Part shown: positions 1 through 64,000 of the stretch, piece by piece
Position numbering within the stretch: position 1 is the first letter of the stretch
Layout of the letters: every line of letters begins with the position of its first letter
Origin: a virus
Virus record (IMG/VR): IMGVR_UViG_3300023202_000205
Location: 115,365-179,364 of that record
DNA length: 64,000 nt
Reading direction: 5' to 3' (one strand)
Made by a program: the position numbers and the translations under genes
Notes under the pieces: model-generated
Seen by the model: the letters and a program-made list of their open reading frames with translations, nothing else
The model's database searches: none
What the model was told of the DNA's origin: nothing

Positions 1-193
1 AGAATCTCAGTGACCTCTGGCTCCCTACTGTGTGTCGGTGCCCACTCCTCGAGCTTACGCTGCACCGCCCGACCACGCTCCTTTCCATGCATAGTAATGA
101 CGGCTGCCAACTGCACCAGTTGATGTGCCTCCGCGATTATCTCGTCTTCATCTCTCATAAAACCCCCGCTCAGTAAGACTTACGTTGGCGACC

Positions 194-517
194 CTAAATG
201 ATCGGATCGCTGAACTTGTTGAGCTGGTCCTTGTGCTCACGCACATACGTGAGGCACCGATTGAGGCGTGACACCCCGCGGTCATATCCGGCCGCGATTG
301 CCTCGGCAAATCCCTCGCGGTGGTCGCCGCTCAAGATGAGAAAGTACTCCATCTGCCCGAGCACGAGCGCGGTGGTCACGTCGCCGTAGATATACGTGTC
401 GTGACTATTATAGGAGATATACCAGTGCTTGCTCCCGGTATCGACCTCGTCGGTCCGGTTGGGAACAGTGCACGGCATCCCTTCGATAACAGCCATATAA
501 GCTGAGCTACGTTTCAT
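194..517 (-). CDS. hypothetical phage protein
   Basis: 107-aa ORF on the dominant coding strand; palindromic operator just upstream. Confidence 0.6.
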   Translation of the reverse strand: MKRSSAYMAVIEGMPCTVPNRTDEVDTGSKHWYISYNSHDTYIYGDVTTALVLGQMEYFLILSGDHREGFAEAIAAGYDRGVSRLNRCLTYVREHKDQLNKFSDPII

Positions 518-555
518 GCTACCTTATCTTTCTTTTATCCGTCTATTAGTGAATA

Positions 556-571
556 GTGTTCACGCGAACAC
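556..571. promoter_or_regulatory. palindromic operator GTGTTC-ACGC-GAACAC (TGTTC-N4-GAACA, LexA-box-like)
   Basis: arms extend to atagtgttc...gaacactat; intergenic, upstream of ORF 194..517; motif recurs 5 times. Confidence 0.7.
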
Positions 572-573
572 TA

Positions 574-954
574 TTACTCGTGGTGACTCTCGATCACTCG
601 ACGAGACGCTTCGACCCAGTTATCTATGGCCTCTCGCATCTCCTGGCGGACCTCACTCAGCACCTCAGCGTGTTGGTCGTCATCCCCCTCAGAAACCACG
701 TCCGCAATCCGACGTGTTAGTAATACGTCGAACAACCCTACGTGGTCCCGCAAGAACCGAGCACACCCGAGGGCGGCCTGGTCCAGCTGCTCGGCACTCT
801 GCTGGGTTGCACCGTGGTACGCCTCCGCGTCGAGCTCAGCAGCTCGATGAGGATCTCCTTCTGATGGCATTTGTAGCTCCAAGTAAGGTAAGTGGTTAGG
901 TGTTTCCGTCATCAAATAAATCAAGGACCAGGCTCTGGATCTTTTCACGGACAT
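574..954 (-). CDS. hypothetical protein
   Basis: ORF with GGAGG 6 nt before ATG at 954 (track start 1011). Confidence 0.55.
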   Translation of the reverse strand: MSVKRSRAWSLIYLMTETPNHLPYLELQMPSEGDPHRAAELDAEAYHGATQQSAEQLDQAALGCARFLRDHVGLFDVLLTRRIADVVSEGDDDQHAEVLSEVRQEMREAIDNWVEASRRVIESHHE

Positions 955-1201
955 CCCGCGCCTCCGGAAGTGGTTCCGGTTCCCCCAACTGGTTGTGTGG
1001 TGCTGTCGCAAACTCCCATAGAATTAACAACCTCTCACGGAGGTCCTCTGAGTACTGCTCCTGATTCTCCAAACAATCCTGTAACCGCTCTATCTCCTGA
1101 GCAGCTTGCACCATCTGCTGACAGCAGATGTCTCGTTCCCAGGGCTCTCCGTCAGTCGCTCCGAGACCTACTGACGCCCGTAGTTTCTGTACTAGACTCA
1201 C
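896..1201 (-). CDS. hypothetical protein
   Basis: 101-aa ORF, overlaps upstream ORF by 4 nt. Confidence 0.6.
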   Translation of the reverse strand: MSLVQKLRASVGLGATDGEPWERDICCQQMVQAAQEIERLQDCLENQEQYSEDLRERLLILWEFATAPHNQLGEPEPLPEARDVREKIQSLVLDLFDDGNT

Positions 1202-1473
1202 CGCTCAGCCTCCTTTTGCCATTTCCGGGCGTACTGCAGCGCCCTCCGCAGGGCACTCTCGATGCCCTCAGAGGTCCCGTCGTGCTCCACCTGCACATCC
1301 GCGAGGGCCCGGGATATGCTGACACGGTCTGACTTTCTCCAGAAAATAACGGACACTTCTGATGCATCTATTTCGATCTCGGCCTCTCCTGACCGACTGC
1401 CTAACTGGATAGCTTCTGAAACCAGGTCTGAGAGAGTCCTTTGTTCATCCCCCAGCACATTGTGGTCGCACAT
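1198..1473 (-). CDS. hypothetical protein
   Basis: 91-aa ORF coupled to 896..1201. Confidence 0.55.
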   Translation of the reverse strand: MCDHNVLGDEQRTLSDLVSEAIQLGSRSGEAEIEIDASEVSVIFWRKSDRVSISRALADVQVEHDGTSEGIESALRRALQYARKWQKEAER

Positions 1474-1677
1474 TAAACGCCCCTTTCTTCACTCAACTGC
1501 TCGGTGACCTGCTCTGCGAATGCGAATATATGCTCGACGACACCATCGCCGAAGTCTACGTGCGCTCGTTTCGACCGTAACGCCCAAGGACATCCTCCAG
1601 TCATGGCAGGTTCCGCCGCCACACTCCTTGAATCGCTTTCGCGACCGCGCGATTTAAATCTATCGTAACAGGCATTC

Positions 1678-1920
1678 TTATCTCCCCCGGCGTTTATGCT
1701 TCTTCATTTTCTTGCGGCGGGCTCTGGCCGCCCGACGCTTCTGCTTCCCCAGCAAGCTATGATTATGACCCCAGGGCTTTGACGGTAGAGGTGCCACATA
1801 ACCCGGCTGTGCCTTCAGCACGAACGGCCTATCCCCCTGTTCACGCCGCCTCCTCATCTCCAGGCCAAGAACACGCTCGAGGATAAGGACACGCTCGCGC
1901 TTAGTTAGATGTCCCGCCAT
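1678..1920 (-). CDS. small basic hypothetical protein
   Basis: 80 aa, Arg/Lys-rich C-terminus, overlaps end of upstream ORF. Confidence 0.5.
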   Translation of the reverse strand: MAGHLTKRERVLILERVLGLEMRRRREQGDRPFVLKAQPGYVAPLPSKPWGHNHSLLGKQKRRAARARRKKMKKHKRRGR

Positions 1921-2383
1921 CAGCTTTGCTCCGTCTCCGGCTCATGTCCGGTAGATAGTGGGCGATCTGCTCAGCCCAGGTTCGCCCCGTCAGGTTCCCC
2001 GTCGCCTGCATGTAGCCACAGGCAAAGAAAATCTGGTCCGGTTCGACGCCGGTCAGTTCGTCGACGAGCTCTCGTGTCCCGTCTTTGAAGAAATGTCCGA
2101 AGTCGCACTCGACCACCCATTCCACAGGATCGATGCCTAAGATCTCAAGGGCATCGAGCAGCGGATAGACATTCTCCCACCATTCGTAGGCCACTCCCGC
2201 ACCCCCTGACAGGTCGCACTCACCGAGCTTGATGTGACGGATTGCTAGCAGCATGTGAGCAATCTCGTCATACGACCGGTCGGACAACCCCTCCTTGATA
2301 GATTGGGCGACGAACCGCTCGTCTGGATCGAGTTTTATACGCAAAAGCGTATCGACAAATTCATGCGTGCTCTCTATATGCAT
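1901..2383 (-). CDS. hypothetical protein
   Basis: GGAG RBS before ATG at 2383 (track start 2431). Confidence 0.6.
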   Translation of the reverse strand: MHIESTHEFVDTLLRIKLDPDERFVAQSIKEGLSDRSYDEIAHMLLAIRHIKLGECDLSGGAGVAYEWWENVYPLLDALEILGIDPVEWVVECDFGHFFKDGTRELVDELTGVEPDQIFFACGYMQATGNLTGRTWAEQIAHYLPDMSRRRSKADGGTSN

Positions 2384-2568
2384 TGTCAGATCTCCTGTAT
2401 AGTCTATCTGTTCTGTCACCAAAGCGCCCACTAGGCTATCAAGGCTTAGACAGAGCTACTCGTCAACAGCTCCCACCCCTATCTGCCCGAGACGATAGGG
2501 ACCTTCTTAAGACGGGCTCACCTAGTGAGCGCTTTGGTGACAGAAATATGGTGTTTGTAGAAATCAAG

Positions 2569-2598
2569 AGAAAGGGCCGGCAAGTACCGGCCCTTTCT
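2569..2598. terminator. intrinsic terminator hairpin
   Basis: agaaagggccgg-caagta-ccggccctttct, 12-bp perfect stem 15 nt after the stop of 2614..3060. Confidence 0.75.
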
Positions 2599-2613
2599 GC
2601 TTTTCTTTATCTA

Positions 2614-3060
2614 TCAGTCGATTACCCGCCTTTTGGTACGGAGGTCGACCTGATAGGTGATCAAGTAGATCCCTTCCTGGAACACGTGATCGTCATGCTC
2701 GGGATGTGCCAGCGTCCACTCACCTGTCGCCTCGATCACCGGCCCCAGGCATTCCTGGCGCATAGCGGGATCATCACGAAAAAGATCGACTGGACACGCC
2801 TCCGCCGCCCGGGCAGCATCGTCGGGCCAGAAAATGCGAACGGGACCTTGCGCGTGATGCCGGGACCCGACGGTCTGGCCGAGAGCCACCTGCCTGGACT
2901 GCTCAGTATTTTCGACGTTCCACGCCGCCGGGCGTTTGGAGATGGGGTGACAGTAAACATCCCCCTGATGGCCCGCAGCATCCTTGTCATGCTTACGAAC
3001 CTCCTGCTGGACCTTCGCGGCCTTGTCGTTCAGTTCCTTGATGTGTTCTTGGACGTTCAT
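2614..3060 (-). CDS. conserved small protein usually paired with DUF6745 proteins
   Basis: HQGDVY near N-terminus, HPEH..(GIY)..YQ near C-terminus; directly downstream of DUF6745 gene. Confidence 0.6.
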   Translation of the reverse strand: MNVQEHIKELNDKAAKVQQEVRKHDKDAAGHQGDVYCHPISKRPAAWNVENTEQSRQVALGQTVGSRHHAQGPVRIFWPDDAARAAEACPVDLFRDDPAMRQECLGPVIEATGEWTLAHPEHDDHVFQEGIYLITYQVDLRTKRRVID

Positions 3061-3076
3061 GTCTCTCCTCTAATTC

Positions 3077-5725
3077 CTAGCTCTGGTGAGCTATGGTGGT
3101 CTCGTCGAAACCACAGATGGATTCGTGAGCTTCGCGACACGTTGTCGCGTTAGCGTCGACAGGCATGGCGTACACCCGGCCAGTCGAGTTATCTGAGCCA
3201 TACAGATATTGGTCTGCGTGCATGTCCTGAACCAGGATACGGGGAAGACCGTGGTACATGTCCGAGTCAACTAATTTAGTATCGGTATCCCCTAGATATC
3301 GCTCAATCCCGTATCGTTCGATCAATACACGACGCACCTCTGCGTTTACTTCTCCCCCAATCTCTTCGAGGGTTATCAAGTGAGGTTCCATGATCACGTG
3401 TTCTTTCACCCGCACACCATGCCAGTGATATAACGACCACCCGTCCCGCCACCTATGCGAAGGACCTTCCTCACAATGTGCGCGGTTTTGCCTGTCTGTA
3501 AAGACTACCTCGGGGTTTTCACTTACTACACAGAACTTTTCATGAAAACACTGAAAACCACCCTCAGCCGCATCCTCGTAATGTCTCCACTTCTCATACT
3601 CCGGGAGATCCAACCAACCCATCTCCCGGAAAGCTGTGATGAAAGTAATCCAACCGCCCCACGTGCGGCCTCCCTGGTAAACACGGCCCCACTTAGTGGC
3701 ACAGCCAACAGCATTCTTTATAGAAATGCCAGTCCTACAACAGAACAAAGCAACGCCGCATAACACCTGCGAAAGAGTATCCTTTGACCACTTAACCTCT
3801 TTCGCCTTACTCATTTCAGCATACACAGCTTCGCGGGTGGCGTCGCCCACAGCTTCGTGGGTGGCGTCGGACACAGCTCTGAGGGTGGCTTCGTCCACAG
3901 CTCTGTGGGTGGCGTCGGACACAGCTCTGAGGGTGGCGTCGGACACAGCTCTGAGGGTGGCAGCATACACAGCTTCGCGGGTGGCGTCGTCCACAGCTTC
4001 GCGGGTGGCGTCGTGCACAGCTCTGTGGGTGGCGTTGTGCACAGCTCTGAGGGTAGCGTCGGACACAGCTCTGTGGGTGGCTTCGATCACAACATCGCCG
4101 GTGACGGCATACACAGCTTCGCGGGTGGCTTCGTCCACAGCTCTGTGGGTGGCGGCATACACAGCTTCGCGGGTGGCTTCGTGCACAGCTCCGAGGGTGG
4201 CGTCACCCACAGCTTCGCGGGTGACGTCGTCCACAGCTCTGTAGGTGGCTAAGTCCACAGCTTCGCGGGTGGCAGCGAACACAGCTTCGCGGGTGGCGTC
4301 GTCCACAGCTTCGTAGGTGGCGGTGTCCACAGCTTCGTGGGTGGCGTCGTCCACAGCTTCGTGGGTGGCGTCGTCCACAGCTCTGAGGGTGGCGTCGTGC
4401 ACAGCTTTGCGGGTGGCGTCGCTCACAGCTCTGAGGGTGGCGTCGTGCACAGCTTCGAGGGTGGCGTCGTCCACAGCTCTGTAGGTGGCTAAGTCCACAG
4501 CTCTGAGGGTGGCGTTGTGCACAGCTTCATGGGTGGCGTTGTGCACAGCTTCGCCGGTGGCGTCGTTCACAGCTCTGAGGGTGGCGATGTCCACAGCTTC
4601 GAGGGTGGCGTCGTGCACAGCTCTGTAGGTGGCGTTGTGCACAGCTATGCGGGTGGCGTCGTCCACAGCTTCTTGGGTGGCGTCGCCCACAGCTTCGTGG
4701 GTGGCTTCGTGCACAGCTTCGCGGGTGGCGTCGTGCACAGCTCTGTGGGTGGCGTTGTGCACAGCTCTGAGGGTAGCGTCGGACACAGCTCTGTGGGTGG
4801 CGTCGTCCACAGCTCTGCGGGTAGCGTCGGACACAGCTCTGTGGGTGGCGAAGTGCACAGCTCTGAGGGTGGCGTCGTCCACAGCTCTGCGGATGGCGAT
4901 GTGCACAGCTTCGCGGGTGGCGTCGCCCACAGCGTCGGACACAGCTTCGCGGGTGGCGTCGTCCACAGCTCTGTGGGTGGCAGCGAACACAGCTCTGAGG
5001 GTGGCAGCGAACACAGCTTCGCGGGTGGCGGTGTCCACAGCTCCGAGGGTGGCGTCGTCCACAGCTTCGTAGGTGGCGTCGCCCACAGCTTCGTGGGTGG
5101 CGGCATACACAGCTTCGCGGGTGGCTTCGTCCACAGCTCTGTGGGTGGCGGCATACACAGCTTCGCGGGTGGCGTCGGACACAGCTCTGAGGGTGGCGTC
5201 GGACACAGCTCTGAGGGTGGCAGCGAACACAGCTTCGCGGGTGGTGGCGTCCACAGCTTCGTGGATGGCTTCGTGCACAGCTTCGTGGGTGGCGTCGTCC
5301 ACAGCTCTGTAGGTGGCTAAGTCCACAGCTCTGAGGGTGGCGTTGTGCACAGCTTCATGGGTGGCGTTGTGCACAGCTTCGCCGGTGGCGTCGTTCACAG
5401 CTCTGAGGGTGGCGTCGTGCACAGCTTCGAGGGTGGTGTCGTGCACAGCATCGCGGGTGGAAGGCCTCGGCATAGACTTAGAGGACTCCTGCCCCTGACG
5501 ATACCACCACAAGGCAGCCGTACCATAAACCAATGCCATCTGCAGGGGGCTATCAACAATCACTACTTTCGGTTCCGATAGTCCTGCAGATTCGTATAAC
5601 CCTCGAATACCGCTGATAACGCGGTCCCGATCACAACGCTCGGTAGAGCGCGTATGTTCGATCCACTTTTCTGTATGTTTCTTCAGGTTCTCGTAGTCCT
5701 GTTCCGTTAAGTCAAGGTGCAGCAT
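3077..5725 (-). CDS. DUF6745-domain protein with very long 8-aa repeat tract
   Basis: C-terminal HCEEGPSHRWRDGWSLYHWHGVRV...NAEVRRVLIERYG; AAGGAG RBS before ATG 5725 (track start 5803). Confidence 0.75.
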   Translation of the reverse strand: MLHLDLTEQDYENLKKHTEKWIEHTRSTERCDRDRVISGIRGLYESAGLSEPKVVIVDSPLQMALVYGTAALWWYRQGQESSKSMPRPSTRDAVHDTTLEAVHDATLRAVNDATGEAVHNATHEAVHNATLRAVDLATYRAVDDATHEAVHEAIHEAVDATTREAVFAATLRAVSDATLRAVSDATREAVYAATHRAVDEATREAVYAATHEAVGDATYEAVDDATLGAVDTATREAVFAATLRAVFAATHRAVDDATREAVSDAVGDATREAVHIAIRRAVDDATLRAVHFATHRAVSDATRRAVDDATHRAVSDATLRAVHNATHRAVHDATREAVHEATHEAVGDATQEAVDDATRIAVHNATYRAVHDATLEAVDIATLRAVNDATGEAVHNATHEAVHNATLRAVDLATYRAVDDATLEAVHDATLRAVSDATRKAVHDATLRAVDDATHEAVDDATHEAVDTATYEAVDDATREAVFAATREAVDLATYRAVDDVTREAVGDATLGAVHEATREAVYAATHRAVDEATREAVYAVTGDVVIEATHRAVSDATLRAVHNATHRAVHDATREAVDDATREAVYAATLRAVSDATLRAVSDATHRAVDEATLRAVSDATHEAVGDATREAVYAEMSKAKEVKWSKDTLSQVLCGVALFCCRTGISIKNAVGCATKWGRVYQGGRTWGGWITFITAFREMGWLDLPEYEKWRHYEDAAEGGFQCFHEKFCVVSENPEVVFTDRQNRAHCEEGPSHRWRDGWSLYHWHGVRVKEHVIMEPHLITLEEIGGEVNAEVRRVLIERYGIERYLGDTDTKLVDSDMYHGLPRILVQDMHADQYLYGSDNSTGRVYAMPVDANATTCREAHESICGFDETTIAHQS
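3818..5460. repeat. coding minisatellite, 24-bp unit, about 68 copies
   Basis: recurring cacagct....gggtggc every 24 nt; encodes AT(H/L/R/Y)(E/R)AVxx. Confidence 0.97.
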
Positions 5726-6017
5726 TGTGCACTCCTTTCCTGTAGAGCAGGGAACGGCTCTTACCGTCCCTTGCAGTTTTCTAGAATAGCTGATAGTTTT
5801 CAAACAACCAGCATAGAAGGGTCACTAGAGAGTATCGTCATAAGTCGTGTGTCTGTAGGGGTTTACGTACCCCGCGATACCAGACCTTATCAGCCCTCCC
5901 AAAACAACCCCACTTTACCCATCTTTCTGACACATGTCGCCACAGACGACAAAACCCCATTATCCAAATAACACCCCTTTGATCACTTTTTGAGCGATAA
6001 CAAAACGACTCTTTGAG

Positions 6018-6422
6018 TCAGGCTCTCTTACTCACTAGATCGATCAGGTGATCCACGCGAGCATCCTTTCCCCGCAAGCCCTGTAGGTACTCGCTGATCC
6101 TCTGAGCGTTCTTCAACTGGTGATTATGGGGTTCCGGCCTCCCCTCCTGGCCACAATTGAGAAACTCAGCACGAAAGAATGCCCACGACCGTTCCGTCAG
6201 CAGCCAGTGAAGCAATCCCGTGAAAGCCTGCTCTGTAGGCGACAGCGTCTCCTCAGTGGGGGCGGGCTCTGGTGCTTGGTAGTCCTGTGAGGCCTCCCTC
6301 CTAGCCTGTGAGGCCTCCCTACTAGCTTGCTCCTCGACCCAGGACAGCTTGTTGGACAGCTCCCTTAGTGCCTCTCTGACCTCTCTGACTGAGTGAAGGT
6401 TCTTTTCCGGATCCTGAGACAT
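6018..6422 (-). CDS. hypothetical protein
   Basis: AAGGAGG RBS before ATG 6422. Confidence 0.65.
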   Translation of the reverse strand: MSQDPEKNLHSVREVREALRELSNKLSWVEEQASREASQARREASQDYQAPEPAPTEETLSPTEQAFTGLLHWLLTERSWAFFRAEFLNCGQEGRPEPHNHQLKNAQRISEYLQGLRGKDARVDHLIDLVSKRA

Positions 6423-6433
6423 GAAGAGCCTCC

Positions 6434-6862
6434 TTAGTTGGGCAGCTTGGCGTAAGGGAACTGCTGCTTGATCTCCTCCACGGTGGAGACCGTTACCGGG
6501 CGTTGCCAGGGGATCTGGAACACTTTGGCGACACGATGCAGTCCTGCTCCCCACGTCTCAGGGTCCATGCAGTCGTGCAAGCAGGTGAGTTGGTACAGCA
6601 TCTTCAGGGTTCTGGGGTCGTGCATATTCACTCCCGACTCCCTCAGGGCGCTCTGCAGGGCAGGACTGGCGAGATTACACGAATGCTGCACGTGACCCTC
6701 GAGGTACTGTTCGTCGAGGGCGAAGCCGATAGCATGCTTGTATCCCTCCTCGGAGACGAGAACTGAAGACGGCCCATAACTGGGTGAGTAGTAGATCGCT
6801 TTGGCATTCTGCCGCAGCAGGCCCTCAGCAATGCGGTAGAAGAGTTGTTTGAGTGTAAGCAT
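6434..6862 (-). CDS. phage hypothetical protein, paralogue of 6926..7327
   Basis: AAGGAGG RBS; Q(L/I)F..(I/V)A..LL.. N-terminus and L..LQ/T..HD....W C-terminus shared with neighbour. Confidence 0.65.
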   Translation of the reverse strand: MLTLKQLFYRIAEGLLRQNAKAIYYSPSYGPSSVLVSEEGYKHAIGFALDEQYLEGHVQHSCNLASPALQSALRESGVNMHDPRTLKMLYQLTCLHDCMDPETWGAGLHRVAKVFQIPWQRPVTVSTVEEIKQQFPYAKLPN

Positions 6863-6925
6863 GATAATGCCTCCTTTGTGACTAATGGGTGAATAGACAA
6901 TGACCTGGAACAACAACGTCGTTGC

Positions 6926-7327
6926 TCAGGCTGAGACTGATTCTGGTGACCAGTCGATCTGGTAGGAGCGGGCGAGCAGCAGGAGCCGATCGGGCCACTC
7001 CCTGGGAGAAAAACGGTCGTGGATGATCTGCAGGGAGATCACCAACTCACGGGTCCGGCGATCTTCGAAATCAACGCCAGAAGCCACCAGAGCAGCCTTC
7101 AGAGGCTCTGACTCTGGGTTGGTGGGGTTGACTCGGGTAAGTGGGACCTCCTCGAAAGAGCTGTGGTAATGCTGGTCGTCGATCAGAAGACCGACGCTGA
7201 CCGGCTTGCCACGCCTCGTACGGTACCGTCGGACCTGGCGGTGCGCGGTTCCCACTGGCACCACGCGACCCTCCTTGAGGAGATGATCGGCGACTTTCGT
7301 GAATATCTGAGTAGCAGATTTTGCCAT
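6926..7327 (-). CDS. phage hypothetical protein, paralogue of 6434..6862
   Basis: TQIFTKVADHLLKEG...YRT..G..VSVGLLIDD...LQIIHD. Confidence 0.65.
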   Translation of the reverse strand: MAKSATQIFTKVADHLLKEGRVVPVGTAHRQVRRYRTRRGKPVSVGLLIDDQHYHSSFEEVPLTRVNPTNPESEPLKAALVASGVDFEDRRTRELVISLQIIHDRFSPREWPDRLLLLARSYQIDWSPESVSA

Positions 7328-7362
7328 GTCTCGAATTCCTTGAAGACAGAGTGATAGACGAA

Positions 7363-7386
7363 CACCCCACGCAAAAACGTGGGGTG
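7363..7386. terminator. hairpin / probable terminator
   Basis: caccccacg-caaaaa-cgtggggtg, 9-bp stem, intergenic. Confidence 0.55.
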
Positions 7387-7443
7387 CTGTTCCGAGGTGT
7401 TTGTGAAAACTCGGGTTAGGACTTTTTTGAGCTGTGAACTAGC

Positions 7444-7659
7444 TCAGCGCGATGGGCTTATCGTCCAGTAATAGACGACGGTGTGGGAGAAATGATAATC
7501 AGAGCCACACACCTCACACATGGGAAGGCAGTTCCAGCCATCCGCGAGAGTGTCTGAGGGGGTCATCTTTATGACGGGCTCCTCATTTGTACAAAGACAG
7601 CTGCTCTCAAAAACAAGTAGCACGTCCGTGTCATCGACACGGGCTGGAAGACGTTCCAT
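7444..7659 (-). CDS. small Cys-rich hypothetical protein
   Basis: CLC...CEVC; RBS-like GGAAAGGA before ATG 7659. Confidence 0.45.
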   Translation of the reverse strand: MERLPARVDDTDVLLVFESSCLCTNEEPVIKMTPSDTLADGWNCLPMCEVCGSDYHFSHTVVYYWTISPSR

Positions 7660-7843
7660 GGTCAGATCCTTTCCAGGCTCGTAAGTGGTCTCGGATGTAC
7701 TCCCTAACAGCCCATTCACCACACTCCAAGGTGTCCGATGGAACCGTCAATGAGAGTACCCCATAACGTTTCCGCCATTTCTTGTTGATGCGCTTCTTCG
7801 GGTGGGATCGGACCTGAACGTCCACGCGATGGTCAGTTTCCAT
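7631..7843 (-). CDS. phage hypothetical protein (R.H.KKRINKKWRKRYG type)
   Basis: motif RSHPKKRINKKWRKRYG. Confidence 0.55.
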   Translation of the reverse strand: METDHRVDVQVRSHPKKRINKKWRKRYGVLSLTVPSDTLECGEWAVREYIRDHLRAWKGSDHGTSSSPCR

Positions 7844-7862
7844 AGTACCTCCTCGCAGTTGG

Positions 7863-8075
7863 TTAGTAACTTCGCGGAAAAAGGAGAAAAACCAAAAGAA
7901 TAGCAGTGACGATCGTCATGAATATGTCAAATCCAGTGACGCCCGCGTAGCCCGCAGATTGGCTCTGTATGATCACAATCAAAAACCAAACCGCTAAAAG
8001 CAGCCCAGCTAGGATTATGTCAAATCCAGTGACGCCCGCGTAGCCCGCAGATTGGCTCTGTATGATCACAATCAA
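7863..8075 (-). CDS. small membrane protein with internal 31-aa duplication
   Basis: hydrophobic segments; start uncertain. Confidence 0.45.
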   Translation of the reverse strand: MIVIIQSQSAGYAGVTGFDIILAGLLLAVWFLIVIIQSQSAGYAGVTGFDIFMTIVTAILLVFLLFPRSY

Positions 8076-8108
8076 AAACCAAACCGCTAAAAGCAGCCCA
8101 GCTAGGAT
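7923..8108. repeat. exact 93-bp tandem duplication (2 copies)
   Basis: 7923..8015 equals 8016..8108. Confidence 0.92.
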
Positions 8109-8779
8109 GGGGTGCCGAGATTTGATGGCTCACCCTCCTGTTCAGCCTGGCCTTCCTCGTTTTTACGAACGAGTGCCTTGTGGATCGTCGACGTCTCCTC
8201 CCGCCACTGCTGGATCTTGCCCAGGACATAACTCAATTGAGTAGTACCGCTCCGAGAGTAATGCTCCGCACCCGCCTCATTCCAAGGCATGGGCCAGAGA
8301 CAAGCCCCACCACCACGGGCCCGGAACTGCTGGACGTGACGCATACTATCGTCGATCAGAAACGTCAGAGGGCCCGCCGCAGCTGCCTTCCTCGGCGTGA
8401 TCATGAAATCTCGGAAAAACCGATTACAGAAAAAATCCTGCAACCACTGGACCTTTCCACCCGCAGCCGAAGGGTCCACGCTGGGAGACGTGCAAATCAC
8501 TACCCGACAAGAGGTTGTGTCATGTAAGGTGTTGAACAGCATTCTCGCCCACGGGAGAGGCTCCAGGTTGCTCCAAAAAGCGGCTCCCTGGGCATGAAGC
8601 GTATCCCACATATCGCTTTGCGTTTCCCAACCGAAATGCTTTTCGACACCCCAGTCAGGTGGTGGGTTGTGAAAGTGGTCCGAATCCCGGTTCTGGGATG
8701 CGTAGCCCGCGACGGCTTTGACGAAATTGGTCAAAACACCATCCATGTCCAAAAGGATCACTCGCTCACCCTTGTTCAT
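8102..8779 (-). CDS. 5'(3')-deoxyribonucleotidase, HAD superfamily (NT5C-like)
   Basis: LLDMDGVL motif I, ICTSP motif II, GKVQWL, LIDD motif IV. Confidence 0.85.
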   Translation of the reverse strand: MNKGERVILLDMDGVLTNFVKAVAGYASQNRDSDHFHNPPPDWGVEKHFGWETQSDMWDTLHAQGAAFWSNLEPLPWARMLFNTLHDTTSCRVVICTSPSVDPSAAGGKVQWLQDFFCNRFFRDFMITPRKAAAAGPLTFLIDDSMRHVQQFRARGGGACLWPMPWNEAGAEHYSRSGTTQLSYVLGKIQQWREETSTIHKALVRKNEEGQAEQEGEPSNLGTPS

Positions 8780-9585
8780 TCGTCACCCTTCCCAAAAGTG
8801 GCTTTGCTCAGATACTCGGCCAGAAACGGGTTTTCCATCCGAGACACCTGGCCCCTCGCGTGAACTCGCAGATCCCGCTCCCGCATCGGCGTAATACGAC
8901 CCCTGAGGACCTCGCAGCGCAAAAACAGCAAATACGTATCCAGAGCGTCGCACATGGCGTAATTGAAGATCTGCTGTTGTTTTCCATCCTGCCACATCTG
9001 AAAAACCTGAGACCCGTCAATACCCATGCTCTTACCTGCTCCTCCGGCAAAGTAAGCAAACATGTCCAACCCACCCGGAATTCGTTGACCGCCAAAATTC
9101 GAGATGAATTCCTGACAGTCGAAATGGGCGTCGGTATTGAACCGATATCGGGGATGCTTGTAATTAGGCCCCTCCTGGGAAAACCAGTGCCGGGCTTCCT
9201 CAATACCGTAACGAAACGCATAGGTCTCCAAAACCGGCATATCGAAACCCCGACCGTTGTAGGTCACCAACGTTGGGCCACCATATTTCTCCCAGCCCCG
9301 CCAGAATTTGCGGGCAACCCCCTCAGGGCCACCCTCCAAATCGTGAACCGCCAAAACCTGCCTTAAACTCAGGTCAGGCCCAGCCTTGCAGAGGCCAATC
9401 GCAACAGGGCTGTGCCACGGAATCGGCAGAAACGTCGATTCCCCCAATTCCCGCTGCTCCTCCTGCCACGTAGTATAGAGATCCTCACCCCGCATAGTGC
9501 TACCGGGGTATTTGAAATCCCGCAGCAACTGGATATCCGGAATGGTCTCAATGTCGAAAACGAAAATGTCAACGCCGTCCTTCAT
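8776..9585 (-). CDS. stand-alone 3'-5' exonuclease (PolB exonuclease-like, DEDDy)
   Basis: FDIET ExoI, TYNGRGFD ExoII, YAMCD ExoIII; GGAG RBS before ATG 9585. Confidence 0.85.
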   Translation of the reverse strand: MKDGVDIFVFDIETIPDIQLLRDFKYPGSTMRGEDLYTTWQEEQRELGESTFLPIPWHSPVAIGLCKAGPDLSLRQVLAVHDLEGGPEGVARKFWRGWEKYGGPTLVTYNGRGFDMPVLETYAFRYGIEEARHWFSQEGPNYKHPRYRFNTDAHFDCQEFISNFGGQRIPGGLDMFAYFAGGAGKSMGIDGSQVFQMWQDGKQQQIFNYAMCDALDTYLLFLRCEVLRGRITPMRERDLRVHARGQVSRMENPFLAEYLSKATFGKGDE

Positions 9586-9603
9586 AGGGACTCCTCTCAA
9601 ATT

Positions 9604-9619
9604 GTGTTCGCGCGAACAC
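9604..9619. promoter_or_regulatory. palindromic operator GTGTTCGCGCGAACAC
   Basis: perfect 16-bp palindrome about 10 nt upstream of the exonuclease RBS. Confidence 0.75.
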
Positions 9620-9749
9620 AGATCAGACTGTGCCCAAACCACCTCTGAAAAACTGATTCAGTCGAACCACAAGCAGATTGGCCTGGTTGATGAGTTTCAT
9701 CGGAAGACTCCTACCGGTTTCCGGTTCAGATATCGAATGTGCCTCGGGT

Positions 9750-10124
9750 TCAGTTCAACTCAGCCTGCTCCTTCCGAGCCTCACTGGTCAACTGCCTCAG
9801 GCGATTTTCGAACCGCCTCTTGGCTTCCTGGTCGATCATCTCAACCAACTCCGTCTCCTGCATCTCCTCCTGACTGCAAACGAAAGCAGGCCCCACCAGC
9901 AAGCTGCCTACATGGCCAGAGAGAATAGCGGCGTAAGAGTTCAGGTCGAGATTCAGCAGTAGCCCCTCGTCGTCTACGTAGATGTCCCACCCACAGGCGG
10001 TGCCTTCAAGAATCGGAACTGCGCAGAAAAGCCCTGAAGGGAAAATCTGGTGTGTGTTGTTGAGTAGACGGTGGTGTTCCACGTGGAACATCACCTCTCC
10101 ATTCGGCTCTATGATGAGTGCCAT
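9750..10124 (-). CDS. DUF3846-like protein
   Basis: DIYVDDEGLL.NL..N..A......LVGPAFV. Confidence 0.55.
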   Translation of the reverse strand: MALIIEPNGEVMFHVEHHRLLNNTHQIFPSGLFCAVPILEGTACGWDIYVDDEGLLLNLDLNSYAAILSGHVGSLLVGPAFVCSQEEMQETELVEMIDQEAKRRFENRLRQLTSEARKEQAELN

Positions 10125-10164
10125 GATGCTCTCTTTCTCAGCGAATAGGAGGCGCAGTCACGCT

Positions 10165-10302
10165 TTACGCGTCCTGCTCTCCTTCTTTTTCCTCTTGCTC
10201 TACAATCAGACGGTCCAACGCCTCGTTGAAACTCATCCCCTCGGTCCGCAACTGGTCGAGCCGCTTGGCCAACTCCCTATCGGCCCCTACCCTGCGCCAC
10301 AT
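10165..10302 (-). CDS. small ribbon-helix-helix/antitoxin-like DNA-binding protein
   Basis: 45 aa, RVGADRELAKRLDQLRTEGMSFNEALDRLI; GGAG RBS before ATG 10302. Confidence 0.5.
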   Translation of the reverse strand: MWRRVGADRELAKRLDQLRTEGMSFNEALDRLIVEQEEKEGEQDA

Positions 10303-10372
10303 ACCAATCCGCTCCGACCCGCTCCTGGCCCTCGGAGGTGGATCACCAAGGTCGTAACATATCTGGTAACCT

Positions 10373-10408
10373 GTCACAGATACCAAGCCGCTGAACGGGC
10401 ATAGCGAG
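10373..10408 (-). CRISPR. solitary CRISPR repeat (34/36 match to array repeat)
   Basis: gtcacagataccaagccgctgaacgggcatagcgag; no neighbouring repeat. Confidence 0.9.
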
Positions 10409-10516
10409 CCGGCGAGATGGGTAGCGACGGAATCAGCCGTATCAGAGCTCCTCACACCAACTAGGTTGTCCGTAGTCCCGCAGTTTTGGAGCCCCGAGCC
10501 CAAAAACGTAGTCCAG

Positions 10517-10990
10517 CTAACCCCAGTAGCGCTCGAAGCTAGCAAGCTTCCCGAACTTTGGCACTCCTGGCCCTCTCTGCTCTCCGTCTCCTCCTCCATT
10601 GTCTGCTCCTTCTGTGCGCGATTGGATCCACCGAGCATCTATATCCCAGTAGCGGTAAAACGCTGTGCCTCTCGTATGGCCTCGTAGGGGTTTCTCGAAT
10701 TCAGTCTGCCACAGGCAGAGCGACGAGACAATCCATCGAATGGCCTGCCGGACCTGCTTGTTGTCCACCCCTACGTAGTCTATAAGAGAAGGTATGGTAT
10801 GCGGTCCCTGCTGAAGGGCATGGTAGACCACTGGAAAGATCGCCTTGGTGACCAGATACACCCTATGGGTCGCTGGTCGCAGCCCATGTTCACGGATTCT
10901 CGTGAAAAGAGGATCCACGTAGGTCTCAATACGGTCGAGCACCTCCTGTAGCGCATCCTCTGCAAGTTGCTGGTCTGGGTCTGAGTCCAT
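10517..10990 (-). CDS. hypothetical protein, possible winged HTH
   Basis: GGAGG RBS before ATG 10990; TIPSLIDYVGVDNKQVRQAIRW...FYRYW. Confidence 0.5.
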   Translation of the reverse strand: MDSDPDQQLAEDALQEVLDRIETYVDPLFTRIREHGLRPATHRVYLVTKAIFPVVYHALQQGPHTIPSLIDYVGVDNKQVRQAIRWIVSSLCLWQTEFEKPLRGHTRGTAFYRYWDIDARWIQSRTEGADNGGGDGEQRGPGVPKFGKLASFERYWG

Positions 10991-11027
10991 GACTTGCGCC
11001 TCCCGAGCCCAATACTCGTTACTGCCA

Positions 11028-11666
11028 CTACCAATCAAGCTGTTCAAGCTGTTTAACGTAGCAATACTCCATACAGCTAGGCTCCCTATACTCCAGCGGA
11101 GCAGCTTGCTTCACCCGCGTTACAACGTTTATGAGCGACTTTCTCAGGGCAACACCTACGTGTTGCGATGCTATTGATTTTACAATACCCAACGGAAATA
11201 GGTCCATGCTGTGGTTGTCATAGCGGGGACGACAATTATCAACGAAGGGAACGAGGTTCTCAGGCATAGTCCGAAAAAGATCGATCCCGACATCAACGGC
11301 GAGCTGAGTACCAATCCAGCCCCACCCGGGCTCTAACTCCGAATCACTGGGCTGCTCCTCGTAGCCGTACTCCTTGACGATCTCGACCACTTTCTCGGCA
11401 ACCGCCTGAGCTGTGTGGGCTGACGCTTCAGAAGAAGGGATCCGCCGCCGATCGGTGACCAACCAACCGTTTATGGGGACGTCAGACAGCTGGATCTTAT
11501 ATCCTCGGAGAAAGCTGCCACAGCAATCGTCCGAGAAAAGCAGGTTACCCAACCTGCCGGGCTGGTCGGAAAAGAAGTCCTCCACAAAGACTGTGAAATC
11601 GAGATAGGGTAGGCTGATCGATAGATTTCGGACGATGATTCTGTCTTCTTGCGTGTTGGTCTCCAT
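11028..11666 (-). CDS. hypothetical protein
   Basis: 212-aa ORF in operon. Confidence 0.65.
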   Translation of the reverse strand: METNTQEDRIIVRNLSISLPYLDFTVFVEDFFSDQPGRLGNLLFSDDCCGSFLRGYKIQLSDVPINGWLVTDRRRIPSSEASAHTAQAVAEKVVEIVKEYGYEEQPSDSELEPGWGWIGTQLAVDVGIDLFRTMPENLVPFVDNCRPRYDNHSMDLFPLGIVKSIASQHVGVALRKSLINVVTRVKQAAPLEYREPSCMEYCYVKQLEQLDW

Positions 11667-11680
11667 CCGGATCTCCTCTG

Positions 11681-12424
11681 CTAGCTTTTGAGTGATTCGA
11701 GTATTTCCTGTGGTTCTGGGATCGACGAATACTCCTTGGGATACATTTTCGTGTCATAGGCCATAAGTAGCTGTCTGATCTCGTTCGACAAGGCTGCTGG
11801 AGTGTACCCGTGGGTGCCCCCTATGCCTACCTTGCCGAGGTGCCCGCGAGAACCTCTGAAACAGTGCACCGCCAAATACCCCGTCAGTCCTCCTGGGAAA
11901 ATAGACGCCTTTTTAAACAAGACGTGAATCGGGTCACGCATACAAACGTTCACAGAAGCAGCAATGCTACAATACGGATCAGCCAGTAATGCCCACCTGA
12001 GGTTGTTAAAGGGAATGTAGACCACCTCATTTAACCAAGGAACCCAAATGGGAAAGTCTTTCACTTTATCAAAATATACCTTACGTACACTGACTCCCCC
12101 AAGAAACGACAAGTTATTCCGGTCCGGGTGTAGGTACTTTCGGGAATAATCTCTTATAGCCTTCGCTGTAACACCCCTAAAAGGTATGGGTTGTGAGTTT
12201 CCCACGACCAAATCGAATAAGCGATCCCTTGAGGGAGTACCAACTAGCTCTCTGATATAGTCAACAAGGACGTCATTCAGGCCACACACGAGATCGTAAT
12301 AGGTGCTCTGGCTGGTAGATTCCGGAACCACCTCCCCTCGGGACCACGCTCTCCAAGCGTTAATGAACTCCATACCAGTACAGTAGTTGCGCGGTAGTGG
12401 CTGTTTACTGTCACTGCTCAGCAT
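11681..12424 (-). CDS. hypothetical protein, paralogue family member 3
   Basis: YCTGMEFINAWRAWSRGEVVP motif; AAGGAG RBS before ATG 12424. Confidence 0.7.
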   Translation of the reverse strand: MLSSDSKQPLPRNYCTGMEFINAWRAWSRGEVVPESTSQSTYYDLVCGLNDVLVDYIRELVGTPSRDRLFDLVVGNSQPIPFRGVTAKAIRDYSRKYLHPDRNNLSFLGGVSVRKVYFDKVKDFPIWVPWLNEVVYIPFNNLRWALLADPYCSIAASVNVCMRDPIHVLFKKASIFPGGLTGYLAVHCFRGSRGHLGKVGIGGTHGYTPAALSNEIRQLLMAYDTKMYPKEYSSIPEPQEILESLKS

Positions 12425-13130
12425 GGGGAATGAACTCCTTGGTAGAGGGAGTGGGGACTGGAGCGAAGTGCCTTCCCACACGGCTCCCCATTTCGTTCGG
12501 CCATGTCCTCCCAAAAACCGTGTCAAGCAACTCGATGGCAACACAGCGAGCTACTGGGTTGATCAGACTGTCCTCGAAACCAGGTGTTCTGACAAACGTG
12601 CGCCAGCGCTTGAGATGCTGGAACAAATGGATCGACTCGCCCAAGCTCAGGAACCACCCTCGAGATCTCAGGGATCCCGGAAACGGGTTACTTACAACAA
12701 GTACTGCATGCTTGACCACCTGTATACGGGTCCCGTCGAATACGAGCACCCCACAGGTGTTCCTAGTTTCTACACTAAATGAGCCTGCTAAACGCTTGAT
12801 CTGCTCTGGGACTTCCCCCTCAAGAAGGACCTCTATTTCCCCCATCAAGATGCTCACAGATAGTTTATCACGCACACTTCTTGTAAGACCGAACGGAGGC
12901 CTCCCTTCCCAACAAGATCCGAAAGAGTCTACCATGTCACGCCACTCGTAGTTCTTCGCTAGGAATTGACGAAAAAGACGGCAGCTCAGGTCATCGAGCC
13001 ACCTCATATCCCCCTCTCCAGGAATCCTCTCCGAGCTCGTAGGCGTAGGAACTGCCTTCCCCAAGGAATAGCAGCGCCACGCTCTTATGAATTCTGTAGG
13101 TGATGTGTAATCACTCTGTCGTGGTATCAT
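12411..13130 (-). CDS. hypothetical protein, paralogue family member 2
   Basis: YTSPTEFIRAWRCYSLGKAVP motif. Confidence 0.7.
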   Translation of the reverse strand: MIPRQSDYTSPTEFIRAWRCYSLGKAVPTPTSSERIPGEGDMRWLDDLSCRLFRQFLAKNYEWRDMVDSFGSCWEGRPPFGLTRSVRDKLSVSILMGEIEVLLEGEVPEQIKRLAGSFSVETRNTCGVLVFDGTRIQVVKHAVLVVSNPFPGSLRSRGWFLSLGESIHLFQHLKRWRTFVRTPGFEDSLINPVARCVAIELLDTVFGRTWPNEMGSRVGRHFAPVPTPSTKEFIPHAEQ

Positions 13131-13141
13131 GAGACCTCCTG

Positions 13142-14011
13142 CTACGTTTTGTAAAGCGCGCCCAGCTCAGATCCAAGCTCCCCTGGCCAGTAAGTCTCCC
13201 CGTAAATGCGATCCAAGATCTGTACAGCTAACCCACGAGCCACCCAGGTATCCGGGGTCACCCAGCCAGGGGTCTGGGTATCAATTTCTGAATCCGAATC
13301 CATAGCAAGCGTCAGTCTCTGAAGATAGAGAGGTAAGTTTACCCGTGCTAGTTCTATAAAGTAGCAGTCCGCGCAGTCACTACATCTCTCATGTGCTATC
13401 TCGAAGAAAGCAGCTCCATCAGGGAGGGGCGGCACCTCTACTACAGTTCTTATGGAAACCAACGGCATCGTTGGGCGACCCGCTACCCGTGACGTTAAAT
13501 TGAATAGCTGACATTTATCGTCGAATACCCTCACATGCCGGTCATCAAAAGAGACCTCTCTTATCGGAATACGGAAAGGGTAAGGGTCAAGCACGGGACA
13601 TTCACAGACGTCGTCTATCAGGGCGCGAATCTCCTCGTTGATATCCGGAGCGGTTGCTGAATTGTTAAGCAGGTCTTTGACTCTGCTGGTAAACCTGGCC
13701 TCAACAAACATCCGTTTATCGAGTGGTATTTCAACGATCTCCTCTATTCCCTCTCTGTGTATGAACCCCCCACCTGCGTACTCAACAGATTCTATGAATT
13801 CCTTTTCAAGGTTTGGTAGGAACTCATTTTCATAAAAGTGTCGAAAACGAGTAGGTGATTCGAAACGTAGGGGGGCGTGCATCTCCCTGTCATATTCCAT
13901 CACTGGCGGGAAAGTTGGCTGAGGGACTTCCTGACCAAGAGAGTATTTCCTCCAAGCACTGATGAACTCCATGGGAGTCTTGTAATGGGTTAGTTGTGGT
14001 TTTTCGGTCAT
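13142..14011 (-). CDS. hypothetical protein, paralogue family member 1
   Basis: YKTPMEFISAWRKYSLGQEVP motif. Confidence 0.7.
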   Translation of the reverse strand: MTEKPQLTHYKTPMEFISAWRKYSLGQEVPQPTFPPVMEYDREMHAPLRFESPTRFRHFYENEFLPNLEKEFIESVEYAGGGFIHREGIEEIVEIPLDKRMFVEARFTSRVKDLLNNSATAPDINEEIRALIDDVCECPVLDPYPFRIPIREVSFDDRHVRVFDDKCQLFNLTSRVAGRPTMPLVSIRTVVEVPPLPDGAAFFEIAHERCSDCADCYFIELARVNLPLYLQRLTLAMDSDSEIDTQTPGWVTPDTWVARGLAVQILDRIYGETYWPGELGSELGALYKT

Positions 14012-14048
14012 TGATCAGCTTCCTTACTAAGTCAGTAAGATAGTCTTC

Positions 14049-14109
14049 GTCGCAGATACCAAGCCTCTAATCGGGCATAGCGAGAGGGCTCTTATAACTC
14101 GGCCAAGGG
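14049..14109 (-). CRISPR. solitary CRISPR repeat (33/36, 14049..14084) with leader-proximal segment
   Basis: gtcgcagataccaagcctctaatcgggcatagcgag followed by agggctcttataactcggccaaggg (21/25 match to array-2 leader). Confidence 0.92.
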
Positions 14110-14112
14110 TTC

Positions 14113-14340
14113 CATCAGTCGCTCTATTAGAGCAGTAGAATAGCTCTACCAGGGGCTTCATCGGCTACTCTATTAAAGTAGTAATACGCCTTTACCAGGG
14201 GTCTCGTCAACTATCTTATTAAGGTAGTAAGACAAGCTCCAGGTGGTATGCCAGCCCCCTCTATTAGAGCAGTAAGACGGCTTTCCAGGAGTTACATCTG
14301 TTACTCTGCTAAAGTAATAGGATTACATCACCAGTATTAC
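14113..14340. repeat. five degenerate direct repeats, 45-46-bp period (iteron-like)
   Basis: core ctctattagagcagta at 14122, 14168, 14214, 14259, 14304, each followed by ccag. Confidence 0.8.
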
Positions 14341-14373
14341 GTAAACACGAGAAAGGAACCCACTAATATAGTT

Positions 14374-14518
14374 CGGGAATGTATAATTCTGCTTTTTAGC
14401 GAGAGTACTACGTAAGGAGCTTTTTTCGTATTATCAGTTTAATAGCTATTATACTATTAAAACCAACAAAAGCTCCTTACGAAGTACTCTAGCTAAAAAG
14501 CAGAATTATACATTCCCG
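14374..14518. repeat. large AT-rich inverted repeat, 51-bp arms
   Basis: 14374..14424 vs reverse complement of 14468..14518: 2 mismatches; inner tttaatag/ctattaaa stem. Confidence 0.92.
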
Positions 14519-14579
14519 TAAATGAGTTGGAGATTCACGATAAAACTGGTCCTGAGACCATGAGAATCGCCTGATACCT

Positions 14580-14697
14580 GGAAATCCCCTGGTGACTTCA
14601 CTACCTGTTTACCCGTGAATGGGATTTCCTGCCTCACTGAGAGACTTTCTTGGTGACAGAGGGTACTGGGAGGGGGTCATCAATAAAAGTCTCTCAG
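14580..14697. other. two nested hairpins, possible structured RNA
   Basis: ggaaatccc/gggatttcc with inner ttcac/gtgaa; ctgagagacttt/aaagtctctcag with inner ttggtgac/gtcatcaa. Confidence 0.4.
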
Positions 14698-14729
14698 ATT
14701 GGAAAAATCGAGTAGGATAGTAGGTCCTG

Positions 14730-14948
14730 CTACCCCGACCCGTCTGAACCGAATACCTTGCGGTAGATCCGGTCCAGGCGGTTCAGCTGGCTCTCCACGA
14801 ACCGGTGGTCCCGTCGCTTGTCCATCTCATCGATGAAGCTGATCTCACGATCCTGGAGTTGGAACTCCTCTGAAGAGAGATCGAGCAATGCATCGAGTTG
14901 GTCACGTTGTCGATCGTCAAGCGGTACACGTTTGGGAAGCACTGCCAC
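14730..14948 (-). CDS. small hypothetical protein
   Basis: 72 aa, GGAG RBS, operator upstream. Confidence 0.55.
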   Translation of the reverse strand: MAVLPKRVPLDDRQRDQLDALLDLSSEEFQLQDREISFIDEMDKRRDHRFVESQLNRLDRIYRKVFGSDGSG

Positions 14949-14972
14949 GCTGGGTCTCCTGGTGCAAACTTT

Positions 14973-14988
14973 GTGTTCGCGTGAACAC
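14973..14988. promoter_or_regulatory. palindromic operator GTGTTC-GCGT-GAACAC
   Basis: 25 nt upstream of start 14948. Confidence 0.7.
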
Positions 14989-15139
14989 TATTGAGGCGAT
15001 TGTTGTTCCTTGGCTTCTTCGGCAGCTTCGTACCAACCCTCTTTCCAATTCTTGGCACGATGTTGATCATCTGTGTGAGGGCACGAAGTAATCGACTGCC
15101 CTGCCTTGAAAGCTCGATAACCATTATTCAAGTCCTCGT

Positions 15140-15973
15140 TTATGCCGTATTTTTCCATGACTCACTTCCTCCTATCTTATTAGAATCACACGTGAAGGGG
15201 CTTTTCCACGAGTCCTCTATAAAAGCGTGTTTGAGTGCTCTCATGTCTTCCTCGTTGGAGAGATGGTGTTGGATGCTTTTACAGCTCTGTAGAAGACTGT
15301 TCGAGGCATCTTCGAACACCTCGCGGCTGAAGGTACCGTAAAGCGTACAGTATGGTGGGCACTTCTCGACGAGCAAGAGACCCGCTTGTTCACAATCCCC
15401 CAGCAACGCGGCCAAAACAGCCGACTGATTCCACTTTGCCCGCCAAACAGCGTGGCTGATCGGGTCACTGTTGTACAGCTTGTCGACCGCTTTGAGAATC
15501 ACAGAAGTCTTTCCTGGCACTACAATTGGGACATTTTCTCTCAGTTCGATCCGATCGATGCCGTCGCTCTCCGGCCAGATTTCCGAGGCATTCTTGGCTA
15601 GCGGTGCCGAATCGGTTTTGGACTCGGTGTGAAGCTGCTGGATCGTCTTGTTCTCTTTGATCGACTCGACCATGGCCGCCGCTTTATGGTAGTCGCTCAT
15701 GAGCACTGGAATCTTGTGTAGCTTGTCCGCCTCTTTCTTGCCCTCGGTCCAATCTTTCGTTCGGCGACTGGAGGTATCGATGAAGTGGAATGCTGCGTTG
15801 AGCACCGTATGCTCGGCTTGAAAGCACAACATGAGTAGGTCGTTGAACAGTTGACTGGAGCTGGGTGCTGGCGCGTCCATCTCACCGGTCATCATCAGGC
15901 AAAAATGATAAGGGTGGTTATACCAATCCCTTAGGTGACGGCTGCCTAGAGAGATCACTGGTTGGTCATTCAT
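15140..15973 (-). CDS. hypothetical protein
   Basis: 277-aa ORF. Confidence 0.7.
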   Translation of the reverse strand: MNDQPVISLGSRHLRDWYNHPYHFCLMMTGEMDAPAPSSSQLFNDLLMLCFQAEHTVLNAAFHFIDTSSRRTKDWTEGKKEADKLHKIPVLMSDYHKAAAMVESIKENKTIQQLHTESKTDSAPLAKNASEIWPESDGIDRIELRENVPIVVPGKTSVILKAVDKLYNSDPISHAVWRAKWNQSAVLAALLGDCEQAGLLLVEKCPPYCTLYGTFSREVFEDASNSLLQSCKSIQHHLSNEEDMRALKHAFIEDSWKSPFTCDSNKIGGSESWKNTA

Positions 15974-16271
15974 CTGGTATCTCGATTTCTGTCTGTGGGT
16001 CTCCGTCGAGGTCGGTAAGTGCTTTAATCAGATCCATGATGGGCACTGAGTAAAGCTCTCCTCCTCGCTCAACAGATTCCATGTATTTGACGCGTTCATC
16101 CCGGATCTGGTTGGCCATCTCCGGGTAGTCTTTCACGAGTTCATCCTCTGCTTCCGCCATATGGCCGATAGCGATCCAGGCGTGTTCTGGGTATCCTCTG
16201 GGTACCTCAGACATCAACACCAACGCCTGAGCTAAATGCTTGCGACCACATGACGTACAGCTGGGCCTCAT
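15966..16271 (-). CDS. hypothetical protein
   Basis: MRPSCTSCGRKHLAQA...; overlaps next gene by 8 nt. Confidence 0.6.
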   Translation of the reverse strand: MRPSCTSCGRKHLAQALVLMSEVPRGYPEHAWIAIGHMAEAEDELVKDYPEMANQIRDERVKYMESVERGGELYSVPIMDLIKALTDLDGDPQTEIEIPDE

Positions 16272-16300
16272 GAATAGATCCTTTCGGTCTCGGAGGTGCA

Positions 16301-16825
16301 TTACTTGCTGTTATTGGTTTTCGATACAGCGGTAGAGACAGCCCTATTGGTCCCAGCCGATGCCTGCCTATCTGACTGCCCACCCGTTGTGTTGGGGACC
16401 GACGGTAACGCCTTGTCCTGGTCCTTCTTCTTCTGCTCTTGCTCCTTCGTCTTCACAGCCGCCGACTGCTCCTCAAAAGCCTGCTTGGCCACCTCGAGAA
16501 CTACCTGCACATCCCGTGATGCCGTCTGATCACTCGCGGTACACTGAGCCATCTGGAGGCTATTAAGCAAGCCCTCCAAAAGCTCGTAAGGCGCGTCAGT
16601 CAGGTAGACGCAAGGGTTGGCACGTTTTTCGTTCTGGGACGTCGCCTTCTGGGCACGAGCCAGCTCAGCCTTGGTATAGCCGACCAGGTCGATGAGGGGC
16701 TGGGGGTTCTCGGAAGGAGTGTAGGCGTCGACGTGCACCGTTAGGGTCAGGACAAAGTGCTTTGCGTCAATACTCATGACGCGTGTGCACTCTTCCATTT
16801 GGATACTCGTGATGTGATCTTCCAT
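16301..16825 (-). CDS. hypothetical protein
   Basis: 174 aa, GAGG RBS. Confidence 0.65.
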   Translation of the reverse strand: MEDHITSIQMEECTRVMSIDAKHFVLTLTVHVDAYTPSENPQPLIDLVGYTKAELARAQKATSQNEKRANPCVYLTDAPYELLEGLLNSLQMAQCTASDQTASRDVQVVLEVAKQAFEEQSAAVKTKEQEQKKKDQDKALPSVPNTTGGQSDRQASAGTNRAVSTAVSKTNNSK

Positions 16826-16837
16826 GGTTTCCTCATG

Positions 16838-16862
16838 AAAAAAACCACCTGATATCAGGTGG
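16838..16862 (-). terminator. intrinsic terminator
   Basis: perfect palindrome ccacctgatatcaggtgg with A7 tract (U7 on minus strand) after stop of 16893..18104. Confidence 0.7.
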
Positions 16863-16892
16863 CTTGTAGTGGTTCATTTGGTCAGGAATTGA

Positions 16893-18104
16893 TTACTCGT
16901 CTGATTCCTCAGGTAACTTGTCCAACTCCTTTTGGAGCCAGATCAGAACGGCCTCCGCTGCGTCGAGTGTATTCGACGAAGGATCGACGTCAGCCAGCAG
17001 CTCGCGAACGGTGGGCATCGAGATAGCCACCTCGTTGATTCGTTGCATCAACGTCTCGTGGTCTGGCTCATCGCCTTCTTTGGGAATCAGGGAACTGATC
17101 CCACCCATCAAGGTGGTAATCAGCTTACGCTGCCCTGTGGGGAACGAATCAGTCGAAATGACCGTCGCCTCTACATCCCTTCGCACTTCGTCATCGTCGA
17201 GTTTCATGCGCAAAAACTCTGAGCAGCTCACGAGGAGCTGGACGATATCGACGTTTTCGAAGTTCTCACCTGCTTCAGGGTTCTCCTCGAGAAACTCGTC
17301 CATCTTCTGATCAAACCGGGGTAGGCGGATACGGGCCAATTTGATGCCTTCCCGCATCTTATCCTCGAGCTCCTCCCTGGTCTCCTTGTCCTTGCCATTG
17401 TTCGTGAGCTTACCGTGCTCAGACAGATCTGCTTCGAACATGGTCACGACTTCTTCGATCTTCTCCCGCTCTTTGTCCGATAAGGCGATGGAGCTACTCA
17501 CCTGCTCTTCCAGTTCGGCACGCTCCACGTGGAACGGAGGGGCGTAGGGAAGGATGACAGCCATACCGAACTCCCGTAACCACAGGGTCTTGGACCCCTC
17601 CGTCCCGATATAGTGCTCCCCATCATCGAAACCAATGGCTTGGTAGGACTGTCGACCAACCTTGGCAAAGGCACATTTGATGTCCCCGTCGATGTGGAAC
17701 CCCACATTCTCCCAGAGGAACAGATCGTTGGCTCGAGTTACCAGCGCGCAATTAGTGGCGTAAGACGCCAGTGTCTGCCCAACCACGAACCGGAGCAGAT
17801 TCAGCTGTGTATCATCACTCAGGTTGTTGAAGGCCTTCTCCAGCTCGTTCAGAGCAGCCTTCTCCTTCGTGCTCTGCTTGAGATGAGCCAGAGCTGCCTC
17901 GAAGACATTGCAGGCCACGTTAGCAACGTTGTCGTCGACCAGCTCAGCTGGGTTCTTGGTGGCCCGATCCATATTGACCAGCCAGTTCAGTAGCTGGGTC
18001 CGGGAGGCAGCTGCCTCGTCTCGGTACTCGTCGGGCATTTCCTCAAACGCCTGTTCGGCACTAGCTTTGAGCCGCTCTTCGTATTTCTCGTGTTGTGCTG
18101 TCAT
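16893..18104 (-). CDS. acidic hypothetical protein
   Basis: 403-aa ORF. Confidence 0.75.
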   Translation of the reverse strand: MTAQHEKYEERLKASAEQAFEEMPDEYRDEAAASRTQLLNWLVNMDRATKNPAELVDDNVANVACNVFEAALAHLKQSTKEKAALNELEKAFNNLSDDTQLNLLRFVVGQTLASYATNCALVTRANDLFLWENVGFHIDGDIKCAFAKVGRQSYQAIGFDDGEHYIGTEGSKTLWLREFGMAVILPYAPPFHVERAELEEQVSSSIALSDKEREKIEEVVTMFEADLSEHGKLTNNGKDKETREELEDKMREGIKLARIRLPRFDQKMDEFLEENPEAGENFENVDIVQLLVSCSEFLRMKLDDDEVRRDVEATVISTDSFPTGQRKLITTLMGGISSLIPKEGDEPDHETLMQRINEVAISMPTVRELLADVDPSSNTLDAAEAVLIWLQKELDKLPEESDE

Positions 18105-18162
18105 GTGGTCCCTCTGCTGATGCTGAACATTAGCTCAGATAGTGTGTTACGCAAGATGCCCC

Positions 18163-18537
18163 TCACTCAATCACGTGTGGGTGCGGGGCCTGTGGGTTGA
18201 GCCTCCCAGGTTTGATCAGGTCAGAGTGCTGGATACGCAGGGAGAAAAACTCTCGGTCAGCATTGGCGATTACCGCTGGCGACCCCTGGAAGTGCAGTAC
18301 CCGTGGGTTCGTCTGATTGCTGAATGTGATGTCGACGTGGTTGGCCGACATATCCAGGCAGTACCACCGAAACGAGTGGCCCCCAAAAGTACTGACCAAT
18401 AAGTCATGTAACGGGTAGCTCTCCTCTTTGCTCTTGGTGAATGCCTCGGCAACACGGTGGGCGATGTGAACCGTTAGGGATGCCCGTACGATAAGTGCCT
18501 CAAAGCGCCCAGCTGCGGTAACGATGACGTTGGACAT
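18163..18537 (-). CDS. hypothetical protein
   Basis: 124 aa, abuts ruvA stop. Confidence 0.55.
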   Translation of the reverse strand: MSNVIVTAAGRFEALIVRASLTVHIAHRVAEAFTKSKEESYPLHDLLVSTFGGHSFRWYCLDMSANHVDITFSNQTNPRVLHFQGSPAVIANADREFFSLRIQHSDLIKPGRLNPQAPHPHVIE

Positions 18538-19157
18538 CAGGGCCTTTCCTGTGCCGTTTCGGCAGCCCTCTGGAAGAGCAACGAGACCAATTCACCCGGC
18601 TCCTTGTCCGGGTTCTCCTGGATCACCTCATCCAACATTTCCGACGAGACCTGGTAGTCCGGCTTGATCTGTTTGACGATCTGACGGACCCGGTTCTCAA
18701 CACCTGCTGGACTCAGGGTACCGAGACCCTCGATGACTGCGATCTCCTCAATACGGTCCTTGAGTTCGTTGCAGATGTGCCAGGCGGTATCCTTCGAGAC
18801 CCCTTTGACCCCATGTGCCAAGTCATGGTCCTTCTTGTACCGAATCAGTAACAGGGCGTCGTCGCCGTGATACTGGAGAAGCGCCGCTGACTTGGCAGGC
18901 CCAATACGGATACCCTTCAGCCCGGCGATAACCATAGCGAGACGTTTTTGAAGGGAGCTTTGAAAGACGTAAGTCGTACCCACGCCCTCTCGGCTGTAGG
19001 CTGTCCACAGGAAGAGATTTTTATACTCGTAATGCAAATCGAGCGATTCGTTATCGACTAAGTCGTAGCCAGTTCCACAACCCTCAGAAGTCCAGAGCGT
19101 TACCATGTTTCCATATCGGGTGATTGGTGTTCCTTTACCAAGAAAGGATAGGTTCAT
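18537..19157 (-). CDS. ruvA: Holliday junction branch migration protein RuvA-like
   Basis: N-terminal G.GY segment, HhH motifs (IRIGPAKSAALL, VKGVSKDTAWHICNELKDRI); next to ruvB. Confidence 0.75.
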   Translation of the reverse strand: MNLSFLGKGTPITRYGNMVTLWTSEGCGTGYDLVDNESLDLHYEYKNLFLWTAYSREGVGTTYVFQSSLQKRLAMVIAGLKGIRIGPAKSAALLQYHGDDALLLIRYKKDHDLAHGVKGVSKDTAWHICNELKDRIEEIAVIEGLGTLSPAGVENRVRQIVKQIKPDYQVSSEMLDEVIQENPDKEPGELVSLLFQRAAETAQERP

Positions 19158-19198
19158 ACACGTCTCCTTATTTGACGTAAGAATTGAAGATGGCTAAG

Positions 19199-19861
19199 TC
19201 AGGTGAGAACCCTTTTTTTGGAAATAGGATCAGATAATGGTATAAATTCATGAACCCGCCAAGGGTATTTTGTCCCAAACTCTGACTGGAACCACTGCTT
19301 CCAGCGGTCCACTGGATACCCAATATTTTGATTGAGAACACCATGATGGGTTTCCATGACGAAAGACATAGACGAACCTAATATGTCGATACACCGCGCG
19401 TCGTCGATAAGAACCCGCTCCCCACCTTCACAGTCGAGCTTCACTATAGTGCCTGATCCGACACTGGTCCCTGCGTCCGCAAGCAACTCAGGCAATGGAA
19501 GGCTCTCTATAGTCCCTTCCTCATCGTCAACCATGGCAACTGCACCAGACGTACGAATATTTTTGTTAGGGACTGCCCTCACTTGTTTTCCGGTACCGAG
19601 CGCTTTGTTAATGCAGGTAGTCTGAAACCCCCGTGTATTTTGGACTAGGCCGTTAAAGGTAGTCGGGTTCGGTTCGAAACAGAAGATCTCAGCATGAGGA
19701 AATAGACAGCGGGCGTAGATACTGAAAAGCCCATAGTTGGCACCGATATCGATAATGCGATCGACTGGGCGGTCGAAGAATTTTCGCAGTCGATAAAGAT
19801 CGGCCGTGATTATTTCTTGAAATATCAAAGGAAAGTATTTTTCGAAGTTATCGCAGATCAT
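19199..19861 (-). CDS. FkbM-family SAM-dependent methyltransferase
   Basis: IIDIGANYG, FCFEPNP, VKLDCEGGE. Confidence 0.88.
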   Translation of the reverse strand: MICDNFEKYFPLIFQEIITADLYRLRKFFDRPVDRIIDIGANYGLFSIYARCLFPHAEIFCFEPNPTTFNGLVQNTRGFQTTCINKALGTGKQVRAVPNKNIRTSGAVAMVDDEEGTIESLPLPELLADAGTSVGSGTIVKLDCEGGERVLIDDARCIDILGSSMSFVMETHHGVLNQNIGYPVDRWKQWFQSEFGTKYPWRVHEFIPLSDPISKKRVLT

Positions 19862-20829
19862 TTATCGTACAGCTGCTTGAGCTGCCCCCAACGTTCTTTG
19901 CCTGCTTCGGTCAGTTCTCTTCCCGCTGACCCACGATGGACATACCCACTCCGGAGTAGCCAAGGTTCGTAGACTTCCTCCACAGTGACCGGCTGCTCAT
20001 TGAGTGCATGAGCTAGCGCCTTTACACCCACTGGGCGGTCTACCATGCCGAGATAGGACATATACTGGTACTCCTCAGGACTGAGCTCTGCTTTGAATCC
20101 CAGCCTACTGAGGGTCTTACTGGCATGACCCACGGTAATGGCGATTTGCTGCGTATCCGAAGGCTCCTGGGCGACGAAAGTATCGATCGTATTGCTCAGC
20201 AGGTTGACTGCATTCCGCGCCACCCCTTTCGCAGCGTCTGCGAGTATATGGCAGCCTTTCTCGTCGATTGTCACGCCTTTCATAGAAACGTGCCAATAGA
20301 TGATCTGCTCCATCTCCTCCGTCGTGTAGGGTTCCAGTGTGAAGACGTGCTGAAACCGGCTGCGAAGGGGCCCATCCAGTAAGCCACGCCTCGTCGTGGC
20401 GGCAATTATCGTAAACGCGGGCAGCGCTACATCGATGACCGACTCATTTCCTGGATCACCAATTCGAACAGATAGCTTCCGGTCCTCCATAGCTGTTAGC
20501 AGATGCTCTCTAGCAGCCGCAGGTAGTGCATGGACCTCATCCAGGAACAGAACGTCTCCTTCGGGCACTATACTGAGTACGCTGGTCAATGCGGTGGGCT
20601 TATCCACTGCTGCGCAATTAACGAAATGTACTCCCGCCTCCATCTCGGTGGGTATGACTGACATGGCGAGAGTGGTTTTGCCAAGCCCGGCAGGGCCAGC
20701 CAATAACAGATGCGCCAGGGGCTTGCCCTGGCGCTTGGCGGATGTGACCGCGATACTCAGATTTTTGGTAACCCTGGACTGGCCGTGAAAGGCACTTAGT
20801 CGACTAGGGCGGTGGACGCTCATCGGCAT
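19858..20829 (-). CDS. ruvB: Holliday junction branch migration ATPase RuvB
   Basis: HLLLAGPAGLGKTTLA, LFLDEVHAL, FTIIAATTRRGLLDGPLRSRF, EEVYEPWLL..G. Confidence 0.95.
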   Translation of the reverse strand: MPMSVHRPSRLSAFHGQSRVTKNLSIAVTSAKRQGKPLAHLLLAGPAGLGKTTLAMSVIPTEMEAGVHFVNCAAVDKPTALTSVLSIVPEGDVLFLDEVHALPAAAREHLLTAMEDRKLSVRIGDPGNESVIDVALPAFTIIAATTRRGLLDGPLRSRFQHVFTLEPYTTEEMEQIIYWHVSMKGVTIDEKGCHILADAAKGVARNAVNLLSNTIDTFVAQEPSDTQQIAITVGHASKTLSRLGFKAELSPEEYQYMSYLGMVDRPVGVKALAHALNEQPVTVEEVYEPWLLRSGYVHRGSAGRELTEAGKERWGQLKQLYDK

Positions 20830-21358
20830 ACTCCAAGAGTGTCAGGATGGTGACGCTGCGGTCACCAGGATACTGGGTGTAGTCACATTCAAAGTTGTTT
20901 GGTCGATCATCCTCAATGACCCCCTGCTCGATCAAGCAGTCGATAAGGGGTTTGGTTCCACCGACCATGTTGGCGAAGTCCATCTCCCTATTGGGGTGTT
21001 TGTAGATGCGTTCGACACTCCACCTCGACCAAGGCAGGTAGAGTCCTCTGTAAGCGCGGAAACGAAGTCCTACTCTCTCAAGCCAGTCCTTTTTGTCAGA
21101 CCGGTAACGGGACCAATGACTGTAAGTTGAACTGTTCTGACTCCTAACGAGGCGATCGAAACAGACAGTTAGAGGCAGCCCTGGCTTCTCTTTGGGCTTA
21201 GCAAAGCTAGTCGCCTTCTTTTTACGTCCCTTGCTTTTGGCGGAGCAGCAACGCTGGATAGCCCTGGTCAGCGCCTTCAAAGATGACTGACCATGCTGCG
21301 CTCCACATGTAGGGCACGCGGCACTCAGCGTGTGAGTGTTTTCAACAGATGTTCCCAT
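20804..21358 (-). CDS. rusA: RusA-like Holliday junction resolvase
   Basis: DFAN....KPLIDCL...GVIEDD acidic signature. Confidence 0.7.
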   Translation of the reverse strand: MGTSVENTHTLSAACPTCGAQHGQSSLKALTRAIQRCCSAKSKGRKKKATSFAKPKEKPGLPLTVCFDRLVRSQNSSTYSHWSRYRSDKKDWLERVGLRFRAYRGLYLPWSRWSVERIYKHPNREMDFANMVGGTKPLIDCLIEQGVIEDDRPNNFECDYTQYPGDRSVTILTLLEYADERPPP

Positions 21359-21774
21359 AGCGCCGTCAGACTGTAGATGGTGGATACGAAAGCAGGAGGG
21401 TGCTCGACAGTAACTTCTCGGAGAGTCGCTAGATCCAGTACACGGATCCGATCGTCTGGGTCCGGGAGGAACAGGTGGTCACCATTGACGATCGCCACAG
21501 CACCCTCCTTCAAGTCTTCGTCAGGTAGTTTGCGGAGATGGGACATCACCCGCATCACAATTGGCCACCGGAGACCACCTAGTGACATAAGTATCGCTGC
21601 TGTAGCAATTACCATGTCTCTTACTCTGGGCTCTTCCGGGTCCTCCGCAACGTTTTCCAGCGCTGCCCGAAAATCCGCCTCACTCTCAACGAGACGGATA
21701 GCCATGAGCCATTGCAACACTATATCAGCAGATTCTTGTTGCGGCATCTCAGGCATGGTTTTACGGTCAGACAC
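21325..21774 (-). CDS. hypothetical protein
   Basis: 149 aa, operonic. Confidence 0.6.
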   Translation of the reverse strand: MSDRKTMPEMPQQESADIVLQWLMAIRLVESEADFRAALENVAEDPEEPRVRDMVIATAAILMSLGGLRWPIVMRVMSHLRKLPDEDLKEGAVAIVNGDHLFLPDPDDRIRVLDLATLREVTVEHPPAFVSTIYSLTALWEHLLKTLTR

Positions 21775-21782
21775 GGTCTACC

Positions 21783-22076
21783 TCAAACCGGCCGAGTCAG
21801 GCGGAATTCTTGCTCGTAGGCCGTTACGCCGCTATCTCGGTCGCTCGGCTCGTTGAACACGGGGCGAGGACCTCCTCGGATCTCCATCCCATATCCTGGC
21901 GCATTCTTCTTCACCCAGTTGTTCATGAGGTCATTTTTGACCTGAACGGACCTGAGATAGTGAAGGATAGCGTTGGCCGGCTGGTCTTCGGCCACCTCGA
22001 TCCGGACCGTGAGAGTCACGGTATGGCCCTCAGCGTCGCTGGACTCGACTGTGAAGGGGAACTGTGCAGTGGTCAT
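21783..22076 (-). CDS. hypothetical protein
   Basis: 97 aa, GGAG RBS. Confidence 0.6.
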   Translation of the reverse strand: MTTAQFPFTVESSDAEGHTVTLTVRIEVAEDQPANAILHYLRSVQVKNDLMNNWVKKNAPGYGMEIRGGPRPVFNEPSDRDSGVTAYEQEFRLTRPV

Positions 22077-22127
22077 GCTGTCTCCATAGCTGTTGAACAG
22101 CTAGATTGCAAGAGCCAGCACTAAAAG

Positions 22128-22766
22128 TCAATCCTCTTCTATGTCCAGGAACACGAAACCTGGCGGCAGCCGCCACTCCTGTGGCGATAGAGACTCCAAG
22201 ACCGAAAATTCACGGGTCACAACGTTCCCGCGCGGGTCGGTTACAATCAGCCGTTTTCGAAGCATATCAGACGTGATGTGCTTTTTCACCTCTTCCAGGT
22301 CGGATTGGACCTGCCTCTGTCGATCCTCTATGTGTGCAACTATATCCATACCAAACACATAGAGAAACTCAGGGAAAGTAAACAGCCCCCTGGGTGTCCG
22401 AACAAACCGTATATTGGCTGAGGTAAGCACGACATTGTAAGCCCACGAGCTGTTGATTTCGGCCTCATAGATAGGATCGAAATCCTCCATATGCCATTTG
22501 TTGTCCTGGTTGACTATGGCTGCCCACTTTCCCGCCGCCATACAGAACGCTTGATAGGTGTCGCCTCCGATACTCTCAGACGAACGACGAAGGTGCAGTT
22601 TATCTTGGTCGGAAAAATGCTTCGCAAGCTCGCCGATAAAGGTCTCTTCCCCAGGTTGGGAACCCAATAGCGCGTCGATGAACTCCTTCGACAAGTTGGA
22701 AGGTAGTTCGTAGGGGGGTGCTCCGGCAATGGTGATCGCCCCCTCTGCAAGGTCTAGTTGACCCAT
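22128..22766 (-). CDS. hypothetical protein
   Basis: 212 aa, abuts upstream stop. Confidence 0.65.
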   Translation of the reverse strand: MGQLDLAEGAITIAGAPPYELPSNLSKEFIDALLGSQPGEETFIGELAKHFSDQDKLHLRRSSESIGGDTYQAFCMAAGKWAAIVNQDNKWHMEDFDPIYEAEINSSWAYNVVLTSANIRFVRTPRGLFTFPEFLYVFGMDIVAHIEDRQRQVQSDLEEVKKHITSDMLRKRLIVTDPRGNVVTREFSVLESLSPQEWRLPPGFVFLDIEED

Positions 22767-23219
22767 TTACTCTTTTTCCTCCTCTTTTGTTTGTTTTTTA
22801 GGGGACTTAGCACCATATTGTGCTGGCGGGTCCCGCTTCTTATGCGTCTGGCCGTATCGTAGCTCGAACCGAGCTTCCTCCAAATTGGCGATACGGCAGT
22901 GGGAGAGCCTTCCAAGGATGCCTAACGTATCTTCCATCAAAAACGAGAGGCGCGCTATTTCCTCTGCTACTTCTTCGTGGCTCGCATCCTTGCTAAGTTC
23001 CCTCAAGCAGTGGCGCAGCTGAAAGCTGGCCGATCTAAGTACGATATGCCGAATACGTTTCATGGTCGAGAGTATTCGTATCGCCCTCAGAATGCGGGTC
23101 TGTACCCGCTCCAGCTCTCTACGGAGTTCAGAAGGTGGTCGGGCAACATACTCAATCCGGTTCTTCCCATCGTTGTAGATGATATCCACTTTTTTAGGAG
23201 CTCGTCGTTTCGCCATCAA
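22767..23219 (-). CDS. basic hypothetical protein
   Basis: 150 aa, coupled to neighbours. Confidence 0.6.
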   Translation of the reverse strand: MMAKRRAPKKVDIIYNDGKNRIEYVARPPSELRRELERVQTRILRAIRILSTMKRIRHIVLRSASFQLRHCLRELSKDASHEEVAEEIARLSFLMEDTLGILGRLSHCRIANLEEARFELRYGQTHKKRDPPAQYGAKSPKKQTKEEEKE

Positions 23220-23635
23220 AGCCCCCGTGGAATGCTGAGTCGGTCTGCGTGTATACGGCCACCCATCGCAACCTCAACGAGAGAAACCACTTCGAACGGA
23301 GCCAACTGTCCGCGCACGACAGCTAGTACTTCCTCAGAACGGATAAGATTGGCTAGCGCCTGAAGGCCTTCTTCATCGTCGGAATAGTCAAACAAGTGTG
23401 GCTGTGCCCGGTCAGTGACTGCGAAGGCGAACAGCCTGCTATCCGCTGGAGAGGCCAGTTGAAACTTGGGGGCACATCCAAAACTGTGCCCCTTTCTTGT
23501 ACCCTGAAAAGGCAGGTTCATACGTGGTCGAAGACGCTCCACTATACCTCCCGTATCCGCAACCCAAGGTGGAGTGGGTCCAGCCGTAAGCCCGATTCTC
23601 GAGTAACAACGGCCACGCGGCGACTGGTCAAGCAC
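23216..23635 (-). CDS. hypothetical protein (true start possibly 23521)
   Basis: stop overlaps next start by 4 nt. Confidence 0.45.
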   Translation of the reverse strand: MLDQSPRGRCYSRIGLTAGPTPPWVADTGGIVERLRPRMNLPFQGTRKGHSFGCAPKFQLASPADSRLFAFAVTDRAQPHLFDYSDDEEGLQALANLIRSEEVLAVVRGQLAPFEVVSLVEVAMGGRIHADRLSIPRGL

Positions 23636-24165
23636 TCTGGGAGTAGTAGCGTAACCGATACCCCTGTACGCTCTTTGAGGAACGGGTCGGCTATCCGCGT
23701 GTCATGTATGTGAAGCGCCCATTCCAGTTTTCTCAGTGGGTCGTTAAACTGAAAGGTCTGTATGAACTCAGCAAAGCCTACCGCTGTCTCAGGGGGAATA
23801 CCCTGGACTGTGTAAAACCACGGATTTGTCGTGATGTCTGCCCCATCAAATAACGAAATCGGCTTTTCCGATCGATAGGTAGTGACGGGAATCTCTTCAT
23901 CGAGATGCTTGGCGTAAAGCTCGAAAAGAGAACGATCCATGCCAAGCATGCAGTAAGCGAGTGCTGGAAAGAACCAAGCCTGCTCCTTGGAAAGCTGCTT
24001 GGGTGGTGGTTCCAGGTTCTCAACGTGGGCTGGTCGTAGGTCCTCGGCCGTCTCGTGTCCTCGAGGAACTCCGGACTCCCGGCTCAGGATTTCCTGAGCC
24101 TGGCGAGCCTCATCAGGGTTCTCGATGGCCGGAGGGTTCTCTGTCCAGGACAGGTCTTCCGACAT
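23542..24165 (-). CDS. hypothetical protein
   Basis: GGAG RBS before ATG 24165 (track start 24300). Confidence 0.6.
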   Translation of the reverse strand: MSEDLSWTENPPAIENPDEARQAQEILSRESGVPRGHETAEDLRPAHVENLEPPPKQLSKEQAWFFPALAYCMLGMDRSLFELYAKHLDEEIPVTTYRSEKPISLFDGADITTNPWFYTVQGIPPETAVGFAEFIQTFQFNDPLRKLEWALHIHDTRIADPFLKERTGVSVTLLLPECLTSRRVAVVTRESGLRLDPLHLGLRIREV

Positions 24166-24946
24166 ATACCCGCTCCCTATTGTAGCTGGCATTGCACTCC
24201 CAAATGGTGCAACGACATTCGGAACAGTATATGTCTTTGTCAAAAGGACAAGAGTATTGTCCAATAGTGTTCTCGCGAACACTATCAAGATCCACCTCAA
24301 AACGCATACGACGCCGGAGAATAGCCAAGTTCGACCGCTTCATCTTGGGGTCGACCCGCCAATCTTCGAAGTCCAGCTCCAGAGGGTTCCTATCCGAAGT
24401 AGTCAGATAGCCCCAGAAACGAAGCCCCACAAACCTCTCTACATCGTAGTCATACGGCAGCTTCCGGGAGTACCCAATCTGATAGGCCAACCAGGCCATC
24501 CAGGGTTCTGGGAACTTCTTCTTGAGCAGGTGGCCCGCAGGGTGCCCAGTCAGGCAGTAGAACGTGACCTGGACCCCCGCTTGGCCGTTCCTCCAAGGAC
24601 AGTGCTCAACGCTGTAAGCTTCCAAGGCGACCCACTCGTCACGAGTAGGTGTGTCGAACAGGTGGAGCACGCCAATATCTAGCTCGTCCTTCCGCGCTAT
24701 CAACTGGCGTGCTAACAGGTTACACCATTTATTGGTAAGTACCTTGTTCTCGTACTGCATCAGCGTCTGGAAGATACGATCCGGATTAGGGCTGTTCTTC
24801 AGGGCGAAGTGCAGATTATGCGCCAACCTCTTACAGAGGGTGGCGGTCAGCGGCTCATCGATGAACTTGTGGAACATATCCACTGCATCGGCGTGAGCCG
24901 CGTCCAAGTTCTCCAACTTGTTCCTAGGAAGCTTGGGAAGCACCAT
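24113..24946 (-). CDS. hypothetical protein, C-terminal Cys cluster
   Basis: 277 aa; CPFDKDIYCSECRCTIWEC. Confidence 0.7.
   Translation of the reverse strand: MVLPKLPRNKLENLDAAHADAVDMFHKFIDEPLTATLCKRLAHNLHFALKNSPNPDRIFQTLMQYENKVLTNKWCNLLARQLIARKDELDIGVLHLFDTPTRDEWVALEAYSVEHCPWRNGQAGVQVTFYCLTGHPAGHLLKKKFPEPWMAWLAYQIGYSRKLPYDYDVERFVGLRFWGYLTTSDRNPLELDFEDWRVDPKMKRSNLAILRRRMRFEVDLDSVRENTIGQYSCPFDKDIYCSECRCTIWECNASYNRERVYVGRPVLDREPSGHREP
24267..24282. promoter_or_regulatory. palindromic operator GTGTTC-TCGC-GAACAC (intragenic)
   Basis: 9-bp arms atagtgttc/gaacactat, about 100 nt upstream of start 24165. Confidence 0.5.
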
Positions 24947-24947
24947 G

Positions 24948-25874
24948 TCAGGGTGTTTCGTCAGGGACTTCGGTAGCGTTGAGCTCCTCCTCGATACCCC
25001 TGAGCAGTTCGTTCATCGGCTCCATCAGGGCTTGGGCATTCGCCTTCAGGCTACGGAGGTGATCGTAATAGCGGCCTTGAGCGGCGTCGCTGTCGAACCC
25101 GAGCTGGGCCGATTCTCGTAAAACGATGAACGCGTTGGGGATACCGGAACTGGCCTTGGTAACAGCCTTCTCCACATCCCTGATTGCCTTCAACGGGTTG
25201 GTCACGGTCCGCTCGGTGATCGTCGGACGACCCGTAGCAGTTGCACGATCGGGTCGTTCAGCAGCTCCTTCGTCTACCGGGGCCTCTTCGGCAGTCTCGC
25301 CTTCCTCGACAGAGCCTTCGGTGAGATCTTCGATCTCCACCTCCTCGACTCCCTCTGCTTCTTCGCCTCCTTCACGGGTGGTACGGGACTCTTCGGCAGC
25401 GGCCGTAGCTGCGCTGGCGATCCTGCGCTGATTGATGGTCTTCACCAACTCGTCCAGCTCCCTACTGGAGATCACATGACCATCTTGGATCATTTGGCTC
25501 TCAGCTTCCTGACGAACCTCCTCCGAGAACTGTAGTAGCTTCTTGGCATGGGTTACGGAGAACCCGCGCTTGGAGAGCTCCTCCAGCTTGGCTATGTCAG
25601 GGTAAGTCTCGAAGAGCGCCTTGGCCCAGTAGAGCCAGCGACGTACATCCATGATCTCCGTCAGGACACCTTCTTCTTGAAGGTCTTCAGCCAGCTTATC
25701 AGCGCTGGCATCCCCGTACTTGTTACGTTCGAGACCCTGCATGAACTCCGCAAAGAGACTGCCGATGGTATGATACCGTTTCAGGTTCGCTCCCTCGACT
25801 GCCCGACATCCGTCGGCAATCTTGGATACCAAAGCCTGGTAACGTCGTTCCGGCATGCTAAGTGTTCCGGCCAT
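24948..25874 (-). CDS. DUF1016/YhcG N-terminal-like DNA-binding protein with acidic tail
   Basis: YHTIGSLF.......RNKYG...ADKLAEDL...; SVTHAKKLL. Confidence 0.5.
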   Translation of the reverse strand: MAGTLSMPERRYQALVSKIADGCRAVEGANLKRYHTIGSLFAEFMQGLERNKYGDASADKLAEDLQEEGVLTEIMDVRRWLYWAKALFETYPDIAKLEELSKRGFSVTHAKKLLQFSEEVRQEAESQMIQDGHVISSRELDELVKTINQRRIASAATAAAEESRTTREGGEEAEGVEEVEIEDLTEGSVEEGETAEEAPVDEGAAERPDRATATGRPTITERTVTNPLKAIRDVEKAVTKASSGIPNAFIVLRESAQLGFDSDAAQGRYYDHLRSLKANAQALMEPMNELLRGIEEELNATEVPDETP

Positions 25875-26396
25875 TTACTGTTGCTCCTGAAAGAGGTTGC
25901 CGTACCGCTCTGAGAAGAACCCAGACATCGGTACAATAGAGAATGCCACGTGCCGAGCGGCTACGTGAAGATGTGTGATAGACGCTGTAATGTCAGCATG
26001 CATCGGGTAACCCAGAGCAGCCAACCTACCTATCTCATAACATTTAAAGACCAGGCAGAATGTTTTCTCACTGTCGCTTATTCGGTCTTTCTCTTCATCA
26101 AGCTTTTCAATGAAAAGTTGGGTAACAGGGCTCTTATTTGGTTTGGTGTAAATTTCACGAAAGTTGAACGAAAAACACCTACCTGTTACAATGTGGATCG
26201 GAATCAAATCCTGTTCGTTAAACCAATCGAAACCGAACGCAGGGCCGTATTCATAGGAAAGACTTCTTACCTTCTTAGGCGGGTACCCCAGTTGCTGGAG
26301 TATGAGCTTTAACGTCGACTGTTCGAAAGCCTCCTCTCGCTCCTCACTGGTGCGTTCAAAGGCTTTCAAAAAGTCGTCAGGCTCAGACTCAGACAT
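25875..26396 (-). CDS. hypothetical protein
   Basis: 173 aa, coupled to recA-like gene. Confidence 0.65.
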   Translation of the reverse strand: MSESEPDDFLKAFERTSEEREEAFEQSTLKLILQQLGYPPKKVRSLSYEYGPAFGFDWFNEQDLIPIHIVTGRCFSFNFREIYTKPNKSPVTQLFIEKLDEEKDRISDSEKTFCLVFKCYEIGRLAALGYPMHADITASITHLHVAARHVAFSIVPMSGFFSERYGNLFQEQQ

Positions 26397-27631
26397 TACT
26401 TCTTACCTTTTTTCTTCTCCGACAGTTTGCCGGCTTCGAAGTCGATGTCTGCCGTTTGAATGGACGGAAACTCCGTAATATTGAGGAAGTTCGACAACCG
26501 ATCACGTGTTTCGATATCGTCCTCAATGCTCCTCCCGAAAGCGTAATAGCTGGCCCCATCCAGGTCTAGCTGCTTACACTTGATGCTGTTCTTCTTCTGT
26601 TCGGTGAAGTCCAGGATCTCGGCCAGCCGCTCTTTGTCTTCTTTGAAAAACTTGGGCTTGAACTTGTCGTTGTACTTCATGTTCACCAACAAGTTGCCCA
26701 AAGCACCATACCAATCAAACCACATGGCTTGCCTGGTACTCCCATCTTCCTGGGGGACATGCTGCCAGCAGAGTGGTACCATGAGACTACGGTCCCCTGG
26801 TCCAACACAGGATCGGGCAGTCCGTATCCACATCTCATACCCTTCAACAGCCGTCCCTTCAAACGGGGCTGAGTCATCCTTGGCTTTACGGAAGGCACCT
26901 CCTTTATTGATACGAAGGTGGGTTGAGCAAGAAAACTGAGCTGCGGTAGCCCCCTTCTCCTTGTACTGCGTTCCGTAACCAGTCTGCTCCATCGACTTCT
27001 TCATATGCTGGACCCAAGCCACCGAGCACGTGGTCCCGAGAAGGTTGAGTGTCTCCAAGAAGTTGGTTACCTGCAAACTCGCTACGGGAAACCCGCGCTC
27101 AGCAGCGGAACCCTCCTTACGAAGAGTCCTGTCTGCCTCGTCCGTAGACCTGGCCATTAGGGAGTCGATGGTTACGAAGATTGGCTCTCGCTTGTTCTTT
27201 TCCTTGTTCCCCATATTGCGAGAGTGCTCGACAGCCCTAGTAACCATTGTCTGCCACTCGCCTATGGAGCCACATACCTTATAAGCTCTTTTTTTCTGTT
27301 CGGCTATACCATTCCACCAAGTCATGGCGTCCAGCATAGTTGGGGAAGTTTTGTTCTCTGTATCCAGCAACAGATGGACACCATTGTCTCTAATGAACCA
27401 ATTGCCTAACTCAACGGCGAGTGTTGATTTAAATGACTTCTCCTCTCCACTCAGTCCGTAATATCGCTGACTGGGGAGTATAGAGGACCCGCCTATCAGC
27501 CACTGGAAAGCCAAGTAAGGTATTTCCACACCCCAGGTATGCTGGGCGTGGTCCCCCTGCAGGTAAGCCTTAGAGGAAGTAGAATGCTTGTTGAGGTCCG
27601 CGATAAGGCCGCTGACTATATCGTCGCTCAT
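26396..27631 (-). CDS. uvsX: RecA/UvsX-like recombinase
   Basis: Walker A SGEEKSFKST, LLLDTE, FVTIDSL Walker B. Confidence 0.8.
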   Translation of the reverse strand: MSDDIVSGLIADLNKHSTSSKAYLQGDHAQHTWGVEIPYLAFQWLIGGSSILPSQRYYGLSGEEKSFKSTLAVELGNWFIRDNGVHLLLDTENKTSPTMLDAMTWWNGIAEQKKRAYKVCGSIGEWQTMVTRAVEHSRNMGNKEKNKREPIFVTIDSLMARSTDEADRTLRKEGSAAERGFPVASLQVTNFLETLNLLGTTCSVAWVQHMKKSMEQTGYGTQYKEKGATAAQFSCSTHLRINKGGAFRKAKDDSAPFEGTAVEGYEMWIRTARSCVGPGDRSLMVPLCWQHVPQEDGSTRQAMWFDWYGALGNLLVNMKYNDKFKPKFFKEDKERLAEILDFTEQKKNSIKCKQLDLDGASYYAFGRSIEDDIETRDRLSNFLNITEFPSIQTADIDFEAGKLSEKKKGKK

Positions 27632-27691
27632 GAATACTCCTCATAAGTAACTGCGTGGGCACAGACGGTTGTACCCACGCAGGTAGCTGGT

Positions 27692-28819
27692 TCAGATGTC
27701 CCCGTCGAGCAAGTCCTCGTAGAACTTCGCTTTGTCTTCGGCGGAAGTCGGTTCGCCAGCGTTCCCCGACTCACCAGCGTCCGAGGGTGTACTGGACACC
27801 TTGGAAGAACGCCCCTCATCGCCTGAACTACTGTCGAGAGGGTTGGTCAAATCCTCATCCAACTCGATCTGCAAGGAAGTGTCGGCCGTGCCTTCTGATC
27901 CCTGAGTTGACGGGCCCTGGCCCGGCAGATCGTCTCCCGCAGGAGGCGTGTAACCGGTCTGAGCAGGGGTAGCCGCACCCTGGCCAAACACCCTTTCATA
28001 GTCATCGGGGAACGCGAACTCGACGATGCTACGGCCAAAACAGGCAACAGCAGCGCGAAGCTGTTCGTCGAAAGTCCTGATCTTCAAAGCCTTATCCCAA
28101 GGAACCCAGAGCTCCTTGCATTTCTGGGCTGGAAGCGGAATTTTATCCCCCAGCTCGGCGTTGAAGATCTTGATCTTGCGGTTCATCTTCTGCTCTTCTG
28201 GAGTCAGGATGATCGCCCTGCCCTCCTCCGGGCTGAAGATATCCAGGTCGCGCTTATTGGCTTCTAGCAGAACCTCGCTAACCGACTCAGCAGCTGTAGT
28301 GGTCAGAAACACCACTTGCTTGGTTTTGACCTTATCCAGCTTTTCATCATTAAACTGGATGACCAAGGCTTGGAGAAGCGCCATGTCCGGAGTCGGCCGC
28401 AACTGAGCTTCCATACCTCCATCAAGGATGGCGTCCACCCGCTCCTTGATGTGGGAGGGCAGTTGGTTCTTCTTCTGCCGACCACGAAGCCGGATGAAAA
28501 GGCCAGGAAACACCATATTCACATGGTCGTCTTCCCTACGATCGGAGGAACGGGCGATACCGCTGAATCGACTATCGATGCCTGCATTGATCGTAACCGG
28601 TTCTATCCGGAAATTACTGAAGTCAGGCCCAGATGGCGTCATCGAGTTCAGCATAGGGCGTATCGAGCCGTCCTCCGCGATCTCTGGGATAGGCCGAATG
28701 ATCGTCACACCTTTGTTGGTGCTCGGACGCGCTGCGTTTGCGTACTCTTCATGAACACACGCATTGAAGAAGTTTTTATCTCCTTCTTGCTTGTCGTTCA
28801 TGCGATTGATTACTGCCAC
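27692..28819 (-). CDS. putative single-stranded DNA-binding protein
   Basis: TIIRPIP segment, acidic C-terminal tail (EDLLDGDI), position between PolA and RecA. Confidence 0.55.
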   Translation of the reverse strand: MAVINRMNDKQEGDKNFFNACVHEEYANAARPSTNKGVTIIRPIPEIAEDGSIRPMLNSMTPSGPDFSNFRIEPVTINAGIDSRFSGIARSSDRREDDHVNMVFPGLFIRLRGRQKKNQLPSHIKERVDAILDGGMEAQLRPTPDMALLQALVIQFNDEKLDKVKTKQVVFLTTTAAESVSEVLLEANKRDLDIFSPEEGRAIILTPEEQKMNRKIKIFNAELGDKIPLPAQKCKELWVPWDKALKIRTFDEQLRAAVACFGRSIVEFAFPDDYERVFGQGAATPAQTGYTPPAGDDLPGQGPSTQGSEGTADTSLQIELDEDLTNPLDSSSGDEGRSSKVSSTPSDAGESGNAGEPTSAEDKAKFYEDLLDGDI

Positions 28820-28971
28820 TCTATCTCCTTAGATTTGTGGTCTGGTTGATTGTATGCTTGCGGTAAACAAGCAGGAAGTGCTGGACAAACGATACTACAT
28901 CTCTTTCGGGCGTGTCCATAGGTTCTATGGGACCTACCGTAGGTAGCTGCCCCCACAGCTACATATAGTAG

Positions 28972-31900
28972 CTACGTAGCAGAAGTAACGTAGAGGCTCC
29001 TGTACTCCTCCATGTCTTTCTCCTTTTCTGGGTCGTAACCCTTGTCACTCCAACGATGTGGGAAAATCTCCACATCGACCCCTAGGTAGTGCTCGGTGCC
29101 CGGTAGCTTATTTTCGTACCCCATACAACTATAGATCAACGATAGCGCTTTGGGTACGTCCTCATACTTGATCTCGAATAAGAAGGCGTCGTGAACGGGT
29201 AGGAGTATTTCCATACCCGGAGCAGCCCCCTCTCTCCGCATATCTCGGAGCTTCCGATGCAACATGACTCCCGCTTGAGCAAGTAGGTCGGCAACCGCTC
29301 CTTGAATCGGGCTATTCTTGGCTTCGCGTCTAACAGCCGCCTGATCCCACTCGCTCATCTGGTTAGCGCCTTGGAAGTAACGCCGCCTATTAAACGCGTT
29401 CTCTATGTATTCCTGCTTAACGGCTTTGTCGCTATTTTTGACAAGCCATTCCCAGGCCTCAGGAAAAGACTTGGCCAACCCATTGATAATCGCCTGGGTA
29501 TCTTCCGGGCTAACAGGGTCAGAGACCACCTTATTGATCTCCCGGGCTAAGGCTGCCGCACCCCTTCCGTACATAACGCCAAAGTTCACCGACTTGGCTG
29601 CAATGCGGAGAGCACTGTACTTCTTTTTGATATTTGATGACCATGCGTCGTAAGTTGCTTTGTCGCCAGAATCTATAGCGGCAATGGCCGCTGGTAGATC
29701 CTCCAATTCAGGGAGTTTAAAAGCGGTAGCACAGACTTCGCTATGTAGATCTCTTCCCTTCTGAACGACTTCGATAAGGGCTGGATCACCACTTACATAG
29801 GCCCAGATGCAAAGCTCCGCAGTCGCAAAGTCAGCCTCGATTAGACAGTATCCTGGGCGGGATACGAAGCACGACGCGAATTTGGGGACGTTGATACGGT
29901 CTTCCGGCTCAATGCGGTCAGGCCCCTGGTACGGCTCTTTACCGGGTAACCAATTACCGTTTTCGTCTGTCTCCCCATCATAGGTACGTTTCTCGTAGTC
30001 CTCTATAGAGCACTCAAAAGTATGCTCAACCAGAGCCTCGAACGCAGCTGCTTCTTGCTTCTTAGGCTTGGTTTGCAAGTTCGCCTTGGAAGAAGAATAC
30101 CTACCAGTGGTAGTCAACTGACTTAGGCGTGTCCTGACCCTGCCGTCGGACCAGATATTGTTGTGGAACCCTTTACCGTCTTCCGGTACGCCAAACTCAT
30201 TGGCTATCTGAGGTGCCAAATAAGTTGAAAGAAACTTGCCGATGACCGACAAGTGCTTCAACAAGCGAAGGATTCTGATATCTGAGTTATCGGAGTGAAG
30301 GAGGTCCAGCGCTTCTGCACTAACTGCCGGGGTGTGGTATTCTTCTTCGCCTTCTTCCAGGATTTGTTTCCAGTCCTTAGGGTACTTGTCCGTGTTGAAC
30401 AATGGTTGCAAACCAAGCGTATGGGCACCTTCAGGAGGCGTTTTAGCATTCTTGTACTTATGCCCATAATAGAGCAGCATCTTGATCTGCTCATCGCTTG
30501 CTGGATTGAGTGACGGCCAGTTAGCTTCCTCCCTTACCCTCACTAAAAGGTCGGAGTATACCGGCTCATAGATGTCCCTCAGTTTGGACCGCTGTTCCTC
30601 ATCTATCAGAATGCCCTGTCGTTCCACCTGGTAGAGATGCCAACTCGTTGGGGCCACGTGACGGAAGTAGAGACGTTTAAGCGTTTCGGTCTGATTGAGC
30701 TCCTTTAACAGCTCCAGCGCTACCTGCCAAGTCACGTCGGCATCGATCTGTGCATATGGAATCAATATTTCGTAAGGGATATCCCTATAACCGAACTGAA
30801 GATGCTTATTTCTTTTTCCAGTACTTTCTAGATACTCTTCCAGCTCCCTCCAAAAAGCCCCATACGAGGGGCAGTACTTACGCACCAAATGATCCAAACC
30901 CTGGCTCTCGTCACCATAGAGCAGGTGGTGAATCAGCATGGTATCAATACCGTCTTCGATGCGCTCGGTAATAGGGTACCCGTTTCGATCAAACTGCTCA
31001 CAATCGACTCGTAGGTGCTGGGCGCAGATACGCCAGTTACGGTCTAGGAGTAGCTGCTGAACGGAATACCAAATCCGATGCCAGTCCTCCGGACTATGCA
31101 TGACCTTACCGGCTTTGTAGAACTTCCCTTTATACTCGAAGTCATATTCGTGGAACTGCCTCCAAACGACCGCCTTCTCTTCCTTGGCAACATAGGCAGC
31201 ATATCGCTTCTCGCCGCGCCTGGCGGAAGAGTCTTTCTCAGAAAAGAGTTTCCAAGGGTCTTTGTATTTTGCCTCGGCCCACTCTTCGAAGGACATCACG
31301 TCAGGGTGGGGTTTAACTACCTCGACCTGCTCGGTCAGTTGTATAAAGGCCGACGTTCTTGGTCCCCAGGATAGCTGAATAGACAGTGTCTCGTTGTGCT
31401 CTTCTCGGGCGTACCTATTACCAAACTCTGTATCGAACGCAACCCAAGGCGGGTTTTCCTTTCGTATCTCCTGGCACAGGGCCTCTACTTCCTCGGCTGT
31501 TGCGCAGATACGATAGTCCATGCCGGAGTTTCTGCGGTGAAACAAGTCATCTTTGACTTCTCTCGCCCGAACGAGCTCTTTCCGAAATACGCTTATCTCG
31601 GCGTGCCCTCCTAGAAATGCGAAGGGGCTGTACGTTGGTATAACCTTTGTAGAGTGACCTCCGATTTCGTAATCCAGGACGTCACCCTGGTAAGTATCAA
31701 GTTTGGCTTTCCTACCGTAAAGGGCTTTTACTGCGTCAGCACCAAAGGCTATTATCACGTCTGGTTTACAATGTTCGATATCCGCCTGGAGGTAGGGCAG
31801 CCCCTCTTTTTTATGTCGCTGTTCATACTTATTTAGTGTACGGGGCAGTGTAAAACGACAAACGTGTGTTGCCACACACTCCCCTAGAAGGAGCCCCGCC

Positions 31901-32256
31901 CTTTTAAGCTCGTCTCTCAGGAACCTGCCTACCCTTGTCTTAGGATGTAGTACTGTGTGTTCTTCGACGTCCTTTGCATTAGGGCTGGGTAGAATAAGCA
32001 TCACCCTAGTAGGTCGCCATCCCCGGGCTTCGCTTTTCTGGAGTTCCCGCTCCTCGGGCAGACTTGCTTTTGAGAAGGCTGTACCTACCCACCCACAGGG
32101 GAGGTGGTCAAGGTTACCCAACCGGTGTACCGGCAGGACGAGACTCTGATTGCAGACGAGCTCTATAAACTCGTCAGTATCGTAAGCCTCGTAATGTTGC
32201 TTACGGTATTCCTCGTGCTCCGGGGAGAGCACTGACCGGGTAACTGGTGTTGGCAT
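28972..32256 (-). CDS. polA: family A DNA polymerase with N-terminal uracil-DNA-glycosylase-like domain and 3'-5' exonuclease
   Basis: KPDVIIAFG..A / IPTYSP (UDG fold), FDTE exonuclease, TTTGRYSS..NLQ, EADF motif A, R..AKSVNFGVMYG motif B, VHDA motif C. Confidence 0.95.
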   Translation of the reverse strand: MPTPVTRSVLSPEHEEYRKQHYEAYDTDEFIELVCNQSLVLPVHRLGNLDHLPCGWVGTAFSKASLPEERELQKSEARGWRPTRVMLILPSPNAKDVEEHTVLHPKTRVGRFLRDELKRAGLLLGECVATHVCRFTLPRTLNKYEQRHKKEGLPYLQADIEHCKPDVIIAFGADAVKALYGRKAKLDTYQGDVLDYEIGGHSTKVIPTYSPFAFLGGHAEISVFRKELVRAREVKDDLFHRRNSGMDYRICATAEEVEALCQEIRKENPPWVAFDTEFGNRYAREEHNETLSIQLSWGPRTSAFIQLTEQVEVVKPHPDVMSFEEWAEAKYKDPWKLFSEKDSSARRGEKRYAAYVAKEEKAVVWRQFHEYDFEYKGKFYKAGKVMHSPEDWHRIWYSVQQLLLDRNWRICAQHLRVDCEQFDRNGYPITERIEDGIDTMLIHHLLYGDESQGLDHLVRKYCPSYGAFWRELEEYLESTGKRNKHLQFGYRDIPYEILIPYAQIDADVTWQVALELLKELNQTETLKRLYFRHVAPTSWHLYQVERQGILIDEEQRSKLRDIYEPVYSDLLVRVREEANWPSLNPASDEQIKMLLYYGHKYKNAKTPPEGAHTLGLQPLFNTDKYPKDWKQILEEGEEEYHTPAVSAEALDLLHSDNSDIRILRLLKHLSVIGKFLSTYLAPQIANEFGVPEDGKGFHNNIWSDGRVRTRLSQLTTTGRYSSSKANLQTKPKKQEAAAFEALVEHTFECSIEDYEKRTYDGETDENGNWLPGKEPYQGPDRIEPEDRINVPKFASCFVSRPGYCLIEADFATAELCIWAYVSGDPALIEVVQKGRDLHSEVCATAFKLPELEDLPAAIAAIDSGDKATYDAWSSNIKKKYSALRIAAKSVNFGVMYGRGAAALAREINKVVSDPVSPEDTQAIINGLAKSFPEAWEWLVKNSDKAVKQEYIENAFNRRRYFQGANQMSEWDQAAVRREAKNSPIQGAVADLLAQAGVMLHRKLRDMRREGAAPGMEILLPVHDAFLFEIKYEDVPKALSLIYSCMGYENKLPGTEHYLGVDVEIFPHRWSDKGYDPEKEKDMEEYRSLYVTSAT

Positions 32257-32273
32257 AGGTGCTCTCCTCTCCC

Positions 32274-33362
32274 TTAGTCCATCACTTTATTGATAAGCTT
32301 ATTCATCTCACGCATGCCTAGATCTGCCGCATCCGGCACTGAAACATCTTCGCCATCATTGTGCTTCCTCGCAAGTTCTAGGACCTCCTGAGGCCAACGT
32401 ATAGTGCGTACGTCCTCAAGATGCTTACCGAGAAGGTTCTGTAGCTCCTCTACGTAGACTCTCCCACCGCCTCCCTTTCGGTTATCAGGTACGAACGTAT
32501 CCGCGTCAGTAGCAATGATGGCCACTTTAAACCTCTCGCTGAGTTGCTCTGCTCTGAGGGTGTTAAGCTGTTTCCCGAACATGGCAATACCGGTAGGGCC
32601 GCTGAAGATAGCATTTAAGATGCCTTCTGAAAGCACCGGTATGTCTAGCGGGGATACGCCATGGAGGTTGTAGAACACCTTCACAAACCCAGGAGGTAAG
32701 TACCACCTGGGCTGGGTGTTAGGAGAGATGGCTCTCCCCTGCCAGGCTACCTGCTTACCACTGATATCCCAGATAGGGAATATAATGCGGTACTGAGCAG
32801 GTAGGAAGATCTCGTCTTTGGTGGCTGTCCAGCATGCTCCGTAGACTCGGGTTACATACTCTACGACTTTGTAGCTCGTAAACCCACGGTAGTTGGATAA
32901 CAGGAACTTGATGGCGTCGTGATCCTTAGGTAACTCTGTGAGCGGCACACACCCTTGAGGCATGGGTATAGCGCCTCTCTGTGTTCGCGCGGACACTTTT
33001 CTCTCGAGCTCAGGAATATCATCTGGGAGGTCGATCTCGTAAGCCTTTACCTTCTCCAGCAGTTCCATCCAAAATTCATCGGGCATGCTTTGCTCGCAAG
33101 ACTCGTTATAGCAGTGGATAAGCCCCAGCACCCTGCTTCGGTTGAAGTTGCTTACCCGGTCTAACCACCGGTAACTGATGGATAAACGCTGCTTTTCGTC
33201 ACCACAGAACGGGCAGTCCACATTGTAGGATTCCCCTCGCTCTATTACTTGATTGTGCCCACCAGGTACACGTTCTTCAATTCGCTTAACTCCCTCGTTA
33301 TAGACCTTGAGATAGCCGAATCGCTCCACGAGCGCGGCGTATAGGGGTTCGTTGAGTACCAT
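32274..33362 (-). CDS. DNA primase (Zn finger + TOPRIM)
   Basis: CPFC.D...HCYN..C zinc-binding domain, WQGRAI, LSEGILNAI, ATDAD. Confidence 0.85.
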   Translation of the reverse strand: MVLNEPLYAALVERFGYLKVYNEGVKRIEERVPGGHNQVIERGESYNVDCPFCGDEKQRLSISYRWLDRVSNFNRSRVLGLIHCYNESCEQSMPDEFWMELLEKVKAYEIDLPDDIPELERKVSARTQRGAIPMPQGCVPLTELPKDHDAIKFLLSNYRGFTSYKVVEYVTRVYGACWTATKDEIFLPAQYRIIFPIWDISGKQVAWQGRAISPNTQPRWYLPPGFVKVFYNLHGVSPLDIPVLSEGILNAIFSGPTGIAMFGKQLNTLRAEQLSERFKVAIIATDADTFVPDNRKGGGGRVYVEELQNLLGKHLEDVRTIRWPQEVLELARKHNDGEDVSVPDAADLGMREMNKLINKVMD

Positions 33363-33365
33363 AAG

Positions 33366-34829
33366 CTACGTCTCGTGTAGTTTCTTGCCGTGCTCAGAAG
33401 GGACTTTATTACTGTCCCGCTTATCGCTATGCTTAGCAAAAAAGCGTTTACCCTTCATTTCAAAGCGGTCGCTCACATCGTAGAACGCCGCCAACTCACC
33501 TCGCAAGCACATAACAGAGTGGTTGCCTAGGATGCCATCATCGCGGCTTTTCACCCAGGTCAGTAGAGAATTGCCAGTAACGGGGTCCTGCTTGTTTACA
33601 GCAATAGCGTACTTCATAGGGGCTGTGAACATGCGGCAATCAGCTGCACAGTACATATCTGGTCGGTTGAAGGGGCCTCGTTTCACCACGTCAGCTGCCA
33701 TTTGCTGCGAGACAGCTATGATGCAGTTCGATCGATAAGCCTCTTGGGCAAGCGTATAACTGAGTGATTGGATCTCCATTTCCTTGGTCCGCTTGGTGGT
33801 CTGCATCACCGCGTCCGCCAGAATACCAGCCCAGTCGACATATACGTACGTAGGCTTCTTACCACGCGAGCGTAGCTGGCCTATTTCCGCCAATATAGGC
33901 GCAGCACCTTCATGCATGGTATTATCTTTGACCATGTCAAGCCAGTGCAGGTACTCGTCGACGTACGATAGCTTTCTGGCTGTTTTTTGATTATCGATAC
34001 CGGCATTTTTCACTACGCTGTCTATACTATTCTTCTCAAAGAGCGTGTAGTCAAGCCCAAGGGCACACCCTAGAATCTTGTTCCTCATAGATCGAGTCAT
34101 ACCCTCTTCTGCAAGGACCAACAACGCGTGGTTGCCTCCAAGTGCTTGTGCTACAGCTAATTGAATACCAAAAGTTGTCTTACCACCATTCTGGGGAGCA
34201 ATGATTCCAACAGCGGATCCATTTACAGGCCCACTGCCGTTCCCGGTACAAGAGTCGATCCAAGGGATGAGAGTCGCTACCCGCTCTCCGGCCTCTTCGA
34301 GGTTTGTATCGAGGATGCCGGAATGGGAGCGGCCTCCTTTGACAGAAGACTGCTTGGCCTCCAAGTCGAGAATCTGCTTGCCGAGCCCGTCTATATCTCC
34401 CGTCTCAGCTGCCCCTCGTAGGGTCTCTTTTGCAGCTGGTCTAAACACGCAAATCTCTGCAATAGCTACAATAAGGTCTCTTGCCAACGCCTCGCTTTTT
34501 TCCGTTACCAGTTTTCGTACACATATGAACTCGCCAAGTTTTTTAAGGTATTCTTCTTTCTTGCCCGGACTGGGTACATGGCTATCAACGAAGTAATCCA
34601 CCTCTGCTTTGATAACTGCTTCATCTGGGGCCATCCCGTGTTTCTCGTAGTATTCTACGATCGCTCTAAAAATAACAGCTTGTGCCGGGCTCCCCTTGAT
34701 CTCCGAGTGGACGAGGTGCCGTCCATCCAACTGAGCGCTGATAGCACTTTCTAGTAGAGTTGGCGACCTAACCATTTGCGCTAACAAGATATCCAGGTGG
34801 CCTTCTTGGTACTTGAACGTGCTACTCAT
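33366..34829 (-). CDS. dnaB: DnaB-like replicative helicase
   Basis: APQNGGKTT Walker A, VYVDW, AVSQQ, K.R motif; adjacent to primase. Confidence 0.8.
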   Translation of the reverse strand: MSSTFKYQEGHLDILLAQMVRSPTLLESAISAQLDGRHLVHSEIKGSPAQAVIFRAIVEYYEKHGMAPDEAVIKAEVDYFVDSHVPSPGKKEEYLKKLGEFICVRKLVTEKSEALARDLIVAIAEICVFRPAAKETLRGAAETGDIDGLGKQILDLEAKQSSVKGGRSHSGILDTNLEEAGERVATLIPWIDSCTGNGSGPVNGSAVGIIAPQNGGKTTFGIQLAVAQALGGNHALLVLAEEGMTRSMRNKILGCALGLDYTLFEKNSIDSVVKNAGIDNQKTARKLSYVDEYLHWLDMVKDNTMHEGAAPILAEIGQLRSRGKKPTYVYVDWAGILADAVMQTTKRTKEMEIQSLSYTLAQEAYRSNCIIAVSQQMAADVVKRGPFNRPDMYCAADCRMFTAPMKYAIAVNKQDPVTGNSLLTWVKSRDDGILGNHSVMCLRGELAAFYDVSDRFEMKGKRFFAKHSDKRDSNKVPSEHGKKLHET

Positions 34830-35395
34830 TGAAGGAACTCCAGTTCTCCGGCGAAGGCCTCGTTAGCGACAGGTGTGGCCTTCAGCTCCATAATGGCGCC
34901 GTCTCTGTAACGCTTGACTATTTCAGGGAAGCCAAGCTTATTCGCCATCACAGCTCTGAAGAGTGGTGTAAGGTGTACCGTTTGATCCTCGAGGGTCTCA
35001 CGGTATCCGTAGATCTTCGCCCAACGTTGAAAGCAAATCAACTGGCTTTTATAGCGTCGTGCGGAATGAGTATCCGATACCTGGTAGGTCCTAATGGACC
35101 CGCTGATTTTCTCACTAGCAATAAGGGCGGGCCAGAACTTACCTAGTACGGCCATACCATCCAGTTGTGCTTTGACAAACTCACCGGGCGATTGCTCTCT
35201 TAGACGACAAAGCCGGGCGGCCTTGTAAAACTTGACGTAGTCTTTCTTGGCTATTCGTGCGGTACCGGATACGTAAGTCTTTCTCAGTTCAACAAACAGG
35301 TTCATGAGCTCTTCGGCAAGCTCTACCAACTCTGGGTCTGGTATATGGTGGCGTCCCTGGCTATCGATAATCTCGATGTGGTCGATACGTCCCAT
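34826..35395 (-). CDS. hypothetical replication-associated protein
   Basis: 189 aa, coupled between SF2 helicase and DnaB. Confidence 0.65.
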   Translation of the reverse strand: MGRIDHIEIIDSQGRHHIPDPELVELAEELMNLFVELRKTYVSGTARIAKKDYVKFYKAARLCRLREQSPGEFVKAQLDGMAVLGKFWPALIASEKISGSIRTYQVSDTHSARRYKSQLICFQRWAKIYGYRETLEDQTVHLTPLFRAVMANKLGFPEIVKRYRDGAIMELKATPVANEAFAGELEFLQ

Positions 35396-36930
35396 TACCG
35401 TACCTCAACTTGAAATCCATTCTTCCTATAGACTCTTAGACGCTGCACAGACCTATACTGTAGGTTCTTGCTGAACTTGTCCATGAAATCAATGAGGAGC
35501 CCCTGCAGCTTGGAAGTCTTGTCACCTAAGCGAGATAGACGACCAGGTACCTGCCCAGAGTCCAGTGGGCTCCCAGTACCGTCAGCTCGGACAAGTACTG
35601 CTAGGTCCCGGAAGTCGACCCCTTTCGACCAGATCTTGGTAGCGATGGCACGCTTGAGCTCATGGGTCTCGAACGCTTTACGATACGCTTCTCGCATCTT
35701 CTTAGTACAGGGCTCCTGTTCCGGTGTCATAGCCCCTCTTTTCCGCATAGCAGTTATACGGGCTGGGGAAGGCTCCCCTGTAACAATCGGGAACTCAGGA
35801 AGTAGTTGCCCTAGGGCATACGCATGCTCCGTCTTATCTACCATGACCAGTAGTTGTTGGTCGTCGCCGATCTCTTCCTCCACCTTACGTACCGTGTACG
35901 CTATGAGGCGGTTACGATAATCGTTTAGCCAAAGACCTAGCCGGTCAGCATCGGCCGTATTCCTCATGCCAGCCACATCGGGACCGGCCGAAGACGTAAT
36001 CATCCTTACCTGCAGCTGAACAATGTTGCCGCCGGCCACGCCTTCTTGGTAGGTTACGTCAGCTATTTGCTGTCCGAAGACCGCTTCACCAAACCCCTCA
36101 GCTTTATCACTCCTGCCCTCCGGGGTAGCAGTAAACCCGAAAATACGTGCACGACGGAACTTGTTGAACTTCTTGACGTAGTTCTCTGTCATTAGCGTGT
36201 GGCATTCATCCGCCAGTATGAGGTTCACGTCCTTGGGAGCCTTATGAAGCGACTGAGAAGTACACACAGTAACTCGACGAGTATAGCTTTTGCCCGCACC
36301 AATCCGGCCTAGCTGGCTGCCCAGATCGTACTTGAGATCATCGTAGATGTTAGAAGCAATATCGTTGGAGTTGACTGTAATCAGGATTTCTGCGCGGGGA
36401 TAGACCTTAGCTAACAGCTTGACTAGGAAGGTCTTACCCCACCCAGTAGGGCACACGACAATCCCACCCCGGTGTGCTAGCAGTTTGGAAAACACTTCCT
36501 TCTGCCGCGACCTCCAACTGACTCCTTCGATCTGAGATAAGTCAGGCTTCCCCAGACCGTCGTCTACAAAGTCCTCCACTGTTACTTGATACCCGTACTT
36601 ATTCAAGTCAGCTAAGATACGTGGGCCATATCCTGCTAACGCACAGAAAGCAGCAGTGTCCCCTTCCTCCGTATACCAGAATAGGGGTATTTTACTGATA
36701 TTACGTGTACGCACTGGGTATGTAGAACCAGTAGCTACGTCTTCCACCCACTCAGTATCCACTGAATGCCGCGATACAGTACAAACCTCTTCGTAAAACT
36801 CGCCCAGTTCGCTGGGGAAGAGGGCAAGAGCGCGCCCCAGGTATCTTAGCTTAGCTATCATTTCGAGTAAGACTCCATCGCTAACAAGTTGAAGACAGTA
36901 TGGCGATCTGTCGGCAACTCTCGCAGCCAC
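35395..36930 (-). CDS. superfamily 2 (UvsW-like) helicase
   Basis: CPTGWGKT, ILADECH, GFTATP, KGVDF, Q..GR..R. Confidence 0.9.
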   Translation of the reverse strand: MAARVADRSPYCLQLVSDGVLLEMIAKLRYLGRALALFPSELGEFYEEVCTVSRHSVDTEWVEDVATGSTYPVRTRNISKIPLFWYTEEGDTAAFCALAGYGPRILADLNKYGYQVTVEDFVDDGLGKPDLSQIEGVSWRSRQKEVFSKLLAHRGGIVVCPTGWGKTFLVKLLAKVYPRAEILITVNSNDIASNIYDDLKYDLGSQLGRIGAGKSYTRRVTVCTSQSLHKAPKDVNLILADECHTLMTENYVKKFNKFRRARIFGFTATPEGRSDKAEGFGEAVFGQQIADVTYQEGVAGGNIVQLQVRMITSSAGPDVAGMRNTADADRLGLWLNDYRNRLIAYTVRKVEEEIGDDQQLLVMVDKTEHAYALGQLLPEFPIVTGEPSPARITAMRKRGAMTPEQEPCTKKMREAYRKAFETHELKRAIATKIWSKGVDFRDLAVLVRADGTGSPLDSGQVPGRLSRLGDKTSKLQGLLIDFMDKFSKNLQYRSVQRLRVYRKNGFQVEVR

Positions 36931-37520
36931 TTACTGAACTGCTGGACTAGGAGCCCGGCAGCTATATTGGCTATGTGGATAGACATACGTGTCGTACAAG
37001 TTGCTTGGAAAGCCTCTTCACGATCGAACAACGTGGACTCGTAGTAATCCCTAGAATCAGGGTCGCTGACAGAGAGGACGTGAACCGTATCTCCTGCTAC
37101 CCGACTATCCAGGAATAGATTGTAGGTGCTTGTCCGGAAGAGCTGACCGCGAGTGTTGATGTTGTCGACACAGCAGAAGACGATAGGGTGCTCGTAACTC
37201 TCCGTAGGGAACCTCCTGTGCAGGCCCTTAGCTGTCGTAGCTCCATCGGAGGCAGGAAATAACTGCTGTCGTTCGATGTCCCCGAGAAGAGCTTCTACCT
37301 TAGGCACACCTATATCATCGCGCCGCCAACCTTGAGGCCCTATATTCGATTCCTCTACCGTATCATGGTCGTAAAAGGCCAGATTACGAGCCCCTGCGGA
37401 ACAAAGCTGAAGCACAACCTGCCTCCCTACGGCGCCTACCCCGGCTACTGCTATCGGCAGGTTCCACAGTATATCAGGCGGGAGCAACCCCGCCTGTCTC
37501 TGGTATTGTACAGTGCTCAT
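36858..37520 (-). CDS. E1-like/ThiF adenylating enzyme (module A)
   Basis: RQ.., AGVGAVG, DHDTVEESN..PQ, CVDN...R, DSR, single Cys in ATCTTR. Confidence 0.88.
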   Translation of the reverse strand: MSTVQYQRQAGLLPPDILWNLPIAVAGVGAVGRQVVLQLCSAGARNLAFYDHDTVEESNIGPQGWRRDDIGVPKVEALLGDIERQQLFPASDGATTAKGLHRRFPTESYEHPIVFCCVDNINTRGQLFRTSTYNLFLDSRVAGDTVHVLSVSDPDSRDYYESTLFDREEAFQATCTTRMSIHIANIAAGLLVQQFSKWLRELPTDRHTVFNLLAMESYSK

Positions 37521-37525
37521 TTATT

Positions 37526-39418
37526 TTACTCACCTTTCAGGTATTCGCTGGCCGTGTAAGGCTCGTCAGTTGGATTTACGTCGATGCCGAACATCTCCAG
37601 CCGGTCGACTGCAGATAGGTCATACCCCGATGATCGTACGTAATTGACTACGTAGTCGAACACGGATGCTTTGTCCTTTTCGGCTGACTTCTTTCTGAGA
37701 TCAGCGATGCCCTTTTCTATATCTTCCACCGTGTCCCCGTTCTGCAGGCATTGGTGGACTACTTGAGCGACATCGATCCATGCATCACTGATATCGGTAA
37801 AGTCGTTGATGTCATCACCCACAATTGTTTTTGGGCCTAGGATCTCATCCTCCTCGTCGTCACCAATATAGAACCCTACCGGGTTACGATCATCCTCCTC
37901 CTTCTCATCTTTACCCATGGGTGCTAGTTCGGACATAGCCGTTTCTAACTCTGTTAGGCCGGCCGCCACCGATTCCAGAACGCTTATCTCATCGATACTA
38001 AGGTAGATCACCATATTGTCATAACAGACCCAATGGTGGAGAGTTTGTATAGGGGTATCGAAACAGTCAAAAATTGTACCAGCAACGGCCGGATCTCGAC
38101 TAGATACGTAAGGAAACAATTTGTCTTCTACCTCTGAAAGAATTTCCCTATACTCGGTATCGTGTACCACAGGCTTGTCCAAGCTGAATAGCTCGTCGCT
38201 GGTGAGCACCATCGTCTTTTTATTTTTACCAACACCGGTCTCGTATTTGAAAGATACAACCTGATCTTTCCCTACAGCAGCGACGACCATATCGCACTTT
38301 TCCAACTGATCTGCCAGTTCTTGAGAAACATCTCTAAGGGTCAGAGATTCCTGAGAAGTGTTCGCTAATTCCACGAACATGTCCTCGTCCATCATCCAGA
38401 AGACGGAGTCTCTTCGAAGCGAGAATTCGGTGTCATCCGGCGGCCTCGGAAGAGTAGGCGTGCTGTAAGGGCCACGGCTATGATCATAGGGATCAAAGCC
38501 ATTAAGATAAGACAGATAGGAATCATCATCGTCCCACATACCATACGGATCCACAATGGTGGTCTGGGGGCTGGTTTTGGAAACACCTCGACCGCCTCCA
38601 CTGGGGATCCCTTGGTGGTAGACACCATAACTGTTGGGAAAATACGTGTACGTCTCTTCGACATTGTTGGCTACCTCCTCCAGCCATTCCTTGCGCACCT
38701 TCTCATCTACGGCTGGCTCGTCAAAGCTGATGACCGTCTCCGCTTCGATCGATATCACGCGCTCCGAACCACCTGGGTCCCTAAACCGATAGTCACAGTG
38801 GTACCTGCCATCAGAGCTGAGGATGAACATGACACCCCAAGAAGCGCTACCGAAATTATCCTTACCATAGAATGTATCCAGATCTTTCTGACTGGGAGAG
38901 GGATCGAAGCCAGGGTGGGTATGGATCCAAATACGCATGAACTGGTCGACCTTGAGGCGGTACTCACCTTCAGGGTCGGCCATGTCGGCTACTAGCTCCG
39001 ACAAGGAGCCAGGGAGGATCTTCGTGTGAACACTGCTTACCTCCTGCGGGGGCACTAGAATGTCCACAACCAACATATAGTCGTCAGGATCGGTAACTGC
39101 GAGACCGCCGATCTCCGTGTTAACGCAATCCCGCATGAAGTGAAGCTTAGCCCACGCAAAAGGCGTAAAACGCAGCTTCAAACGAATACTGTCGCTGACA
39201 CAGATGGGGGATGGGGTCACGGGCTGGATGGCCCTTTTCTGAGTAACTCCTTTCTGCGCGTCAGTGGTTGTCTGGGGAACACTCGGTAACCGTGACTTCG
39301 TCACTGTCTTCGTGCCCTTCTTCGCAGTGCTCTTCTTCGTAGGCCCGGAGGTCTTGTGCTGCTCTTTCGTCTCCTGCTTGAGCGCGGCGCCGCCATTGTC
39401 GCACGATTTCCTGGTCAT
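37526..39418 (-). CDS. JAB/MPN metallopeptidase (deubiquitinase-like) with long acidic extension (module A)
   Basis: EIGG glutamate, WIHTHPGFDPSPSQKD; GGAGG RBS. Confidence 0.85.
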   Translation of the reverse strand: MTRKSCDNGGAALKQETKEQHKTSGPTKKSTAKKGTKTVTKSRLPSVPQTTTDAQKGVTQKRAIQPVTPSPICVSDSIRLKLRFTPFAWAKLHFMRDCVNTEIGGLAVTDPDDYMLVVDILVPPQEVSSVHTKILPGSLSELVADMADPEGEYRLKVDQFMRIWIHTHPGFDPSPSQKDLDTFYGKDNFGSASWGVMFILSSDGRYHCDYRFRDPGGSERVISIEAETVISFDEPAVDEKVRKEWLEEVANNVEETYTYFPNSYGVYHQGIPSGGGRGVSKTSPQTTIVDPYGMWDDDDSYLSYLNGFDPYDHSRGPYSTPTLPRPPDDTEFSLRRDSVFWMMDEDMFVELANTSQESLTLRDVSQELADQLEKCDMVVAAVGKDQVVSFKYETGVGKNKKTMVLTSDELFSLDKPVVHDTEYREILSEVEDKLFPYVSSRDPAVAGTIFDCFDTPIQTLHHWVCYDNMVIYLSIDEISVLESVAAGLTELETAMSELAPMGKDEKEEDDRNPVGFYIGDDEEDEILGPKTIVGDDINDFTDISDAWIDVAQVVHQCLQNGDTVEDIEKGIADLRKKSAEKDKASVFDYVVNYVRSSGYDLSAVDRLEMFGIDVNPTDEPYTASEYLKGE

Positions 39419-41261
39419 GAATTTCCTCCTCTACGCCAGTGGCGAGGGTGATTTCTAAATCGCCGGCGAGTGAATTCCACCAGCGCAATTTGTCTCGTAA
39501 CAGCGCGAGCGAATAAGCTTGCGTCTGACGCTCCAGGTTTCTGGTAACGGTTTTCACTACTTCAAACGCAGTTTCTGTTGTAAAGCCCCCGTCAAAGAAC
39601 GATAGAAGGCGTATGAAGTCGCTATCGAATGCGGGCATATAGTGGGCCTTTAGCTCGTGTAGCCAGAACTCCATGTACGCGATGTCGGACCGAAAAACAG
39701 ACCCAAAACCAAGTCCCTCTGGGTCGCACTCAGGGCAGATAAAAGTGTTCGTGTATCGGCAAAGGGAGCGATTATCTATCCTGACTTCAGCACCACAGGT
39801 GCACTCTTCCTTGTAAAGTATATCGGGCGTTATTCGTAACGGAGATCTCGTCATGTTACGAGGATCACATACGTCTGGACGGCGCCGTATGTGTCTTTGA
39901 AGACGCTCATCCTCCCCTATACCAACAGTAGTTGTACCGTCTTCTTCGTCCCTGCAACATGCTTGACACCCGTAGTCACGGTACCCAAGCACAACCTTGT
40001 TCTCGTCGATCGCTTCGCCTCTGTACTGCCTCGTGCAGACAGGGCATTGGTAGACACCCTCCTCTGCAGCTGCTATCTCAGCGCGGAAACGTGGTGTACA
40101 CTCCGCACAGGCTACTGCTGTTAGAGAAGACCCATTACGCTCTGGAACAGGAATATCATACCATCGAGGGGGGTAGACTTGTCCACAACATACATTACAT
40201 ACCGGAAGCGAGGCAGGGTGGTAGTACTCTTGGTCAACCGAGTTAAAAACAGCACATCGCTGGTGAAGTACTCCAAAGGCGGTATGCACCGCGTCGCCTT
40301 CTATTTGTTCCTGACATACCTCACAGGTGTTATCGGGCCTTCCGACGCCTCCCCCATACCAGTTACAGATAGATACAAAAGGACCGTCAGGGTTGTAAGT
40401 AGCCAGCACCCTTTCTGTAAGAAATATCGCATCCGATATGAGACCATTTTTAAGAGCGTTTTTAACACCTTCGAAAGCATTTCCGAAGCATACATTACCT
40501 GAGTTCACATGTGGGTGTATAACATGAGAGTCGTCGTACGACCTGTTAGGTGGCCCCACAGAAGTTACCTTGATGCAATCAGGGTAGGAGTCTTCTTCAC
40601 GTTGGCTATCTGAGACTAGTCTTCTGAGCTTCTCCAGTAGTATATGTATGTAAAACCCATCAAAAGATACCTCTACCCCATCTTCTGAGAAGGTAACTGG
40701 GGGTGTGCGTACGACTATTCGCTTCTGTTCGATGCAAGCGAATTCATGTGCCGCCCCTTCTTCACACTCTAGCCGCTCGTCCCCCATAGCGAAGGCAATA
40801 CGTCCCCGAAGAGTGCTATTAAGCAGCAGTCGTATTTCCCTTTGACAAAAATCATCTGTAAGAAAGCAGTCACGGCGAGACATGGTTTCCGCGTAACGCA
40901 GTGCCTCCTGCTCTACATCCTCCTGAGAGGCCACGAGTCTGAGCTCTTCCAGAGCCTCTGTAGCTTCTTGTAAAGTTGTCCTCAGCGCCCCTATTTTGCG
41001 CAAAGTAGCGTCATGCTGAGCAGTAGGCCATATTTTATCGGCGCCGTCACTATCAAAGAAACTGCACAAGGTAAGAGCATGCAGTTGGGTCAGTCTTGTA
41101 CTACTACGTAGTATGACTGCCTTCTCCTTGAAATACTTAGTGACTTTTTGTCGAGACTGAGATTCTAAAATTTCCTCTAAGATTTTAGTAAATATGCCAA
41201 CCCGCTCTTCAGAGGGTGCTGGGAGACCCTCTATGTTCACTGTGTTTCCAACCTGCTCCAT
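39261..41261 (-). CDS. E2/UBC-like conjugating protein with multi-zinc-finger C-terminal half (module A)
   Basis: HPHVNSGNVCFG catalytic motif, YNPD.PF..I..W; then CEVC, CNVC, CAEC, CPVC, CQAC, CTCG, CPEC. Confidence 0.72.
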   Translation of the reverse strand: MEQVGNTVNIEGLPAPSEERVGIFTKILEEILESQSRQKVTKYFKEKAVILRSSTRLTQLHALTLCSFFDSDGADKIWPTAQHDATLRKIGALRTTLQEATEALEELRLVASQEDVEQEALRYAETMSRRDCFLTDDFCQREIRLLLNSTLRGRIAFAMGDERLECEEGAAHEFACIEQKRIVVRTPPVTFSEDGVEVSFDGFYIHILLEKLRRLVSDSQREEDSYPDCIKVTSVGPPNRSYDDSHVIHPHVNSGNVCFGNAFEGVKNALKNGLISDAIFLTERVLATYNPDGPFVSICNWYGGGVGRPDNTCEVCQEQIEGDAVHTAFGVLHQRCAVFNSVDQEYYHPASLPVCNVCCGQVYPPRWYDIPVPERNGSSLTAVACAECTPRFRAEIAAAEEGVYQCPVCTRQYRGEAIDENKVVLGYRDYGCQACCRDEEDGTTTVGIGEDERLQRHIRRRPDVCDPRNMTRSPLRITPDILYKEECTCGAEVRIDNRSLCRYTNTFICPECDPEGLGFGSVFRSDIAYMEFWLHELKAHYMPAFDSDFIRLLSFFDGGFTTETAFEVVKTVTRNLERQTQAYSLALLRDKLRWWNSLAGDLEITLATGVEEEIHDQEIVRQWRRRAQAGDERAAQDLRAYEEEHCEEGHEDSDEVTVTECSPDNH

Positions 41262-41299
41262 AAGTCCCCCACTAAGGGCTTGCGCCCCTGTGTTAGCGC

Positions 41300-41333
41300 A
41301 AAAAGAACCCCCGCCAGGCTATCCTGGCGAGGG
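41300..41333 (-). terminator. intrinsic terminator between Ubl-A and E2-A
   Basis: cgccagg-ctat-cctggcg stem with ccc/ggg extension and A5 tract (U5 on minus strand). Confidence 0.65.
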
Positions 41334-41369
41334 CTCCATCGTTACGGTATGTTACTCGAATCTATGCGG

Positions 41370-41639
41370 TCAGTTACCCTCCGGATTGGACGGGGTGACG
41401 GTGACCTTGTCATTGTCCTCCAGTTCGTCGTCCAGGTGGGCCGTGTGGCCGTTGCGGCGCACTTCCCGGCCGTGATCGCCGTCGACGACGTCTCCGACAC
41501 GGGACCCACGGGGGACTTGCCGGTAGCCGGCGTCACCGGTATCGGAGCGCACAACCAGCACGCGAACGGGACCGCCGCCCTGGTTGTCGATCTCCACGTC
41601 CTGTCCGGGGGTGACGCGGATGTTGGTCTGGTCGCTCAT
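41370..41639 (-). CDS. ubiquitin-like (ThiS/MoaD beta-grasp) protein, Ubl-A
   Basis: VP.GS.V.DV....EVRRNG...LDDELEDNDKVTV; ends PEGN. Confidence 0.72.
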   Translation of the reverse strand: MSDQTNIRVTPGQDVEIDNQGGGPVRVLVVRSDTGDAGYRQVPRGSRVGDVVDGDHGREVRRNGHTAHLDDELEDNDKVTVTPSNPEGN

Positions 41640-41642
41640 AGT

Positions 41643-44003
41643 CTATTCTCTCTGAATGGGATCTAGGGTAATTACGTGATCGAAAAATCCCACAAGGGAT
41701 TCTTCATGGTCGACCATAATGACTTGTCTACCAGTAGCTCCGGCTGCCTCCTTCAGCTTCAAAATCAGATTTTGAAGATGCACCACATTGTCCTTATCCA
41801 AGTGGTTGGAGGGCTCATCGAGTACGAGTAGGCCTACTTGTCGGGCAAACGTATCCGCCATGGCCGAGCGGAACGATGTCGAAGCTATTACCTTTTGTCC
41901 ACCAGAAAGTCGGGCAGCGGCGAAAGGTGGACTATCTTCCTTACTAGCAACAAAAGCGAGCTCTTCATCCAAGTGCATGGAGAAGTTCGCCTCCCATATC
42001 GACAAGTAGTGTGCTATTCGGCGGTTAAGAACGGCTGCGTATTCCCTCATCAATAACGAGGGGAGCCCGCTAACGTGGAGGACCTCGCGTGCCCTCTTGC
42101 AGATCTTGACCCATTCTGCGTCCACAGACTCGACTGCTAGCGTATCCGCCATACGCTTTTTCGTCGCAACATATTGTTCCTGTTGTACTTCGAACGAGGT
42201 GATCTCCCTATCGAGCTGCTGTCGCGATTGTGTTCGCGCAAACAAAGTCTCGACTTGTTTCTTCGCCTCCTTGATTTCTGCTTCGTTAGGCATCTCGGCT
42301 ACTGCCCCGAGTTCCTCACGCGCGTTCCTAGCTGACTGAAGCTGTTTCTCCAGCTTCTCTACAATGGCCACTTTGCCTTTGACAGTAGTGTCCTGCTCGG
42401 CCATCGCTATACTAGTACGCTCATAACTGGAGACGAGTTTCTGGAGACGTTCCACTTCCTCTTCGTTGAGTGGATTAGGAACTGATGTCTGGAGCTGCCC
42501 TTCCAGCATCTCTTTCCGGTTTTGAAGGCTCTCCAGGGAGCTGGTGTGGGACGTCAAGGCATCCCGCTGAGAACGAACCTCGTTTAGCCGATTCTGGACC
42601 TTTTCCTTGCTTCGCTGAACGGCCTCTATGGCATTTGAACGACTCTCATCAATTAAATGAGTGAATCGGTCGATTTCTGCCGTCAACCGCTGGCCCTCTT
42701 CTTTCCAGCGCTGATTGAGTGAGGCCTTCTGCTTCTCAAGCTGGTCTAGCTTCTCTTGCGATTCTTTCTGGAACCGCTCAGCCACCTCTTGTCCGCAGGT
42801 AGGACACTGGCCACTTTCAAAGATTGCCAGCTGCTCGGAAGTCTCCGAGATCTGACGCTCCAGGTCTCTGGCCTCTTGTTGGGCCTCCCTTTTAAAGGTC
42901 TGGAGCTGCTCGGAGAGCGTGTCCCGCTTTTCATGCAACTCCTTATCCTCTGGCAGAGAAGGCAGTTCCGACTTTCCTGTTAACTGGAGCTCTCGAGTAC
43001 GCAGCGTATCTGAGAGCTTCGAGATGGTTTCTTCCAGCTCGATAGAGTCACCTTCTGGACGCTCTCCCAGCTGGTCTAGTGACGCTTTAACCGTCGCCAG
43101 CTGGCTTCTCAGCTCCTCTGTGGCTTGAACGGCCCTCTTGTCGGCCTCGTGCTGGGCAAGGAGTGATCGTGCGTCCTCAGCAGCGGATTTGACGTCTCCA
43201 GCCATCTTACGCAGGGAATCCCTGCGCTCAGTCAGCTTGTCTAGCTCCTCCACTGCTTCGGTAAGCTCGGTGGCAACCTCCTCGATTCGTTCGTCAGCTT
43301 GTCTGATGGCAACGTTGTTCTGAGACTGCTTGTGCAGGCGGTTCAGCAGATCTTCGTAGGGCTGTAGTTCGGAAATCTCAGCCTCTACCTCGGTCAGTTG
43401 CTTGTTCAACTTAGCAAGGCGGTCCTCATTCTCCTCAATCGACTCCTGGATCATTTTGATCTGCTGATCTAAACCAGGAGTGACGCTGTAACGAGAGGCC
43501 TCGTTTCTGAGATGCTTTTCTGCCTCAGAAGCCTGCTGCAGTCCCACAGTCTCCTGAATCTCGCGGAGACGCTGGGTGTTGGTACTGAACAAGATTGAGT
43601 CGATCTTACCCTGCGGTACGAAAACATTGTTGAGCAAGGCGTCCACCGTGGTGGAGCAGAGCGACTCGATGAACTCAGTGATTTCGGTCTTGCGAGTTAA
43701 CGTCTCCCCCGGCGTGACCAGTTTCTGGCTATTCCGCTTTCCAAGCGTTCTCGTAATCGAGTAGGACGAGTCACCGTGCTCGAAATCAACGGTGACCGTC
43801 GCAGTGTCTGCTCCCCACATCACGTTATCCACTTTGGAACCTTCGGCAGCTATTTGGCCAGTAATACCGAAGCGGATCATATCGAGGACCGTAGATTTGC
43901 CTGAGCCATTCTTACCCAGGATGCCGCAGATGCCGGCACAGAACTCCCCTTCAAAACGCTCATGGCAGCCGAAGTTTTCAGCGAAAACGCGCGTGATCAG
44001 CAT
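41643..44003 (-). CDS. sbcC: SbcC/Rad50-like SMC ATPase
   Basis: GKNGSGKST, long coiled coil, CPTC zinc hook, LSGGQ, LDEP, VDH. Confidence 0.93.
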   Translation of the reverse strand: MLITRVFAENFGCHERFEGEFCAGICGILGKNGSGKSTVLDMIRFGITGQIAAEGSKVDNVMWGADTATVTVDFEHGDSSYSITRTLGKRNSQKLVTPGETLTRKTEITEFIESLCSTTVDALLNNVFVPQGKIDSILFSTNTQRLREIQETVGLQQASEAEKHLRNEASRYSVTPGLDQQIKMIQESIEENEDRLAKLNKQLTEVEAEISELQPYEDLLNRLHKQSQNNVAIRQADERIEEVATELTEAVEELDKLTERRDSLRKMAGDVKSAAEDARSLLAQHEADKRAVQATEELRSQLATVKASLDQLGERPEGDSIELEETISKLSDTLRTRELQLTGKSELPSLPEDKELHEKRDTLSEQLQTFKREAQQEARDLERQISETSEQLAIFESGQCPTCGQEVAERFQKESQEKLDQLEKQKASLNQRWKEEGQRLTAEIDRFTHLIDESRSNAIEAVQRSKEKVQNRLNEVRSQRDALTSHTSSLESLQNRKEMLEGQLQTSVPNPLNEEEVERLQKLVSSYERTSIAMAEQDTTVKGKVAIVEKLEKQLQSARNAREELGAVAEMPNEAEIKEAKKQVETLFARTQSRQQLDREITSFEVQQEQYVATKKRMADTLAVESVDAEWVKICKRAREVLHVSGLPSLLMREYAAVLNRRIAHYLSIWEANFSMHLDEELAFVASKEDSPPFAAARLSGGQKVIASTSFRSAMADTFARQVGLLVLDEPSNHLDKDNVVHLQNLILKLKEAAGATGRQVIMVDHEESLVGFFDHVITLDPIQRE

Positions 44004-44006
44004 GGG

Positions 44007-44267
44007 TTACCCGTTCCGGACGAAGAGGCTCCGGATCTTACGGGCCAGCCGGACGACGACGTTGCCCTTGATCTTACGGACGAGCAGGAGGGTCTGCCCA
44101 TCCTGAACGACCTCGCCGAGCTGCACTTCCCGCCCATCGATGCGGGCTTCCTGCCCAGTCGGGTCGAGGCCGGCGGTCCCAAGCACGTCGTTGACGGTGG
44201 AATTTTCGGGAACCATATATTCCTCGATTCTCCCAGGTATACGGCCAGCGCGAACGGTGATTGACAT
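44007..44267 (-). CDS. ubiquitin-like (beta-grasp) protein, Ubl-B, with C-terminal extension
   Basis: VPENSTVNDVL...G....EARIDG....VQDGQTLLLVRKIKGN plus 17-aa tail. Confidence 0.78.
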   Translation of the reverse strand: MSITVRAGRIPGRIEEYMVPENSTVNDVLGTAGLDPTGQEARIDGREVQLGEVVQDGQTLLLVRKIKGNVVVRLARKIRSLFVRNG

Positions 44268-44315
44268 AGTACTATTACTCCTGCCCTAATGGGCTATGGG
44301 TGGTGAACAAGTGAT

Positions 44316-45014
44316 TCAGACCAGGGAAGCTTCCCTGGTCATGGTTGTGGGTGGGTTGGCGTAGAAAATGTTCTCGGTCTCTGGCAGGTCCCCTCCGGCC
44401 CGAGACCACTCGAACCAGCGGATAAAGGACCAGACTGCGAAAGCAGTCACCAAGGCGGCCGTAGGGCCAACTGTGGTACGAGCTCCACACAGAGAGTCGC
44501 TGGCTTCCTCGTCCTCGCAAAGCGTACTCTCCCAGAGGCGTATCTGAGCCGGCATGGTTGGCTGTACTGCGTAGACCCTCCCCTCGTCTCGACCCATACG
44601 GGTCTCGATCATTAAGGAGATCCCTGGCTTGTACTTGATGGCGCCTTCCCAGATCTCCTTGCGGGAGGCCATGGTATCGGTCAACAAGAAAACAACGTCA
44701 CCAAGTAAGGTACGTCCATCAACTGCTTCGTCGTGAGTGGTAATTTCCAGGCCAGTATCGGTTTGGATGCGTTCCGACAAGGCATGTACTTTCTGTTTAC
44801 CAATGTCCTCGATACCAAAAATCTGATTGGCTACGTTGTGGTCCTCCACCTTATCGAAATCCCATGCGTGGAGATTCTGAACGCCCAGTTTGGCCAGTTC
44901 CATAGCGATGCGAGACCCAGTAGCCCCTACCCCGATAAGGTCAACACGTCGGTTCGCGAAATGGTCGGGGGAGAACACTAACAGGTGACGAAGAGGTTCA
45001 ACAAGATTGCCCAT
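44316..45014 (-). CDS. E1-like/ThiF adenylating enzyme (module B)
   Basis: LIGVGATG, DFDKVEDHNVANQ, TDTMASR, ETRMG, single Cys in SLCG. Confidence 0.88.
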   Translation of the reverse strand: MGNLVEPLRHLLVFSPDHFANRRVDLIGVGATGSRIAMELAKLGVQNLHAWDFDKVEDHNVANQIFGIEDIGKQKVHALSERIQTDTGLEITTHDEAVDGRTLLGDVVFLLTDTMASRKEIWEGAIKYKPGISLMIETRMGRDEGRVYAVQPTMPAQIRLWESTLCEDEEASDSLCGARTTVGPTAALVTAFAVWSFIRWFEWSRAGGDLPETENIFYANPPTTMTREASLV

Positions 45015-45019
45015 GTTGC

Positions 45020-45769
45020 CTATTTACTCCTTTTCTTATTGCCACCTCGGTTTTTCTTGGTGGTTGCGGGGACGATTGGCCCCCCTGAGCGTCGGCGATC
45101 CGTCTGTCGAGTAAAACGGGTGCCACCATACGAGTAGCCCCGATAAGAGCCTCCAGGAAGACCAGACTTGTAGGAAAGCTTCTTGACCTTGGAGGATACG
45201 ACATCCTCGACCGTCTTATCCAGGTCGTCCGCGGACTCCCACAAGATCTCAACAGGACAGCCACTGACAGTGATCCAGTTGTTACCACAACGATAGTATA
45301 CGGTGATATGGGCATCGCCTTTCTTATTTACGATACCACGAATCCATATCGAGTGATCATCGCCGTACTGTTGACAGAAGTCCTTCATCTGCTGGTCATC
45401 CTGTCCAGATGGCGAAACGCCCATACTGGCGTGGGAGTGGAACCAGGAGTTGAGACGGTTAACGCGGAACCGCTCATCTTTGGGGTCGGTGACCCCGTTC
45501 TTAGCGTCTTCCTCCATGACCTCTATCGCTGCCTGAGCCAGGCCCTCTGGGGTCAGCTCAGTGGTTGTAGCATGGCAGTCCTGGGCGGGTACGATGCATT
45601 CGGACAAAACGAAGTCGCCGGTCTCCATCTGATTGACGACCATGAGCCAGCCAACCTCCATTGCCACCTTTTCAACAAGTTTGTGCATATACCGAGCGGC
45701 GGACTCGGTAATGTAGATTGTGGGGGTACCGTGGAATAACGGTTTCACGTCAGGTTTTACTGAGAACAC
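45020..45769 (-). CDS. JAB/MPN metallopeptidase (module B)
   Basis: EVGW glutamate, WFHSHASMGVSPSGQD. Confidence 0.87.
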   Translation of the reverse strand: MFSVKPDVKPLFHGTPTIYITESAARYMHKLVEKVAMEVGWLMVVNQMETGDFVLSECIVPAQDCHATTTELTPEGLAQAAIEVMEEDAKNGVTDPKDERFRVNRLNSWFHSHASMGVSPSGQDDQQMKDFCQQYGDDHSIWIRGIVNKKGDAHITVYYRCGNNWITVSGCPVEILWESADDLDKTVEDVVSSKVKKLSYKSGLPGGSYRGYSYGGTRFTRQTDRRRSGGPIVPATTKKNRGGNKKRSK

Positions 45770-45802
45770 GCGTGTGTCCCTTTCTATGATTATTTCTGAA
45801 GA

Positions 45803-47254
45803 CTAACTAGAGACGTCAGCAGACTCCGCTATGCGCCCGTTAGACGATTCGGTCACCTCTTGTATTGCGCTTTTACGTTCCCTCTCTTTTTCTTCCTCGA
45901 TTTGTGCCCTGGTCATACTAACAGGCCACTTGCGAATATGTCTACCAGCAGCATCTGCTACGTTCACCGTTTCGACAAACGCGATACAGATCTGCACGAG
46001 AGCAGACCACTCATAGTTTGCTACCAACTGAGGGATGACCGCATCCATGTTGCCGAGGCAGGGCCTTCCATCAGAGAACAGATGGGGGCCATTCATGCCG
46101 GCCTCATAGCCTTGGACTTTACGTGTCAGATTGTAGAATCGGACACCTGTGACTCGCTCATCGATGACGAGCTTGAACGCACCGATCTCATGTTGATCCC
46201 CCGTCTCAGGATGTATAACATGCAGCAGGTCGGTTTCCACGGTCATGCAGTTACCTCTCCAGTCCACTGACCGCACCTTTGGTACTTTCAAAAGATTGTC
46301 GAACTCCTTAGACAGTTTCTGTCCTAGCTCCTTCTTATAGCTGTTAAAGTTATCCAACTCGTGGGAATACTCCTGATGGAGCCTCAACGATTTTACCAGA
46401 TCTTTTTGATACCCGGCAATTTGTTCCTTTAAAGAAGAAGCCTCCTGCATAAGACGACTCTCTTCTTTATGTGCTCGCGCTGAGCACGCTTTTACGTAGC
46501 GTGCTTTGATCTCTTCCGTATCTCGTTTATAGCCCTCTTGATGTATTCGCGCCGCTTCCCTGAAGATTCTCCTCAGAATCTCCTGGGAACCTTCATTACA
46601 AGTATGGTCAGCTTTGTGATAGATGTAGAGAATGGACTCAGTGAGCGCCCCAACCTCGTCACCCTCGTCAGTGACGATAGCGGTACCATTCAGGAAAGGT
46701 CCTACGGAAGAGCTGTCACGAAATGATACCGAGTTACCCCACATCTCAGGGGGTACTTCGGTGATTCCTCTAACATTCGACCCCCAGATAATCACTTCAA
46801 AATACTTATCGCCATCACTCGTCGTGCGAGAACAGGCCCTCCCATCTGCTGTCTTGAGAAAGACGTGTTTTTCGAAGGTAGATACCAGAATCTCTTCGGA
46901 TAATTTTGTGAGGACGTCGATGAAAGTTGGATTTACGGTACTATCCACCTGAACTACCTTAATGGTAGAAGGGTCGACCTCTATAGAGGCCGGAGTGCCG
47001 TCTGGGTTGGCTAACGCTACGAACTGAGCGCCTTCCTTATCGGTCTCTACAATGTTGCCTACATCATAGCCAAAATCGGCGAGCTTTTTTACTCCAGCGT
47101 TCGTAATGCCCCAACAGGGGATGGCTTCTTCGATTGGATCGTCTTCGCTGCCTAGTGCATCCTCGGCAGTGATTCGTATACGTAATTCACGAAGCCGCTC
47201 ACGAGATACGGCCTCCTTCATTACGTAAAACACATTTCCACCAGCATTTGCCAT
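45803..47254 (-). CDS. coiled-coil + E2/UBC-like conjugating protein (module B)
   Basis: GPHLFSDGRPCLGN, then F...VN..D..G..I.KW; central coiled coil. Confidence 0.72.
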   Translation of the reverse strand: MANAGGNVFYVMKEAVSRERLRELRIRITAEDALGSEDDPIEEAIPCWGITNAGVKKLADFGYDVGNIVETDKEGAQFVALANPDGTPASIEVDPSTIKVVQVDSTVNPTFIDVLTKLSEEILVSTFEKHVFLKTADGRACSRTTSDGDKYFEVIIWGSNVRGITEVPPEMWGNSVSFRDSSSVGPFLNGTAIVTDEGDEVGALTESILYIYHKADHTCNEGSQEILRRIFREAARIHQEGYKRDTEEIKARYVKACSARAHKEESRLMQEASSLKEQIAGYQKDLVKSLRLHQEYSHELDNFNSYKKELGQKLSKEFDNLLKVPKVRSVDWRGNCMTVETDLLHVIHPETGDQHEIGAFKLVIDERVTGVRFYNLTRKVQGYEAGMNGPHLFSDGRPCLGNMDAVIPQLVANYEWSALVQICIAFVETVNVADAAGRHIRKWPVSMTRAQIEEEKERERKSAIQEVTESSNGRIAESADVSS

Positions 47255-47265
47255 GCGGCCTCTCC

Positions 47266-48360
47266 TTATTCCTGCTGTTTGATGAATTGTTCGCGTTTCA
47301 GACGTATTACATCCAGCGGGCCAGCCGCCGGCTCTAACAGATCAAGCACGAACTGGTAGGTAAACGGCTCTGTATCATGGTCGACCAAACGAGTGAGTAG
47401 TGCCTCAACGGATATGATGTCATCGACTTCTTCTCGTCCGCCGAAGTCATCTAGCTCAATGTCTTCGGGGGCATCAACGGGCTCGCTGATCACAATGGCG
47501 CTGTCTGTCTGATGAGCTATGCGTCCGACTTCGGCGGCACATTCGGGGGTAAATACGACCCATGCTACAGGTGGCAAAGGCTGTCGCTCCCCTAGAGTAT
47601 CGGTCAGCCACTCCTCTAAAGCGGGCACCTGATCGTCGGCGGTAAAACGGAACTTCTTGATTGGACGGTAAGGTAGGGGCAGGCGCTCAATGGAGAGGTC
47701 GGTATTGACCAACATACACGATTTTGGGCCAGCCTGGCCGATATCCCGAGCACTTCCCGGACCAGTATAGTAAGCCCACTGGCCTGGTCGTACCTGTTGC
47801 TCCCATTCAATGTGAATATCCCCCATGACGACTAACGGGATATCTTTGGGAACCCACTCCAGATCACAGTTCCATTGCCCCTCGAAGCGGAGCGCTTGCT
47901 TACACGCCTGGTGTAGGAACAGGCACTGTGGTTGTTCCTCGCGGGCACCTAGTTCCACCAATTGTTGTTCGATTTCATCCTTCAACGTGTAATCGAACCC
48001 AACGCAGGTAACCTTTCCTATCTCCCGCTGTGTGCCGTCTCCGATATGCTGAACGTGATCGTGACAGGCGACATACCAGGGTGTTGACCGCTTGTCGTGG
48101 TTGCCCTGTATGGCGTACACGTCGACGCCCGTTTCTCTGCATCGATCCATCTGACGGCGAAAGAACTGGAGAACCTCAGGGCTGGGCTTGATGGTATCAA
48201 ATAAGTCCCCGAGCAGCACCAGCGGGAGGTAGAGCTCTAGGGATAAGTCAACCACCCCTTCCAAGCTGAGGAACGTATCTCCTGTAATACCGGTCATCCG
48301 GCGCCAGATAAACGGGTCCAGGTGTAGATCGCCGAGAGCTAGGAATGCCGGCTCAGACAT
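47266..48360 (-). CDS. sbcD: SbcD/Mre11-like metallophosphoesterase nuclease
   Basis: GDLH, GDLFD, GNHD, FLHQ, GDIH, YYTG. Confidence 0.9.
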   Translation of the reverse strand: MSEPAFLALGDLHLDPFIWRRMTGITGDTFLSLEGVVDLSLELYLPLVLLGDLFDTIKPSPEVLQFFRRQMDRCRETGVDVYAIQGNHDKRSTPWYVACHDHVQHIGDGTQREIGKVTCVGFDYTLKDEIEQQLVELGAREEQPQCLFLHQACKQALRFEGQWNCDLEWVPKDIPLVVMGDIHIEWEQQVRPGQWAYYTGPGSARDIGQAGPKSCMLVNTDLSIERLPLPYRPIKKFRFTADDQVPALEEWLTDTLGERQPLPPVAWVVFTPECAAEVGRIAHQTDSAIVISEPVDAPEDIELDDFGGREEVDDIISVEALLTRLVDHDTEPFTYQFVLDLLEPAAGPLDVIRLKREQFIKQQE

Positions 48361-48823
48361 AATAGTGCGTCGCTAGGCTGTTGCGGAGTTGAGTCGCCTG
48401 ACTGGACAGTAGCTCCAATCGATAGAGCGCTTCTTCCAACCTCTCTCTGGGAGGGCCTGCTCCACTGAACAGAAAGTCGGTTCGGAGAAGTGCACATAAA
48501 CCCAACGTGGGTTGATAGTTGTGGCATAAGGCGTCGCACTGACGTGCGATGCTCTCCGGGGCTGTGGGCGCCATTTCACGAGCTGTAGCCCTTGAAAGGA
48601 GGCTTTGCCCTGGAGCGATTTGATCCTCACTGCGTTGGATCTCAACACCATCCATGAGGTCGATTGGCTGGTGGTCGGTTTCTGAGTCTGGCACACCTTC
48701 TCCGGCTACGAATGCCTTACGGGTTTCAGGGTCAATCGCCACTGAGCGCGACTCAGGTATCTTCCGTTTCCCCTTCTGGGGCTTCTTCTTGTGAGCTTTC
48801 TTGCTCTTCTTTTTGGCGGACAT
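48353..48823 (-). CDS. hypothetical protein with Lys-rich N-terminus
   Basis: 156 aa, overlaps sbcD start. Confidence 0.55.
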   Translation of the reverse strand: MSAKKKSKKAHKKKPQKGKRKIPESRSVAIDPETRKAFVAGEGVPDSETDHQPIDLMDGVEIQRSEDQIAPGQSLLSRATAREMAPTAPESIARQCDALCHNYQPTLGLCALLRTDFLFSGAGPPRERLEEALYRLELLSSQATQLRNSLATHYYV

Positions 48824-49586
48824 TGAGTCCCTCCTGTTGTTCTAGTTGGGCGAGTATGGTTGAGTCCAGACGGCAACGGTTGATCCGTGTCCACCCCCGA
48901 CTCAGCCCCCTTGGTTGAAAATTGGTCAGATACTTCTCGAAGATGTTATGCCTACGGTACACCCAAGGATGTACCAAACTGCTTAGCCACTCCGACGGGG
49001 CTGCACGTGGGTCGATTTCTCGACGATCAATGACGCCTACTACCTGTCCCTCATTTTCAACGTGAACTTGACCGGACCGTACGTCTTTGTCCCGCACGGG
49101 GGAGTCCGATTGGAAAACCCCTACTAGTTGGTAACTGAGTTCCCCACCGAACGGGTCACCTCTACGTATATCGCCCGTGATTTTTACATCACAGGCGTCG
49201 TAGCTGAGGGTGTACCCTACAAGCTGGTATCGCGTAGCCCGTGCTTTGAAACGCTTGATGAGGTTCGGGTGTAAATCAGTGGTCCACTTTTGGTGACAGG
49301 TCGAGCGGATGTAGGTGGTACGGTCTTTGAGAGCATGCAGCGCTTTGAGTAGTTCTATGTTACGTCTGTGCCAGCAACTCGGGCAGAGCGGATGGTTGCA
49401 GTACTTCTGGGTCTTTTTATGACAGGCCATGAACGACATGCCGTGGCAGTCACGTATACTACTATACTTGCCCTGACAGTAAGCTAATAGACCAAATATG
49501 CGTACCCATTCAAATAAAGCATCTCCAAGGGAATCTCTGTAAAAGCAATCTCTATACCAAGCATATAGGCCATACGGGTCCTTCAC
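48753..49586 (-). CDS. hypothetical protein with Cys cluster resembling RCR-Rep/IS91 zinc motif
   Basis: C...CH...CNHPLCPSCWHRR; GGAGG RBS before GTG. Confidence 0.55.
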   Translation of the reverse strand: MKDPYGLYAWYRDCFYRDSLGDALFEWVRIFGLLAYCQGKYSSIRDCHGMSFMACHKKTQKYCNHPLCPSCWHRRNIELLKALHALKDRTTYIRSTCHQKWTTDLHPNLIKRFKARATRYQLVGYTLSYDACDVKITGDIRRGDPFGGELSYQLVGVFQSDSPVRDKDVRSGQVHVENEGQVVGVIDRREIDPRAAPSEWLSSLVHPWVYRRHNIFEKYLTNFQPRGLSRGWTRINRCRLDSTILAQLEQQEGLNVRQKEEQESSQEEAPEGETEDT

Positions 49587-49689
49587 GGAGCCTCCTATGT
49601 GTGTCTATTTTTGCATAATTTATACATCCTGTCACAGATATGTTATTCAGTCGGTAGCCGATACCCGGCCTCTATCAGTCAGTCAGTCA

Positions 49690-50273
49690 GCCACAAATAC
49701 CAAGCCTCTGAGCGGGCATAGCGAGAGTGCGCAGCTTCCCGCTTCTCCCCGATCACATCCGGGTCACAGATACCAAGCCTCTGAGCGGGCATAGCGAGAG
49801 GAGGTCTGGCCGGCTTTACCGCGAGATCGTGGTGACGTCACAGATACCAAGCCTCTGAGCGGGCATAGCGGGAGACGCCCTGCATGTTGCTCGTCACAGA
49901 TACCAAGCCTCTGAGCGGGCATAGCGAGTATCAGCGGTTCATAGGCTGATTCCCGTGATGGCGAGTCACAGATACCAAGCCTCTGAGCGGGCATAGCGAG
50001 CGGCGGTAACCTACGCTGGCGTCACAGATACCAAGCCTCTGAGCGGGCATAGCGAGAACAGGATACTGTAGACGACCTCTTTCGTCACCGCTCGGGTCAC
50101 AGATACCAAGCCTCTGAGCGGGCATAGCGAGAAACTGCGGCCGGTGCTGGCAAATGCCCATCCTGTGTCACAGATACCAAGCCTCTGAGCGGGCATAGCG
50201 AGTCCCACCACGCCCGGCAGACCGAGTGCACGCATGCGTCACAGATACCAAGCCTCTGAGCGGGCATAGCGAG
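49690..50273 (-). CRISPR. CRISPR array 1: 9 repeats, 8 spacers
   Basis: 36-bp repeat CTCGCTATGCCCGCTCAGAGGCTTGGTATCTGTGAC (minus) at 49690 (degenerate), 49763, 49837, 49893, 49965, 50021, 50096, 50167, 50238; spacers 37,38,20,36,20,39,35,35. Confidence 0.98.
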
Positions 50274-50445
50274 AGGGCCTTTATAATTCGGTTCATGGAA
50301 CCGTGTTATATCGCTATCCGCGAGAGCCCTCATCTCAGCTGATCCTAGCACCCTTTAGATCACTGCAATATCTCCACCTAAACCATTATCATCAAAGAAC
50401 ATCGAGTGCCTCCCGTAATTTCAGAACCAAGAAGGCGCTCGAAAC
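50274..50445 (-). promoter_or_regulatory. CRISPR leader 1 (172 bp)
   Basis: noncoding, abuts repeat, about 94 percent identical to 57465..57636. Confidence 0.9.
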
Positions 50446-50448
50446 TAC

Positions 50449-51090
50449 TCAGGAGGCCTTCCTACGCTTGGCGCTCTTCTTCTTCTTAACCGGCGGGATT
50501 GCTTTGGCAATCTCGCGCTGTAGCTGGCGTGCAACCTGGGGAGGTATCTCCCCTTTTGCGACGGCCTCTTTGATGACATCCACCACTATCGGCCACGGCA
50601 TCCAATAACCTCTGTACCGGATACCACGTTCTTTATCCGGTACGATAGCCGAGTAGACAGATCTCTTGGTGGCAGGTTTCTTTACCCGCTCCTCTGTGGA
50701 GTCGAGGTAGGTTCTCAGCTCCTCGAGACTGACGTCTGATAGACTCTTATCCTCGATAACGCGTGTTTCGAGGACCCTTTTTCGACGATCATTGTTCCTC
50801 GAGTTGATAAACACCCGCTGCTTCTCAGGGGGTAGGAGCAGCAAATGGGTGTCGAGGTCATGCTCCGCAATCTCGAGCAATGAGTCGAAGAAGTTCGAGT
50901 CACCCATCCCTTCCTGAATTAACCGTATTTTGAGCTTACGCCCAAACCGGTCATGGTACTTCTTGTATTTGTTAGCCAGCGAACGAAAGGCTAGTTTCCC
51001 GCTTTCGTAGCTAGCTAGCAACTCCCTGATAGCAGAGAGGAAGGAGGGGGAATCCCCTCCCCCGGCAACGGCCGTTTTCGTTTTGGGCAT
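50449..51090 (-). CDS. uncharacterised basic protein between cas12m and array 1 (candidate accessory)
   Basis: 213 aa, starts 10 nt after cas12m stop, AAGGAG RBS, ends 3 nt before leader. Confidence 0.75.
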   Translation of the reverse strand: MPKTKTAVAGGGDSPSFLSAIRELLASYESGKLAFRSLANKYKKYHDRFGRKLKIRLIQEGMGDSNFFDSLLEIAEHDLDTHLLLLPPEKQRVFINSRNNDRRKRVLETRVIEDKSLSDVSLEELRTYLDSTEERVKKPATKRSVYSAIVPDKERGIRYRGYWMPWPIVVDVIKEAVAKGEIPPQVARQLQREIAKAIPPVKKKKSAKRRKAS

Positions 51091-51100
51091 CTCATTCTCC

Positions 51101-52981
51101 TTAGGTGGTAACCTTTTCTGACTTCTTAGACTTCTTGGACTTCTTCGATTTCTTGGACTTCTTGGACTTCTTAGCCTTTTTAGCTTTCTTAGGCTCCTTC
51201 TTCTCTTCCGTACCGTTACTTTTCTTACTTTTTCGAACTTCCCCCTTGCTACGGGCAGCAGAGATGTCCACGCTATCCGTCAGCTGAGTACGGAGCATAA
51301 GTCTCAGCATTTTGCCAGTATTACGACGTTTGATAAACTCGTCAAAATCTTTCTGAGAGAGAAATCGTCGTAACAGGTTCAGCACACGGCTGTAATCCCC
51401 GCTCACCCCACAATCGCAGGGCCTCTCCTTAGTACAGTTGCCGCAGGTTTTTGCGATACCGCAAGGATTGACTTCTACGCAGGTCATAGCCTTTTTAAGT
51501 GTTTCCTCGAGATACGACACCGCCGCCAACCTCCTGTATTGGTCAGATGCCTCATCTCCGGGAGACTTACGCTCCTTGGTTCTGGAATCAGCATACCTGG
51601 CGAAGTCTGTCCAGTGGATATCGGGTATCACCACTGTGTCGTAAGTCCTCGACAACTTGGCCGCGAACTTGCGGTAGAGATCCAAGCGGTGCTCTTGAAT
51701 GTGTAACCGCTGGTTAGACGCATATTCCAGTAAGTGTTTGTCCTGAACCCTCCACTTCTCAGCTGTCACATACGCATGCTTGTCCCCTTTCCATCTGTTG
51801 TCCTTCCACTTCCAGATGACGGCTGCCAGCTGAGCTTCCGACCTCCAGTGGAAAATGGACTTCGTTGCTTCTTGGATCCACTCGGGGCCCTTGCGGAAGA
51901 ACTTGTCGAGTCGTTTACAGGTTTTATTGAACTCTTTGCGCCTGATGGATTGGAGATCTTCTTCATTATCTTTGAAGTTGATGTACTTATTCTCAAGTAG
52001 GAGATGCCCGAAATCACCATCTTCTCCAGCATAGGTTGCGACCCGTATACCGTCGTCCTGAACGGCCCACCCAGGCATTACAGCAACAACTCCGTGTCCT
52101 TTCTCCCGCTTTTCCAAAGCAGACCAGTCGTCGGTAGATAGGACCAGCTGAAGACTCCACTTCAGATTAGTACCCACCTTCTTTCCAACCAGTCGAGCAT
52201 ATTTGACCTGAGCACCGCGCGGGACGTCACGGTGAAGCTTGGTACGGAAGTTCAACCAAACGGGCTCTTTACCCACACTCCCGATCCGTATCCGGCTCAT
52301 ACGCCAACGGTCCCCACTGGTGGGGCACCTTTCGTCGTTTACTTGCAGGAGTCGGCTGATCCGCTTACCGCTACCATCGAAAGCGTCGTAGAAGTTACCC
52401 CCGTTCTGTACCTGTACGGTGATGCTGTCCTCACCGCGATAACGAACGAACTCGGGGGGAGCTCCCGATTTGTCATCTACGCGAGATTGTGAAATCGCGT
52501 TCTTGAGATGCCAGAACAGGCTGCTTTCGTTATAAAGAGCCTTACACTTTTGCCTGAACTCATCCTCGAGCTTACTCTGACACTTCTCCCATTTCTTGGT
52601 AGGGTAGCACTTCTTCTTTTTGAATTCACTGAGTTTCCTATACTTACCATTTCTGAGCTGTTTGGCTTTCTTGATCTGCTCCTTAAGGAGCTTGTCGATC
52701 TCACGCGTCCTCAGTTTGGCACGCTGCTTTCTGGAAAGATCGATGAGGCTATCAACCTCTTTTTCGGCTTCCTCAACGTCTTTTAAGAGGGGGATGATAG
52801 CTGGAAATAGTTGGCGAAGCTTGTCATGGATAGCCGTCCTCCGCTCTCTTTCGATAGCTACAAGACTATTCCTGTAATGGTTCATTTCTCGGAAGATAGC
52901 TATCGCTTCCTCCTCATCTTCTTTAAACAACTTAGCCCCGAATTTATAAACCTTCGAAGGCTTGCTATCTCGCCCAAACAT
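51101..52981 (-). CDS. cas12m: type V-M (V-U1) CRISPR effector Cas12m-like, RuvC-inactivated, Lys-rich C-terminal tail
   Basis: MFG....VYKFG start, RNSLVAIE, LFW, F.RYRG..SITVQ, RIRIGS....PVW...LHR.VP, W.S..QLA...WK, R.DLYR.FAA; RuvC-I VAVMPGW (D to M), RuvC-II VVIPD, RuvC-III GDY...NL; flanked by arrays. Confidence 0.88.
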   Translation of the reverse strand: MFGRDSKPSKVYKFGAKLFKEDEEEAIAIFREMNHYRNSLVAIERERRTAIHDKLRQLFPAIIPLLKDVEEAEKEVDSLIDLSRKQRAKLRTREIDKLLKEQIKKAKQLRNGKYRKLSEFKKKKCYPTKKWEKCQSKLEDEFRQKCKALYNESSLFWHLKNAISQSRVDDKSGAPPEFVRYRGEDSITVQVQNGGNFYDAFDGSGKRISRLLQVNDERCPTSGDRWRMSRIRIGSVGKEPVWLNFRTKLHRDVPRGAQVKYARLVGKKVGTNLKWSLQLVLSTDDWSALEKREKGHGVVAVMPGWAVQDDGIRVATYAGEDGDFGHLLLENKYINFKDNEEDLQSIRRKEFNKTCKRLDKFFRKGPEWIQEATKSIFHWRSEAQLAAVIWKWKDNRWKGDKHAYVTAEKWRVQDKHLLEYASNQRLHIQEHRLDLYRKFAAKLSRTYDTVVIPDIHWTDFARYADSRTKERKSPGDEASDQYRRLAAVSYLEETLKKAMTCVEVNPCGIAKTCGNCTKERPCDCGVSGDYSRVLNLLRRFLSQKDFDEFIKRRNTGKMLRLMLRTQLTDSVDISAARSKGEVRKSKKSNGTEEKKEPKKAKKAKKSKKSKKSKKSKKSKKSEKVTT

Positions 52982-53070
52982 GTTAACTCCTTGGTTGTTA
53001 TTGCTGATTGTGGTTTCATTATCTGGTTGGTCGGTACGACCCCGAACTGGATGCCGTCGTCAACAGATAC

Positions 53071-53106
53071 GTCGCAGATACCAAGCCTCTGAGCGGGCAT
53101 AGCAAG
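53071..53106 (-). CRISPR. solitary CRISPR repeat (34/36) upstream of cas12m
   Basis: gtcgcagataccaagcctctgagcgggcatagcaag, 89 nt before cas12m ATG; partial copy gtcaacagatac at 53059..53070. Confidence 0.92.
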
Positions 53107-53120
53107 GCCACCTGGCCATC

Positions 53121-53153
53121 AAAATAGGGGACGCTGTACCTAACGTCCCCTAT
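53121..53153 (-). terminator. intrinsic terminator
   Basis: ataggggacg-(10 nt)-cgtcccctat stem with U tract on minus strand, after stop of 53173 ORF. Confidence 0.7.
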
Positions 53154-53172
53154 CCCTATCTACTCATCAAAG

Positions 53173-53412
53173 CTAACGGCGGCGCAAATCAAACTGCTCA
53201 AGTACTTCAAGCACGACAAGCGCCACCACCTGCAGCAAACCGGCCCATACCCAGACACGAGTGACATCGGTCACGAAAGTGCGGAATAACGGCCATGAGA
53301 TCATGAGAGTCTCGAAGAGAGCCAAGACGAGTACGATCACGATAACGTAGTACAAGACAGCACCACTACGGGTACTGGCGCTGCTTGCCTTCTTTTCCTT
53401 CGAGGGAGGCAT
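53173..53412 (-). CDS. small two-TM membrane protein
   Basis: two hydrophobic segments; GAGGA RBS. Confidence 0.55.
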   Translation of the reverse strand: MPPSKEKKASSASTRSGAVLYYVIVIVLVLALFETLMISWPLFRTFVTDVTRVWVWAGLLQVVALVVLEVLEQFDLRRR

Positions 53413-53499
53413 GAGGCCTTTCCTCACAGCTCATGAAACCGACGGCACCAGCTGAGCATGGTTTGCATCCGACGGGTGTGGCCGTGACGCCACCAGACT

Positions 53500-53515
53500 G
53501 TGTTCGCGTGAACAC
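53500..53515. promoter_or_regulatory. palindromic operator GTGTTC-GCGT-GAACAC
   Basis: intergenic, upstream of 53173..53412 and the cas12m region. Confidence 0.72.
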
Positions 53516-53549
53516 AATCCTTTATCATGAGCTACGTATGCACTAGCGG

Positions 53550-54773
53550 TCAGGTATCCTCACCTGATTTGACGAGGATACGGTTGACCCACTTGAGCTG
53601 GGTATCCTTGCGGCCCTTCCCAACCCGATAGCGGTGCCAATGAGGCCTCCGCCAATGCACGCGGGGAGAGGCGTGGCTGCCCTCCCCGTCTTCTCGTTCG
53701 AGACGTGTATAACTACGCCCCAACATATTGGGTGTCCAAATCTCGATAGACTGCTCGCGCTTCTTCTTTTTTCCGGGTATCTTCTTTCCCTTACGTGTCT
53801 TACATAGACTAGCCTCCTCGAAATCCTCAGGGCATGCCATGAAAAACAGCCCGATATTGAAAACCAGGCTGGTTACCCGACAGATCATCTGATCCTCCGA
53901 CTCACTGAGTTCCCCTGCCTGGACGTGCTCAACCTCCATGAACTCAGCGATCGATTGATCCTGTTTTGGCCCCTCTGACCGGTAATAGCAGGGACCCTCG
54001 GTAACGACGTGTATGCAGAAGATGTTGTCCCTGCGAATATCCAGGAGCCTGTGGGCGTCCTCCTCGGGAAGCTGGGGAGCTTGCACGATGTGTTCCTGGT
54101 CTTCAAACTCCTTGGGAGTCGTTGTCTGAACGAAGACATAGGTCACATCAAACCCCTCAGCCGTCTTTAAAAGGCCTTTCGGAATGGCAACTGTCCAGAA
54201 CGGATAGGGCCAGCGTACTTCCCCGTAGACCACCTCTTGCGGGGGCTCCGTCGATAACAGCGCTATCAGGAGTTCGCTGGTCAGGGATACCATGGGTTGG
54301 TAGTCGTGAAGCCATTGAAGGAAGAACTCATGGATTCGACGGGTCGCCTCTCCCTCTTCCTCTTCCAACCCCAGCATGTAAAGGAGGTTAGTGTAGGATT
54401 CCACCTGACAGCGGTTCAGGAGGTCCTCGTAGGGGTGGTACGCCTTGGGCATTTGGTAAAGGACTCTCTCGCTCTTCTGCCGGTAGTCCCTGATCGTCTT
54501 CTCAACATTTTGAGTACCATTACGCACCTGCTCCTTAGTGACCTTCCCTATGGACAACTCATATTCGAGCTGCTCACGAACCCGCTTTCTCAGAGTGACC
54601 AGCGCTTTCTCCGCGGTAATTTCCAGGGCTTTCCATGGCTGCTTGGAAAGCTCCTCCTGGAGTAACTGCTCGTACTCGTACTTAAGCGCCTTTTTCTCGA
54701 GTGGACTCATGTGCTGCAGGGCCTCAAGGAGCTGTTCGTCCATTTCCCCGGGTAGGTGATGCTGTTGATTCAT
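53550..54773 (-). CDS. hypothetical protein with C-terminal SPR.HWRR.HW...G.G...KWV motif
   Basis: 407 aa. Confidence 0.7.
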   Translation of the reverse strand: MNQQHHLPGEMDEQLLEALQHMSPLEKKALKYEYEQLLQEELSKQPWKALEITAEKALVTLRKRVREQLEYELSIGKVTKEQVRNGTQNVEKTIRDYRQKSERVLYQMPKAYHPYEDLLNRCQVESYTNLLYMLGLEEEEGEATRRIHEFFLQWLHDYQPMVSLTSELLIALLSTEPPQEVVYGEVRWPYPFWTVAIPKGLLKTAEGFDVTYVFVQTTTPKEFEDQEHIVQAPQLPEEDAHRLLDIRRDNIFCIHVVTEGPCYYRSEGPKQDQSIAEFMEVEHVQAGELSESEDQMICRVTSLVFNIGLFFMACPEDFEEASLCKTRKGKKIPGKKKKREQSIEIWTPNMLGRSYTRLEREDGEGSHASPRVHWRRPHWHRYRVGKGRKDTQLKWVNRILVKSGEDT

Positions 54774-54808
54774 GTTGCGTAACTCCTTGTGGTACGTAGT
54801 CTTCTGGC

Positions 54809-56611
54809 ATGGCGGTCGCGGCTCCTACGAAGCTGGAAGAGACACTCAAGGAAGTGCGAAACCGGGCCGTCAAAAATGGTGCTTCGCTTGCTCCAGCACT
54901 TCCCCTCATACTCCAACTGAGGGGGCAGCCCTACTCACTGAACTGGTCTCACTTCATGTTTGAGCCCATGTTCAAGTTTATAGGTATGCCTCGTCGAATG
55001 ATGTTGCTTTGTGGCCGCCAGGTCTCCAAAAGCACCTCGATGGCAGCTAGTCAGATACTCCGGGCAGCTATCCAGCCCAACTACAACATCCTTACCGTAA
55101 TGCCGCTTTACGAGCAGGTTCGCAAATTCAGCCAAAACTATGTGCGCCCTTTCATAACGACGAGTGGGGTAAGGAATCGTCTGGTCAGTGAACTGGGAAC
55201 GGACTCGGTCCTTCAACGGCAGATAGGGCCACTACAACACAACAGTTCCTTGTTCTACAGCTACAGTTCTGGCGACCCCAACCGTGTCCGTGGTATCCCT
55301 GCAGACGAAACCGACTTTGACGAGATCCAGGATTTGGACCACGCTGACCTCCCGATCATTGAATCGTGTATGGGTGCTTCGCGGTTCAAGATTGTTCGAC
55401 TAACGGGAACCCCTAAGACGTTTGACAACACGGCCAACCTGCTCTGGGAAGATAGCTCCCAGGCACATTGGCACATCCCCTGTTGTTGTGGCAAAGAGAA
55501 TAAAGCTGCCGTTGATGGTGATCTAATTCAGATGATCGGAGATGGTGGTAAACGACCGGATGGCTCTGTGCGTACACTGATCTGCGCTAACTGTGGCCGA
55601 GACCTCAATAGCCGCATTGGGTATTATGTCCACGACTACCCAGATCGCCGGTCGATCTTTCCCGGCTATCACGCCCCTCAGCCTATCCTCCCCATGCACT
55701 ATGAGTCGCCGCCGGACTGGCATGTCATCTTGGAAACGATGCATGAGAAGGCGACTTACATCTTCTACAACGAGGTCCTCGGAGAGTCCTATGATGCGGG
55801 CTCAAAGGTCATCACCTACGAGGAGCTGCATAAGGCAGCGCAGGTAACACCTTGTGAGCCGAAGGACATGCTGCCTTCTCGGTACATTGCTACTATGGTC
55901 GGGATCGACTGGGGTGGTCGTGGTAAGGAAAAGACGTCCGATACCGACGACTTTATCTCGAACACCGCCTTTGCCGTAGCAGGAATGCGGTCCGACGGTG
56001 TCATAGAGATACCCTGGCTTCACAAAGTACCCTATGTGGTAGATATGAGCCACGAGTCACATATGGCCGTCAACGTAGCTGCTAGCAGTAGGTCGGACTA
56101 CATCGCGATGGATTATGGCGGTCAGGGAAATGTGCAGGAACAGCAAGTGCGTGCCTGGGGATGGCCAGCGGAACGGGTGGTTCCGTTTACTTACGCGGTG
56201 ATGGCGCCAACACGCCCCGTAGTCTACTACAACCCTCCGAAACACCGTGGTGTCCGATCCAGTTATACACTGGATAAGCCCAGGAGTATCTTGCTCCTAG
56301 CAGAGCTCCTTAAGAGAGGGTTAGTGTTACTCCCCAACTCAGATAAATACCTGAAAGACCACCTGCGTGACTTCCTCAACATCTATGAAGAGAGTATCGA
56401 GAACCCCTCCGGCTCACCTCGTCGACTCATCAAACGGATGAGTCGACGCACTGACGACGTCGTCCACGCAATCAATTTTGCCGTAATGGGCCTCTTCCAT
56501 TACACAAATAGCTGGCCTAAGATCGCCGATTCATTTGTCGAGCAGGCCATCTCGCAGATACCTTCTTCTGTCACAGATACCAAGCCTTTGAGCGGGCATA
56601 GCGCGGGATGA
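54809..56611 (+). CDS. terL: terminase large subunit, GpA-like
   Basis: GRQVSKST Walker A, RVRGI.AD...FDEIQD, GTPKT, CCCG/CANC zinc module, FYNEVLGESY, GIDWG nuclease motif. Confidence 0.85.
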   Translation: MAVAAPTKLEETLKEVRNRAVKNGASLAPALPLILQLRGQPYSLNWSHFMFEPMFKFIGMPRRMMLLCGRQVSKSTSMAASQILRAAIQPNYNILTVMPLYEQVRKFSQNYVRPFITTSGVRNRLVSELGTDSVLQRQIGPLQHNSSLFYSYSSGDPNRVRGIPADETDFDEIQDLDHADLPIIESCMGASRFKIVRLTGTPKTFDNTANLLWEDSSQAHWHIPCCCGKENKAAVDGDLIQMIGDGGKRPDGSVRTLICANCGRDLNSRIGYYVHDYPDRRSIFPGYHAPQPILPMHYESPPDWHVILETMHEKATYIFYNEVLGESYDAGSKVITYEELHKAAQVTPCEPKDMLPSRYIATMVGIDWGGRGKEKTSDTDDFISNTAFAVAGMRSDGVIEIPWLHKVPYVVDMSHESHMAVNVAASSRSDYIAMDYGGQGNVQEQQVRAWGWPAERVVPFTYAVMAPTRPVVYYNPPKHRGVRSSYTLDKPRSILLLAELLKRGLVLLPNSDKYLKDHLRDFLNIYEESIENPSGSPRRLIKRMSRRTDDVVHAINFAVMGLFHYTNSWPKIADSFVEQAISQIPSSVTDTKPLSGHSAG

Positions 56612-57464
56612 TGACGGCCCCTCAGTCACAGATACCAAGCCTCTGAGCGGGCATAGCGAGGCGGCCATGACCCCGAGGAACAGCCGTGGCCCTCCGAGTC
56701 ACAGATACCAAGCCTCTGAGCGGGCATAGCGAGCCGATTGCGATGGGGTGGACCCGGTCTCTTTCGAGTTGTCACAGATACCAAGCCTCTGAGCGGGCAT
56801 AGCGGGGGCCTTGCTACCGGGTTTCCCTTCAGACTACCCTTCGGTCACAGATACCAAGCCTCTGAGCGGGCATAGCGAGACCATAGCCACCTCGGCAAGG
56901 CCCTGGATACCGCCGCGTCACAGATACCAAGCCTCTGAGCGGGCATAGCGAGCGCTTTTGGATCGCCTGGCGTACGCCCTGCTTCTGGTCACAGATACCA
57001 AGCCTCTGAGCGGGCATAGCGAGGGCGCTCTCACACAGCGAGGAGCAGAGCCATGGCCACACTGTCACAGATACCAAGCCTCTGAGCGGGCATAGCGAGT
57101 GCCATCGAATCCCCGGTAGCGGACACCGTTCACTTGCGTCACAGATACCAAGCCTCTGAGCGGGCATAGCGAGACAACTGTTGGCGGCGAGCACGACCGG
57201 ATGCCCAGGGTCACAGATACCAAGCCTCTGAGCGGGCATAGCGGGAGCTCGGCCGCCTCGGATTGGGTCAGTAGATGATCATGTCACAGATACCAAGCCT
57301 CTGAGCGGGCATAGCGAGTTCTCGTCGTCGGTACGCTCGCCACGGAGCGCCGCCGTCACAGATACCAAGCCTCTGAGCGGGCATAGCGAGTGCGACACCT
57401 TTCGCGGCACCGTGGCCAGCGAGATCTAGTCACAGATACCAAGCCTCTGAGCGGGCATAGCGAG
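56570..57464 (-). CRISPR. CRISPR array 2: 13 repeats, 12 spacers
   Basis: repeats at 56570 (degenerate), 56625, 56698, 56771, 56844, 56917, 56988, 57064, 57138, 57210, 57283, 57355, 57429; spacers 19,37,37,37,37,35,40,38,36,37,36,38. Confidence 0.98.
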
Positions 57465-57636
57465 AGGGCCTTTATAACTCGGCTCAGGGAACCGTGTTAT
57501 ATCGCTCTCTGCGAGCGCCCTCATCTCAGCTGATCCTAGCACCTCTTAGATCACTGCAATATCTCCATCTAAACCATTATCAGCAAAGAACATCGAGCGC
57601 CTCCCGTAATTTCAGAACCAAGAAGGCGCTCGAAAC
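57465..57636 (-). promoter_or_regulatory. CRISPR leader 2 (172 bp)
   Basis: 11 mismatches to leader 1 by manual alignment. Confidence 0.9.
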
Positions 57637-57641
57637 AGATG

Positions 57642-59045
57642 CTAGAGTAGCGGTTTTATCTGGTCGTTACAGTACACCAGAGACGGATCCCAGTCTTTAA
57701 TCAGCAACCCCTCTAAGGTTCGTGCACGTGACAACGCCACATACGCCAGGCCGTGGCGTGACGCATTATCGGGAAACTTACCCAGAGAAGACATATCAAA
57801 CCAGGCCTTGCCGACAGTCATACCTTGTGCCTTATGGACTGTACAGGCGTACCCGAGCCGTACCGGGAACCCCGATACCCTGTGTTGTACGTAGCGACCC
57901 ATTGGGTCCTCCACATCCCTCTCCATCATTATTACCCGCACATCCTTGTTGGTTCTGTCGAGCAACACGCGCAGTTCGCTGATCCTATAAGGACGCCCAT
58001 TCTCAGCATGCTCGGCGATGCACGATTCTAGATCCCTCCCGTCTTCTGCCAGGGCTCCCGTAAGCGTACCTGTATCGCCGTTTACGTAAGCTCCTCCGGG
58101 TTTGGAGTTGACTGTAAGGAGCACTCGACAGCCCACCGCTAACGGCTCCCCATGCCCGAAGGGTGCTGCCTCAAGGACTTTCTGTCGAAACCGCTCCTCT
58201 CTGGGTGAGGCTTCTCGCTTCTTTTTGGGACGCCGATCTTCGAAAAATGCGTAAATCACGAAGTGACCAGTGCCGGTGTCCGACACGTGTCGCCATAACC
58301 GAGCGTTGTTGTACGCATCCGTTTTGGCGTTTGTGGCATACATTCGGATATATCGGTCATCGTCAGGCGGTACCTGGCAGGTCCGTTCTTGAAAGACCTC
58401 GTCTACCTGGTCGTCCACCGTGCCTTCTCGGACCTTGTTGAGGACCTCCATGAAGACTCCCTCACCCTGACGATGGTTCTCAGTCAGTTTGATGAATTCG
58501 TAGTCATCTAGGATTTCCGAATCCAGAATGAGGTCGTCCTTGACCGGGCTCGCCTGGGCCCAATCCCCAACCAGGAGGAGTTTCTTGCGGTACTCGCGGG
58601 CTGTTTTGATGATCCGATTCCCCATGTGTTTCCCGATCATGGATGCTTCATCTATGATGATGTCATCCGGAATGTCGGTCATGATCTTCTCGAGATAACT
58701 GTAAGACCAAATGGTCCAATCACGACGAGAGAAGCAGAACAGCATATCAACAGTAGACCCACCAACGTGCATCGCCGCTTTGCCAGTCGTTGCGGATACC
58801 TTCCAGCTGCCGCGTGCCTTCAGGGCATTGATGATCGTGCTTTTACCAGACCCGGCCTGACCTGTGAGGATAACGACCGGCTTCTCAGTACTTACGATCA
58901 ACTCGATTGCGTCCTTCTGTTCCTGGGAGAGCGTGACCCCTTCTCCAGGAACGGTACTATTCGTAGTAGCTCCTTCCTTCTGTTGGGTATGTGTAGGGGC
59001 GCCCGTTCCCTCATCTGAAGGCAGGGCGGTGTGTTCGGTGCTCAT
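57642..59045 (-). CDS. Pif1/RecD-like SF1B helicase
   Basis: TGQAGSGKST, IIDEASMI, VGDWAQASPV, LTENHRQ, GYACTVHKAQGMT, YVALSRAR. Confidence 0.92.
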   Translation of the reverse strand: MSTEHTALPSDEGTGAPTHTQQKEGATTNSTVPGEGVTLSQEQKDAIELIVSTEKPVVILTGQAGSGKSTIINALKARGSWKVSATTGKAAMHVGGSTVDMLFCFSRRDWTIWSYSYLEKIMTDIPDDIIIDEASMIGKHMGNRIIKTAREYRKKLLLVGDWAQASPVKDDLILDSEILDDYEFIKLTENHRQGEGVFMEVLNKVREGTVDDQVDEVFQERTCQVPPDDDRYIRMYATNAKTDAYNNARLWRHVSDTGTGHFVIYAFFEDRRPKKKREASPREERFRQKVLEAAPFGHGEPLAVGCRVLLTVNSKPGGAYVNGDTGTLTGALAEDGRDLESCIAEHAENGRPYRISELRVLLDRTNKDVRVIMMERDVEDPMGRYVQHRVSGFPVRLGYACTVHKAQGMTVGKAWFDMSSLGKFPDNASRHGLAYVALSRARTLEGLLIKDWDPSLVYCNDQIKPLL

Positions 59046-59418
59046 ATTTGGTGTACCCTTGGTAAAACTCTGCCATGCATTTAATCAAACGACAAACGCG
59101 GCGACCTCCAAACTCTTCCAAAGACACTTCCTGCTTCCCTGGAATTACCAGAGGTAACAAGCCAGTGGTGAAGAACCAGACGGTATTTCGTTGGTGTGGT
59201 CGACCCAAGAGAAATCGCCCAGGTACCACGAGGAGGTCGAACTCGTTGAAGACTACATCAGCCGCTGAGGGGCGTCCCAACCAGCGGTATATGTCCAGTG
59301 TAATCCACAACCCTTGCATGTTAAGCCGCGCGTACATGTCCCCTGTCATAGGTAAGAAAAAATACACGGCAATTGATTTTCCATTCTCGAAAAACACTCT
59401 ACTAAATAGCGAGCCCAT
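59011..59418 (-). CDS. hypothetical protein
   Basis: 135-aa ORF filling gap on coding strand. Confidence 0.4.
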   Translation of the reverse strand: MGSLFSRVFFENGKSIAVYFFLPMTGDMYARLNMQGLWITLDIYRWLGRPSAADVVFNEFDLLVVPGRFLLGRPHQRNTVWFFTTGLLPLVIPGKQEVSLEEFGGRRVCRLIKCMAEFYQGYTKYEHRTHRPAFR

Positions 59419-59457
59419 TAGGGGACTCAGGCCATTTAGTAGAGTGATGCCATGGGT

Positions 59458-60060
59458 TTACCCACGGCGTCGTCGTGAACGCTTGCGCTCCACGACCGGT
59501 TGCCCCGGAACGGGGCTCCGTCTTTCCGGAATATCCGGTACGCTTCGATTCTCACGTATGAGATGTTTGTGCAGATCTTTATAAAACGTACCGAACAAAG
59601 GTCTTACGAAGCGCGAAAAATAGACACTGGGATGCTCACTAGGAGGAGCCACACCTGGATCCTTCATCGCGTCCAAGCAGCGTTCTGCAAAAAGTGCATA
59701 GCGCTGCATGGCCACAATGATCTTCTTGGCTTCCCTGATAGTCCTTTTCCATGCTTCGACCTGTGAATACACTTTCGGAACAAGTACACCACTACTCATT
59801 GGCACTACATCGCGACGACGAACAGTCGCGATAACCTTTTCTTTATTTTCCGCTGCATCGATTACCAAAATGACGCAAGCAGTTCTTCTCAACGTGCGAC
59901 CATAAGAGCTCTTACAGTCACGCTCGGCCTGACGGATAACTCGATGATAGATCAGCTCGAGTCTATGCAGTATATCCGAAGGAGTAGACTCCTTGGATAT
60001 ACCATCGAAAGTTATCCGTAGACCCTCTCGTACAGGGACAGGTTCGTCTGCACCAGGCAT
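59458..60060 (-). CDS. hypothetical protein
   Basis: 200 aa. Confidence 0.65.
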   Translation of the reverse strand: MPGADEPVPVREGLRITFDGISKESTPSDILHRLELIYHRVIRQAERDCKSSYGRTLRRTACVILVIDAAENKEKVIATVRRRDVVPMSSGVLVPKVYSQVEAWKRTIREAKKIIVAMQRYALFAERCLDAMKDPGVAPPSEHPSVYFSRFVRPLFGTFYKDLHKHLIRENRSVPDIPERRSPVPGQPVVERKRSRRRRG

Positions 60061-60095
60061 TTAAGCCTCTCGTTCTTTGTTGGTGGTGATTGCGG

Positions 60096-60674
60096 TTACG
60101 AAGCCTCTACGACCCACACGGTCAGTGTGCGCTCATCCAACCCCAGCGACTCCGCGAACTGAGGCACTCTGTGGCAAATGCTCTTGCCAAACCGACAGAC
60201 GACGTTTTTGTGACCAGGGTTGACCAAGCCACTCCAACCACCACTTCTATGTTTCCACGTATAGTCGTTGTCGATTTTTATGATTAACTGAAGGATTTGC
60301 GCAGCTTCCTCCAGTTTGACAAACTGCTCAGGCTGGATCCGCTTCATCTCATCCAGATCGTTTCTGAGCTTTTCCAGCTGCTTGGCGAAATAGCGAAAGC
60401 TGTGAGCTACATGGCTCGCAGCAATGTTGATCAATATCCGGAAAAGCTCCCGGGTATTGATCCGCTTGTTGGGTTTGACCTCAATGGATCCACGAAAATC
60501 CTGGACACCTATGAACTCCTCAAGGAGCTTCACAACTGGTACCGAGGTATGTCGTAGAAGAAGACGGAAGTCTACTCCCCTGCTGCAGCTGAACATACGC
60601 CCATGCATGTGCATAGACGCCGCAAGCTCCTTCACGAGAAACTTGCTATCAACAATGGATGTGCTCGTACTCAT
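60096..60674 (-). CDS. hypothetical protein
   Basis: 192 aa. Confidence 0.65.
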   Translation of the reverse strand: MSTSTSIVDSKFLVKELAASMHMHGRMFSCSRGVDFRLLLRHTSVPVVKLLEEFIGVQDFRGSIEVKPNKRINTRELFRILINIAASHVAHSFRYFAKQLEKLRNDLDEMKRIQPEQFVKLEEAAQILQLIIKIDNDYTWKHRSGGWSGLVNPGHKNVVCRFGKSICHRVPQFAESLGLDERTLTVWVVEAS

Positions 60675-60927
60675 ACTTATACCTCATTAGATGAAGTACC
60701 AATCCCTCGATCGGCTGATCTTCCGACAGAAGGGTAATACCTCTTGGTTGACCGTAGCCTTTACGGGGGGGGAGCCTTCGCTCCCGTTCCCGTATGCGAA
60801 GAACCAAGGACTCGATGTCCTCGATAAGTGTCGCAGCTACGGGGTTGTCGTAGGATGGCTGGTCGTCCAGCTTTTCCTCTGTACGAACCAATGTGGCCCG
60901 TAGGCTATTCAGCGATGTTTCGCTCAC
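60649..60927 (-). CDS. hypothetical protein
   Basis: 92 aa, operonic. Confidence 0.5.
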   Translation of the reverse strand: MSETSLNSLRATLVRTEEKLDDQPSYDNPVAATLIEDIESLVLRIRERERRLPPRKGYGQPRGITLLSEDQPIEGLVLHLMRYKYEYEHIHC

Positions 60928-60939
60928 GTGATTTCCTTT

Positions 60940-61560
60940 TCAGAAAGGTTCGGGTTCGAAGAGACCTTCCTCAGGGAAAGTCTCGGGATCATCAGACCAC
61001 CAGGGTGGTGGGCCGACTGAGGTCCATTTGGCTTTTACCGGTTTTCCTTGGCTATTTCGTAGTACCCCCTTCTCAGCCTTGTAGTAGCGTCGGTAAGCCG
61101 TTATAGAGGGGTGCCCCTGAGCACCAAATCGAGCCTTCGATTTACCATAAGGCTCGCGGTAGCGCTCAGGAAGAGCCTGTACCCAGCGGGTCAGGCCTTT
61201 GTCTGGGACATGATCAGCGTTCTTCTGTGCAGATACCGTGTCCCAAGCGGCTACTGCAAAGTCGAGTGATTTATGGTCCACCTGTTCCTTGCCACGGAAC
61301 TGGCGGCGTAGCACGTACTCTCGGTTCAACGAGAATACGAGTTCCAGCAACCACTCCATATTACAAACGGACTCGGCAGCCCATTTGCAACATGGGTGAC
61401 CTGGATGGCTCACTCGATAAAGCCGGTCATGCCACAGCCCAAGGAGATGACACGCAGTACTCATGATCTGCGCGCCTTCCTTGAGCTGTGACACAACGTG
61501 TACATCGCTGTGATAGCGCGCACACAAGCGTGGGTCTCCGTGGAGAACGAAGATGTTCAT
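60940..61560 (-). CDS. pyrimidine-dimer DNA glycosylase / DenV-like family protein
   Basis: MNIF.L..DP..CA..H.D.HVV....E.AQ..STA, H..HPC.KWA..S..N..WL, AYR.YY. Confidence 0.8.
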   Translation of the reverse strand: MNIFVLHGDPRLCARYHSDVHVVSQLKEGAQIMSTACHLLGLWHDRLYRVSHPGHPCCKWAAESVCNMEWLLELVFSLNREYVLRRQFRGKEQVDHKSLDFAVAAWDTVSAQKNADHVPDKGLTRWVQALPERYREPYGKSKARFGAQGHPSITAYRRYYKAEKGVLRNSQGKPVKAKWTSVGPPPWWSDDPETFPEEGLFEPEPF

Positions 61561-62348
61561 TTCAGGATGAAAGTACCGAACAGCCTGGGCCCGTACCTTT
61601 TGGGCCCTTTCATCTCGATCTTGGCATCCTTGATCACCCCACCTGGAATGGGGACGAGTATTACCGAATTGGGCATCCAGCGATCCAAGGTGAACTCCTT
61701 CCCGTTGACCGAGAAGGTCACGTTGTCCATGTAATCGCCGCCTTCCCTCACCATGCCCCAGTTTCGAGACACCAGGCCAACGAATTTACCTTCTGCTCCA
61801 TCGGGCACGGGCATATCGATAGTGCCTACATGGAGGTCCCTATGTCGTCCAATACCGCTCACGTCTCCAAACATCTCGTACAGCTTGGCGCCGAGTCCCG
61901 TCTTGCTGAGCTCATAAGCCCTATCCAGTTTGACCTGGCCCAGTACCTTTCTCAGGTCGGAAGCTGGATGCTGACCGAGATCGGTGACCTTCGACCGATT
62001 CTCCACTTCACTCGGTTGAATCACATCCGCTGCCGTAGCTGGGGTATCGTTACCTACACCTTCGCCGGAGCTGAGCGATTCCAACTTCTTGATTTGAGAG
62101 CGCACAGCCAACGCTGCCTCCAAATCCCCGCTCTTAGTACTTTCCTTCATCGCTTCCTTGAGCTCTTCGATAGCCGCCTTCTTTTCCTTCTCGACCTTGT
62201 CTTTGTACTCTTTGTACGCCACGATGCGGCTTTCTTCCAAGTCAGTCATGACTTGTCTGGCCTCATCGGGCAGGGCTTCTGGGTTGACGTTGATGCTCTC
62301 AGCGCCCAATGCACTGAAAAGCAGGGTGAGAATGATCAGCCGTAACAT
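61557..62348 (-). CDS. secreted/periplasmic protein
   Basis: signal peptide MLRLIILTLLFSALGA; helical TKSGDLEAALAVRSQI segment. Confidence 0.65.
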   Translation of the reverse strand: MLRLIILTLLFSALGAESINVNPEALPDEARQVMTDLEESRIVAYKEYKDKVEKEKKAAIEELKEAMKESTKSGDLEAALAVRSQIKKLESLSSGEGVGNDTPATAADVIQPSEVENRSKVTDLGQHPASDLRKVLGQVKLDRAYELSKTGLGAKLYEMFGDVSGIGRHRDLHVGTIDMPVPDGAEGKFVGLVSRNWGMVREGGDYMDNVTFSVNGKEFTLDRWMPNSVILVPIPGGVIKDAKIEMKGPKRYGPRLFGTFILK

Positions 62349-62375
62349 GGCTCGCGTTCCTTTCGAACTATGCTA

Positions 62376-63350
62376 TCACTTGGACAGCAGTTTGTTGATG
62401 CGGTTGAACAAGTTAGGAGGACAGTGGTCCGCCGACTTGGACAATGCAAAGGGTGCCGGCCAAGACTCGTGATGAATCTTGATAGCCGTCTTAGGCTTGG
62501 TGTTCACACGACACCCAGCCGCCTCCGCAGCCTGTATGACTTCTTTAGCGGAGGAGTTGTTGGTCAGCGGTTTGATACTTTCCTTCTTAGCCGCCTTCTT
62601 TTTCGCCTTCTTAACAGGTTTATCAGGAGCGCGATAAGCCGCCCCGTACTTCAGGTATTGCTGAAGAACTTCTTGGATACTACCATTACCCATCAGCTTT
62701 TTGGCCTTGCCCGCCTGGGAGTTTTTAGCTGCCCAGGGTATCACGTATTCCGGATCTGCGAAAACGCGAGGGGTGCCTCCCTCCGGACGGAGTCGGACAC
62801 CAAGACCTGACTTGTTGAGCCAACGATGAACGGTACTTCTGTTTACCGCTAACAGCTCTTCAAATCCATCGCTGCTTAGAAATATTTCTCCCCTAACATT
62901 GATTGCACAAGGTGTGCCGTCTTCTCTGGCCCGGACAACCGGGTTCTCCTGAGACACTTGCCCGCTAGTAGTGGGGGTATGTTTCTCAGCACTTTCGTCA
63001 GTAGCCGGCTTCTCGGGCCCTGGCTGGTCTTCTTTTTCCTCATCTTCGTCTTCCGAAGCTTCCCCAACTTCGTCTAGTATGAGGTCGCTCAAGTGGTCGA
63101 ACTGCTCCGAAAGACCAACTATATGATCCTCCAGGGATGAGAGATCAACCTTTGCCAGTTTAGCCGAGAGACTTTCGAAAAGAGGTTTGATGACGCCCTC
63201 TAGGGTTTCCGACTCTGAGGAGGCGTGGGTGCTATCCCCAAAAGAGAGGTTTGCAGTAACACCTTCCTCTGCCTCAGCCATCTTATGGATTTTTTCGACA
63301 AGTGCGCCCTTGGATAAGGGCGCGCTGATTGTGATGTGTAGTTGTGTCAT
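62376..63350 (-). CDS. multi-domain protein with central HTH and possible HicA-like C-terminal module
   Basis: EELLAVNRSTVHRWL; AKEVIQAAEAAGCRV...IKIHH. Confidence 0.5.
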   Translation of the reverse strand: MTQLHITISAPLSKGALVEKIHKMAEAEEGVTANLSFGDSTHASSESETLEGVIKPLFESLSAKLAKVDLSSLEDHIVGLSEQFDHLSDLILDEVGEASEDEDEEKEDQPGPEKPATDESAEKHTPTTSGQVSQENPVVRAREDGTPCAINVRGEIFLSSDGFEELLAVNRSTVHRWLNKSGLGVRLRPEGGTPRVFADPEYVIPWAAKNSQAGKAKKLMGNGSIQEVLQQYLKYGAAYRAPDKPVKKAKKKAAKKESIKPLTNNSSAKEVIQAAEAAGCRVNTKPKTAIKIHHESWPAPFALSKSADHCPPNLFNRINKLLSK

Positions 63351-63359
63351 GGAACCCTC

Positions 63360-63635
63360 TCAGAACAGCAGACTGCCGAGCATGAAAACGATCACGAGGG
63401 TCACGCACGCGCCAACCATCGTACCAACGTCCCTACGCTGTCTGGCTTTCTTCTGGGACCGGCTTTCTCCTCCGTGGAGGAAGAAGTCCGCTTTGTCGAA
63501 ATGAAAGGCTGGGTAGACATACTTGTTTGCGACATCGACGTCGTAAACAGGGCGTCCCTCCCAGGTAATGCGTACAGTGTTCAACTGTTTGGGGCAGTAG
63601 AATACTGCCAGTTCGAGTGCTTCGTTTATCTTCAT
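63360..63635 (-). CDS. small protein with C-terminal TM segment
   Basis: 91 aa, AAGGAG RBS. Confidence 0.55.
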   Translation of the reverse strand: MKINEALELAVFYCPKQLNTVRITWEGRPVYDVDVANKYVYPAFHFDKADFFLHGGESRSQKKARQRRDVGTMVGACVTLVIVFMLGSLLF

Positions 63636-63699
63636 TATATCCTCCTTGGGATCACGTGGTTATCGGGAGTATACGTGTTACACCCCCTATCTCATGCAC

Positions 63700-64000
63700 T
63701 TAGGGCCGTACACTGCAATTCGAGGGAGCTTCGACCCCCTCCGGCAGCGTGCCACCTCCGAGGTCGAGCAGTTGGAGCCCCTCTGGCAGCAGGGTGCCCT
63801 CAGGCAGTGTGCCACCTTCGAGGTCGAGCAGTTGGAGCCCCTCTGGCAGCACGGTGCCTGCCGGCAGCGTGCCACCTCCGAGGTAGAGCAGTTGGAGCCT
63901 CTCTGGCAGCACGGTGCCTGCCGGCAGCGTGCTGCCTCCGAGGTTGAGCCCGTGGAGTTTAGCCCATTCCTTCTCGGTGTAGGATACCCGTTTAATTATT
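63700..64000 (-). CDS. leucine-rich-repeat-like protein (5' end beyond the window)
   Basis: frame open to window edge; 20-aa unit LPEGLQLLDLGGGTLPAGTV. Confidence 0.65.
   Translation of the reverse strand, partial: IIKRVSYTEKEWAKLHGLNLGGSTLPAGTVLPERLQLLYLGGGTLPAGTVLPEGLQLLDLEGGTLPEGTLLPEGLQLLDLGGGTLPEGVEAPSNCSVRP
63743..63945. repeat. 60-bp coding tandem repeat, about 3.4 copies
   Basis: ggcag(c/t)gtg at 63743, 63803, 63863, 63923. Confidence 0.9.

Follow-up and report, generated by a model that had tools for sequence, protein, structure and literature searches.

Solitary repeat units (SRUs), single intergenic repeat-like sequences that lie outside arrays and are followed by sequence with no recognizable target, have been reported from type V-A loci, where they neighbor cas12a, and from viral genomes, with function unknown (Shmakov et al. 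2023, bioRxiv 10.1101/2023.03.03.530964, where the V-A units are cited from Faure et al. 2019). Some solitary repeats act as anti-CRISPR decoys, and others accompany cas12a for reasons unexplained; none is known as a part of a virus's own mRNAs that is served by the virus's own effector. A further group of regulatory CRISPR-like RNAs includes tracr-L, scaRNA, the CreA/CreR mini-arrays, and phage crlRNAs (bioRxiv 10.1101/2023.03.03.530964; 10.1101/2024.10.29.618823). The element considered here is, by definition, a solitary repeat unit, and it belongs to the phage's own type V-M CRISPR system. It shares with the V-A and viral SRUs the intergenic position outside arrays and the neighboring sequence that matches nothing recognizable; in addition, a sister unit, placed 89 nt ahead of cas12m, parallels the arrangement in the V-A loci. 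The differences are considerable. Where the V-A units are weakly repeat-like and sit in the cas locus, this one is 94% identical to the array repeat, lies 41 kb from cas12m and outside the cas locus, and is found among ordinary phage genes as one of six such units spread over 132 kb.

The record is a 179,364-bp virus genome, estimated to be 96% complete; the window, by which we mean the whole 64-kb stretch of DNA that was analyzed, corresponds to its bases 115365-179364. Positions below are those of the window unless marked as genome positions. From upstream to downstream on the minus strand, the locus comprises:

10517..11047, minus strand: upstream ORF of 176 aa, with its stop 108 nt before the SRU
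10373..10408, minus strand: SRU, 34/36 of the phage V-M CRISPR repeat in crRNA sense, with C14U and A19C
10353..10372, minus strand: guide-like 20 nt directly 3′ of the SRU, AGGTTACCAGATATGTTACG
10298..10313, minus strand: possible relic of a second repeat (3′ half), overlapping the RBS and ATG of the small ORF, with an implied spacer of 43 nt
10165..10302, minus strand: small RHH/VapB-like ORF of 45 aa, with GGAG about 10 nt before its ATG; the same ORF is called by the gene caller on the source contig
9750..10124, minus strand: DUF3846-like ORF of 124 aa, the next gene downstream of the 45-aa ORF

The preliminary description of this locus had given a 34/36 match to the 36-nt array repeat, and this stands: there are 2 mismatches, and shuffled sequences lead one to expect 0.00 such matches. 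The substitutions do fall at minus-strand positions 14 and 19 (C14 to T and A19 to C in crRNA sense), and the distance of 70 nt to the small ORF is exact, positions 10303-10372 lying between the repeat and the ATG at 10302. The unit had also been said to lack a leader, and the 160 nt upstream of it indeed score no higher than the null mean against the 150-nt leader of the three arrays. The claim that the nearest array is 39 kb away is correct inside the window but not in the genome, where the distance shrinks to 20.8 kb because of a third array on the other side of the unit (genome 104661-104981). Closer still is another solitary repeat at 14049, the nearest full repeat copy, 3.6 kb off. At spacer distance the sole neighbor is the borderline 16-nt relic 43 nt downstream, and the unit counts as solitary. 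This stretch matches repeat positions 17-32 at 13/16 positions, or at 14/16 when the local variant is used, a score that reaches only the 95th percentile of random windows; from its sequence, it may be what is left of a second repeat.

Genome-wide there are 33 copies of the repeat, and all 33 lie on the strand that also carries cas12m; no copy is found on the other strand, and none in the genome is of intermediate decay (20-27 of 31 core positions). Six copies are solitary and co-oriented, and each precedes an ORF start by 14-89 nt (14, 37, 54, 69, 70, and 89 nt). The 5 besides the unit at 10373 are:

genome 36523: truncated SRU, 14 nt before a 274-aa ORF, with a terminator-like hairpin abutting it
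genome 105721: SRU 69 nt before an HTH_17 gene (Pfam E 2.8e-10), keeping 76 nt of array leader
genome 111419: SRU, solitary copy
14049..14084, minus strand: SRU, 33/36, keeping 18 nt of leader, 37 nt before a 289-aa ORF
53071..53106, minus strand: SRU, 34/36, 89 nt upstream of cas12m

It seems that leader and repeat were copied together as promoter cassettes, and the SRU most likely arose by the spread and collapse of mini-arrays in this phage genome. The units at 14049 and 10373 belong to the same putative transcription unit, the body of which consists of three adjacent paralogous ORFs at 11681-14011 (289, 239, and 287 aa) that share an N-terminal …EFI.AWR… motif and match no family. Some side observations on the sister units may be recorded here. 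Just upstream of the unit at 14049, a segment of ~60 nt is repeated in tandem four or five times at 14085-14330, each time with a CTATTAGAG…TAGTA-type motif. A terminator-like hairpin at 53107-53150 (7-bp G+C stem, 10-nt loop, then TATTTT) ends 9 nt before the unit at 53071, and a part of that unit's 3′ end recurs behind it (GTATCTGTTGAC).

The cognate system is made up of the following parts:

51101..52981, minus strand: cas12m, 626 aa, with Met302 in place of the RuvC-I Asp and Pro in place of the RuvC-II Glu
49690..50273, minus strand: CRISPR array 1, 9 repeats, with the leader at the high-coordinate end and a degenerate last repeat at 49690
56570..57464, minus strand: CRISPR array 2, 13 repeats, with the same 150-nt leader
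genome 104661-104981, beyond the window: CRISPR array 3
50274-50430 and 57465-57620, and genome 104982-105130 and 105757-105832: leader sequences

The 626-aa protein matches the solved Cas12m structure PDB 23vw_A (E 2.3e-40). Its family comprises 2,745 cluster representatives, and its nearest Cas12m relatives are just 40% identical. Alignments put Met302 at the RuvC-I Asp/His position and a proline at the RuvC-II Glu/Asp position; with these residues the nuclease site is dead, and the product of 51101-52981 is accordingly a Cas12m with an inactive RuvC. No Cas1 or Cas2 gene is encoded by the phage. Its arrays hold 27 real spacers, each of the three ends in a degenerate terminal repeat, and all have a nearly identical 150-nt leader that ends …TTATAAAGGCCCT. 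When both in-window arrays were searched against GenBank phages, and two spacers against IMG/VR, no protospacer match was found. Among spacers of 35-40 nt there are short ones of 19-20 nt (49873-49892, 50001-50020, and 56606-56624), close to the ~17-bp heteroduplex used by Cas12m2. One spacer of array 2 (57319-57354) is a 36/36 match to the phage's own genome at 19251-19286 (L006:652-687), on the sense strand of a 218-aa ORF directly after a sigma-70-like gene, at about codons 22-33 and with the 5′ flank GTTGGC; with a dead Cas12m this could amount to self-repression, or the spacer could be directed against close relatives. In this phage, as in its two nearest relatives, cas12m is immediately followed by a gene of ~190-213 aa (50449-51090; L001:1826-2443; L002:11818-12390). 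These genes are weakly similar (23% identity, E 0.008) and match no family, and they are a possible accessory of the phage Cas12m.

The minus-strand repeat, CTCGCTATGCCCGCTCAGAGGCTTGGTATCTGTGAC, resembles the experimentally used crRNA handles of eight Cas12m enzymes, such as those of Tf (GUUGCAAUGCCUAGCUCAGAGGUUUAAAGACUGAGAC) and Ms (Bigelyte et al. 2024, Table S5), and also the repeats of relatives (L002, L007, L008, and Virus Rctr197k), which lie downstream of their cas12m and co-oriented with it. The folding energy of the minus-strand form is -10 kcal/mol, as against -5 kcal/mol for the plus-strand form; the arrays' degenerate last repeats and common 150-nt leader likewise fit minus-strand transcription. 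Given the likeness to known handles, the co-oriented repeats of the relatives, and the last repeats and leader, the minus strand is the right strand, as had been assumed from the outset; fold and covariation agree. In the Cas12m2 structure, the handle combines a stem with a pseudoknot, and its 5′ end is disordered (PMC10442227); it was this scheme that we transferred to an alignment of 15 repeats. Over these 15 repeats, 89% of the cells of the model are paired (24-48% in slid controls), and a compensatory change is seen at 6 of its 8 pairs; the observed values were reached by 0 of 500 shuffles. Natural covariation is also seen within a single array of a relative (L007:3385-3838), where repeats differ by paired changes, GCAGG/CCTGC versus GCGGG/CCCGC, which supports the Cas12m pseudoknot.

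The copy at 10373 keeps all 8 model pairs. With C14U the first pseudoknot pair becomes G·U, A19C is unpaired and outside the conserved pairs, and the canonical stem (G9-C22, C10-G21, C11-G20) is intact. The CCG-TTCAG-CGG stem that the two substitutions had been proposed to create can be drawn, but it is a one-base register shift of the canonical stem and is not needed. The variant folds less well than the consensus (-7.9 versus -10.0 kcal/mol, with a diffuse ensemble), and the SRU taken together with the 5′ UTR (118 nt) gives no sign of a switch-like structure (fold z-score 0.0). Judged by the modeled pairs, the copy should still be recognized as a handle. By our own estimate, the surplus of substitutions at the dispensable 5′ end loses significance if the truncated copy is taken as one event.

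Next to the repeat, the 45-aa ORF has a strand-helix-turn-helix pattern (…RRVGA…ELAKRLDQLRTEGMSFNEALDRL…). The label “RHH-like” given to it earlier rests on a sub-threshold likeness to small RHH/VapB-type DNA binders: its Pfam hits, to DUF7557 (E 1.3e-4, 21.8 bits, cut-off 25) and to VAPB_antitox (PF02697; E 3.9e-4, 21.6 bits, cut-off 27.9), both fall short of the cut-off; a language-model search for look-alikes arrives at the same families with a score of 0.89, which is a lead rather than proof. Homologue searches recovered the protein itself alone, with nothing from PHROGs or NCBIfam. For the suggestion that it might be an antitoxin, there is no toxin partner: the downstream gene is a DUF3846 gene with nothing in PHROGs and no membership of the PIN or any other known toxin family. 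A 157-aa ORF at 10165-10638, which would put the repeat inside coding sequence, was considered and rejected, since it overlaps the 176-aa ORF, its N-terminal part is unsupported, and the source calls the 45-aa ORF.

Between the 176-aa ORF and the SRU, neither a sigma-70-like promoter nor a terminator-like site was found (the phage promoter type may differ), and sigma-70 promoter and terminator scans around the SRUs gave nothing above chance. Crude gene calling assigns 91% of the genome to coding sequence and puts 157 of 189 genes on the minus strand. With no promoter or terminator signal in a genome that codes mostly on this strand, read-through transcription of the repeat at 10373 is likely. 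Two features of the surrounding DNA deserve mention on their own account. Between the 176-aa ORF and the SRU, at 10471-10517, an 8-11-nt direct repeat (GGACTACG core) surrounds a 25-nt hairpin, and this could be a small inserted element. More widely, a recurrent palindrome, TGTTCRCGYGAACA, occurs in ~22 copies genome-wide, mostly intergenic and often extended to ATAG…CTAT or AAAG…CTTT; its copies in the window include those at 557, 9605, 14974, 24268, 32982, 42231, and 53501, and the SRUs at 10373 and 14049 fall between those at 14974 and 9605. The palindrome could be a phage operator, promoter, or terminator hairpin placed at the borders of transcription units.

In the reading that we favor, with a probability of about 40%, the repeat becomes part of an operon mRNA in which Cas12m binds or cuts it; this would link Cas12m to expression of the RHH-like gene post-transcriptionally. 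Cas12m enzymes process pre-crRNA unaided, cutting within the repeat and remaining attached to the handle afterwards (PMC11013384, PMC10442227). The SRU stands in sense orientation in a putative minus-strand operon, between the 176-aa gene and the 45-aa RHH-like gene, and a polycistronic mRNA would carry it by way of read-through transcription. In that mRNA the repeat would fold into the Cas12m handle, stem plus pseudoknot, and the RuvC-dead phage Cas12m would presumably bind it and cut just 5′ of the handle, as with pre-crRNA. Such a cut would split the transcript, and the segment encoding the RHH-like and DUF3846 proteins would either acquire a Cas12m-bound 5′ end or be trimmed to a target-less guide RNA. 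RHH expression and the free pool of Cas12m might in this way become mutually dependent after transcription. If an intact handle is present in operon RNA together with Cas12m, binding and cleavage would be the expected biochemical outcome. The points that speak for this are the 34/36 match, the strand, the intact fold, the cognate dead Cas12m, the lack of any promoter or terminator signal, the one-strand pattern of the copies with none of intermediate decay, and the 5 sister SRUs in like positions; the leader upstream of the unit is gone, while the repeat is 94% intact.

A link between Cas12m and a regulator had already been put forward in the preliminary description, and it is made plausible by the cognate Cas12m and by six co-oriented SRUs, one each before cas12m, the HTH_17 gene, and the RHH-like gene. 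Against it are the lack of a guide target, the lack of conservation in relatives, and a pre-gene position that is expected for any intergenic insertion: in a genome that is 91% coding and mostly on one strand, any insertion that is tolerated between genes would come to sit just upstream of one. Moreover, distances to the start codon that range from 14 to 89 nt are too varied to suggest a single uniform or simple mechanism, at the unit at 10373 the RBS of the 45-aa ORF lies beyond the ~17-20 nt held by Cas12m, and the terminator-like hairpins directly upstream of two sister SRUs argue against strong read-through into those two. An extended form of the proposal would have the dead Cas12m turned into a regulator of the phage's own genes, with an RNA-level regulon of repeats in the 5′ regions of at least six transcription units, among them those of cas12m, the HTH_17 gene, and the RHH-like gene, and with two of the units driven by copied leaders serving as promoter cassettes. 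Taken as a whole we regard this as unlikely; in it, the self-matching array spacer would possibly be the complement at the DNA level.

Dispersed repeats were not found in the Cas12m-bearing relatives L002 (17 kb) and L007 (13 kb) or in the whole 197-kb Virus Rctr197k, where the arrays adjoin cas12m; dispersed repeats thus appear to be a peculiarity of this phage. Searches of IMG/VR by way of the Cas12m, DUF3846, and DNA polymerase proteins gave no relatives, and the repeat core was found in no other genome of IMG/VR, the JGI metagenome contigs, or the species genomes. L002 carries a DUF3846 gene with no RHH neighbor. Since the RHH gene and the repeat are without counterparts elsewhere, conservation is no usable evidence, and three DNA runs of one study, which contain the same strain with no differences, are uninformative in this respect. 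L002 is instructive in another way: the degenerate last repeat of its two-repeat array ends 12 nt before the ATG of the next gene, which shows how the end of an array can come to abut a gene start.

Nearly as likely as processing of the operon mRNA is that the unit is a neutral relic, left over when recombination between repeats and deletion removed the rest of a mini-array or of an array's trailing end, and that it has no role of its own. Its similarity to the arrays would then have been kept by recent origin or gene conversion, and Cas12m may bind it to no purpose. Two substitutions are just what each of the three arrays has in its degenerate terminal repeat; array trailing ends and other SRUs are trailed by partial repeat 3′ ends, and the borderline second-repeat remnant 43 nt downstream of the unit at 10373 would fit the same picture. 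Leader-repeat units have clearly multiplied in this genome, as seen in three arrays with one leader and two SRUs with leader pieces, and dispersed SRUs occur in no relative. The intergenic position is the default expectation. What is awkward for a relic is that a leader-sized flank has become fully unrecognizable next to 36 nt that are 94% intact, that half-decayed copies are nowhere in the genome, that six of six SRUs are co-oriented with transcription, and that the substitutions have spared the handle fold. Even if it proved to be a relic only, the locus would still document the multiplication and decay of leader-repeat units in a phage system that lacks Cas1 and Cas2.

Other roles can be imagined for an intact handle. 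The repeat and the next 17-20 nt could yield a crRNA-like RNA that would act in the way of scaRNA, tracr-L, CreA, or phage crlRNAs, guiding the dead Cas12m so as to silence a site with a partial match in the host or a rival phage, and in this connection Cas12m2 requires only a ~17-bp heteroduplex (PMC10442227), spacers of 19-20 nt are present in the phage's own arrays, and regulatory CRISPR-like RNAs with partial matches are widespread (bioRxiv 10.1101/2023.03.03.530964). The guide-like sequence reported earlier is indeed the reverse complement of 10353-10372, and the statement that it has no target in the window extends to the whole 179-kb genome at thresholds of at least 15/18, at least 70%, at least 12/14, or at least 16/20. 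For all six pseudo-guides, matches elsewhere in the phage genome are at chance level, and the exact 20-mer is absent from 185,579 species genomes, the JGI metagenome contigs, and IMG/VR; we consider a trans-acting guide improbable. A decoy is a shade harder still to credit. In that case the units would be Racr-like sponges for a Cas12m, buffering the phage's own or blocking a host or rival V-M system with the same repeat, much as viral solitary repeat units inhibit cognate effectors through dead-end complexes (PMC10651486, PMC11656645); the six copies would be additive, and one of them precedes cas12m itself. Racrs, however, are typically short RNAs with a strong promoter of their own, carried by elements without cas genes (PMC10651486), whereas no sigma-70-like promoter signal is seen at the SRU, the phage itself supplies the cognate cas12m as well as 27 real spacers, and the repeat turned up in no other genome among the species genomes, JGI metagenome contigs, and IMG/VR. 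Least probable of all is a role at the DNA level, either as a recombination site or as an operator for the adjacent RHH protein, which would then recognize every array repeat too. Regulators of the small RHH and HTH kinds do usually bind beside their own genes, and two SRUs lie ~70 nt before such genes. However, positions 10280-10530 contain no dyad, inverted-repeat, or tandem sub-site pattern of the kind expected for an RHH operator; the recurrent palindrome, of 14-22 bp, is a better operator candidate and is absent at this SRU; and the strict strand bias of the 33 copies points to a role at the RNA level.

How, then, does the locus stand beside the systems that it most resembles? With the Racrs (Camara-Wilpert et al. 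2023, PMC10651486) it has in common that a virus carries a solitary repeat which imitates the handle of a crRNA and to which the effector would bind. Racrs mimic the repeat of the host, have their own promoter, and come from elements with no cognate cas gene; the present phage owns both effector and arrays, and no sigma-70-like promoter was detected. The SRU at 10373 thus departs from the Racrs in that the cognate effector is phage-encoded, and it shows no sign of a promoter of that type. The regulatory CRISPR-like RNAs offer a degenerate repeat with a pseudo-spacer and an effector that is reprogrammed to a repressor, which Cas12m is naturally, but theirs is a partial, PAM-flanked promoter match, usually in the same locus, and there is none in this phage genome. 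With no target found in the phage genome or, as an exact match, in the three collections searched, and with a position outside the cas locus, the unit fails the defining features of these regulatory mini-arrays as well.

Two further comparisons can be made. The delocalized or atypical crRNAs of the CRISPR-associated transposons (types V-K and I-F3) stem from a lone, diverged repeat far from the array that loads a fixed guide, in the I-F3 case under a small transcription factor, and these guides have a clear chromosomal homing target; for the unit at 10373 no target was found, and no transposon is involved. Engineered Csy4/Cas6 or Cas12a repeats placed in mRNAs are cut and so insulate cistrons, and although these are synthetic designs, the likeness is direct: a repeat between cistrons makes the effector RNase a step in mRNA processing, as proposed here. 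We know of no natural Cas12m example of repeat-based cistron processing, and in the literature searched we found no published account of near-perfect repeats among a phage's ordinary genes together with its own dead Cas12m. If Cas12m does cut or cap these transcripts, this would be a natural CRISPR protein in the post-transcriptional control of ordinary genes, the processing would explain why the phage keeps a nuclease-dead effector, and the repeat plus Cas12m would constitute a compact natural design for operon processing. In any case, what is new relative to the described systems is the setting, with near-perfect repeats in sense orientation among ordinary phage genes and a dead Cas12m that is the phage's own.

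Follow-up and report, generated by a model that had tools for sequence, protein, structure and literature searches.

The window analyzed here is the whole 64,000-nt stretch of DNA; the complete record of the phage, which is uncultured, spans 179,364 bp. The minus strand of the window carries cas12m (51101-52981, ATG at 52981), which encodes a protein of 626 aa. This protein matches the Cas12m of PDB entry 23vw (E=2.3e-40), Cas12m2 of entry 8hio (E=3.4e-7) and the PADLOC Cas12u1 profile, the last at E=9e-71 and over its full length (positions 3-529 of 533). Judged by this full-length homology, the effector is a true relative of Cas12m (V-U1). In the alignment, the RuvC triad is degenerate, with Met in place of the RuvC-I Asp, Pro in place of the RuvC-II Glu and the third Asp retained (M-P-D), in agreement with the first-pass annotation, which had called the protein a dead Cas12m. 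A cognate array of ~36-nt repeats with a stem lies near the effector gene, as is characteristic of type V-M. Six-frame searches of the whole record, positive on control genomes, found neither Cas1 (PF01867) nor Cas2 (PF09827), and no opposite-strand copy that could represent a tracrRNA or anti-repeat was detected with up to 8 mismatches over the whole repeat or up to 2 in each half. Cas12m orthologs mature pre-crRNA by a RuvC-independent activity that acts inside or upstream of the repeat scaffold, and the heteroduplex that they read is 18 bp long (PMC11013384, PMC10442227).

Two CRISPR arrays were annotated in the window, one with 9 repeats (49690-50273; two spacers of 20 nt) located 830 nt downstream of cas12m, and one with 13 repeats (56570-57464; one spacer of 19 nt) located 3.6 kb upstream; a third array lies outside the window, elsewhere in the record. 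Both window arrays are assigned to the minus strand as the transcribed strand, because in each the degenerate terminal repeat is at the low-coordinate end (starting at 49690 and at 56570, respectively) and the leader is at the high-coordinate end. The degenerate repeat of the 13-repeat array (56570-56605) overlaps the 3' end of a convergent terminase gene. The leader of the 9-repeat array (50274-50448, minus strand) is a conserved sequence of ~170 nt, common to all three arrays; a terminator-like hairpin precedes its start, and its end is TATAAAGGCCCT. Its counterpart at the 13-repeat array occupies 57465-57641 on the same strand.

The repeat family, represented by 68 distinct repeats, shares a stem formed by columns 14-19 and 29-34. 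These columns are paired in 95.6% of cases, with changes on both sides observed for five of the six pairs. The columns of a proposed pseudoknot are nearly invariant, so that its pairing is neither backed nor contradicted by covariation. Folding of this phage's repeat as a single sequence, which has an internal U-U mismatch, did not recover the covariation stem.

The array consensus, searched through the window with at most 3 mismatches, gave 25 matches, all on a single strand, versus none expected from 100 shuffled controls. Three of them stand alone on the minus strand, in the transcribed orientation of the arrays, each 36 nt long: 10373-10408 (2 mismatches, 44.5 bits), 14049-14084 (3 mismatches, 43.6 bits) and 53071-53106 (2 mismatches, 51.3 bits). 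In minus-strand reading they are followed by start codons after 70, 37 and 89 nt, respectively; the three lone repeats reported by the first-pass annotation, their 2-3 mismatches, their coding-strand orientation and their distances are all borne out by the search and the coordinates. A second sample in the study yielded a contig that also spans the 10373 copy with zero differences, so that this copy is not an artefact of one assembly. When the whole record was scanned with a covariance model, 33 repeat copies were found in total, comprising three arrays and six lone copies. The additional lone copies, at genome positions 36523, 105721 and 111419, are located 14, 69 and 26 nt upstream of start codons. 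The six score 43.6-52.2 bits, as against 54.5 bits for perfect array repeats.

The first lone repeat precedes a 45-aa ORF (10302-10165, minus strand), whose ATG follows after those 70 nt. This ORF had been described as an RHH-like gene; the reading frame is present, and its Pfam matches are weak (DUF7557, E=1.3e-4; VapB_antitox, E=3.9e-4), both under the curated cut-offs; its product resembles a small DNA-binding protein of the RHH or antitoxin type. An alternative 157-aa ORF (10638-10165) would enclose the repeat in frame, and was thought spurious because the repeat is free of stop codons in that frame.

The second lone repeat heads three successive minus-strand genes (13142-14011, 12411-13130 and 11681-12544; 11681-14011 overall), the first of which encodes 289 aa from an ATG at 14011. 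The three share N- and C-terminal motifs, as expected of the paralog operon noted previously, and a family search matched them to no family. Upstream of this repeat lie five tandem 46-nt hairpin units (14103-14334, minus strand) of families D1 and D2, while a sixth, partial unit that bears the ribosome-binding site (RBS) lies downstream (14015-14040, minus strand). Directly upstream of the repeat is an 18-nt remnant of the array leader with a TATAAG box inside (14085-14102, minus strand). Remnant and repeat together form a clean 54-nt block inserted into the tandem of 46-nt period, as seen from the unit spacing across it (146 = 2 x 46 + 54).

The third lone repeat lies upstream of cas12m itself. 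A terminator-like hairpin followed by TATTTT (53121-53150, minus strand), read from the sequence and absent from the list of the terminator consensus scan, closes an upstream 84-aa gene and ends 14 nt before the repeat. On the other side, the 12 nt at 53059-53070 (minus strand), GTATCTGTTGAC, reproduce the final 11 nt of the consensus repeat plus an additional T; the stretch includes TTGACG and adjoins the lone repeat directly, with no intervening spacer. Both this copy and that at 36523 directly follow terminator-like hairpins and have no recognizable promoter of their own, and may therefore be poorly transcribed. Downstream of every one of the six lone copies come an RBS and, at 14-89 nt, an ORF; none of the copies has a terminator 3' of the repeat.

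The sense placement in front of genes is in itself of limited weight in this genome, which is ~94% coding with ~82% of crudely called genes on the minus strand, since an intergenic, co-oriented element is almost bound to precede a start codon. This near-automatic placement, the leader sequence on two of the copies, which indicates a duplication origin, and the three lone copies outside the window had been overlooked in the first-pass annotation. The leader sequence amounts to ~62 nt at the 105721 copy and to the 18 nt at 14049, and its presence implies that these copies originated by copying of the leader-repeat junction. In addition, a TGACTGAC-type motif occurs both in the trailer of the 9-repeat array and past the 105721 copy. 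These features, the clean insertion at 14049, the coding density and strand bias, and a divergence from the array consensus of just 1-5 bases fit an explanation in which the lone repeats are young, functionless by-products: recombination or slippage would have copied the junction, or arrays would have collapsed to one repeat, and the copies would be intact because they are recent and would survive only in intergenic DNA. We regard this explanation as unlikely. The covariance model, run down to E=1 on the whole record, returned nothing beyond the 33 copies, so that decayed copies are not seen; the same gap was observed for two further genomes, G001 and G003.

The six lone copies contain 15 substitutions, of which 8 lie within the 6-nt 5' tail and 2 at a position where this phage has a mismatch anyway; 2 preserve pairing as G-U, 2 break the stem and 1 affects the last base, which is unpaired. 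The pseudoknot is free of changes. In the 53071 copy, for instance, one substitution belongs to the 5' tail and the other to the stem position that was mismatched before. The 14049 copy has lost pair 14-34, gained one wobble pair and changed once at the already mismatched position, and the 10373 copy has C replaced by U at stem position 14, which keeps a G-U pair, and A replaced by C at position 19, by which the top pair 19-29 is lost. For the most part, changes in the lone copies leave the proposed pseudoknot and the stem backed by covariation untouched.

This layout is also seen in four other viral contigs (G003, G001, G004 and L036), which carry repeats of the same family and have almost no genes in common with this phage. 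G003 (175 kb, 41% GC) has four lone copies, two of them in inverted orientation to its array; nevertheless, each points in the same direction as an ORF starting 4-29 nt downstream. Three of the four lie 8-12 nt past the -10 box of a ATTAATTTGAC-N17-TAnnnT promoter, a type represented 41 times in that genome, and are thus placed precisely between a clear promoter and an RBS. G001 has seven lone copies, of which one precedes cas12m by 42 nt and another precedes an integrase-like gene by 11 nt. In G004 the order is terminator hairpin, repeat, 34 nt and ATG, and in L036 a repeat lies ~19 nt upstream of cas12m. Overall, a lone repeat ahead of cas12m is found in three distant lineages, whose Cas12m proteins are ~25-26% identical to that of this phage. 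Compensatory changes on both sides of the stem were noted in lone copies for pairs 17-31 and 18-30 (G003:115500) and 19-29 (G001:14162). Orientation that tracks the downstream gene, placement between promoter and RBS, compensatory double changes and recurrence ahead of cas12m are all difficult for functionless by-products, and the first three point to an RNA function in cis. On the other hand, lone repeats are not a general feature of type V-M, since the 8-12 kb examined around cas12m contain none in phage Rctr197k or in the bacterial plasmid loci of M. silvanus, Pelobacter and Methylomonas. The first-pass annotation had proposed related phages as a test; the layout was found in unrelated contigs and decay was not seen, while a search for a close relative of this phage found none.

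An RNA function could also be exerted in trans. Lone repeats might act as regulators of the CreR or crlRNA type, in which the repeat and the next ~20 nt form a guide to partly complementary, PAM-flanked phage DNA, Cas12m acts as a roadblock, and the cas12m-proximal copy confers autorepression; such a role of CreR has been proven for Cas12a (10.1101/2023.03.10.532045). In its favor, L036 has a two-repeat mini-array immediately upstream of cas12m whose spacer matches the antisense strand inside cas12m at 29 of 34 positions with one gap, scoring 19 versus a maximum of 14.5 in 200 shuffles. TTTG flanks the target, in keeping with the 5'-TTN PAM of characterized Cas12m. In G001, a site 53-65 nt upstream is copied exactly by the first 12 nt that follow the cas12m-proximal repeat, but its flank is GTG and not TTN, which may not be the PAM of this ortholog. 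In the present phage, the last 11 nt of the repeat, copied after 53071, are preceded by TTG in every repeat; when ungapped, however, the match between that downstream stretch and the repeat end is only 8 nt. No pseudo-guide of this phage has a significant match in its own gene, in the region upstream of it or elsewhere in the genome, and no array spacer has a significant self-target, which leaves the previously suggested partially matched regulatory guides without a counterpart here, L036 being the contig that has one. Moreover, in four cases the 'guide' is a mere RBS and start of the downstream gene. Guidance in trans seems to us rather improbable.

That the 'guides' consist of the phage's own 5' gene sequence would be expected under another scheme, directed against relatives. 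Here an inserted repeat would turn the first ~20 nt of a gene into a guide, the self copy would come to have a non-PAM repeat end before it, and Cas12m would silence co-infecting relatives free of the insertion. The repeat end GAC indeed supplants the bases that earlier preceded the gene sequence, and the in-frame repeat copies within an exonuclease gene and an HD-domain gene of G001 extend the placement beyond leaders. However, the insertion-free flanks in G003 are AGT, AAT, TAA and TGT, none of them TTN, although the PAM of the G003 ortholog may differ, and the scheme explains the copy upstream of cas12m no better than autoregulation does. We give it little credence.

Lone repeats could finally be decoys that titrate the Cas12m of a host, of a competitor or of the phage itself, buffering its level with no effect on downstream genes. 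Solitary repeat units of viruses do act as RNA anti-CRISPRs (Racr; PMC10651486), and crRNA-like Cracr RNAs are also viral (10.1101/2024.10.29.618823). Dispersed single repeats in a virus genome, as repeat mimics expected to bind a Cas protein, are common to these and to the phage studied here, and the G001 copy at 21343, followed by a terminator-like hairpin, resembles a free-standing small RNA. In contrast to Racr and Cracr, which are free-standing small RNA genes aimed at host Cas proteins, the cognate Cas12m and three arrays of the same repeat are encoded by this phage itself rather than mimicked from a host by a virus lacking such a system. Its copies precede an RBS and a gene, not terminators, and the copies are always co-oriented with the gene downstream. 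A decoy role is accordingly very improbable in our judgment.

For the remaining explanation, that the lone repeats are cis-acting Cas12m handles in mRNA leaders, copied from the junction of array leader and first repeat, we consider the chances evenly balanced. The junction would have been copied into intergenic sites, and 5' leaders of phage mRNAs would thereby carry the fold bound by Cas12m, namely the 6-bp stem with the proposed pseudoknot. The messages concerned would be those of an HTH regulator, the small RHH-like protein, the three-gene paralog set, two unknown genes and cas12m. Cas12m, predicted not to cut DNA but to mature its own pre-crRNA, would bind these leaders, cleave just upstream of the handle and then hold the next ~18-20 nt in the usual guide position. 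Where the RBS and start codon lie in or beside the held stretch (14, 26 and 37 nt), translation might be blocked or the message destabilized; at cas12m, the result would be negative autoregulation in competition with array crRNAs for the protein. We infer Cas12m binding and cleavage at the leaders, and the direction of any effect on expression, from sequence features. Simple RBS occlusion is at odds with three of the six copies, which are 69-89 nt from the start codon and too far for it, and the loss of one stem pair in each of the 14049 and 10373 copies speaks against handles. Given 1-5 base differences and leader sequence on two copies, they are possibly just young duplications.

Solitary repeat units upstream of cas12a are known in type V-A (Shmakov et al., 10.1101/2023.03.03.530964), as is CreR-guided autorepression of Cas12a (Liu et al., 10.1101/2023.03.10.532045). 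Our case resembles these in that one cognate repeat, its handle part intact, lies shortly before the gene of a single-protein type V effector; the proposed autoregulation in competition with array crRNAs and the partly matched, TTTG-flanked target in the cas12m of L036 are further likenesses to CreR. In contrast, our effector is a phage-encoded Cas12m rather than a Cas12a, five further non-CRISPR genes are headed by lone copies, and a partly complementary target was not found in this phage. Since the repeat lies in cis in the gene's own leader, unlike CreR, action at the RNA level and DNA targeting are equally likely. Among type V-M systems, which include MmCas12m2, GoCas12m and MsCas12m (PMC10442227, PMC11013384) and the phage-borne MvCas12m of myxophage MV-1 (10.64898/2026.09.14.751636), the ~600-aa effector, the 36-nt repeat with stem and pseudoknot, the lack of adaptation genes and the degenerate RuvC site are shared features. 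However, descriptions of published loci mention effector and array only, and MvCas12m is reported to have an intact D-E-D triad, unlike the M-P-D of this phage.

A further parallel, to a repeat within a message, is synthetic. Engineered Cas6/Csy4 or Cas12a repeats inside mRNAs are used as processing or insulation signals; when such a repeat is placed in a 5' leader, the cognate Cas protein cuts, stays on the new 5' end and uncouples the gene from upstream RNA. The arrangement described here is natural, recurrent and viral. Taken together, the data suggest, though they fall short of proving, that the phage uses Cas12m to control its own messages, that of cas12m included. More specifically, and with somewhat less assurance, we propose that the nuclease-dead phage Cas12m may double as a sequence-specific RNA-binding regulator of a handle regulon that includes cas12m, cutting and/or occluding messages in cis while crRNAs compete for it. 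If true, this would be a CRISPR effector that naturally serves viral post-transcriptional gene control, not defense.

Altogether, the source record (179,364 bp, estimated to be 96% complete, the window being its bases 115365-179364) carries 33 copies of the 36-nt repeat, 25 of them within the window, all on a single strand and against an expected number of 0. They include three CRISPR arrays of five (genome 104661-104981), nine (window 49690-50273) and 13 repeats (window 56570-57464). Every array has a degenerate repeat at its low-coordinate end and, opposite it, a conserved ~170-nt leader, and this polarity implies that the arrays are transcribed from the minus strand, on which ~82% of the crudely called genes are also found. 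Three spacers are just 19-20 nt long (window 49873-49892, 50001-50020 and 56606-56624), a length equal to that of the 18-bp heteroduplex read by Cas12m, among others of 30-40 nt. At window 56570-56611, the last, degenerate repeat of the 13-repeat array overlaps the 3' end of the convergent gene for the terminase large subunit (window 54809-56611, plus strand; phrog_675, E=2.5e-49).

Outside the arrays, six lone copies on the minus strand precede start codons, at genome positions 36523 (14 nt to the start codon), 105721 (69 nt) and 111419 (26 nt), and at window positions 10373 (70 nt), 14049 (37 nt) and 53071 (89 nt). For the window copies, the coordinates, mismatch counts and distances of the first-pass annotation were all correct on re-checking. 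The 53071 copy heads cas12m itself, the 10373 copy a 45-aa ORF with weak RHH/antitoxin-like matches, and the 14049 copy a three-gene set with common terminal motifs, while further genes headed by lone copies encode an HTH_17 protein (E=2.8e-10), a 274-aa protein with no function assigned and a 39-aa ORF. The region at window 9000-15000 is identical in DNA contigs from two further samples of the same study.

The cas12m gene (window 51101-52981, minus strand) encodes a 626-aa protein that matches the solved Cas12m 23vw (E=2.3e-40) and, over its full length, the PADLOC Cas12u1 model (E=9e-71); its nearest homologues in the protein collection are 43% and 39% identical. The alignments place Met at the RuvC-I Asp and Pro at the RuvC-II Glu. 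Neither Cas1, Cas2 nor an anti-repeat was found in the genome. Cas12m proteins studied so far bind DNA without cutting it, recognize their targets through an 18-bp heteroduplex beside T- or C-rich PAMs, and mature pre-crRNA by a RuvC-independent route that acts upstream of the scaffold (PMC10442227, PMC11013384).

We gathered 96 distinct repeats of this family from this phage and other contigs, of which 68 were aligned. A 6-bp stem (columns 14-19/29-34) is paired in 95.6% of cases and shows two-sided changes in five of its six pairs, with pair 19-29 occurring as A-U, G-C, U-A and C-G. The two segments of the proposed pseudoknot, AUGCC and the loop GGCUU, do not vary among the aligned repeats, so that this pairing lies outside the reach of covariation. 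The repeat of this phage has a U-U mismatch at pair 15-33. Against this model the six lone copies have 15 substitutions in total, none of them in the pseudoknot. Eight fall within the 6-nt 5' tail, the counterpart of the 5' end that is disordered in the Cas12m2 crRNA, two at the already mismatched position 33 and one at the unpaired last base; two more retain pairing as G-U, and the remaining two each disrupt a stem pair, namely 14-34 at 14049 and 19-29 at 10373. The lone copies score 43.6-52.2 bits with the family covariance model, compared with 54.5 for perfect array repeats. As this model detects no further copies in the genome down to E=1, the lone copies form no decay series.

Two of the lone copies have kept traces of their source. 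A stretch of ~62 nt from the array leader is retained at genome copy 105721, and one of 18 nt at window copy 14049; the latter includes the TATAAG box found 6 nt ahead of the first repeat of each array. Together with its leader remnant, the 14049 copy makes up a block of exactly 54 nt that interrupts a tandem of hairpin units with a 46-nt period, and the tandem resumes beyond the block, where it provides the RBS. From these leader remnants and the inserted block, it follows that the lone copies were made by duplicating the junction between leader and first repeat. Terminator-like hairpins directly precede copies 36523 and 53071, and the latter is followed by 12 nt that duplicate the final 11 nt of the repeat plus one extra base.

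No promoter ahead of the lone repeats emerged from 7-mer enrichment in intergenic gaps, and scans for sigma-70 and terminator consensus sequences gave matches at chance level only. A candidate promoter or operator of the phage is the palindromic motif GTGTTCnCGCGAACAC, which occurs on the minus strand at window 9612, 14981 and 53508 and at no fewer than nine sites elsewhere in the genome; it lies 20-100 nt ahead of start codons, never directly before a lone repeat. Within an AT-rich intergenic region of 720 bp there is an inverted repeat (window 14374-14518) with 51-nt arms, 96% complementary, around a 43-nt gap, and it might serve as an origin or as a hairpin with a regulatory role; this long hairpin accounts for the below-threshold microRNA-precursor matches that were the only Rfam result for window 9000-15500. 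Other repetitive sequences in the window are a ~1.6-kb tandem repeat of 24-nt period within a 908-aa minus-strand ORF (3822-5460), a perfect 93-nt tandem duplication (7923-8108) and a 60-nt tandem repeat in 3.5 copies (63741-63949).

Close relatives of this phage were found neither by megablast of 20 kb against GenBank phages nor by peptide-pattern scans of IMG/VR using Cas12m and the 289-aa gene. Single matches to loose repeat patterns in public collections were set aside, being mostly chance occurrences within coding DNA. The repeat family together with Cas12m is present in other viral contigs that have almost no genes in common with this phage. For instance, one complete genome (G003; 175,377 bp, 41% GC) has a cas12m gene 27% identical to the present one, one array and four lone copies. 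Two of the four lie on the strand opposite the array, and all four are co-oriented with an ORF that begins 4, 11, 21 or 29 nt further on. Three of them are located 8-12 nt past the -10 box of a ATTAATTTGAC-N17-TAnnnT promoter, a class with 41 members in this genome, many of which drive leaderless or short-leader genes, including its cas12m. In one of the lone copies of this genome two stem pairs are changed on both sides with pairing preserved.

Seven lone copies, every one with a fully paired stem, occur in a 52.7-kb contig of high GC content (G001), one of them 42 nt ahead of cas12m, another 11 nt ahead of an integrase-like gene, and one with a terminator-like hairpin after it. Two are embedded in frame in genes for a DUF3799 exonuclease and an HD-domain protein (8909-8944 and 14162-14197), and one in-frame copy carries an A-U to G-C double change. 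The 20 nt following the copy at 8909-8944 match, at 18 of 20 positions, the sequence 20-39 nt upstream of the repeat, resembling a target-site duplication that flanks a 55-nt insert. One 18-nt spacer is also present in this contig. In another contig (G004) the order is terminator hairpin, repeat, 34 nt and ATG.

The best reading of these arrangements, to which we assign about an even chance, is that the lone repeats would act as cis RNA elements to which the Cas12m of the phage itself binds. A cis effect at the RNA level is favored by the orientation of the lone copies, which is always that of the downstream gene, by the position of the copies in G003 between promoter and RBS, and by the presence, both there and in this phage, of the gene's own RBS and start codon in the ~20 nt where a guide would normally follow the repeat. 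Alternatively, the lone copies could be functionless by-products of junction copying or array collapse, as the youth of those in this phage would allow; however, four observations weaken this explanation: decayed copies are missing, orientation follows that of the downstream gene, lone copies show compensatory changes, and lone repeats recur in unrelated phages. The first-pass annotation had proposed that Cas12m regulates phage genes either at repeat handles in mRNA leaders or through partially matched guides, and it is the former that orientation, placement in G003 and the RBS at the guide position favor; that proposal is therefore supported in part.

The guide-based route gained no sequence support in this phage. 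When the sequences following the lone repeats and the 24 array spacers were compared with the whole phage genome by blastn-short, local alignment with shuffles and seed-anchored scans, matches stayed at chance level; for the array spacers, 38 matches reached 14/18 or better, where the null mean was 47. Positions 17-35 after the 53071 copy match genome 25778 at 18 of 19 bases, a match rejected as intragenic and outside the guide window.

In a 5.3-kb metagenome contig (L036), a partial repeat is separated by a 39-nt spacer from a full one that ends ~19 nt before cas12m. On the reverse complement of this contig, the spacer starting at 479 has a TTTG-flanked partial match within the contig's own cas12m (857-892, antisense strand), with 29 of 34 positions identical and one gap. 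This mini-array looks like an autorepression circuit for a Cas12m that shares the design of CreR, by which Cas12a autorepression is proven to be guided (10.1101/2023.03.10.532045); in V-A loci, cas12a is commonly preceded by a lone repeat (10.1101/2023.03.03.530964). In G001, a site 53-65 nt upstream is duplicated in the 12 nt that follow the repeat nearest cas12m. Taken with the self-target in L036, this copy makes autoregulation of cas12m by a nearby repeat look like a common theme reached by different routes.

Lone repeats were absent from the 8-12 kb around the plasmid Cas12m loci of Allomeiothermus silvanus, Pelobacter propionicus and Methylomonas koyamae, in which arrays are present, and from the 8-12 kb around the Cas12m-like gene of GenBank phage Rctr197k. 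In the record of this 197-kb virus (KX853510.1; regions 11968-15433 and 5011-6906), the Cas12m-like gene is not annotated as such ('similar to transposase') and is accompanied by a CRISPR of 1.5 kb, and a second transposase-like gene has a small CRISPR of a different repeat. A further contig (L359; 1688-3022), with the same sequence in a second genome (G006), has ~28 repeat-like units downstream of its Cas12m gene, each with a period of ~48 nt, a conserved core of ~30 nt and a variable part of 16-20 nt. These units are strongly divergent from one another and keep the paired stem in nearly all cases, an old-looking compact array with very short spacers. In Caballeronia and Paraburkholderia plasmids, a Cas12m-like gene lies ~270-290 bp upstream of repA with no array within 1.3 kb downstream; this may be an array-less Cas12m linked to plasmid replication control.

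To our knowledge, the regulatory uses of CRISPR repeats (tracr-L, scaRNA, CreA/CreR, crlRNAs, Racr and Cracr) all involve trans-acting small RNAs, almost all of which serve or attack a cellular CRISPR system. In contrast, here the effector is owned by the virus and its handle apparently lies in the leaders of the virus's own genes. Solitary repeats of viruses work as RNA anti-CRISPRs (PMC10651486), and crRNA-like viral RNAs hijack Cas proteins of the host (10.1101/2024.10.29.618823). A 2026 preprint describes the Cas12m of a myxophage as the first in phage and does not mention lone repeats (10.64898/2026.09.14.751636); that claim of priority may fail because of the unannotated gene in the Rctr197k record. 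A limited literature search returned no paper on viruses whose own genes are headed by repeats of an effector that they encode.

The virus thus appears to have wired the handle of its effector into the leaders of its own genes, and the recurrence across unrelated phages takes this arrangement beyond a single-genome curiosity. If the reading is true, a compact protein of ~600 aa would offer a natural precedent for repeat-based tools of mRNA processing or insulation, a DNA-binding Cas12 protein would double as an RNA-binding regulator, and the CRISPR module would be a viral gene-expression circuit, in which a CRISPR effector takes part in controlling viral genes.

What the first reader, a model, noticed from the sequence alone, without database searches (positions are those of the whole stretch)
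14012..14109. Leader-repeat-37 nt-ATG: a mini-array whose spacer is a ribosome-binding site
Seen: the repeat retains a 21/25 copy of the leader-proximal sequence of the real arrays. The distance from repeat end to the ATG at 14011 is exactly 37 nt, the modal spacer length, and this segment contains the RBS (AAGGAAG). Inference: a third leader-repeat unit was co-opted as promoter/5' UTR. Cas12m loading would leave the effector next to the RBS, or the site could still acquire spacers.
Basis: partly seen in the sequence, partly recalled or inferred. Interest (0 to 1): 0.78.

Follow-up and report, generated by a model that had tools for sequence, protein, structure and literature searches.

The report
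Lone Cas12m repeat inserted before gene
A phage that carries its own DNA-binding CRISPR protein (Cas12m) has a 55-base copy of "leader end plus one CRISPR repeat" inserted into a row of regulatory sites 37 bases before a gene, so that gene's message probably carries a Cas12m binding handle, but no experiment shows that it is used.

Summary
Window 14049-14084 (- strand) is a 33/36 copy of the phage's type V-M repeat. It is preceded by leader-end sequence (21/25) and followed 37 nt later by the ATG of an orphan 289-aa gene, with AAGGAAG as the ribosome-binding site.

It is not a mini-array, because there is no second repeat. The 37 nt are not a spacer. Removing exactly 55 nt (14049-14103: 19 nt of leader end plus the repeat) restores the 45-46-nt period of six dyad-symmetric sites. 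The "spacer" is therefore native control-region sequence, and its match to the modal spacer length is coincidence.

The unit is one of six solitary repeats in this 179-kb phage. All six are in sense orientation, 14-89 nt before a start codon. The phage has no cas1 or cas2.

The Cas12m-binding stem and most of the pseudoknot survive in this copy.

- **Best reading (about 0.4):** a Cas12m handle in the operon's mRNA leader.
- **Main rival (about 0.33):** a neutral ectopic copy.

No target for the pseudo-guide exists in the phage genome. No relatives or RNA data were available. Earlier notes of this scan describe similar solitary Cas12m repeats in other phages.

The parts
14085..14103 (-). 19-nt copy of the leader end (GCCGAGTTATAAGAGCCCT), the left part of the 55-nt insertion
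   Evidence: It matches the leader of solitary unit S2 at 19/19 and the array leaders at 17/19. The BLAST alignment to leader A2 plus repeat starts at window 14103. The periodicity scan puts the deletion boundary at 14103.
14049..14084 (-). Solitary 36-nt type V-M (Cas12m) repeat, unit S5. In RNA sense it carries substitutions C14A, C16U and U33C.
   Evidence: The covariance model gives 50 bits. The stem and 4 of 6 pseudoknot pairs are kept.
14012..14048 (-). 37-nt native 5' UTR segment, not a spacer. It holds 6 nt of the unit-5 tail (14043-14048), unit 6 (14019-14042, dyad 14023-14039) and the Shine-Dalgarno AAGGAAG (14019-14025).
   Evidence: Unit 6 belongs to the same motif family as the five upstream units (D2 and I3). 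Deleting 14049-14103 restores the 45-nt spacing. An RNA hairpin of -7.7 kcal/mol pairs guide positions 3-16 with the Shine-Dalgarno region.
14104..14334 (-). Five phased 45-46-nt units (U5 to U1), each with a dyad-symmetric motif of about 22 nt of the form TnTTACTnCTnTAATAGAGnAG
   Evidence: family D1, spacings 46, 46, 45, 45. The motif is unique in the 179-kb genome. The dyads are shown.
14374..14518 (.). Inverted repeat with 51-nt arms (96% complementary) around an AT-rich centre. Each arm carries TGTATAAT, an extended -10-like box, and the two boxes face each other.
   Evidence: (I1) and the sequence. Only generic hairpin matches in Rfam, all below threshold.
13142..14011 (-). Orphan 289-aa gene, the first of three to four paralogues (12411-13130, 11681-12544, 11028-11666)
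   Evidence: No homologue among 5.8 billion proteins. No Pfam, NCBIfam or PHROG family. Paralogue matches at E 8e-9 and 9e-7.
10373..10408 (-). Solitary repeat S4, 70 nt before a 45-aa RHH-like gene. Together with S5 it brackets the paralogue operon.
53071..53106 (-). Solitary repeat S6, 89 nt before the cas12m start codon
51101..52981 (-). cas12m (626 aa), the effector whose repeat is copied in S5
   Evidence: Match to PDB 23vw_A, Cas12m, E 2.3e-40
56570..57700 (-). CRISPR array A2 (13 repeats) with its leader, the reference used for leader and repeat

Best explanation
Anatomy (shown): a 55-nt fragment, made of the last 19 nt of a CRISPR leader plus one 36-nt repeat of the phage's own Cas12m system, was inserted in sense orientation between the fifth and sixth unit of a phased row of six dyad-symmetric sites. 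This row lies in the 718-nt AT-rich control region in front of an orphan paralogue operon. The 37 nt up to the ATG are native sequence. They form the sixth site, which overlaps the ribosome-binding site.

Function (inferred, about 0.4): the unit is transcribed as part of the operon's long mRNA leader. A candidate extended -10 box lies about 415 nt upstream of the repeat. The transcribed unit folds into the Cas12m scaffold (stem plus pseudoknot), and Cas12m binds it and cuts just upstream of it, as it does in pre-crRNA. The effector then sits on the new 5' end of the mRNA. It holds the first 17-20 nt, which would otherwise pair with the ribosome-binding site. Translation or stability of the operon mRNA would thereby be coupled to the Cas12m level. 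The direction of the effect cannot be predicted: steric block or release of the ribosome-binding site are both possible. S5 would be one of six such handles in this phage, one of which precedes cas12m itself.
For: Insertion anatomy:
- An unbiased scan of deletion start and length finds that removing 14049-14103 (55 nt) best restores the unit period (score 19.5 against 11.5 with no deletion).
- BLAST independently starts the leader homology at 14103.

The family of solitary repeats:
- There are six solitary repeats and three arrays, all on the strand that carries about 80% of the genes. Each solitary repeat lies 14-89 nt before a start codon with a Shine-Dalgarno sequence.
- A covariance-model search finds exactly these six and no others.

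The scaffold:
- The stem plus pseudoknot model was taken from the Cas12m2 structure (PMC10442227). It holds across five Cas12m systems and eight solitary units: 90.6% of cells are paired, against at most 46% in the slid controls, with covariation at pair 20:30.
- Across the six solitary repeats, positions 6-13 and 20-32 never vary. All 14 changes fall in the disordered 5' end, the 5' strand of the pseudoknot, or positions 33 and 36.
- S5 keeps the A and C at positions -2 and -1; in Cas12m2 C(-1) is read base-specifically.

Other support:
- Cas12m processes pre-crRNA upstream of the scaffold and stays bound (PMC11013384 and PMC10442227).
- No terminator lies between the repeat and the ATG.
- An unrelated Cas12m phage (G001) also carries dispersed solitary repeats.
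Against:
- No relative carries this locus, so conservation cannot be judged.
- S5 is the lowest-scoring solitary repeat. It loses the C15-G35 pseudoknot pair and turns C17-G33 into a wobble pair.
- Intergenic position near a start codon is what a neutral insertion would also show in a genome that is 92% coding and mostly one-stranded.
- In phage G001 the two clear solitary repeats are antisense to their neighbouring genes, so a position in a sense-strand mRNA leader is not a general rule.
- Close Cas12m relatives L001 and L002 show no solitary repeats within the 10 kb examined.
Confidence: 0.4

Rival explanations
1. Neutral ectopic copy. The 55-nt fragment was dropped into non-coding DNA by illegitimate or microhomology-guided recombination. 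The leader has CCCTGAGCCGAG and the native unit has CCCTTGG. The copy has no function and is slowly decaying.
For: - S5 has three substitutions, two of them in the pseudoknot strand, and the lowest model score among the solitary repeats.
- Only 19 nt of leader are present.
- Shmakov et al. report an excess of degraded ectopic repeat copies in genomes with active CRISPR systems and propose dynamic gain and loss (PMC10120712).
- The solitary repeats of G001 have no consistent orientation relative to genes.
- The left junction lies in a stretch shared by leader ends and native units.
Against: - All six solitary repeats share orientation and an invariant scaffold core of 21 positions with no change among 14 substitutions.
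- The right junction falls exactly at the repeat's 3' end, which random recombination does not predict.
- S5 scores above the degenerate terminal repeats of the arrays: 50 bits against 43.5-44.7.
Confidence: 0.33
2. crRNA-like guide acting on DNA, in the manner of CreR, CreA or viral Cracr RNAs. The unit gives a scaffold plus about 20-nt guide (GAAGACUAUCUUACUGAC...) that sends Cas12m to a DNA target. A special variant: in the reconstructed uninserted allele this guide sequence is preceded by TTG, which fits the 5'-TTN PAM of Cas12m2. The RNA could then silence the control region of sibling phages that lack the insertion, while its own copy is protected because the repeat replaces the PAM.
For: - Cas12m silences by binding DNA (PMC11013384, PMC10442227).
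- The reconstructed junction reads CCCTTG followed by GAAGAC.
- One genuine array spacer matches the phage's own genome at 36/36, so sequences of this phage or its siblings are within the system's targeting range.
- crlRNA-based regulation is established for types I and V-A (PMC10120712; bioRxiv 10.1101/2023.03.10.532045 and 10.1101/2024.10.29.618823).
Against: - No second site in the 179-kb genome matches the S5 pseudo-guide. The best matches have 5 mismatches in 20 with no seed.
- The upstream units match only about 10 of 18 positions, and the seed is mismatched.
- The PAM of this Cas12m is unknown. No protospacers were found in reference phages.
- TTN at the junction has a 1-in-16 chance, and the other solitary repeats do not show it consistently.
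- No uninserted sibling was found.
- Nothing marks a 3' end for a short RNA before the ORF.
Confidence: 0.12
3. RNA decoy (Racr-like). The solitary repeats soak up Cas12m of a host or a rival phage that uses a similar repeat.
For: Solitary repeat units in phages act as RNA anti-CRISPRs (PMC10651486). This phage has six copies.
Against: - The repeats match the phage's own arrays, and the phage encodes the effector. A decoy would therefore inhibit its own system.
- There is no own promoter and terminator framing a small RNA at S5.
- The host is unknown, so a matching host system cannot be checked.
Confidence: 0.07
4. One reading: a functional third leader-repeat unit that serves as the operon's promoter, or as a live site of spacer acquisition.
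For: A TATAAG box lies 7 nt before the repeat, as in the real leaders (TATAAA). The leader-repeat junction is intact.
Against: - The -35-like ATAACA of the real leaders is absent, and no sigma-70-type promoter was found in 13900-14900.
- Only 19 of about 200 leader nucleotides are present.
- The genome encodes no Cas1 or Cas2.
- The site holds no spacer and no second repeat.
Confidence: 0.05

Closest known systems
Viral solitary repeat units / RNA anti-CRISPRs (Racr; Camara-Wilpert et al. 2023, PMC10651486)
   Same: A single CRISPR repeat without an array, carried by a phage, that is expected to fold into the Cas-binding handle.
   Different: Racrs mimic the host's repeats, are made as small RNAs and inhibit host Cas proteins. 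Here the repeat is that of the phage's own Cas12m system. It lies inside an mRNA leader 37 nt before a start codon, and no small-RNA boundaries are visible.
crRNA-like regulatory RNAs: CreR/CreA, repeat-like elements next to cas12a, viral Cracr (PMC10120712; bioRxiv 10.1101/2023.03.10.532045; 10.1101/2024.10.29.618823)
   Same: Stand-alone, partly degenerate repeats near cas and cargo genes. One unit in this phage (S6) lies just upstream of the effector gene, as in many V-A loci.
   Different: Those elements carry a pseudo-spacer with partial complementarity to a promoter. The S5 pseudo-guide has no such target in the phage genome. None has been described for type V-M in the papers read.
Engineered Cas-processed 5' UTRs
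   Same: A repeat hairpin in a leader lets a Cas RNase cut off the upstream RNA and define the mRNA 5' end.
   Different: Those are synthetic constructs. A natural use of this kind by a phage Cas12m has not been shown.
Iteron or operator arrays next to AT-rich palindromes (plasmid and phage origins, partition sites)
   Same: The host site of the insertion has six phased dyad-symmetric sites. The last one overlaps the start region of the downstream gene. A 51-nt-arm inverted repeat with an AT-rich centre lies beside them, in a replication-gene neighbourhood (DNA polymerase A, RuvB-like).
   Different: No initiator, ParB-like or ParR-like protein could be recognised. The downstream proteins are orphans.

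Membership tests
CRISPR array / mini-array | At least two repeats separated by a spacer | tested here: not met
   Only one repeat copy is present. The 36 nt starting at the ATG show no repeat similarity. The regex search (up to 8 mismatches) and the covariance model find no second copy nearby.
CRISPR array / mini-array | The segment after the repeat is an acquired, unique spacer | tested here: not met
   The 37 nt belong to the local phased unit family. Deleting 55 nt restores the period.
Functional leader-repeat acquisition site | Adaptation genes (cas1, cas2) are available | tested here: not met
   No PF01867 or PF09827 match in the 96%-complete genome, while the control genomes gave matches. 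Host genes could not be tested.
Solitary repeat unit (SRU) of a type V-M system | A single copy of the cognate repeat outside any array | tested here: met
   33/36 identity, 50 bits. It lies 35.6 kb from the nearest array in the window.
Solitary repeat unit (SRU) of a type V-M system | The Cas12m scaffold fold (stem plus pseudoknot, A and C at -2 and -1) is retained | tested here: inconclusive
   3/3 stem pairs, 4/6 pseudoknot pairs (own consensus 5/6), AC kept (by homology with PMC10442227). Binding was not measured.
RNA anti-CRISPR (Racr) | Made as a separate small RNA with its own promoter and end | tested here: not met
   No promoter or terminator consensus around the unit. The ORF follows after 37 nt.
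RNA anti-CRISPR (Racr) | Mimics the repeat of the host's CRISPR system | not testable with these tools
   The host is unknown. The repeat equals the phage's own arrays.
crRNA-like regulator (CreR / CreA / Cracr) | A pseudo-spacer partially complementary to a promoter, next to a PAM | tested here: not met
   No seed-containing match in the 179-kb genome. Host targets are not testable.
Iteron-type origin or operator array (the host site) | Three or more phased direct repeats beside an AT-rich region | tested here: met
   Six units at 45-46 nt once the insertion is removed. The adjacent region is 43% GC and holds the inverted repeat.
Iteron-type origin or operator array (the host site) | A cognate binding protein or initiator is identified | tested here: not met
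   The neighbouring proteins have no recognisable family or fold.

The most novel reading that the evidence does not exclude
The phage uses its nuclease-poor Cas12m as an RNA-binding regulator as well as a DNA binder. Six of its own mRNAs, including those for cas12m, two small DNA-binding proteins and the orphan paralogue operon, carry a crRNA handle in the leader.

At S5, a bound Cas12m would hold the strand that otherwise sequesters the ribosome-binding site, which would switch translation.

A still bolder variant follows from the insertion lying exactly between a TTG and the sequence that becomes the guide. The unit would then also encode a guide against siblings that lack the insertion, while its own genome stays immune. 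This is the logic of a homing element, but without cutting.
Probability: 0.22. Interest if true: 0.8.

Novelty: new variant of a known kind. Interest (0 to 1): 0.5.

Why it matters
Solitary CRISPR repeats in phages are known as decoys against host Cas proteins. Stand-alone repeats next to cas genes are known as guides for self-repression. A phage that tags its own messages with the handle of its own Cas12m would be a third use: a Cas effector read-out on mRNA leaders.

This locus offers a clean test case. The insertion is precisely delimited at 55 nt, the uninserted state can be reconstructed, and the handle sits one effector footprint away from a hairpin that hides the ribosome-binding site.

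If the unit turns out to be inert, it still documents how repeat copies spread. It is a leader-end plus repeat block with one junction in a shared motif and the other exactly at the repeat end.

Tried and rejected
- **Relatives of the locus:** none were found.
  - BLAST of 13000-15000 against reference phages gave nothing.
  - The 289-aa protein gave nothing in viral contigs or in 5.8 billion proteins.
  - The exact and degenerate repeat cores gave nothing in viral contigs or metagenome contigs.
  - The scan's own index of look-alike stretches gave nothing.
- **Function of the 289-aa protein:** Pfam, NCBIfam, PHROGs and the ESM Atlas gave nothing. The Atlas model has pLDDT 0.32.
- **Targets of the six pseudo-guides in the phage genome:** only chance-level matches.
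- **Protospacers of arrays A1 and A2 in reference phages, to learn the PAM:** none found.
- **Genome-wide promoter motif:** I considered that the 45-nt units might be one. They are unique to this region. A short CCCTG...GAG..TAT motif is shared only with leader ends.
- **GC skew as evidence for an origin at this site:** the skew is uniformly negative with no switch.
- **The S4-S5 bracketed operon as a foreign cassette:** its GC of 51.6% is at the 12th percentile and not distinctive.
- **A repeat followed by GGAG and ATG in phage G001:** it looked like a parallel case, but the ORF is only 14 codons long, so I dropped it.
- **Known RNA families:** Rfam gave only sub-threshold generic hairpin matches to the inverted repeat.
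- **Further diverged repeat copies:** none beyond the six.

Full report
**Context**

The window is the last 64 kb of a 179,364-bp phage genome. The genome is terminally redundant, CheckV rates it 96% complete, and its GC content is 54%. About 80% of its long ORFs lie on the - strand.

The 626-aa ORF at 51101-52981 (-) is a Cas12m. It matches PDB 23vw_A at E 2.3e-40 and matches Cas12m2 more weakly.

The cognate 36-nt repeat forms three arrays:
- window 49690-50273;
- window 56570-57464;
- genome 104661-104981.

The three arrays have leaders that share 141-208 nt.

The same repeat also occurs six times alone, always on the - strand. I call these copies S1-S6:
- S1, S2 and S3 lie at genome 36523, 105721 and 111419.
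- S4, S5 and S6 lie at window 10373, 14049 and 53071.

A covariance model built from five Cas12m systems and eight solitary units finds exactly these 33 copies. The next best hit has E about 0.7.

**The observation**

S5 (14049-14084) differs from the consensus at three positions. In RNA sense these are C14A, C16U and U33C. The 25 nt on its leader side match array leader A2 at 21/25. The ATG of a 289-aa ORF follows after 37 nt, with AAGGAAG placed 7 nt before it.

The start codon is credible. Residues 2-33 of the protein are conserved in two downstream paralogues, at E 8e-9 and 9e-7. A 33/36 match is far beyond chance in 128 kb of sequence. The description is therefore correct.

**What the 37 nt are**

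The 718-nt gap between 14012 and 14729 is the second largest non-coding stretch of the genome, at 43% GC. It contains:
- a weak terminator-like hairpin (14547-14560);
- an inverted repeat with 51-nt arms and an AT-rich centre (14374-14518), whose arms each carry TGTATAAT;
- five direct units of 45-46 nt (14103-14334), each with a dyad-symmetric motif of about 22 nt.

A sixth copy of the motif lies at 14019-14042, inside the supposed spacer, where it overlaps the Shine-Dalgarno sequence (families D2 and I3). Its distance from unit 5 is 100 nt instead of 45.

I scanned all deletions (60 start points, lengths 0-89) for the one that makes the unit 5 to unit 6 interval most like the other four intervals. 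The optimum is a 55-nt deletion of 14049-14103, with score 19.5 against 11.5 for no deletion. Neighbouring solutions lie within 1-2 nt.

The deleted block is GCCGAGTTATAAGAGCCCT plus the 36-nt repeat. A BLAST alignment of leader A2 plus repeat against the genome independently begins its match at window 14103. The 19 nt are identical to the leader of S2 and carry the same two differences from the array leaders, AGAG instead of AAGG.

The additional similarity further upstream (CCCTTGG against CCCTGAG) belongs to the native unit. The same short motif occurs in other units and in leader ends, and it may have served as microhomology for the insertion.

The conclusion is that S5 is a 55-nt insertion into a pre-existing phased array, and the 37 nt are native control sequence. 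Their equality with the modal spacer length is a coincidence of where the insertion landed. Eight of 24 spacers are 37 nt long and the range is 19-40 nt. The six solitary repeats lie 14, 69, about 26, 70, 37 and 89 nt from the next start codon.

**Is the handle intact?**

In the Cas12m2 structure the 36-nt scaffold has a disordered 5' end, a short stem and a pseudoknot that pairs the loop with the 3' end. C(-1) is read base-specifically and A(-2) pairs with G(-23) (PMC10442227).

I transferred this model to an alignment of the repeats of five Cas12m systems plus eight solitary units. In it, 90.6% of cells pair, against at most 46% when the partners are slid by 1-3 columns. Pair 20:30 covaries as A-U, C-G, G-C and U-G. 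The set is small and its members are related, so this supports the fold but does not prove it.

S5 keeps all three stem pairs and the terminal AC. It keeps four of six pseudoknot pairs, where the phage's own consensus has five. One of the four is now a G-U wobble pair.

Across S1-S6, positions 6-13 and 20-32 never change. All 14 differences lie in the disordered 5' end, the 5' strand of the pseudoknot, or positions 33 and 36. This pattern is what purifying selection on a Cas12m-binding RNA would leave. However, I chose the regions after seeing the data, and concerted copying from the arrays could mimic the pattern.

**What it probably does**

Cas12m enzymes cut pre-crRNA upstream of the scaffold and remain bound. 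About 17 nt of guide pair with a target (PMC11013384 and PMC10442227).

No terminator separates S5 from the ORF, and no promoter consensus lies next to it. The nearest candidate start is the extended -10 box at about 14506-14513. The simplest expectation is therefore a long leader that carries the handle.

A bound Cas12m would occupy the scaffold and guide positions 1 to about 20. The Shine-Dalgarno sequence lies at guide positions 24-30. In the free RNA, guide positions 3-16 pair with positions 20-32, giving a -7.7 kcal/mol hairpin that includes the Shine-Dalgarno sequence. Binding could therefore either hinder the ribosome sterically or free the Shine-Dalgarno sequence. I cannot predict which.

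The other five units fit the same picture:
- S1 has its Shine-Dalgarno sequence at guide positions 5-9.
- S2 precedes an HTH_17 gene.
- S4 precedes an RHH-like gene.
- S6 precedes cas12m.

All of these steps are inference. I put the mRNA-handle reading at about 0.4.

**Rival readings**

*Neutral ectopic copy (about 0.33).* Shmakov et al. describe many degraded ectopic repeat copies in CRISPR-bearing genomes. S5 is the most diverged of the six units. In a densely coding, largely one-stranded genome, any tolerated insertion ends up near a start codon. The unrelated Cas12m phage G001 has a 28-repeat array and two clear solitary repeats that are antisense to their neighbouring genes.

*crRNA-like DNA guide (about 0.12).* The pseudo-guide has no partner in the phage genome. 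One detail is worth noting. In the reconstructed uninserted allele the guide sequence is preceded by TTG, which fits the 5'-TTN PAM of Cas12m2. The RNA could therefore recognise siblings that lack the insertion, while its own locus lacks the PAM. That agreement has a 1-in-16 chance. The PAM of this enzyme is unknown, and no sibling was found.

*Decoy (about 0.07) and promoter or live acquisition site (about 0.05).* The decoy reading is disfavoured because the repeat is the phage's own. The promoter reading is disfavoured because the -35-like element is missing. The acquisition reading is disfavoured because cas1 and cas2 are absent.

**Relation to what is known**

Phage solitary repeats are known as RNA anti-CRISPRs (PMC10651486). 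crRNA-like regulators are also known (PMC10120712; bioRxiv 10.1101/2023.03.10.532045 and 10.1101/2024.10.29.618823). None of the papers I read describes either kind of element for type V-M.

A 2026 preprint reports a Cas12m with an array of eight spacers in a myxophage and calls it the first phage Cas12m. The passages I read do not mention solitary repeats (10.64898/2026.09.14.751636).

Earlier notes of this scan describe dispersed solitary Cas12m repeats at gene boundaries in several other phages. I did not check those notes, and I count them as leads only.

S5 is thus a well-delimited member of a variant of a known kind. Its own function remains open.

Noticed in passing
window 57319-57354 (array A2, second spacer) and genome 19251-19286, which lies outside the window: This spacer matches the phage's own genome at 36/36, on the sense strand near codon 22 of a 218-aa ORF. 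That ORF follows a gene whose translation looked to me like sigma-factor region 4; I ran no family search on it. The 5' flank reads GAGTTGGC. Possible readings are self-regulation by a non-cutting Cas12m, or a relic of targeting a sibling phage.
   Followed up: partly
window 53059-53106 (S6, upstream of cas12m) and L039:4951-4999 (phage G001): The sequence right after S6 (GTATCTGTTGAC) nearly repeats the last 11 nt of the repeat itself (GTATCTGCGAC). A solitary repeat in the unrelated Cas12m phage G001 is followed by an exact 13-nt duplicate of its own 3' end. The recurrence suggests either a shared way of origin or a guide aimed at repeat ends.
   Followed up: partly
window 14374-14518: Inverted repeat with 51-nt arms (96% complementary) and an AT-rich centre. 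Each arm carries TGTATAAT, so two extended -10-like boxes face each other. It lies next to the six phased sites and within 15 kb of the DNA polymerase A and RuvB-like genes. It is a candidate origin or control hub.
   Followed up: partly
window 14066-14072: The two loop substitutions of S5 turn CTCAGAG into ATTAGAG. That is 6/7 identical to the AATAGAG half-site of the neighbouring dyad units. This could be chance, or drift towards a binding half-site.
   Followed up: no
window 10373-10408 and 14049-14084: S4 and S5 are direct repeats that bracket the whole four-gene paralogue operon (about 3.6 kb). In the same way, S6 and the first repeat of array A1 bracket cas12m plus one ORF, and S2 and array A3 bracket an HTH gene. 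Genes enclosed between repeats may reflect recombination at repeats.
   Followed up: partly
window 553, 9601, 14970, 24264, 32978, 42227, 53497: A 21-nt palindrome (ATTGTGTTCGCGCGAACACAG and variants) recurs about every 9 kb, mostly between genes. It is probably an operator or promoter-associated site of the phage.
   Followed up: no
window 49873-49892, 50001-50020, 56606-56624: Three spacers are only 19-20 nt long, among spacers of 30-40 nt.
   Followed up: no
window 3727-5500: About 63 tandem copies of a 24-nt period, presumably a repetitive protein.
   Followed up: no
L040/L041 (G001:38352-43233): An IMG/VR phage fragment (53.9 kb) carries a Cas12m homologue (29% identity), a decaying array of about 28 repeats, a degenerate mini-array with 14-35-nt spacers, and two solitary repeats on the opposite strand at gene junctions.
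   Followed up: partly
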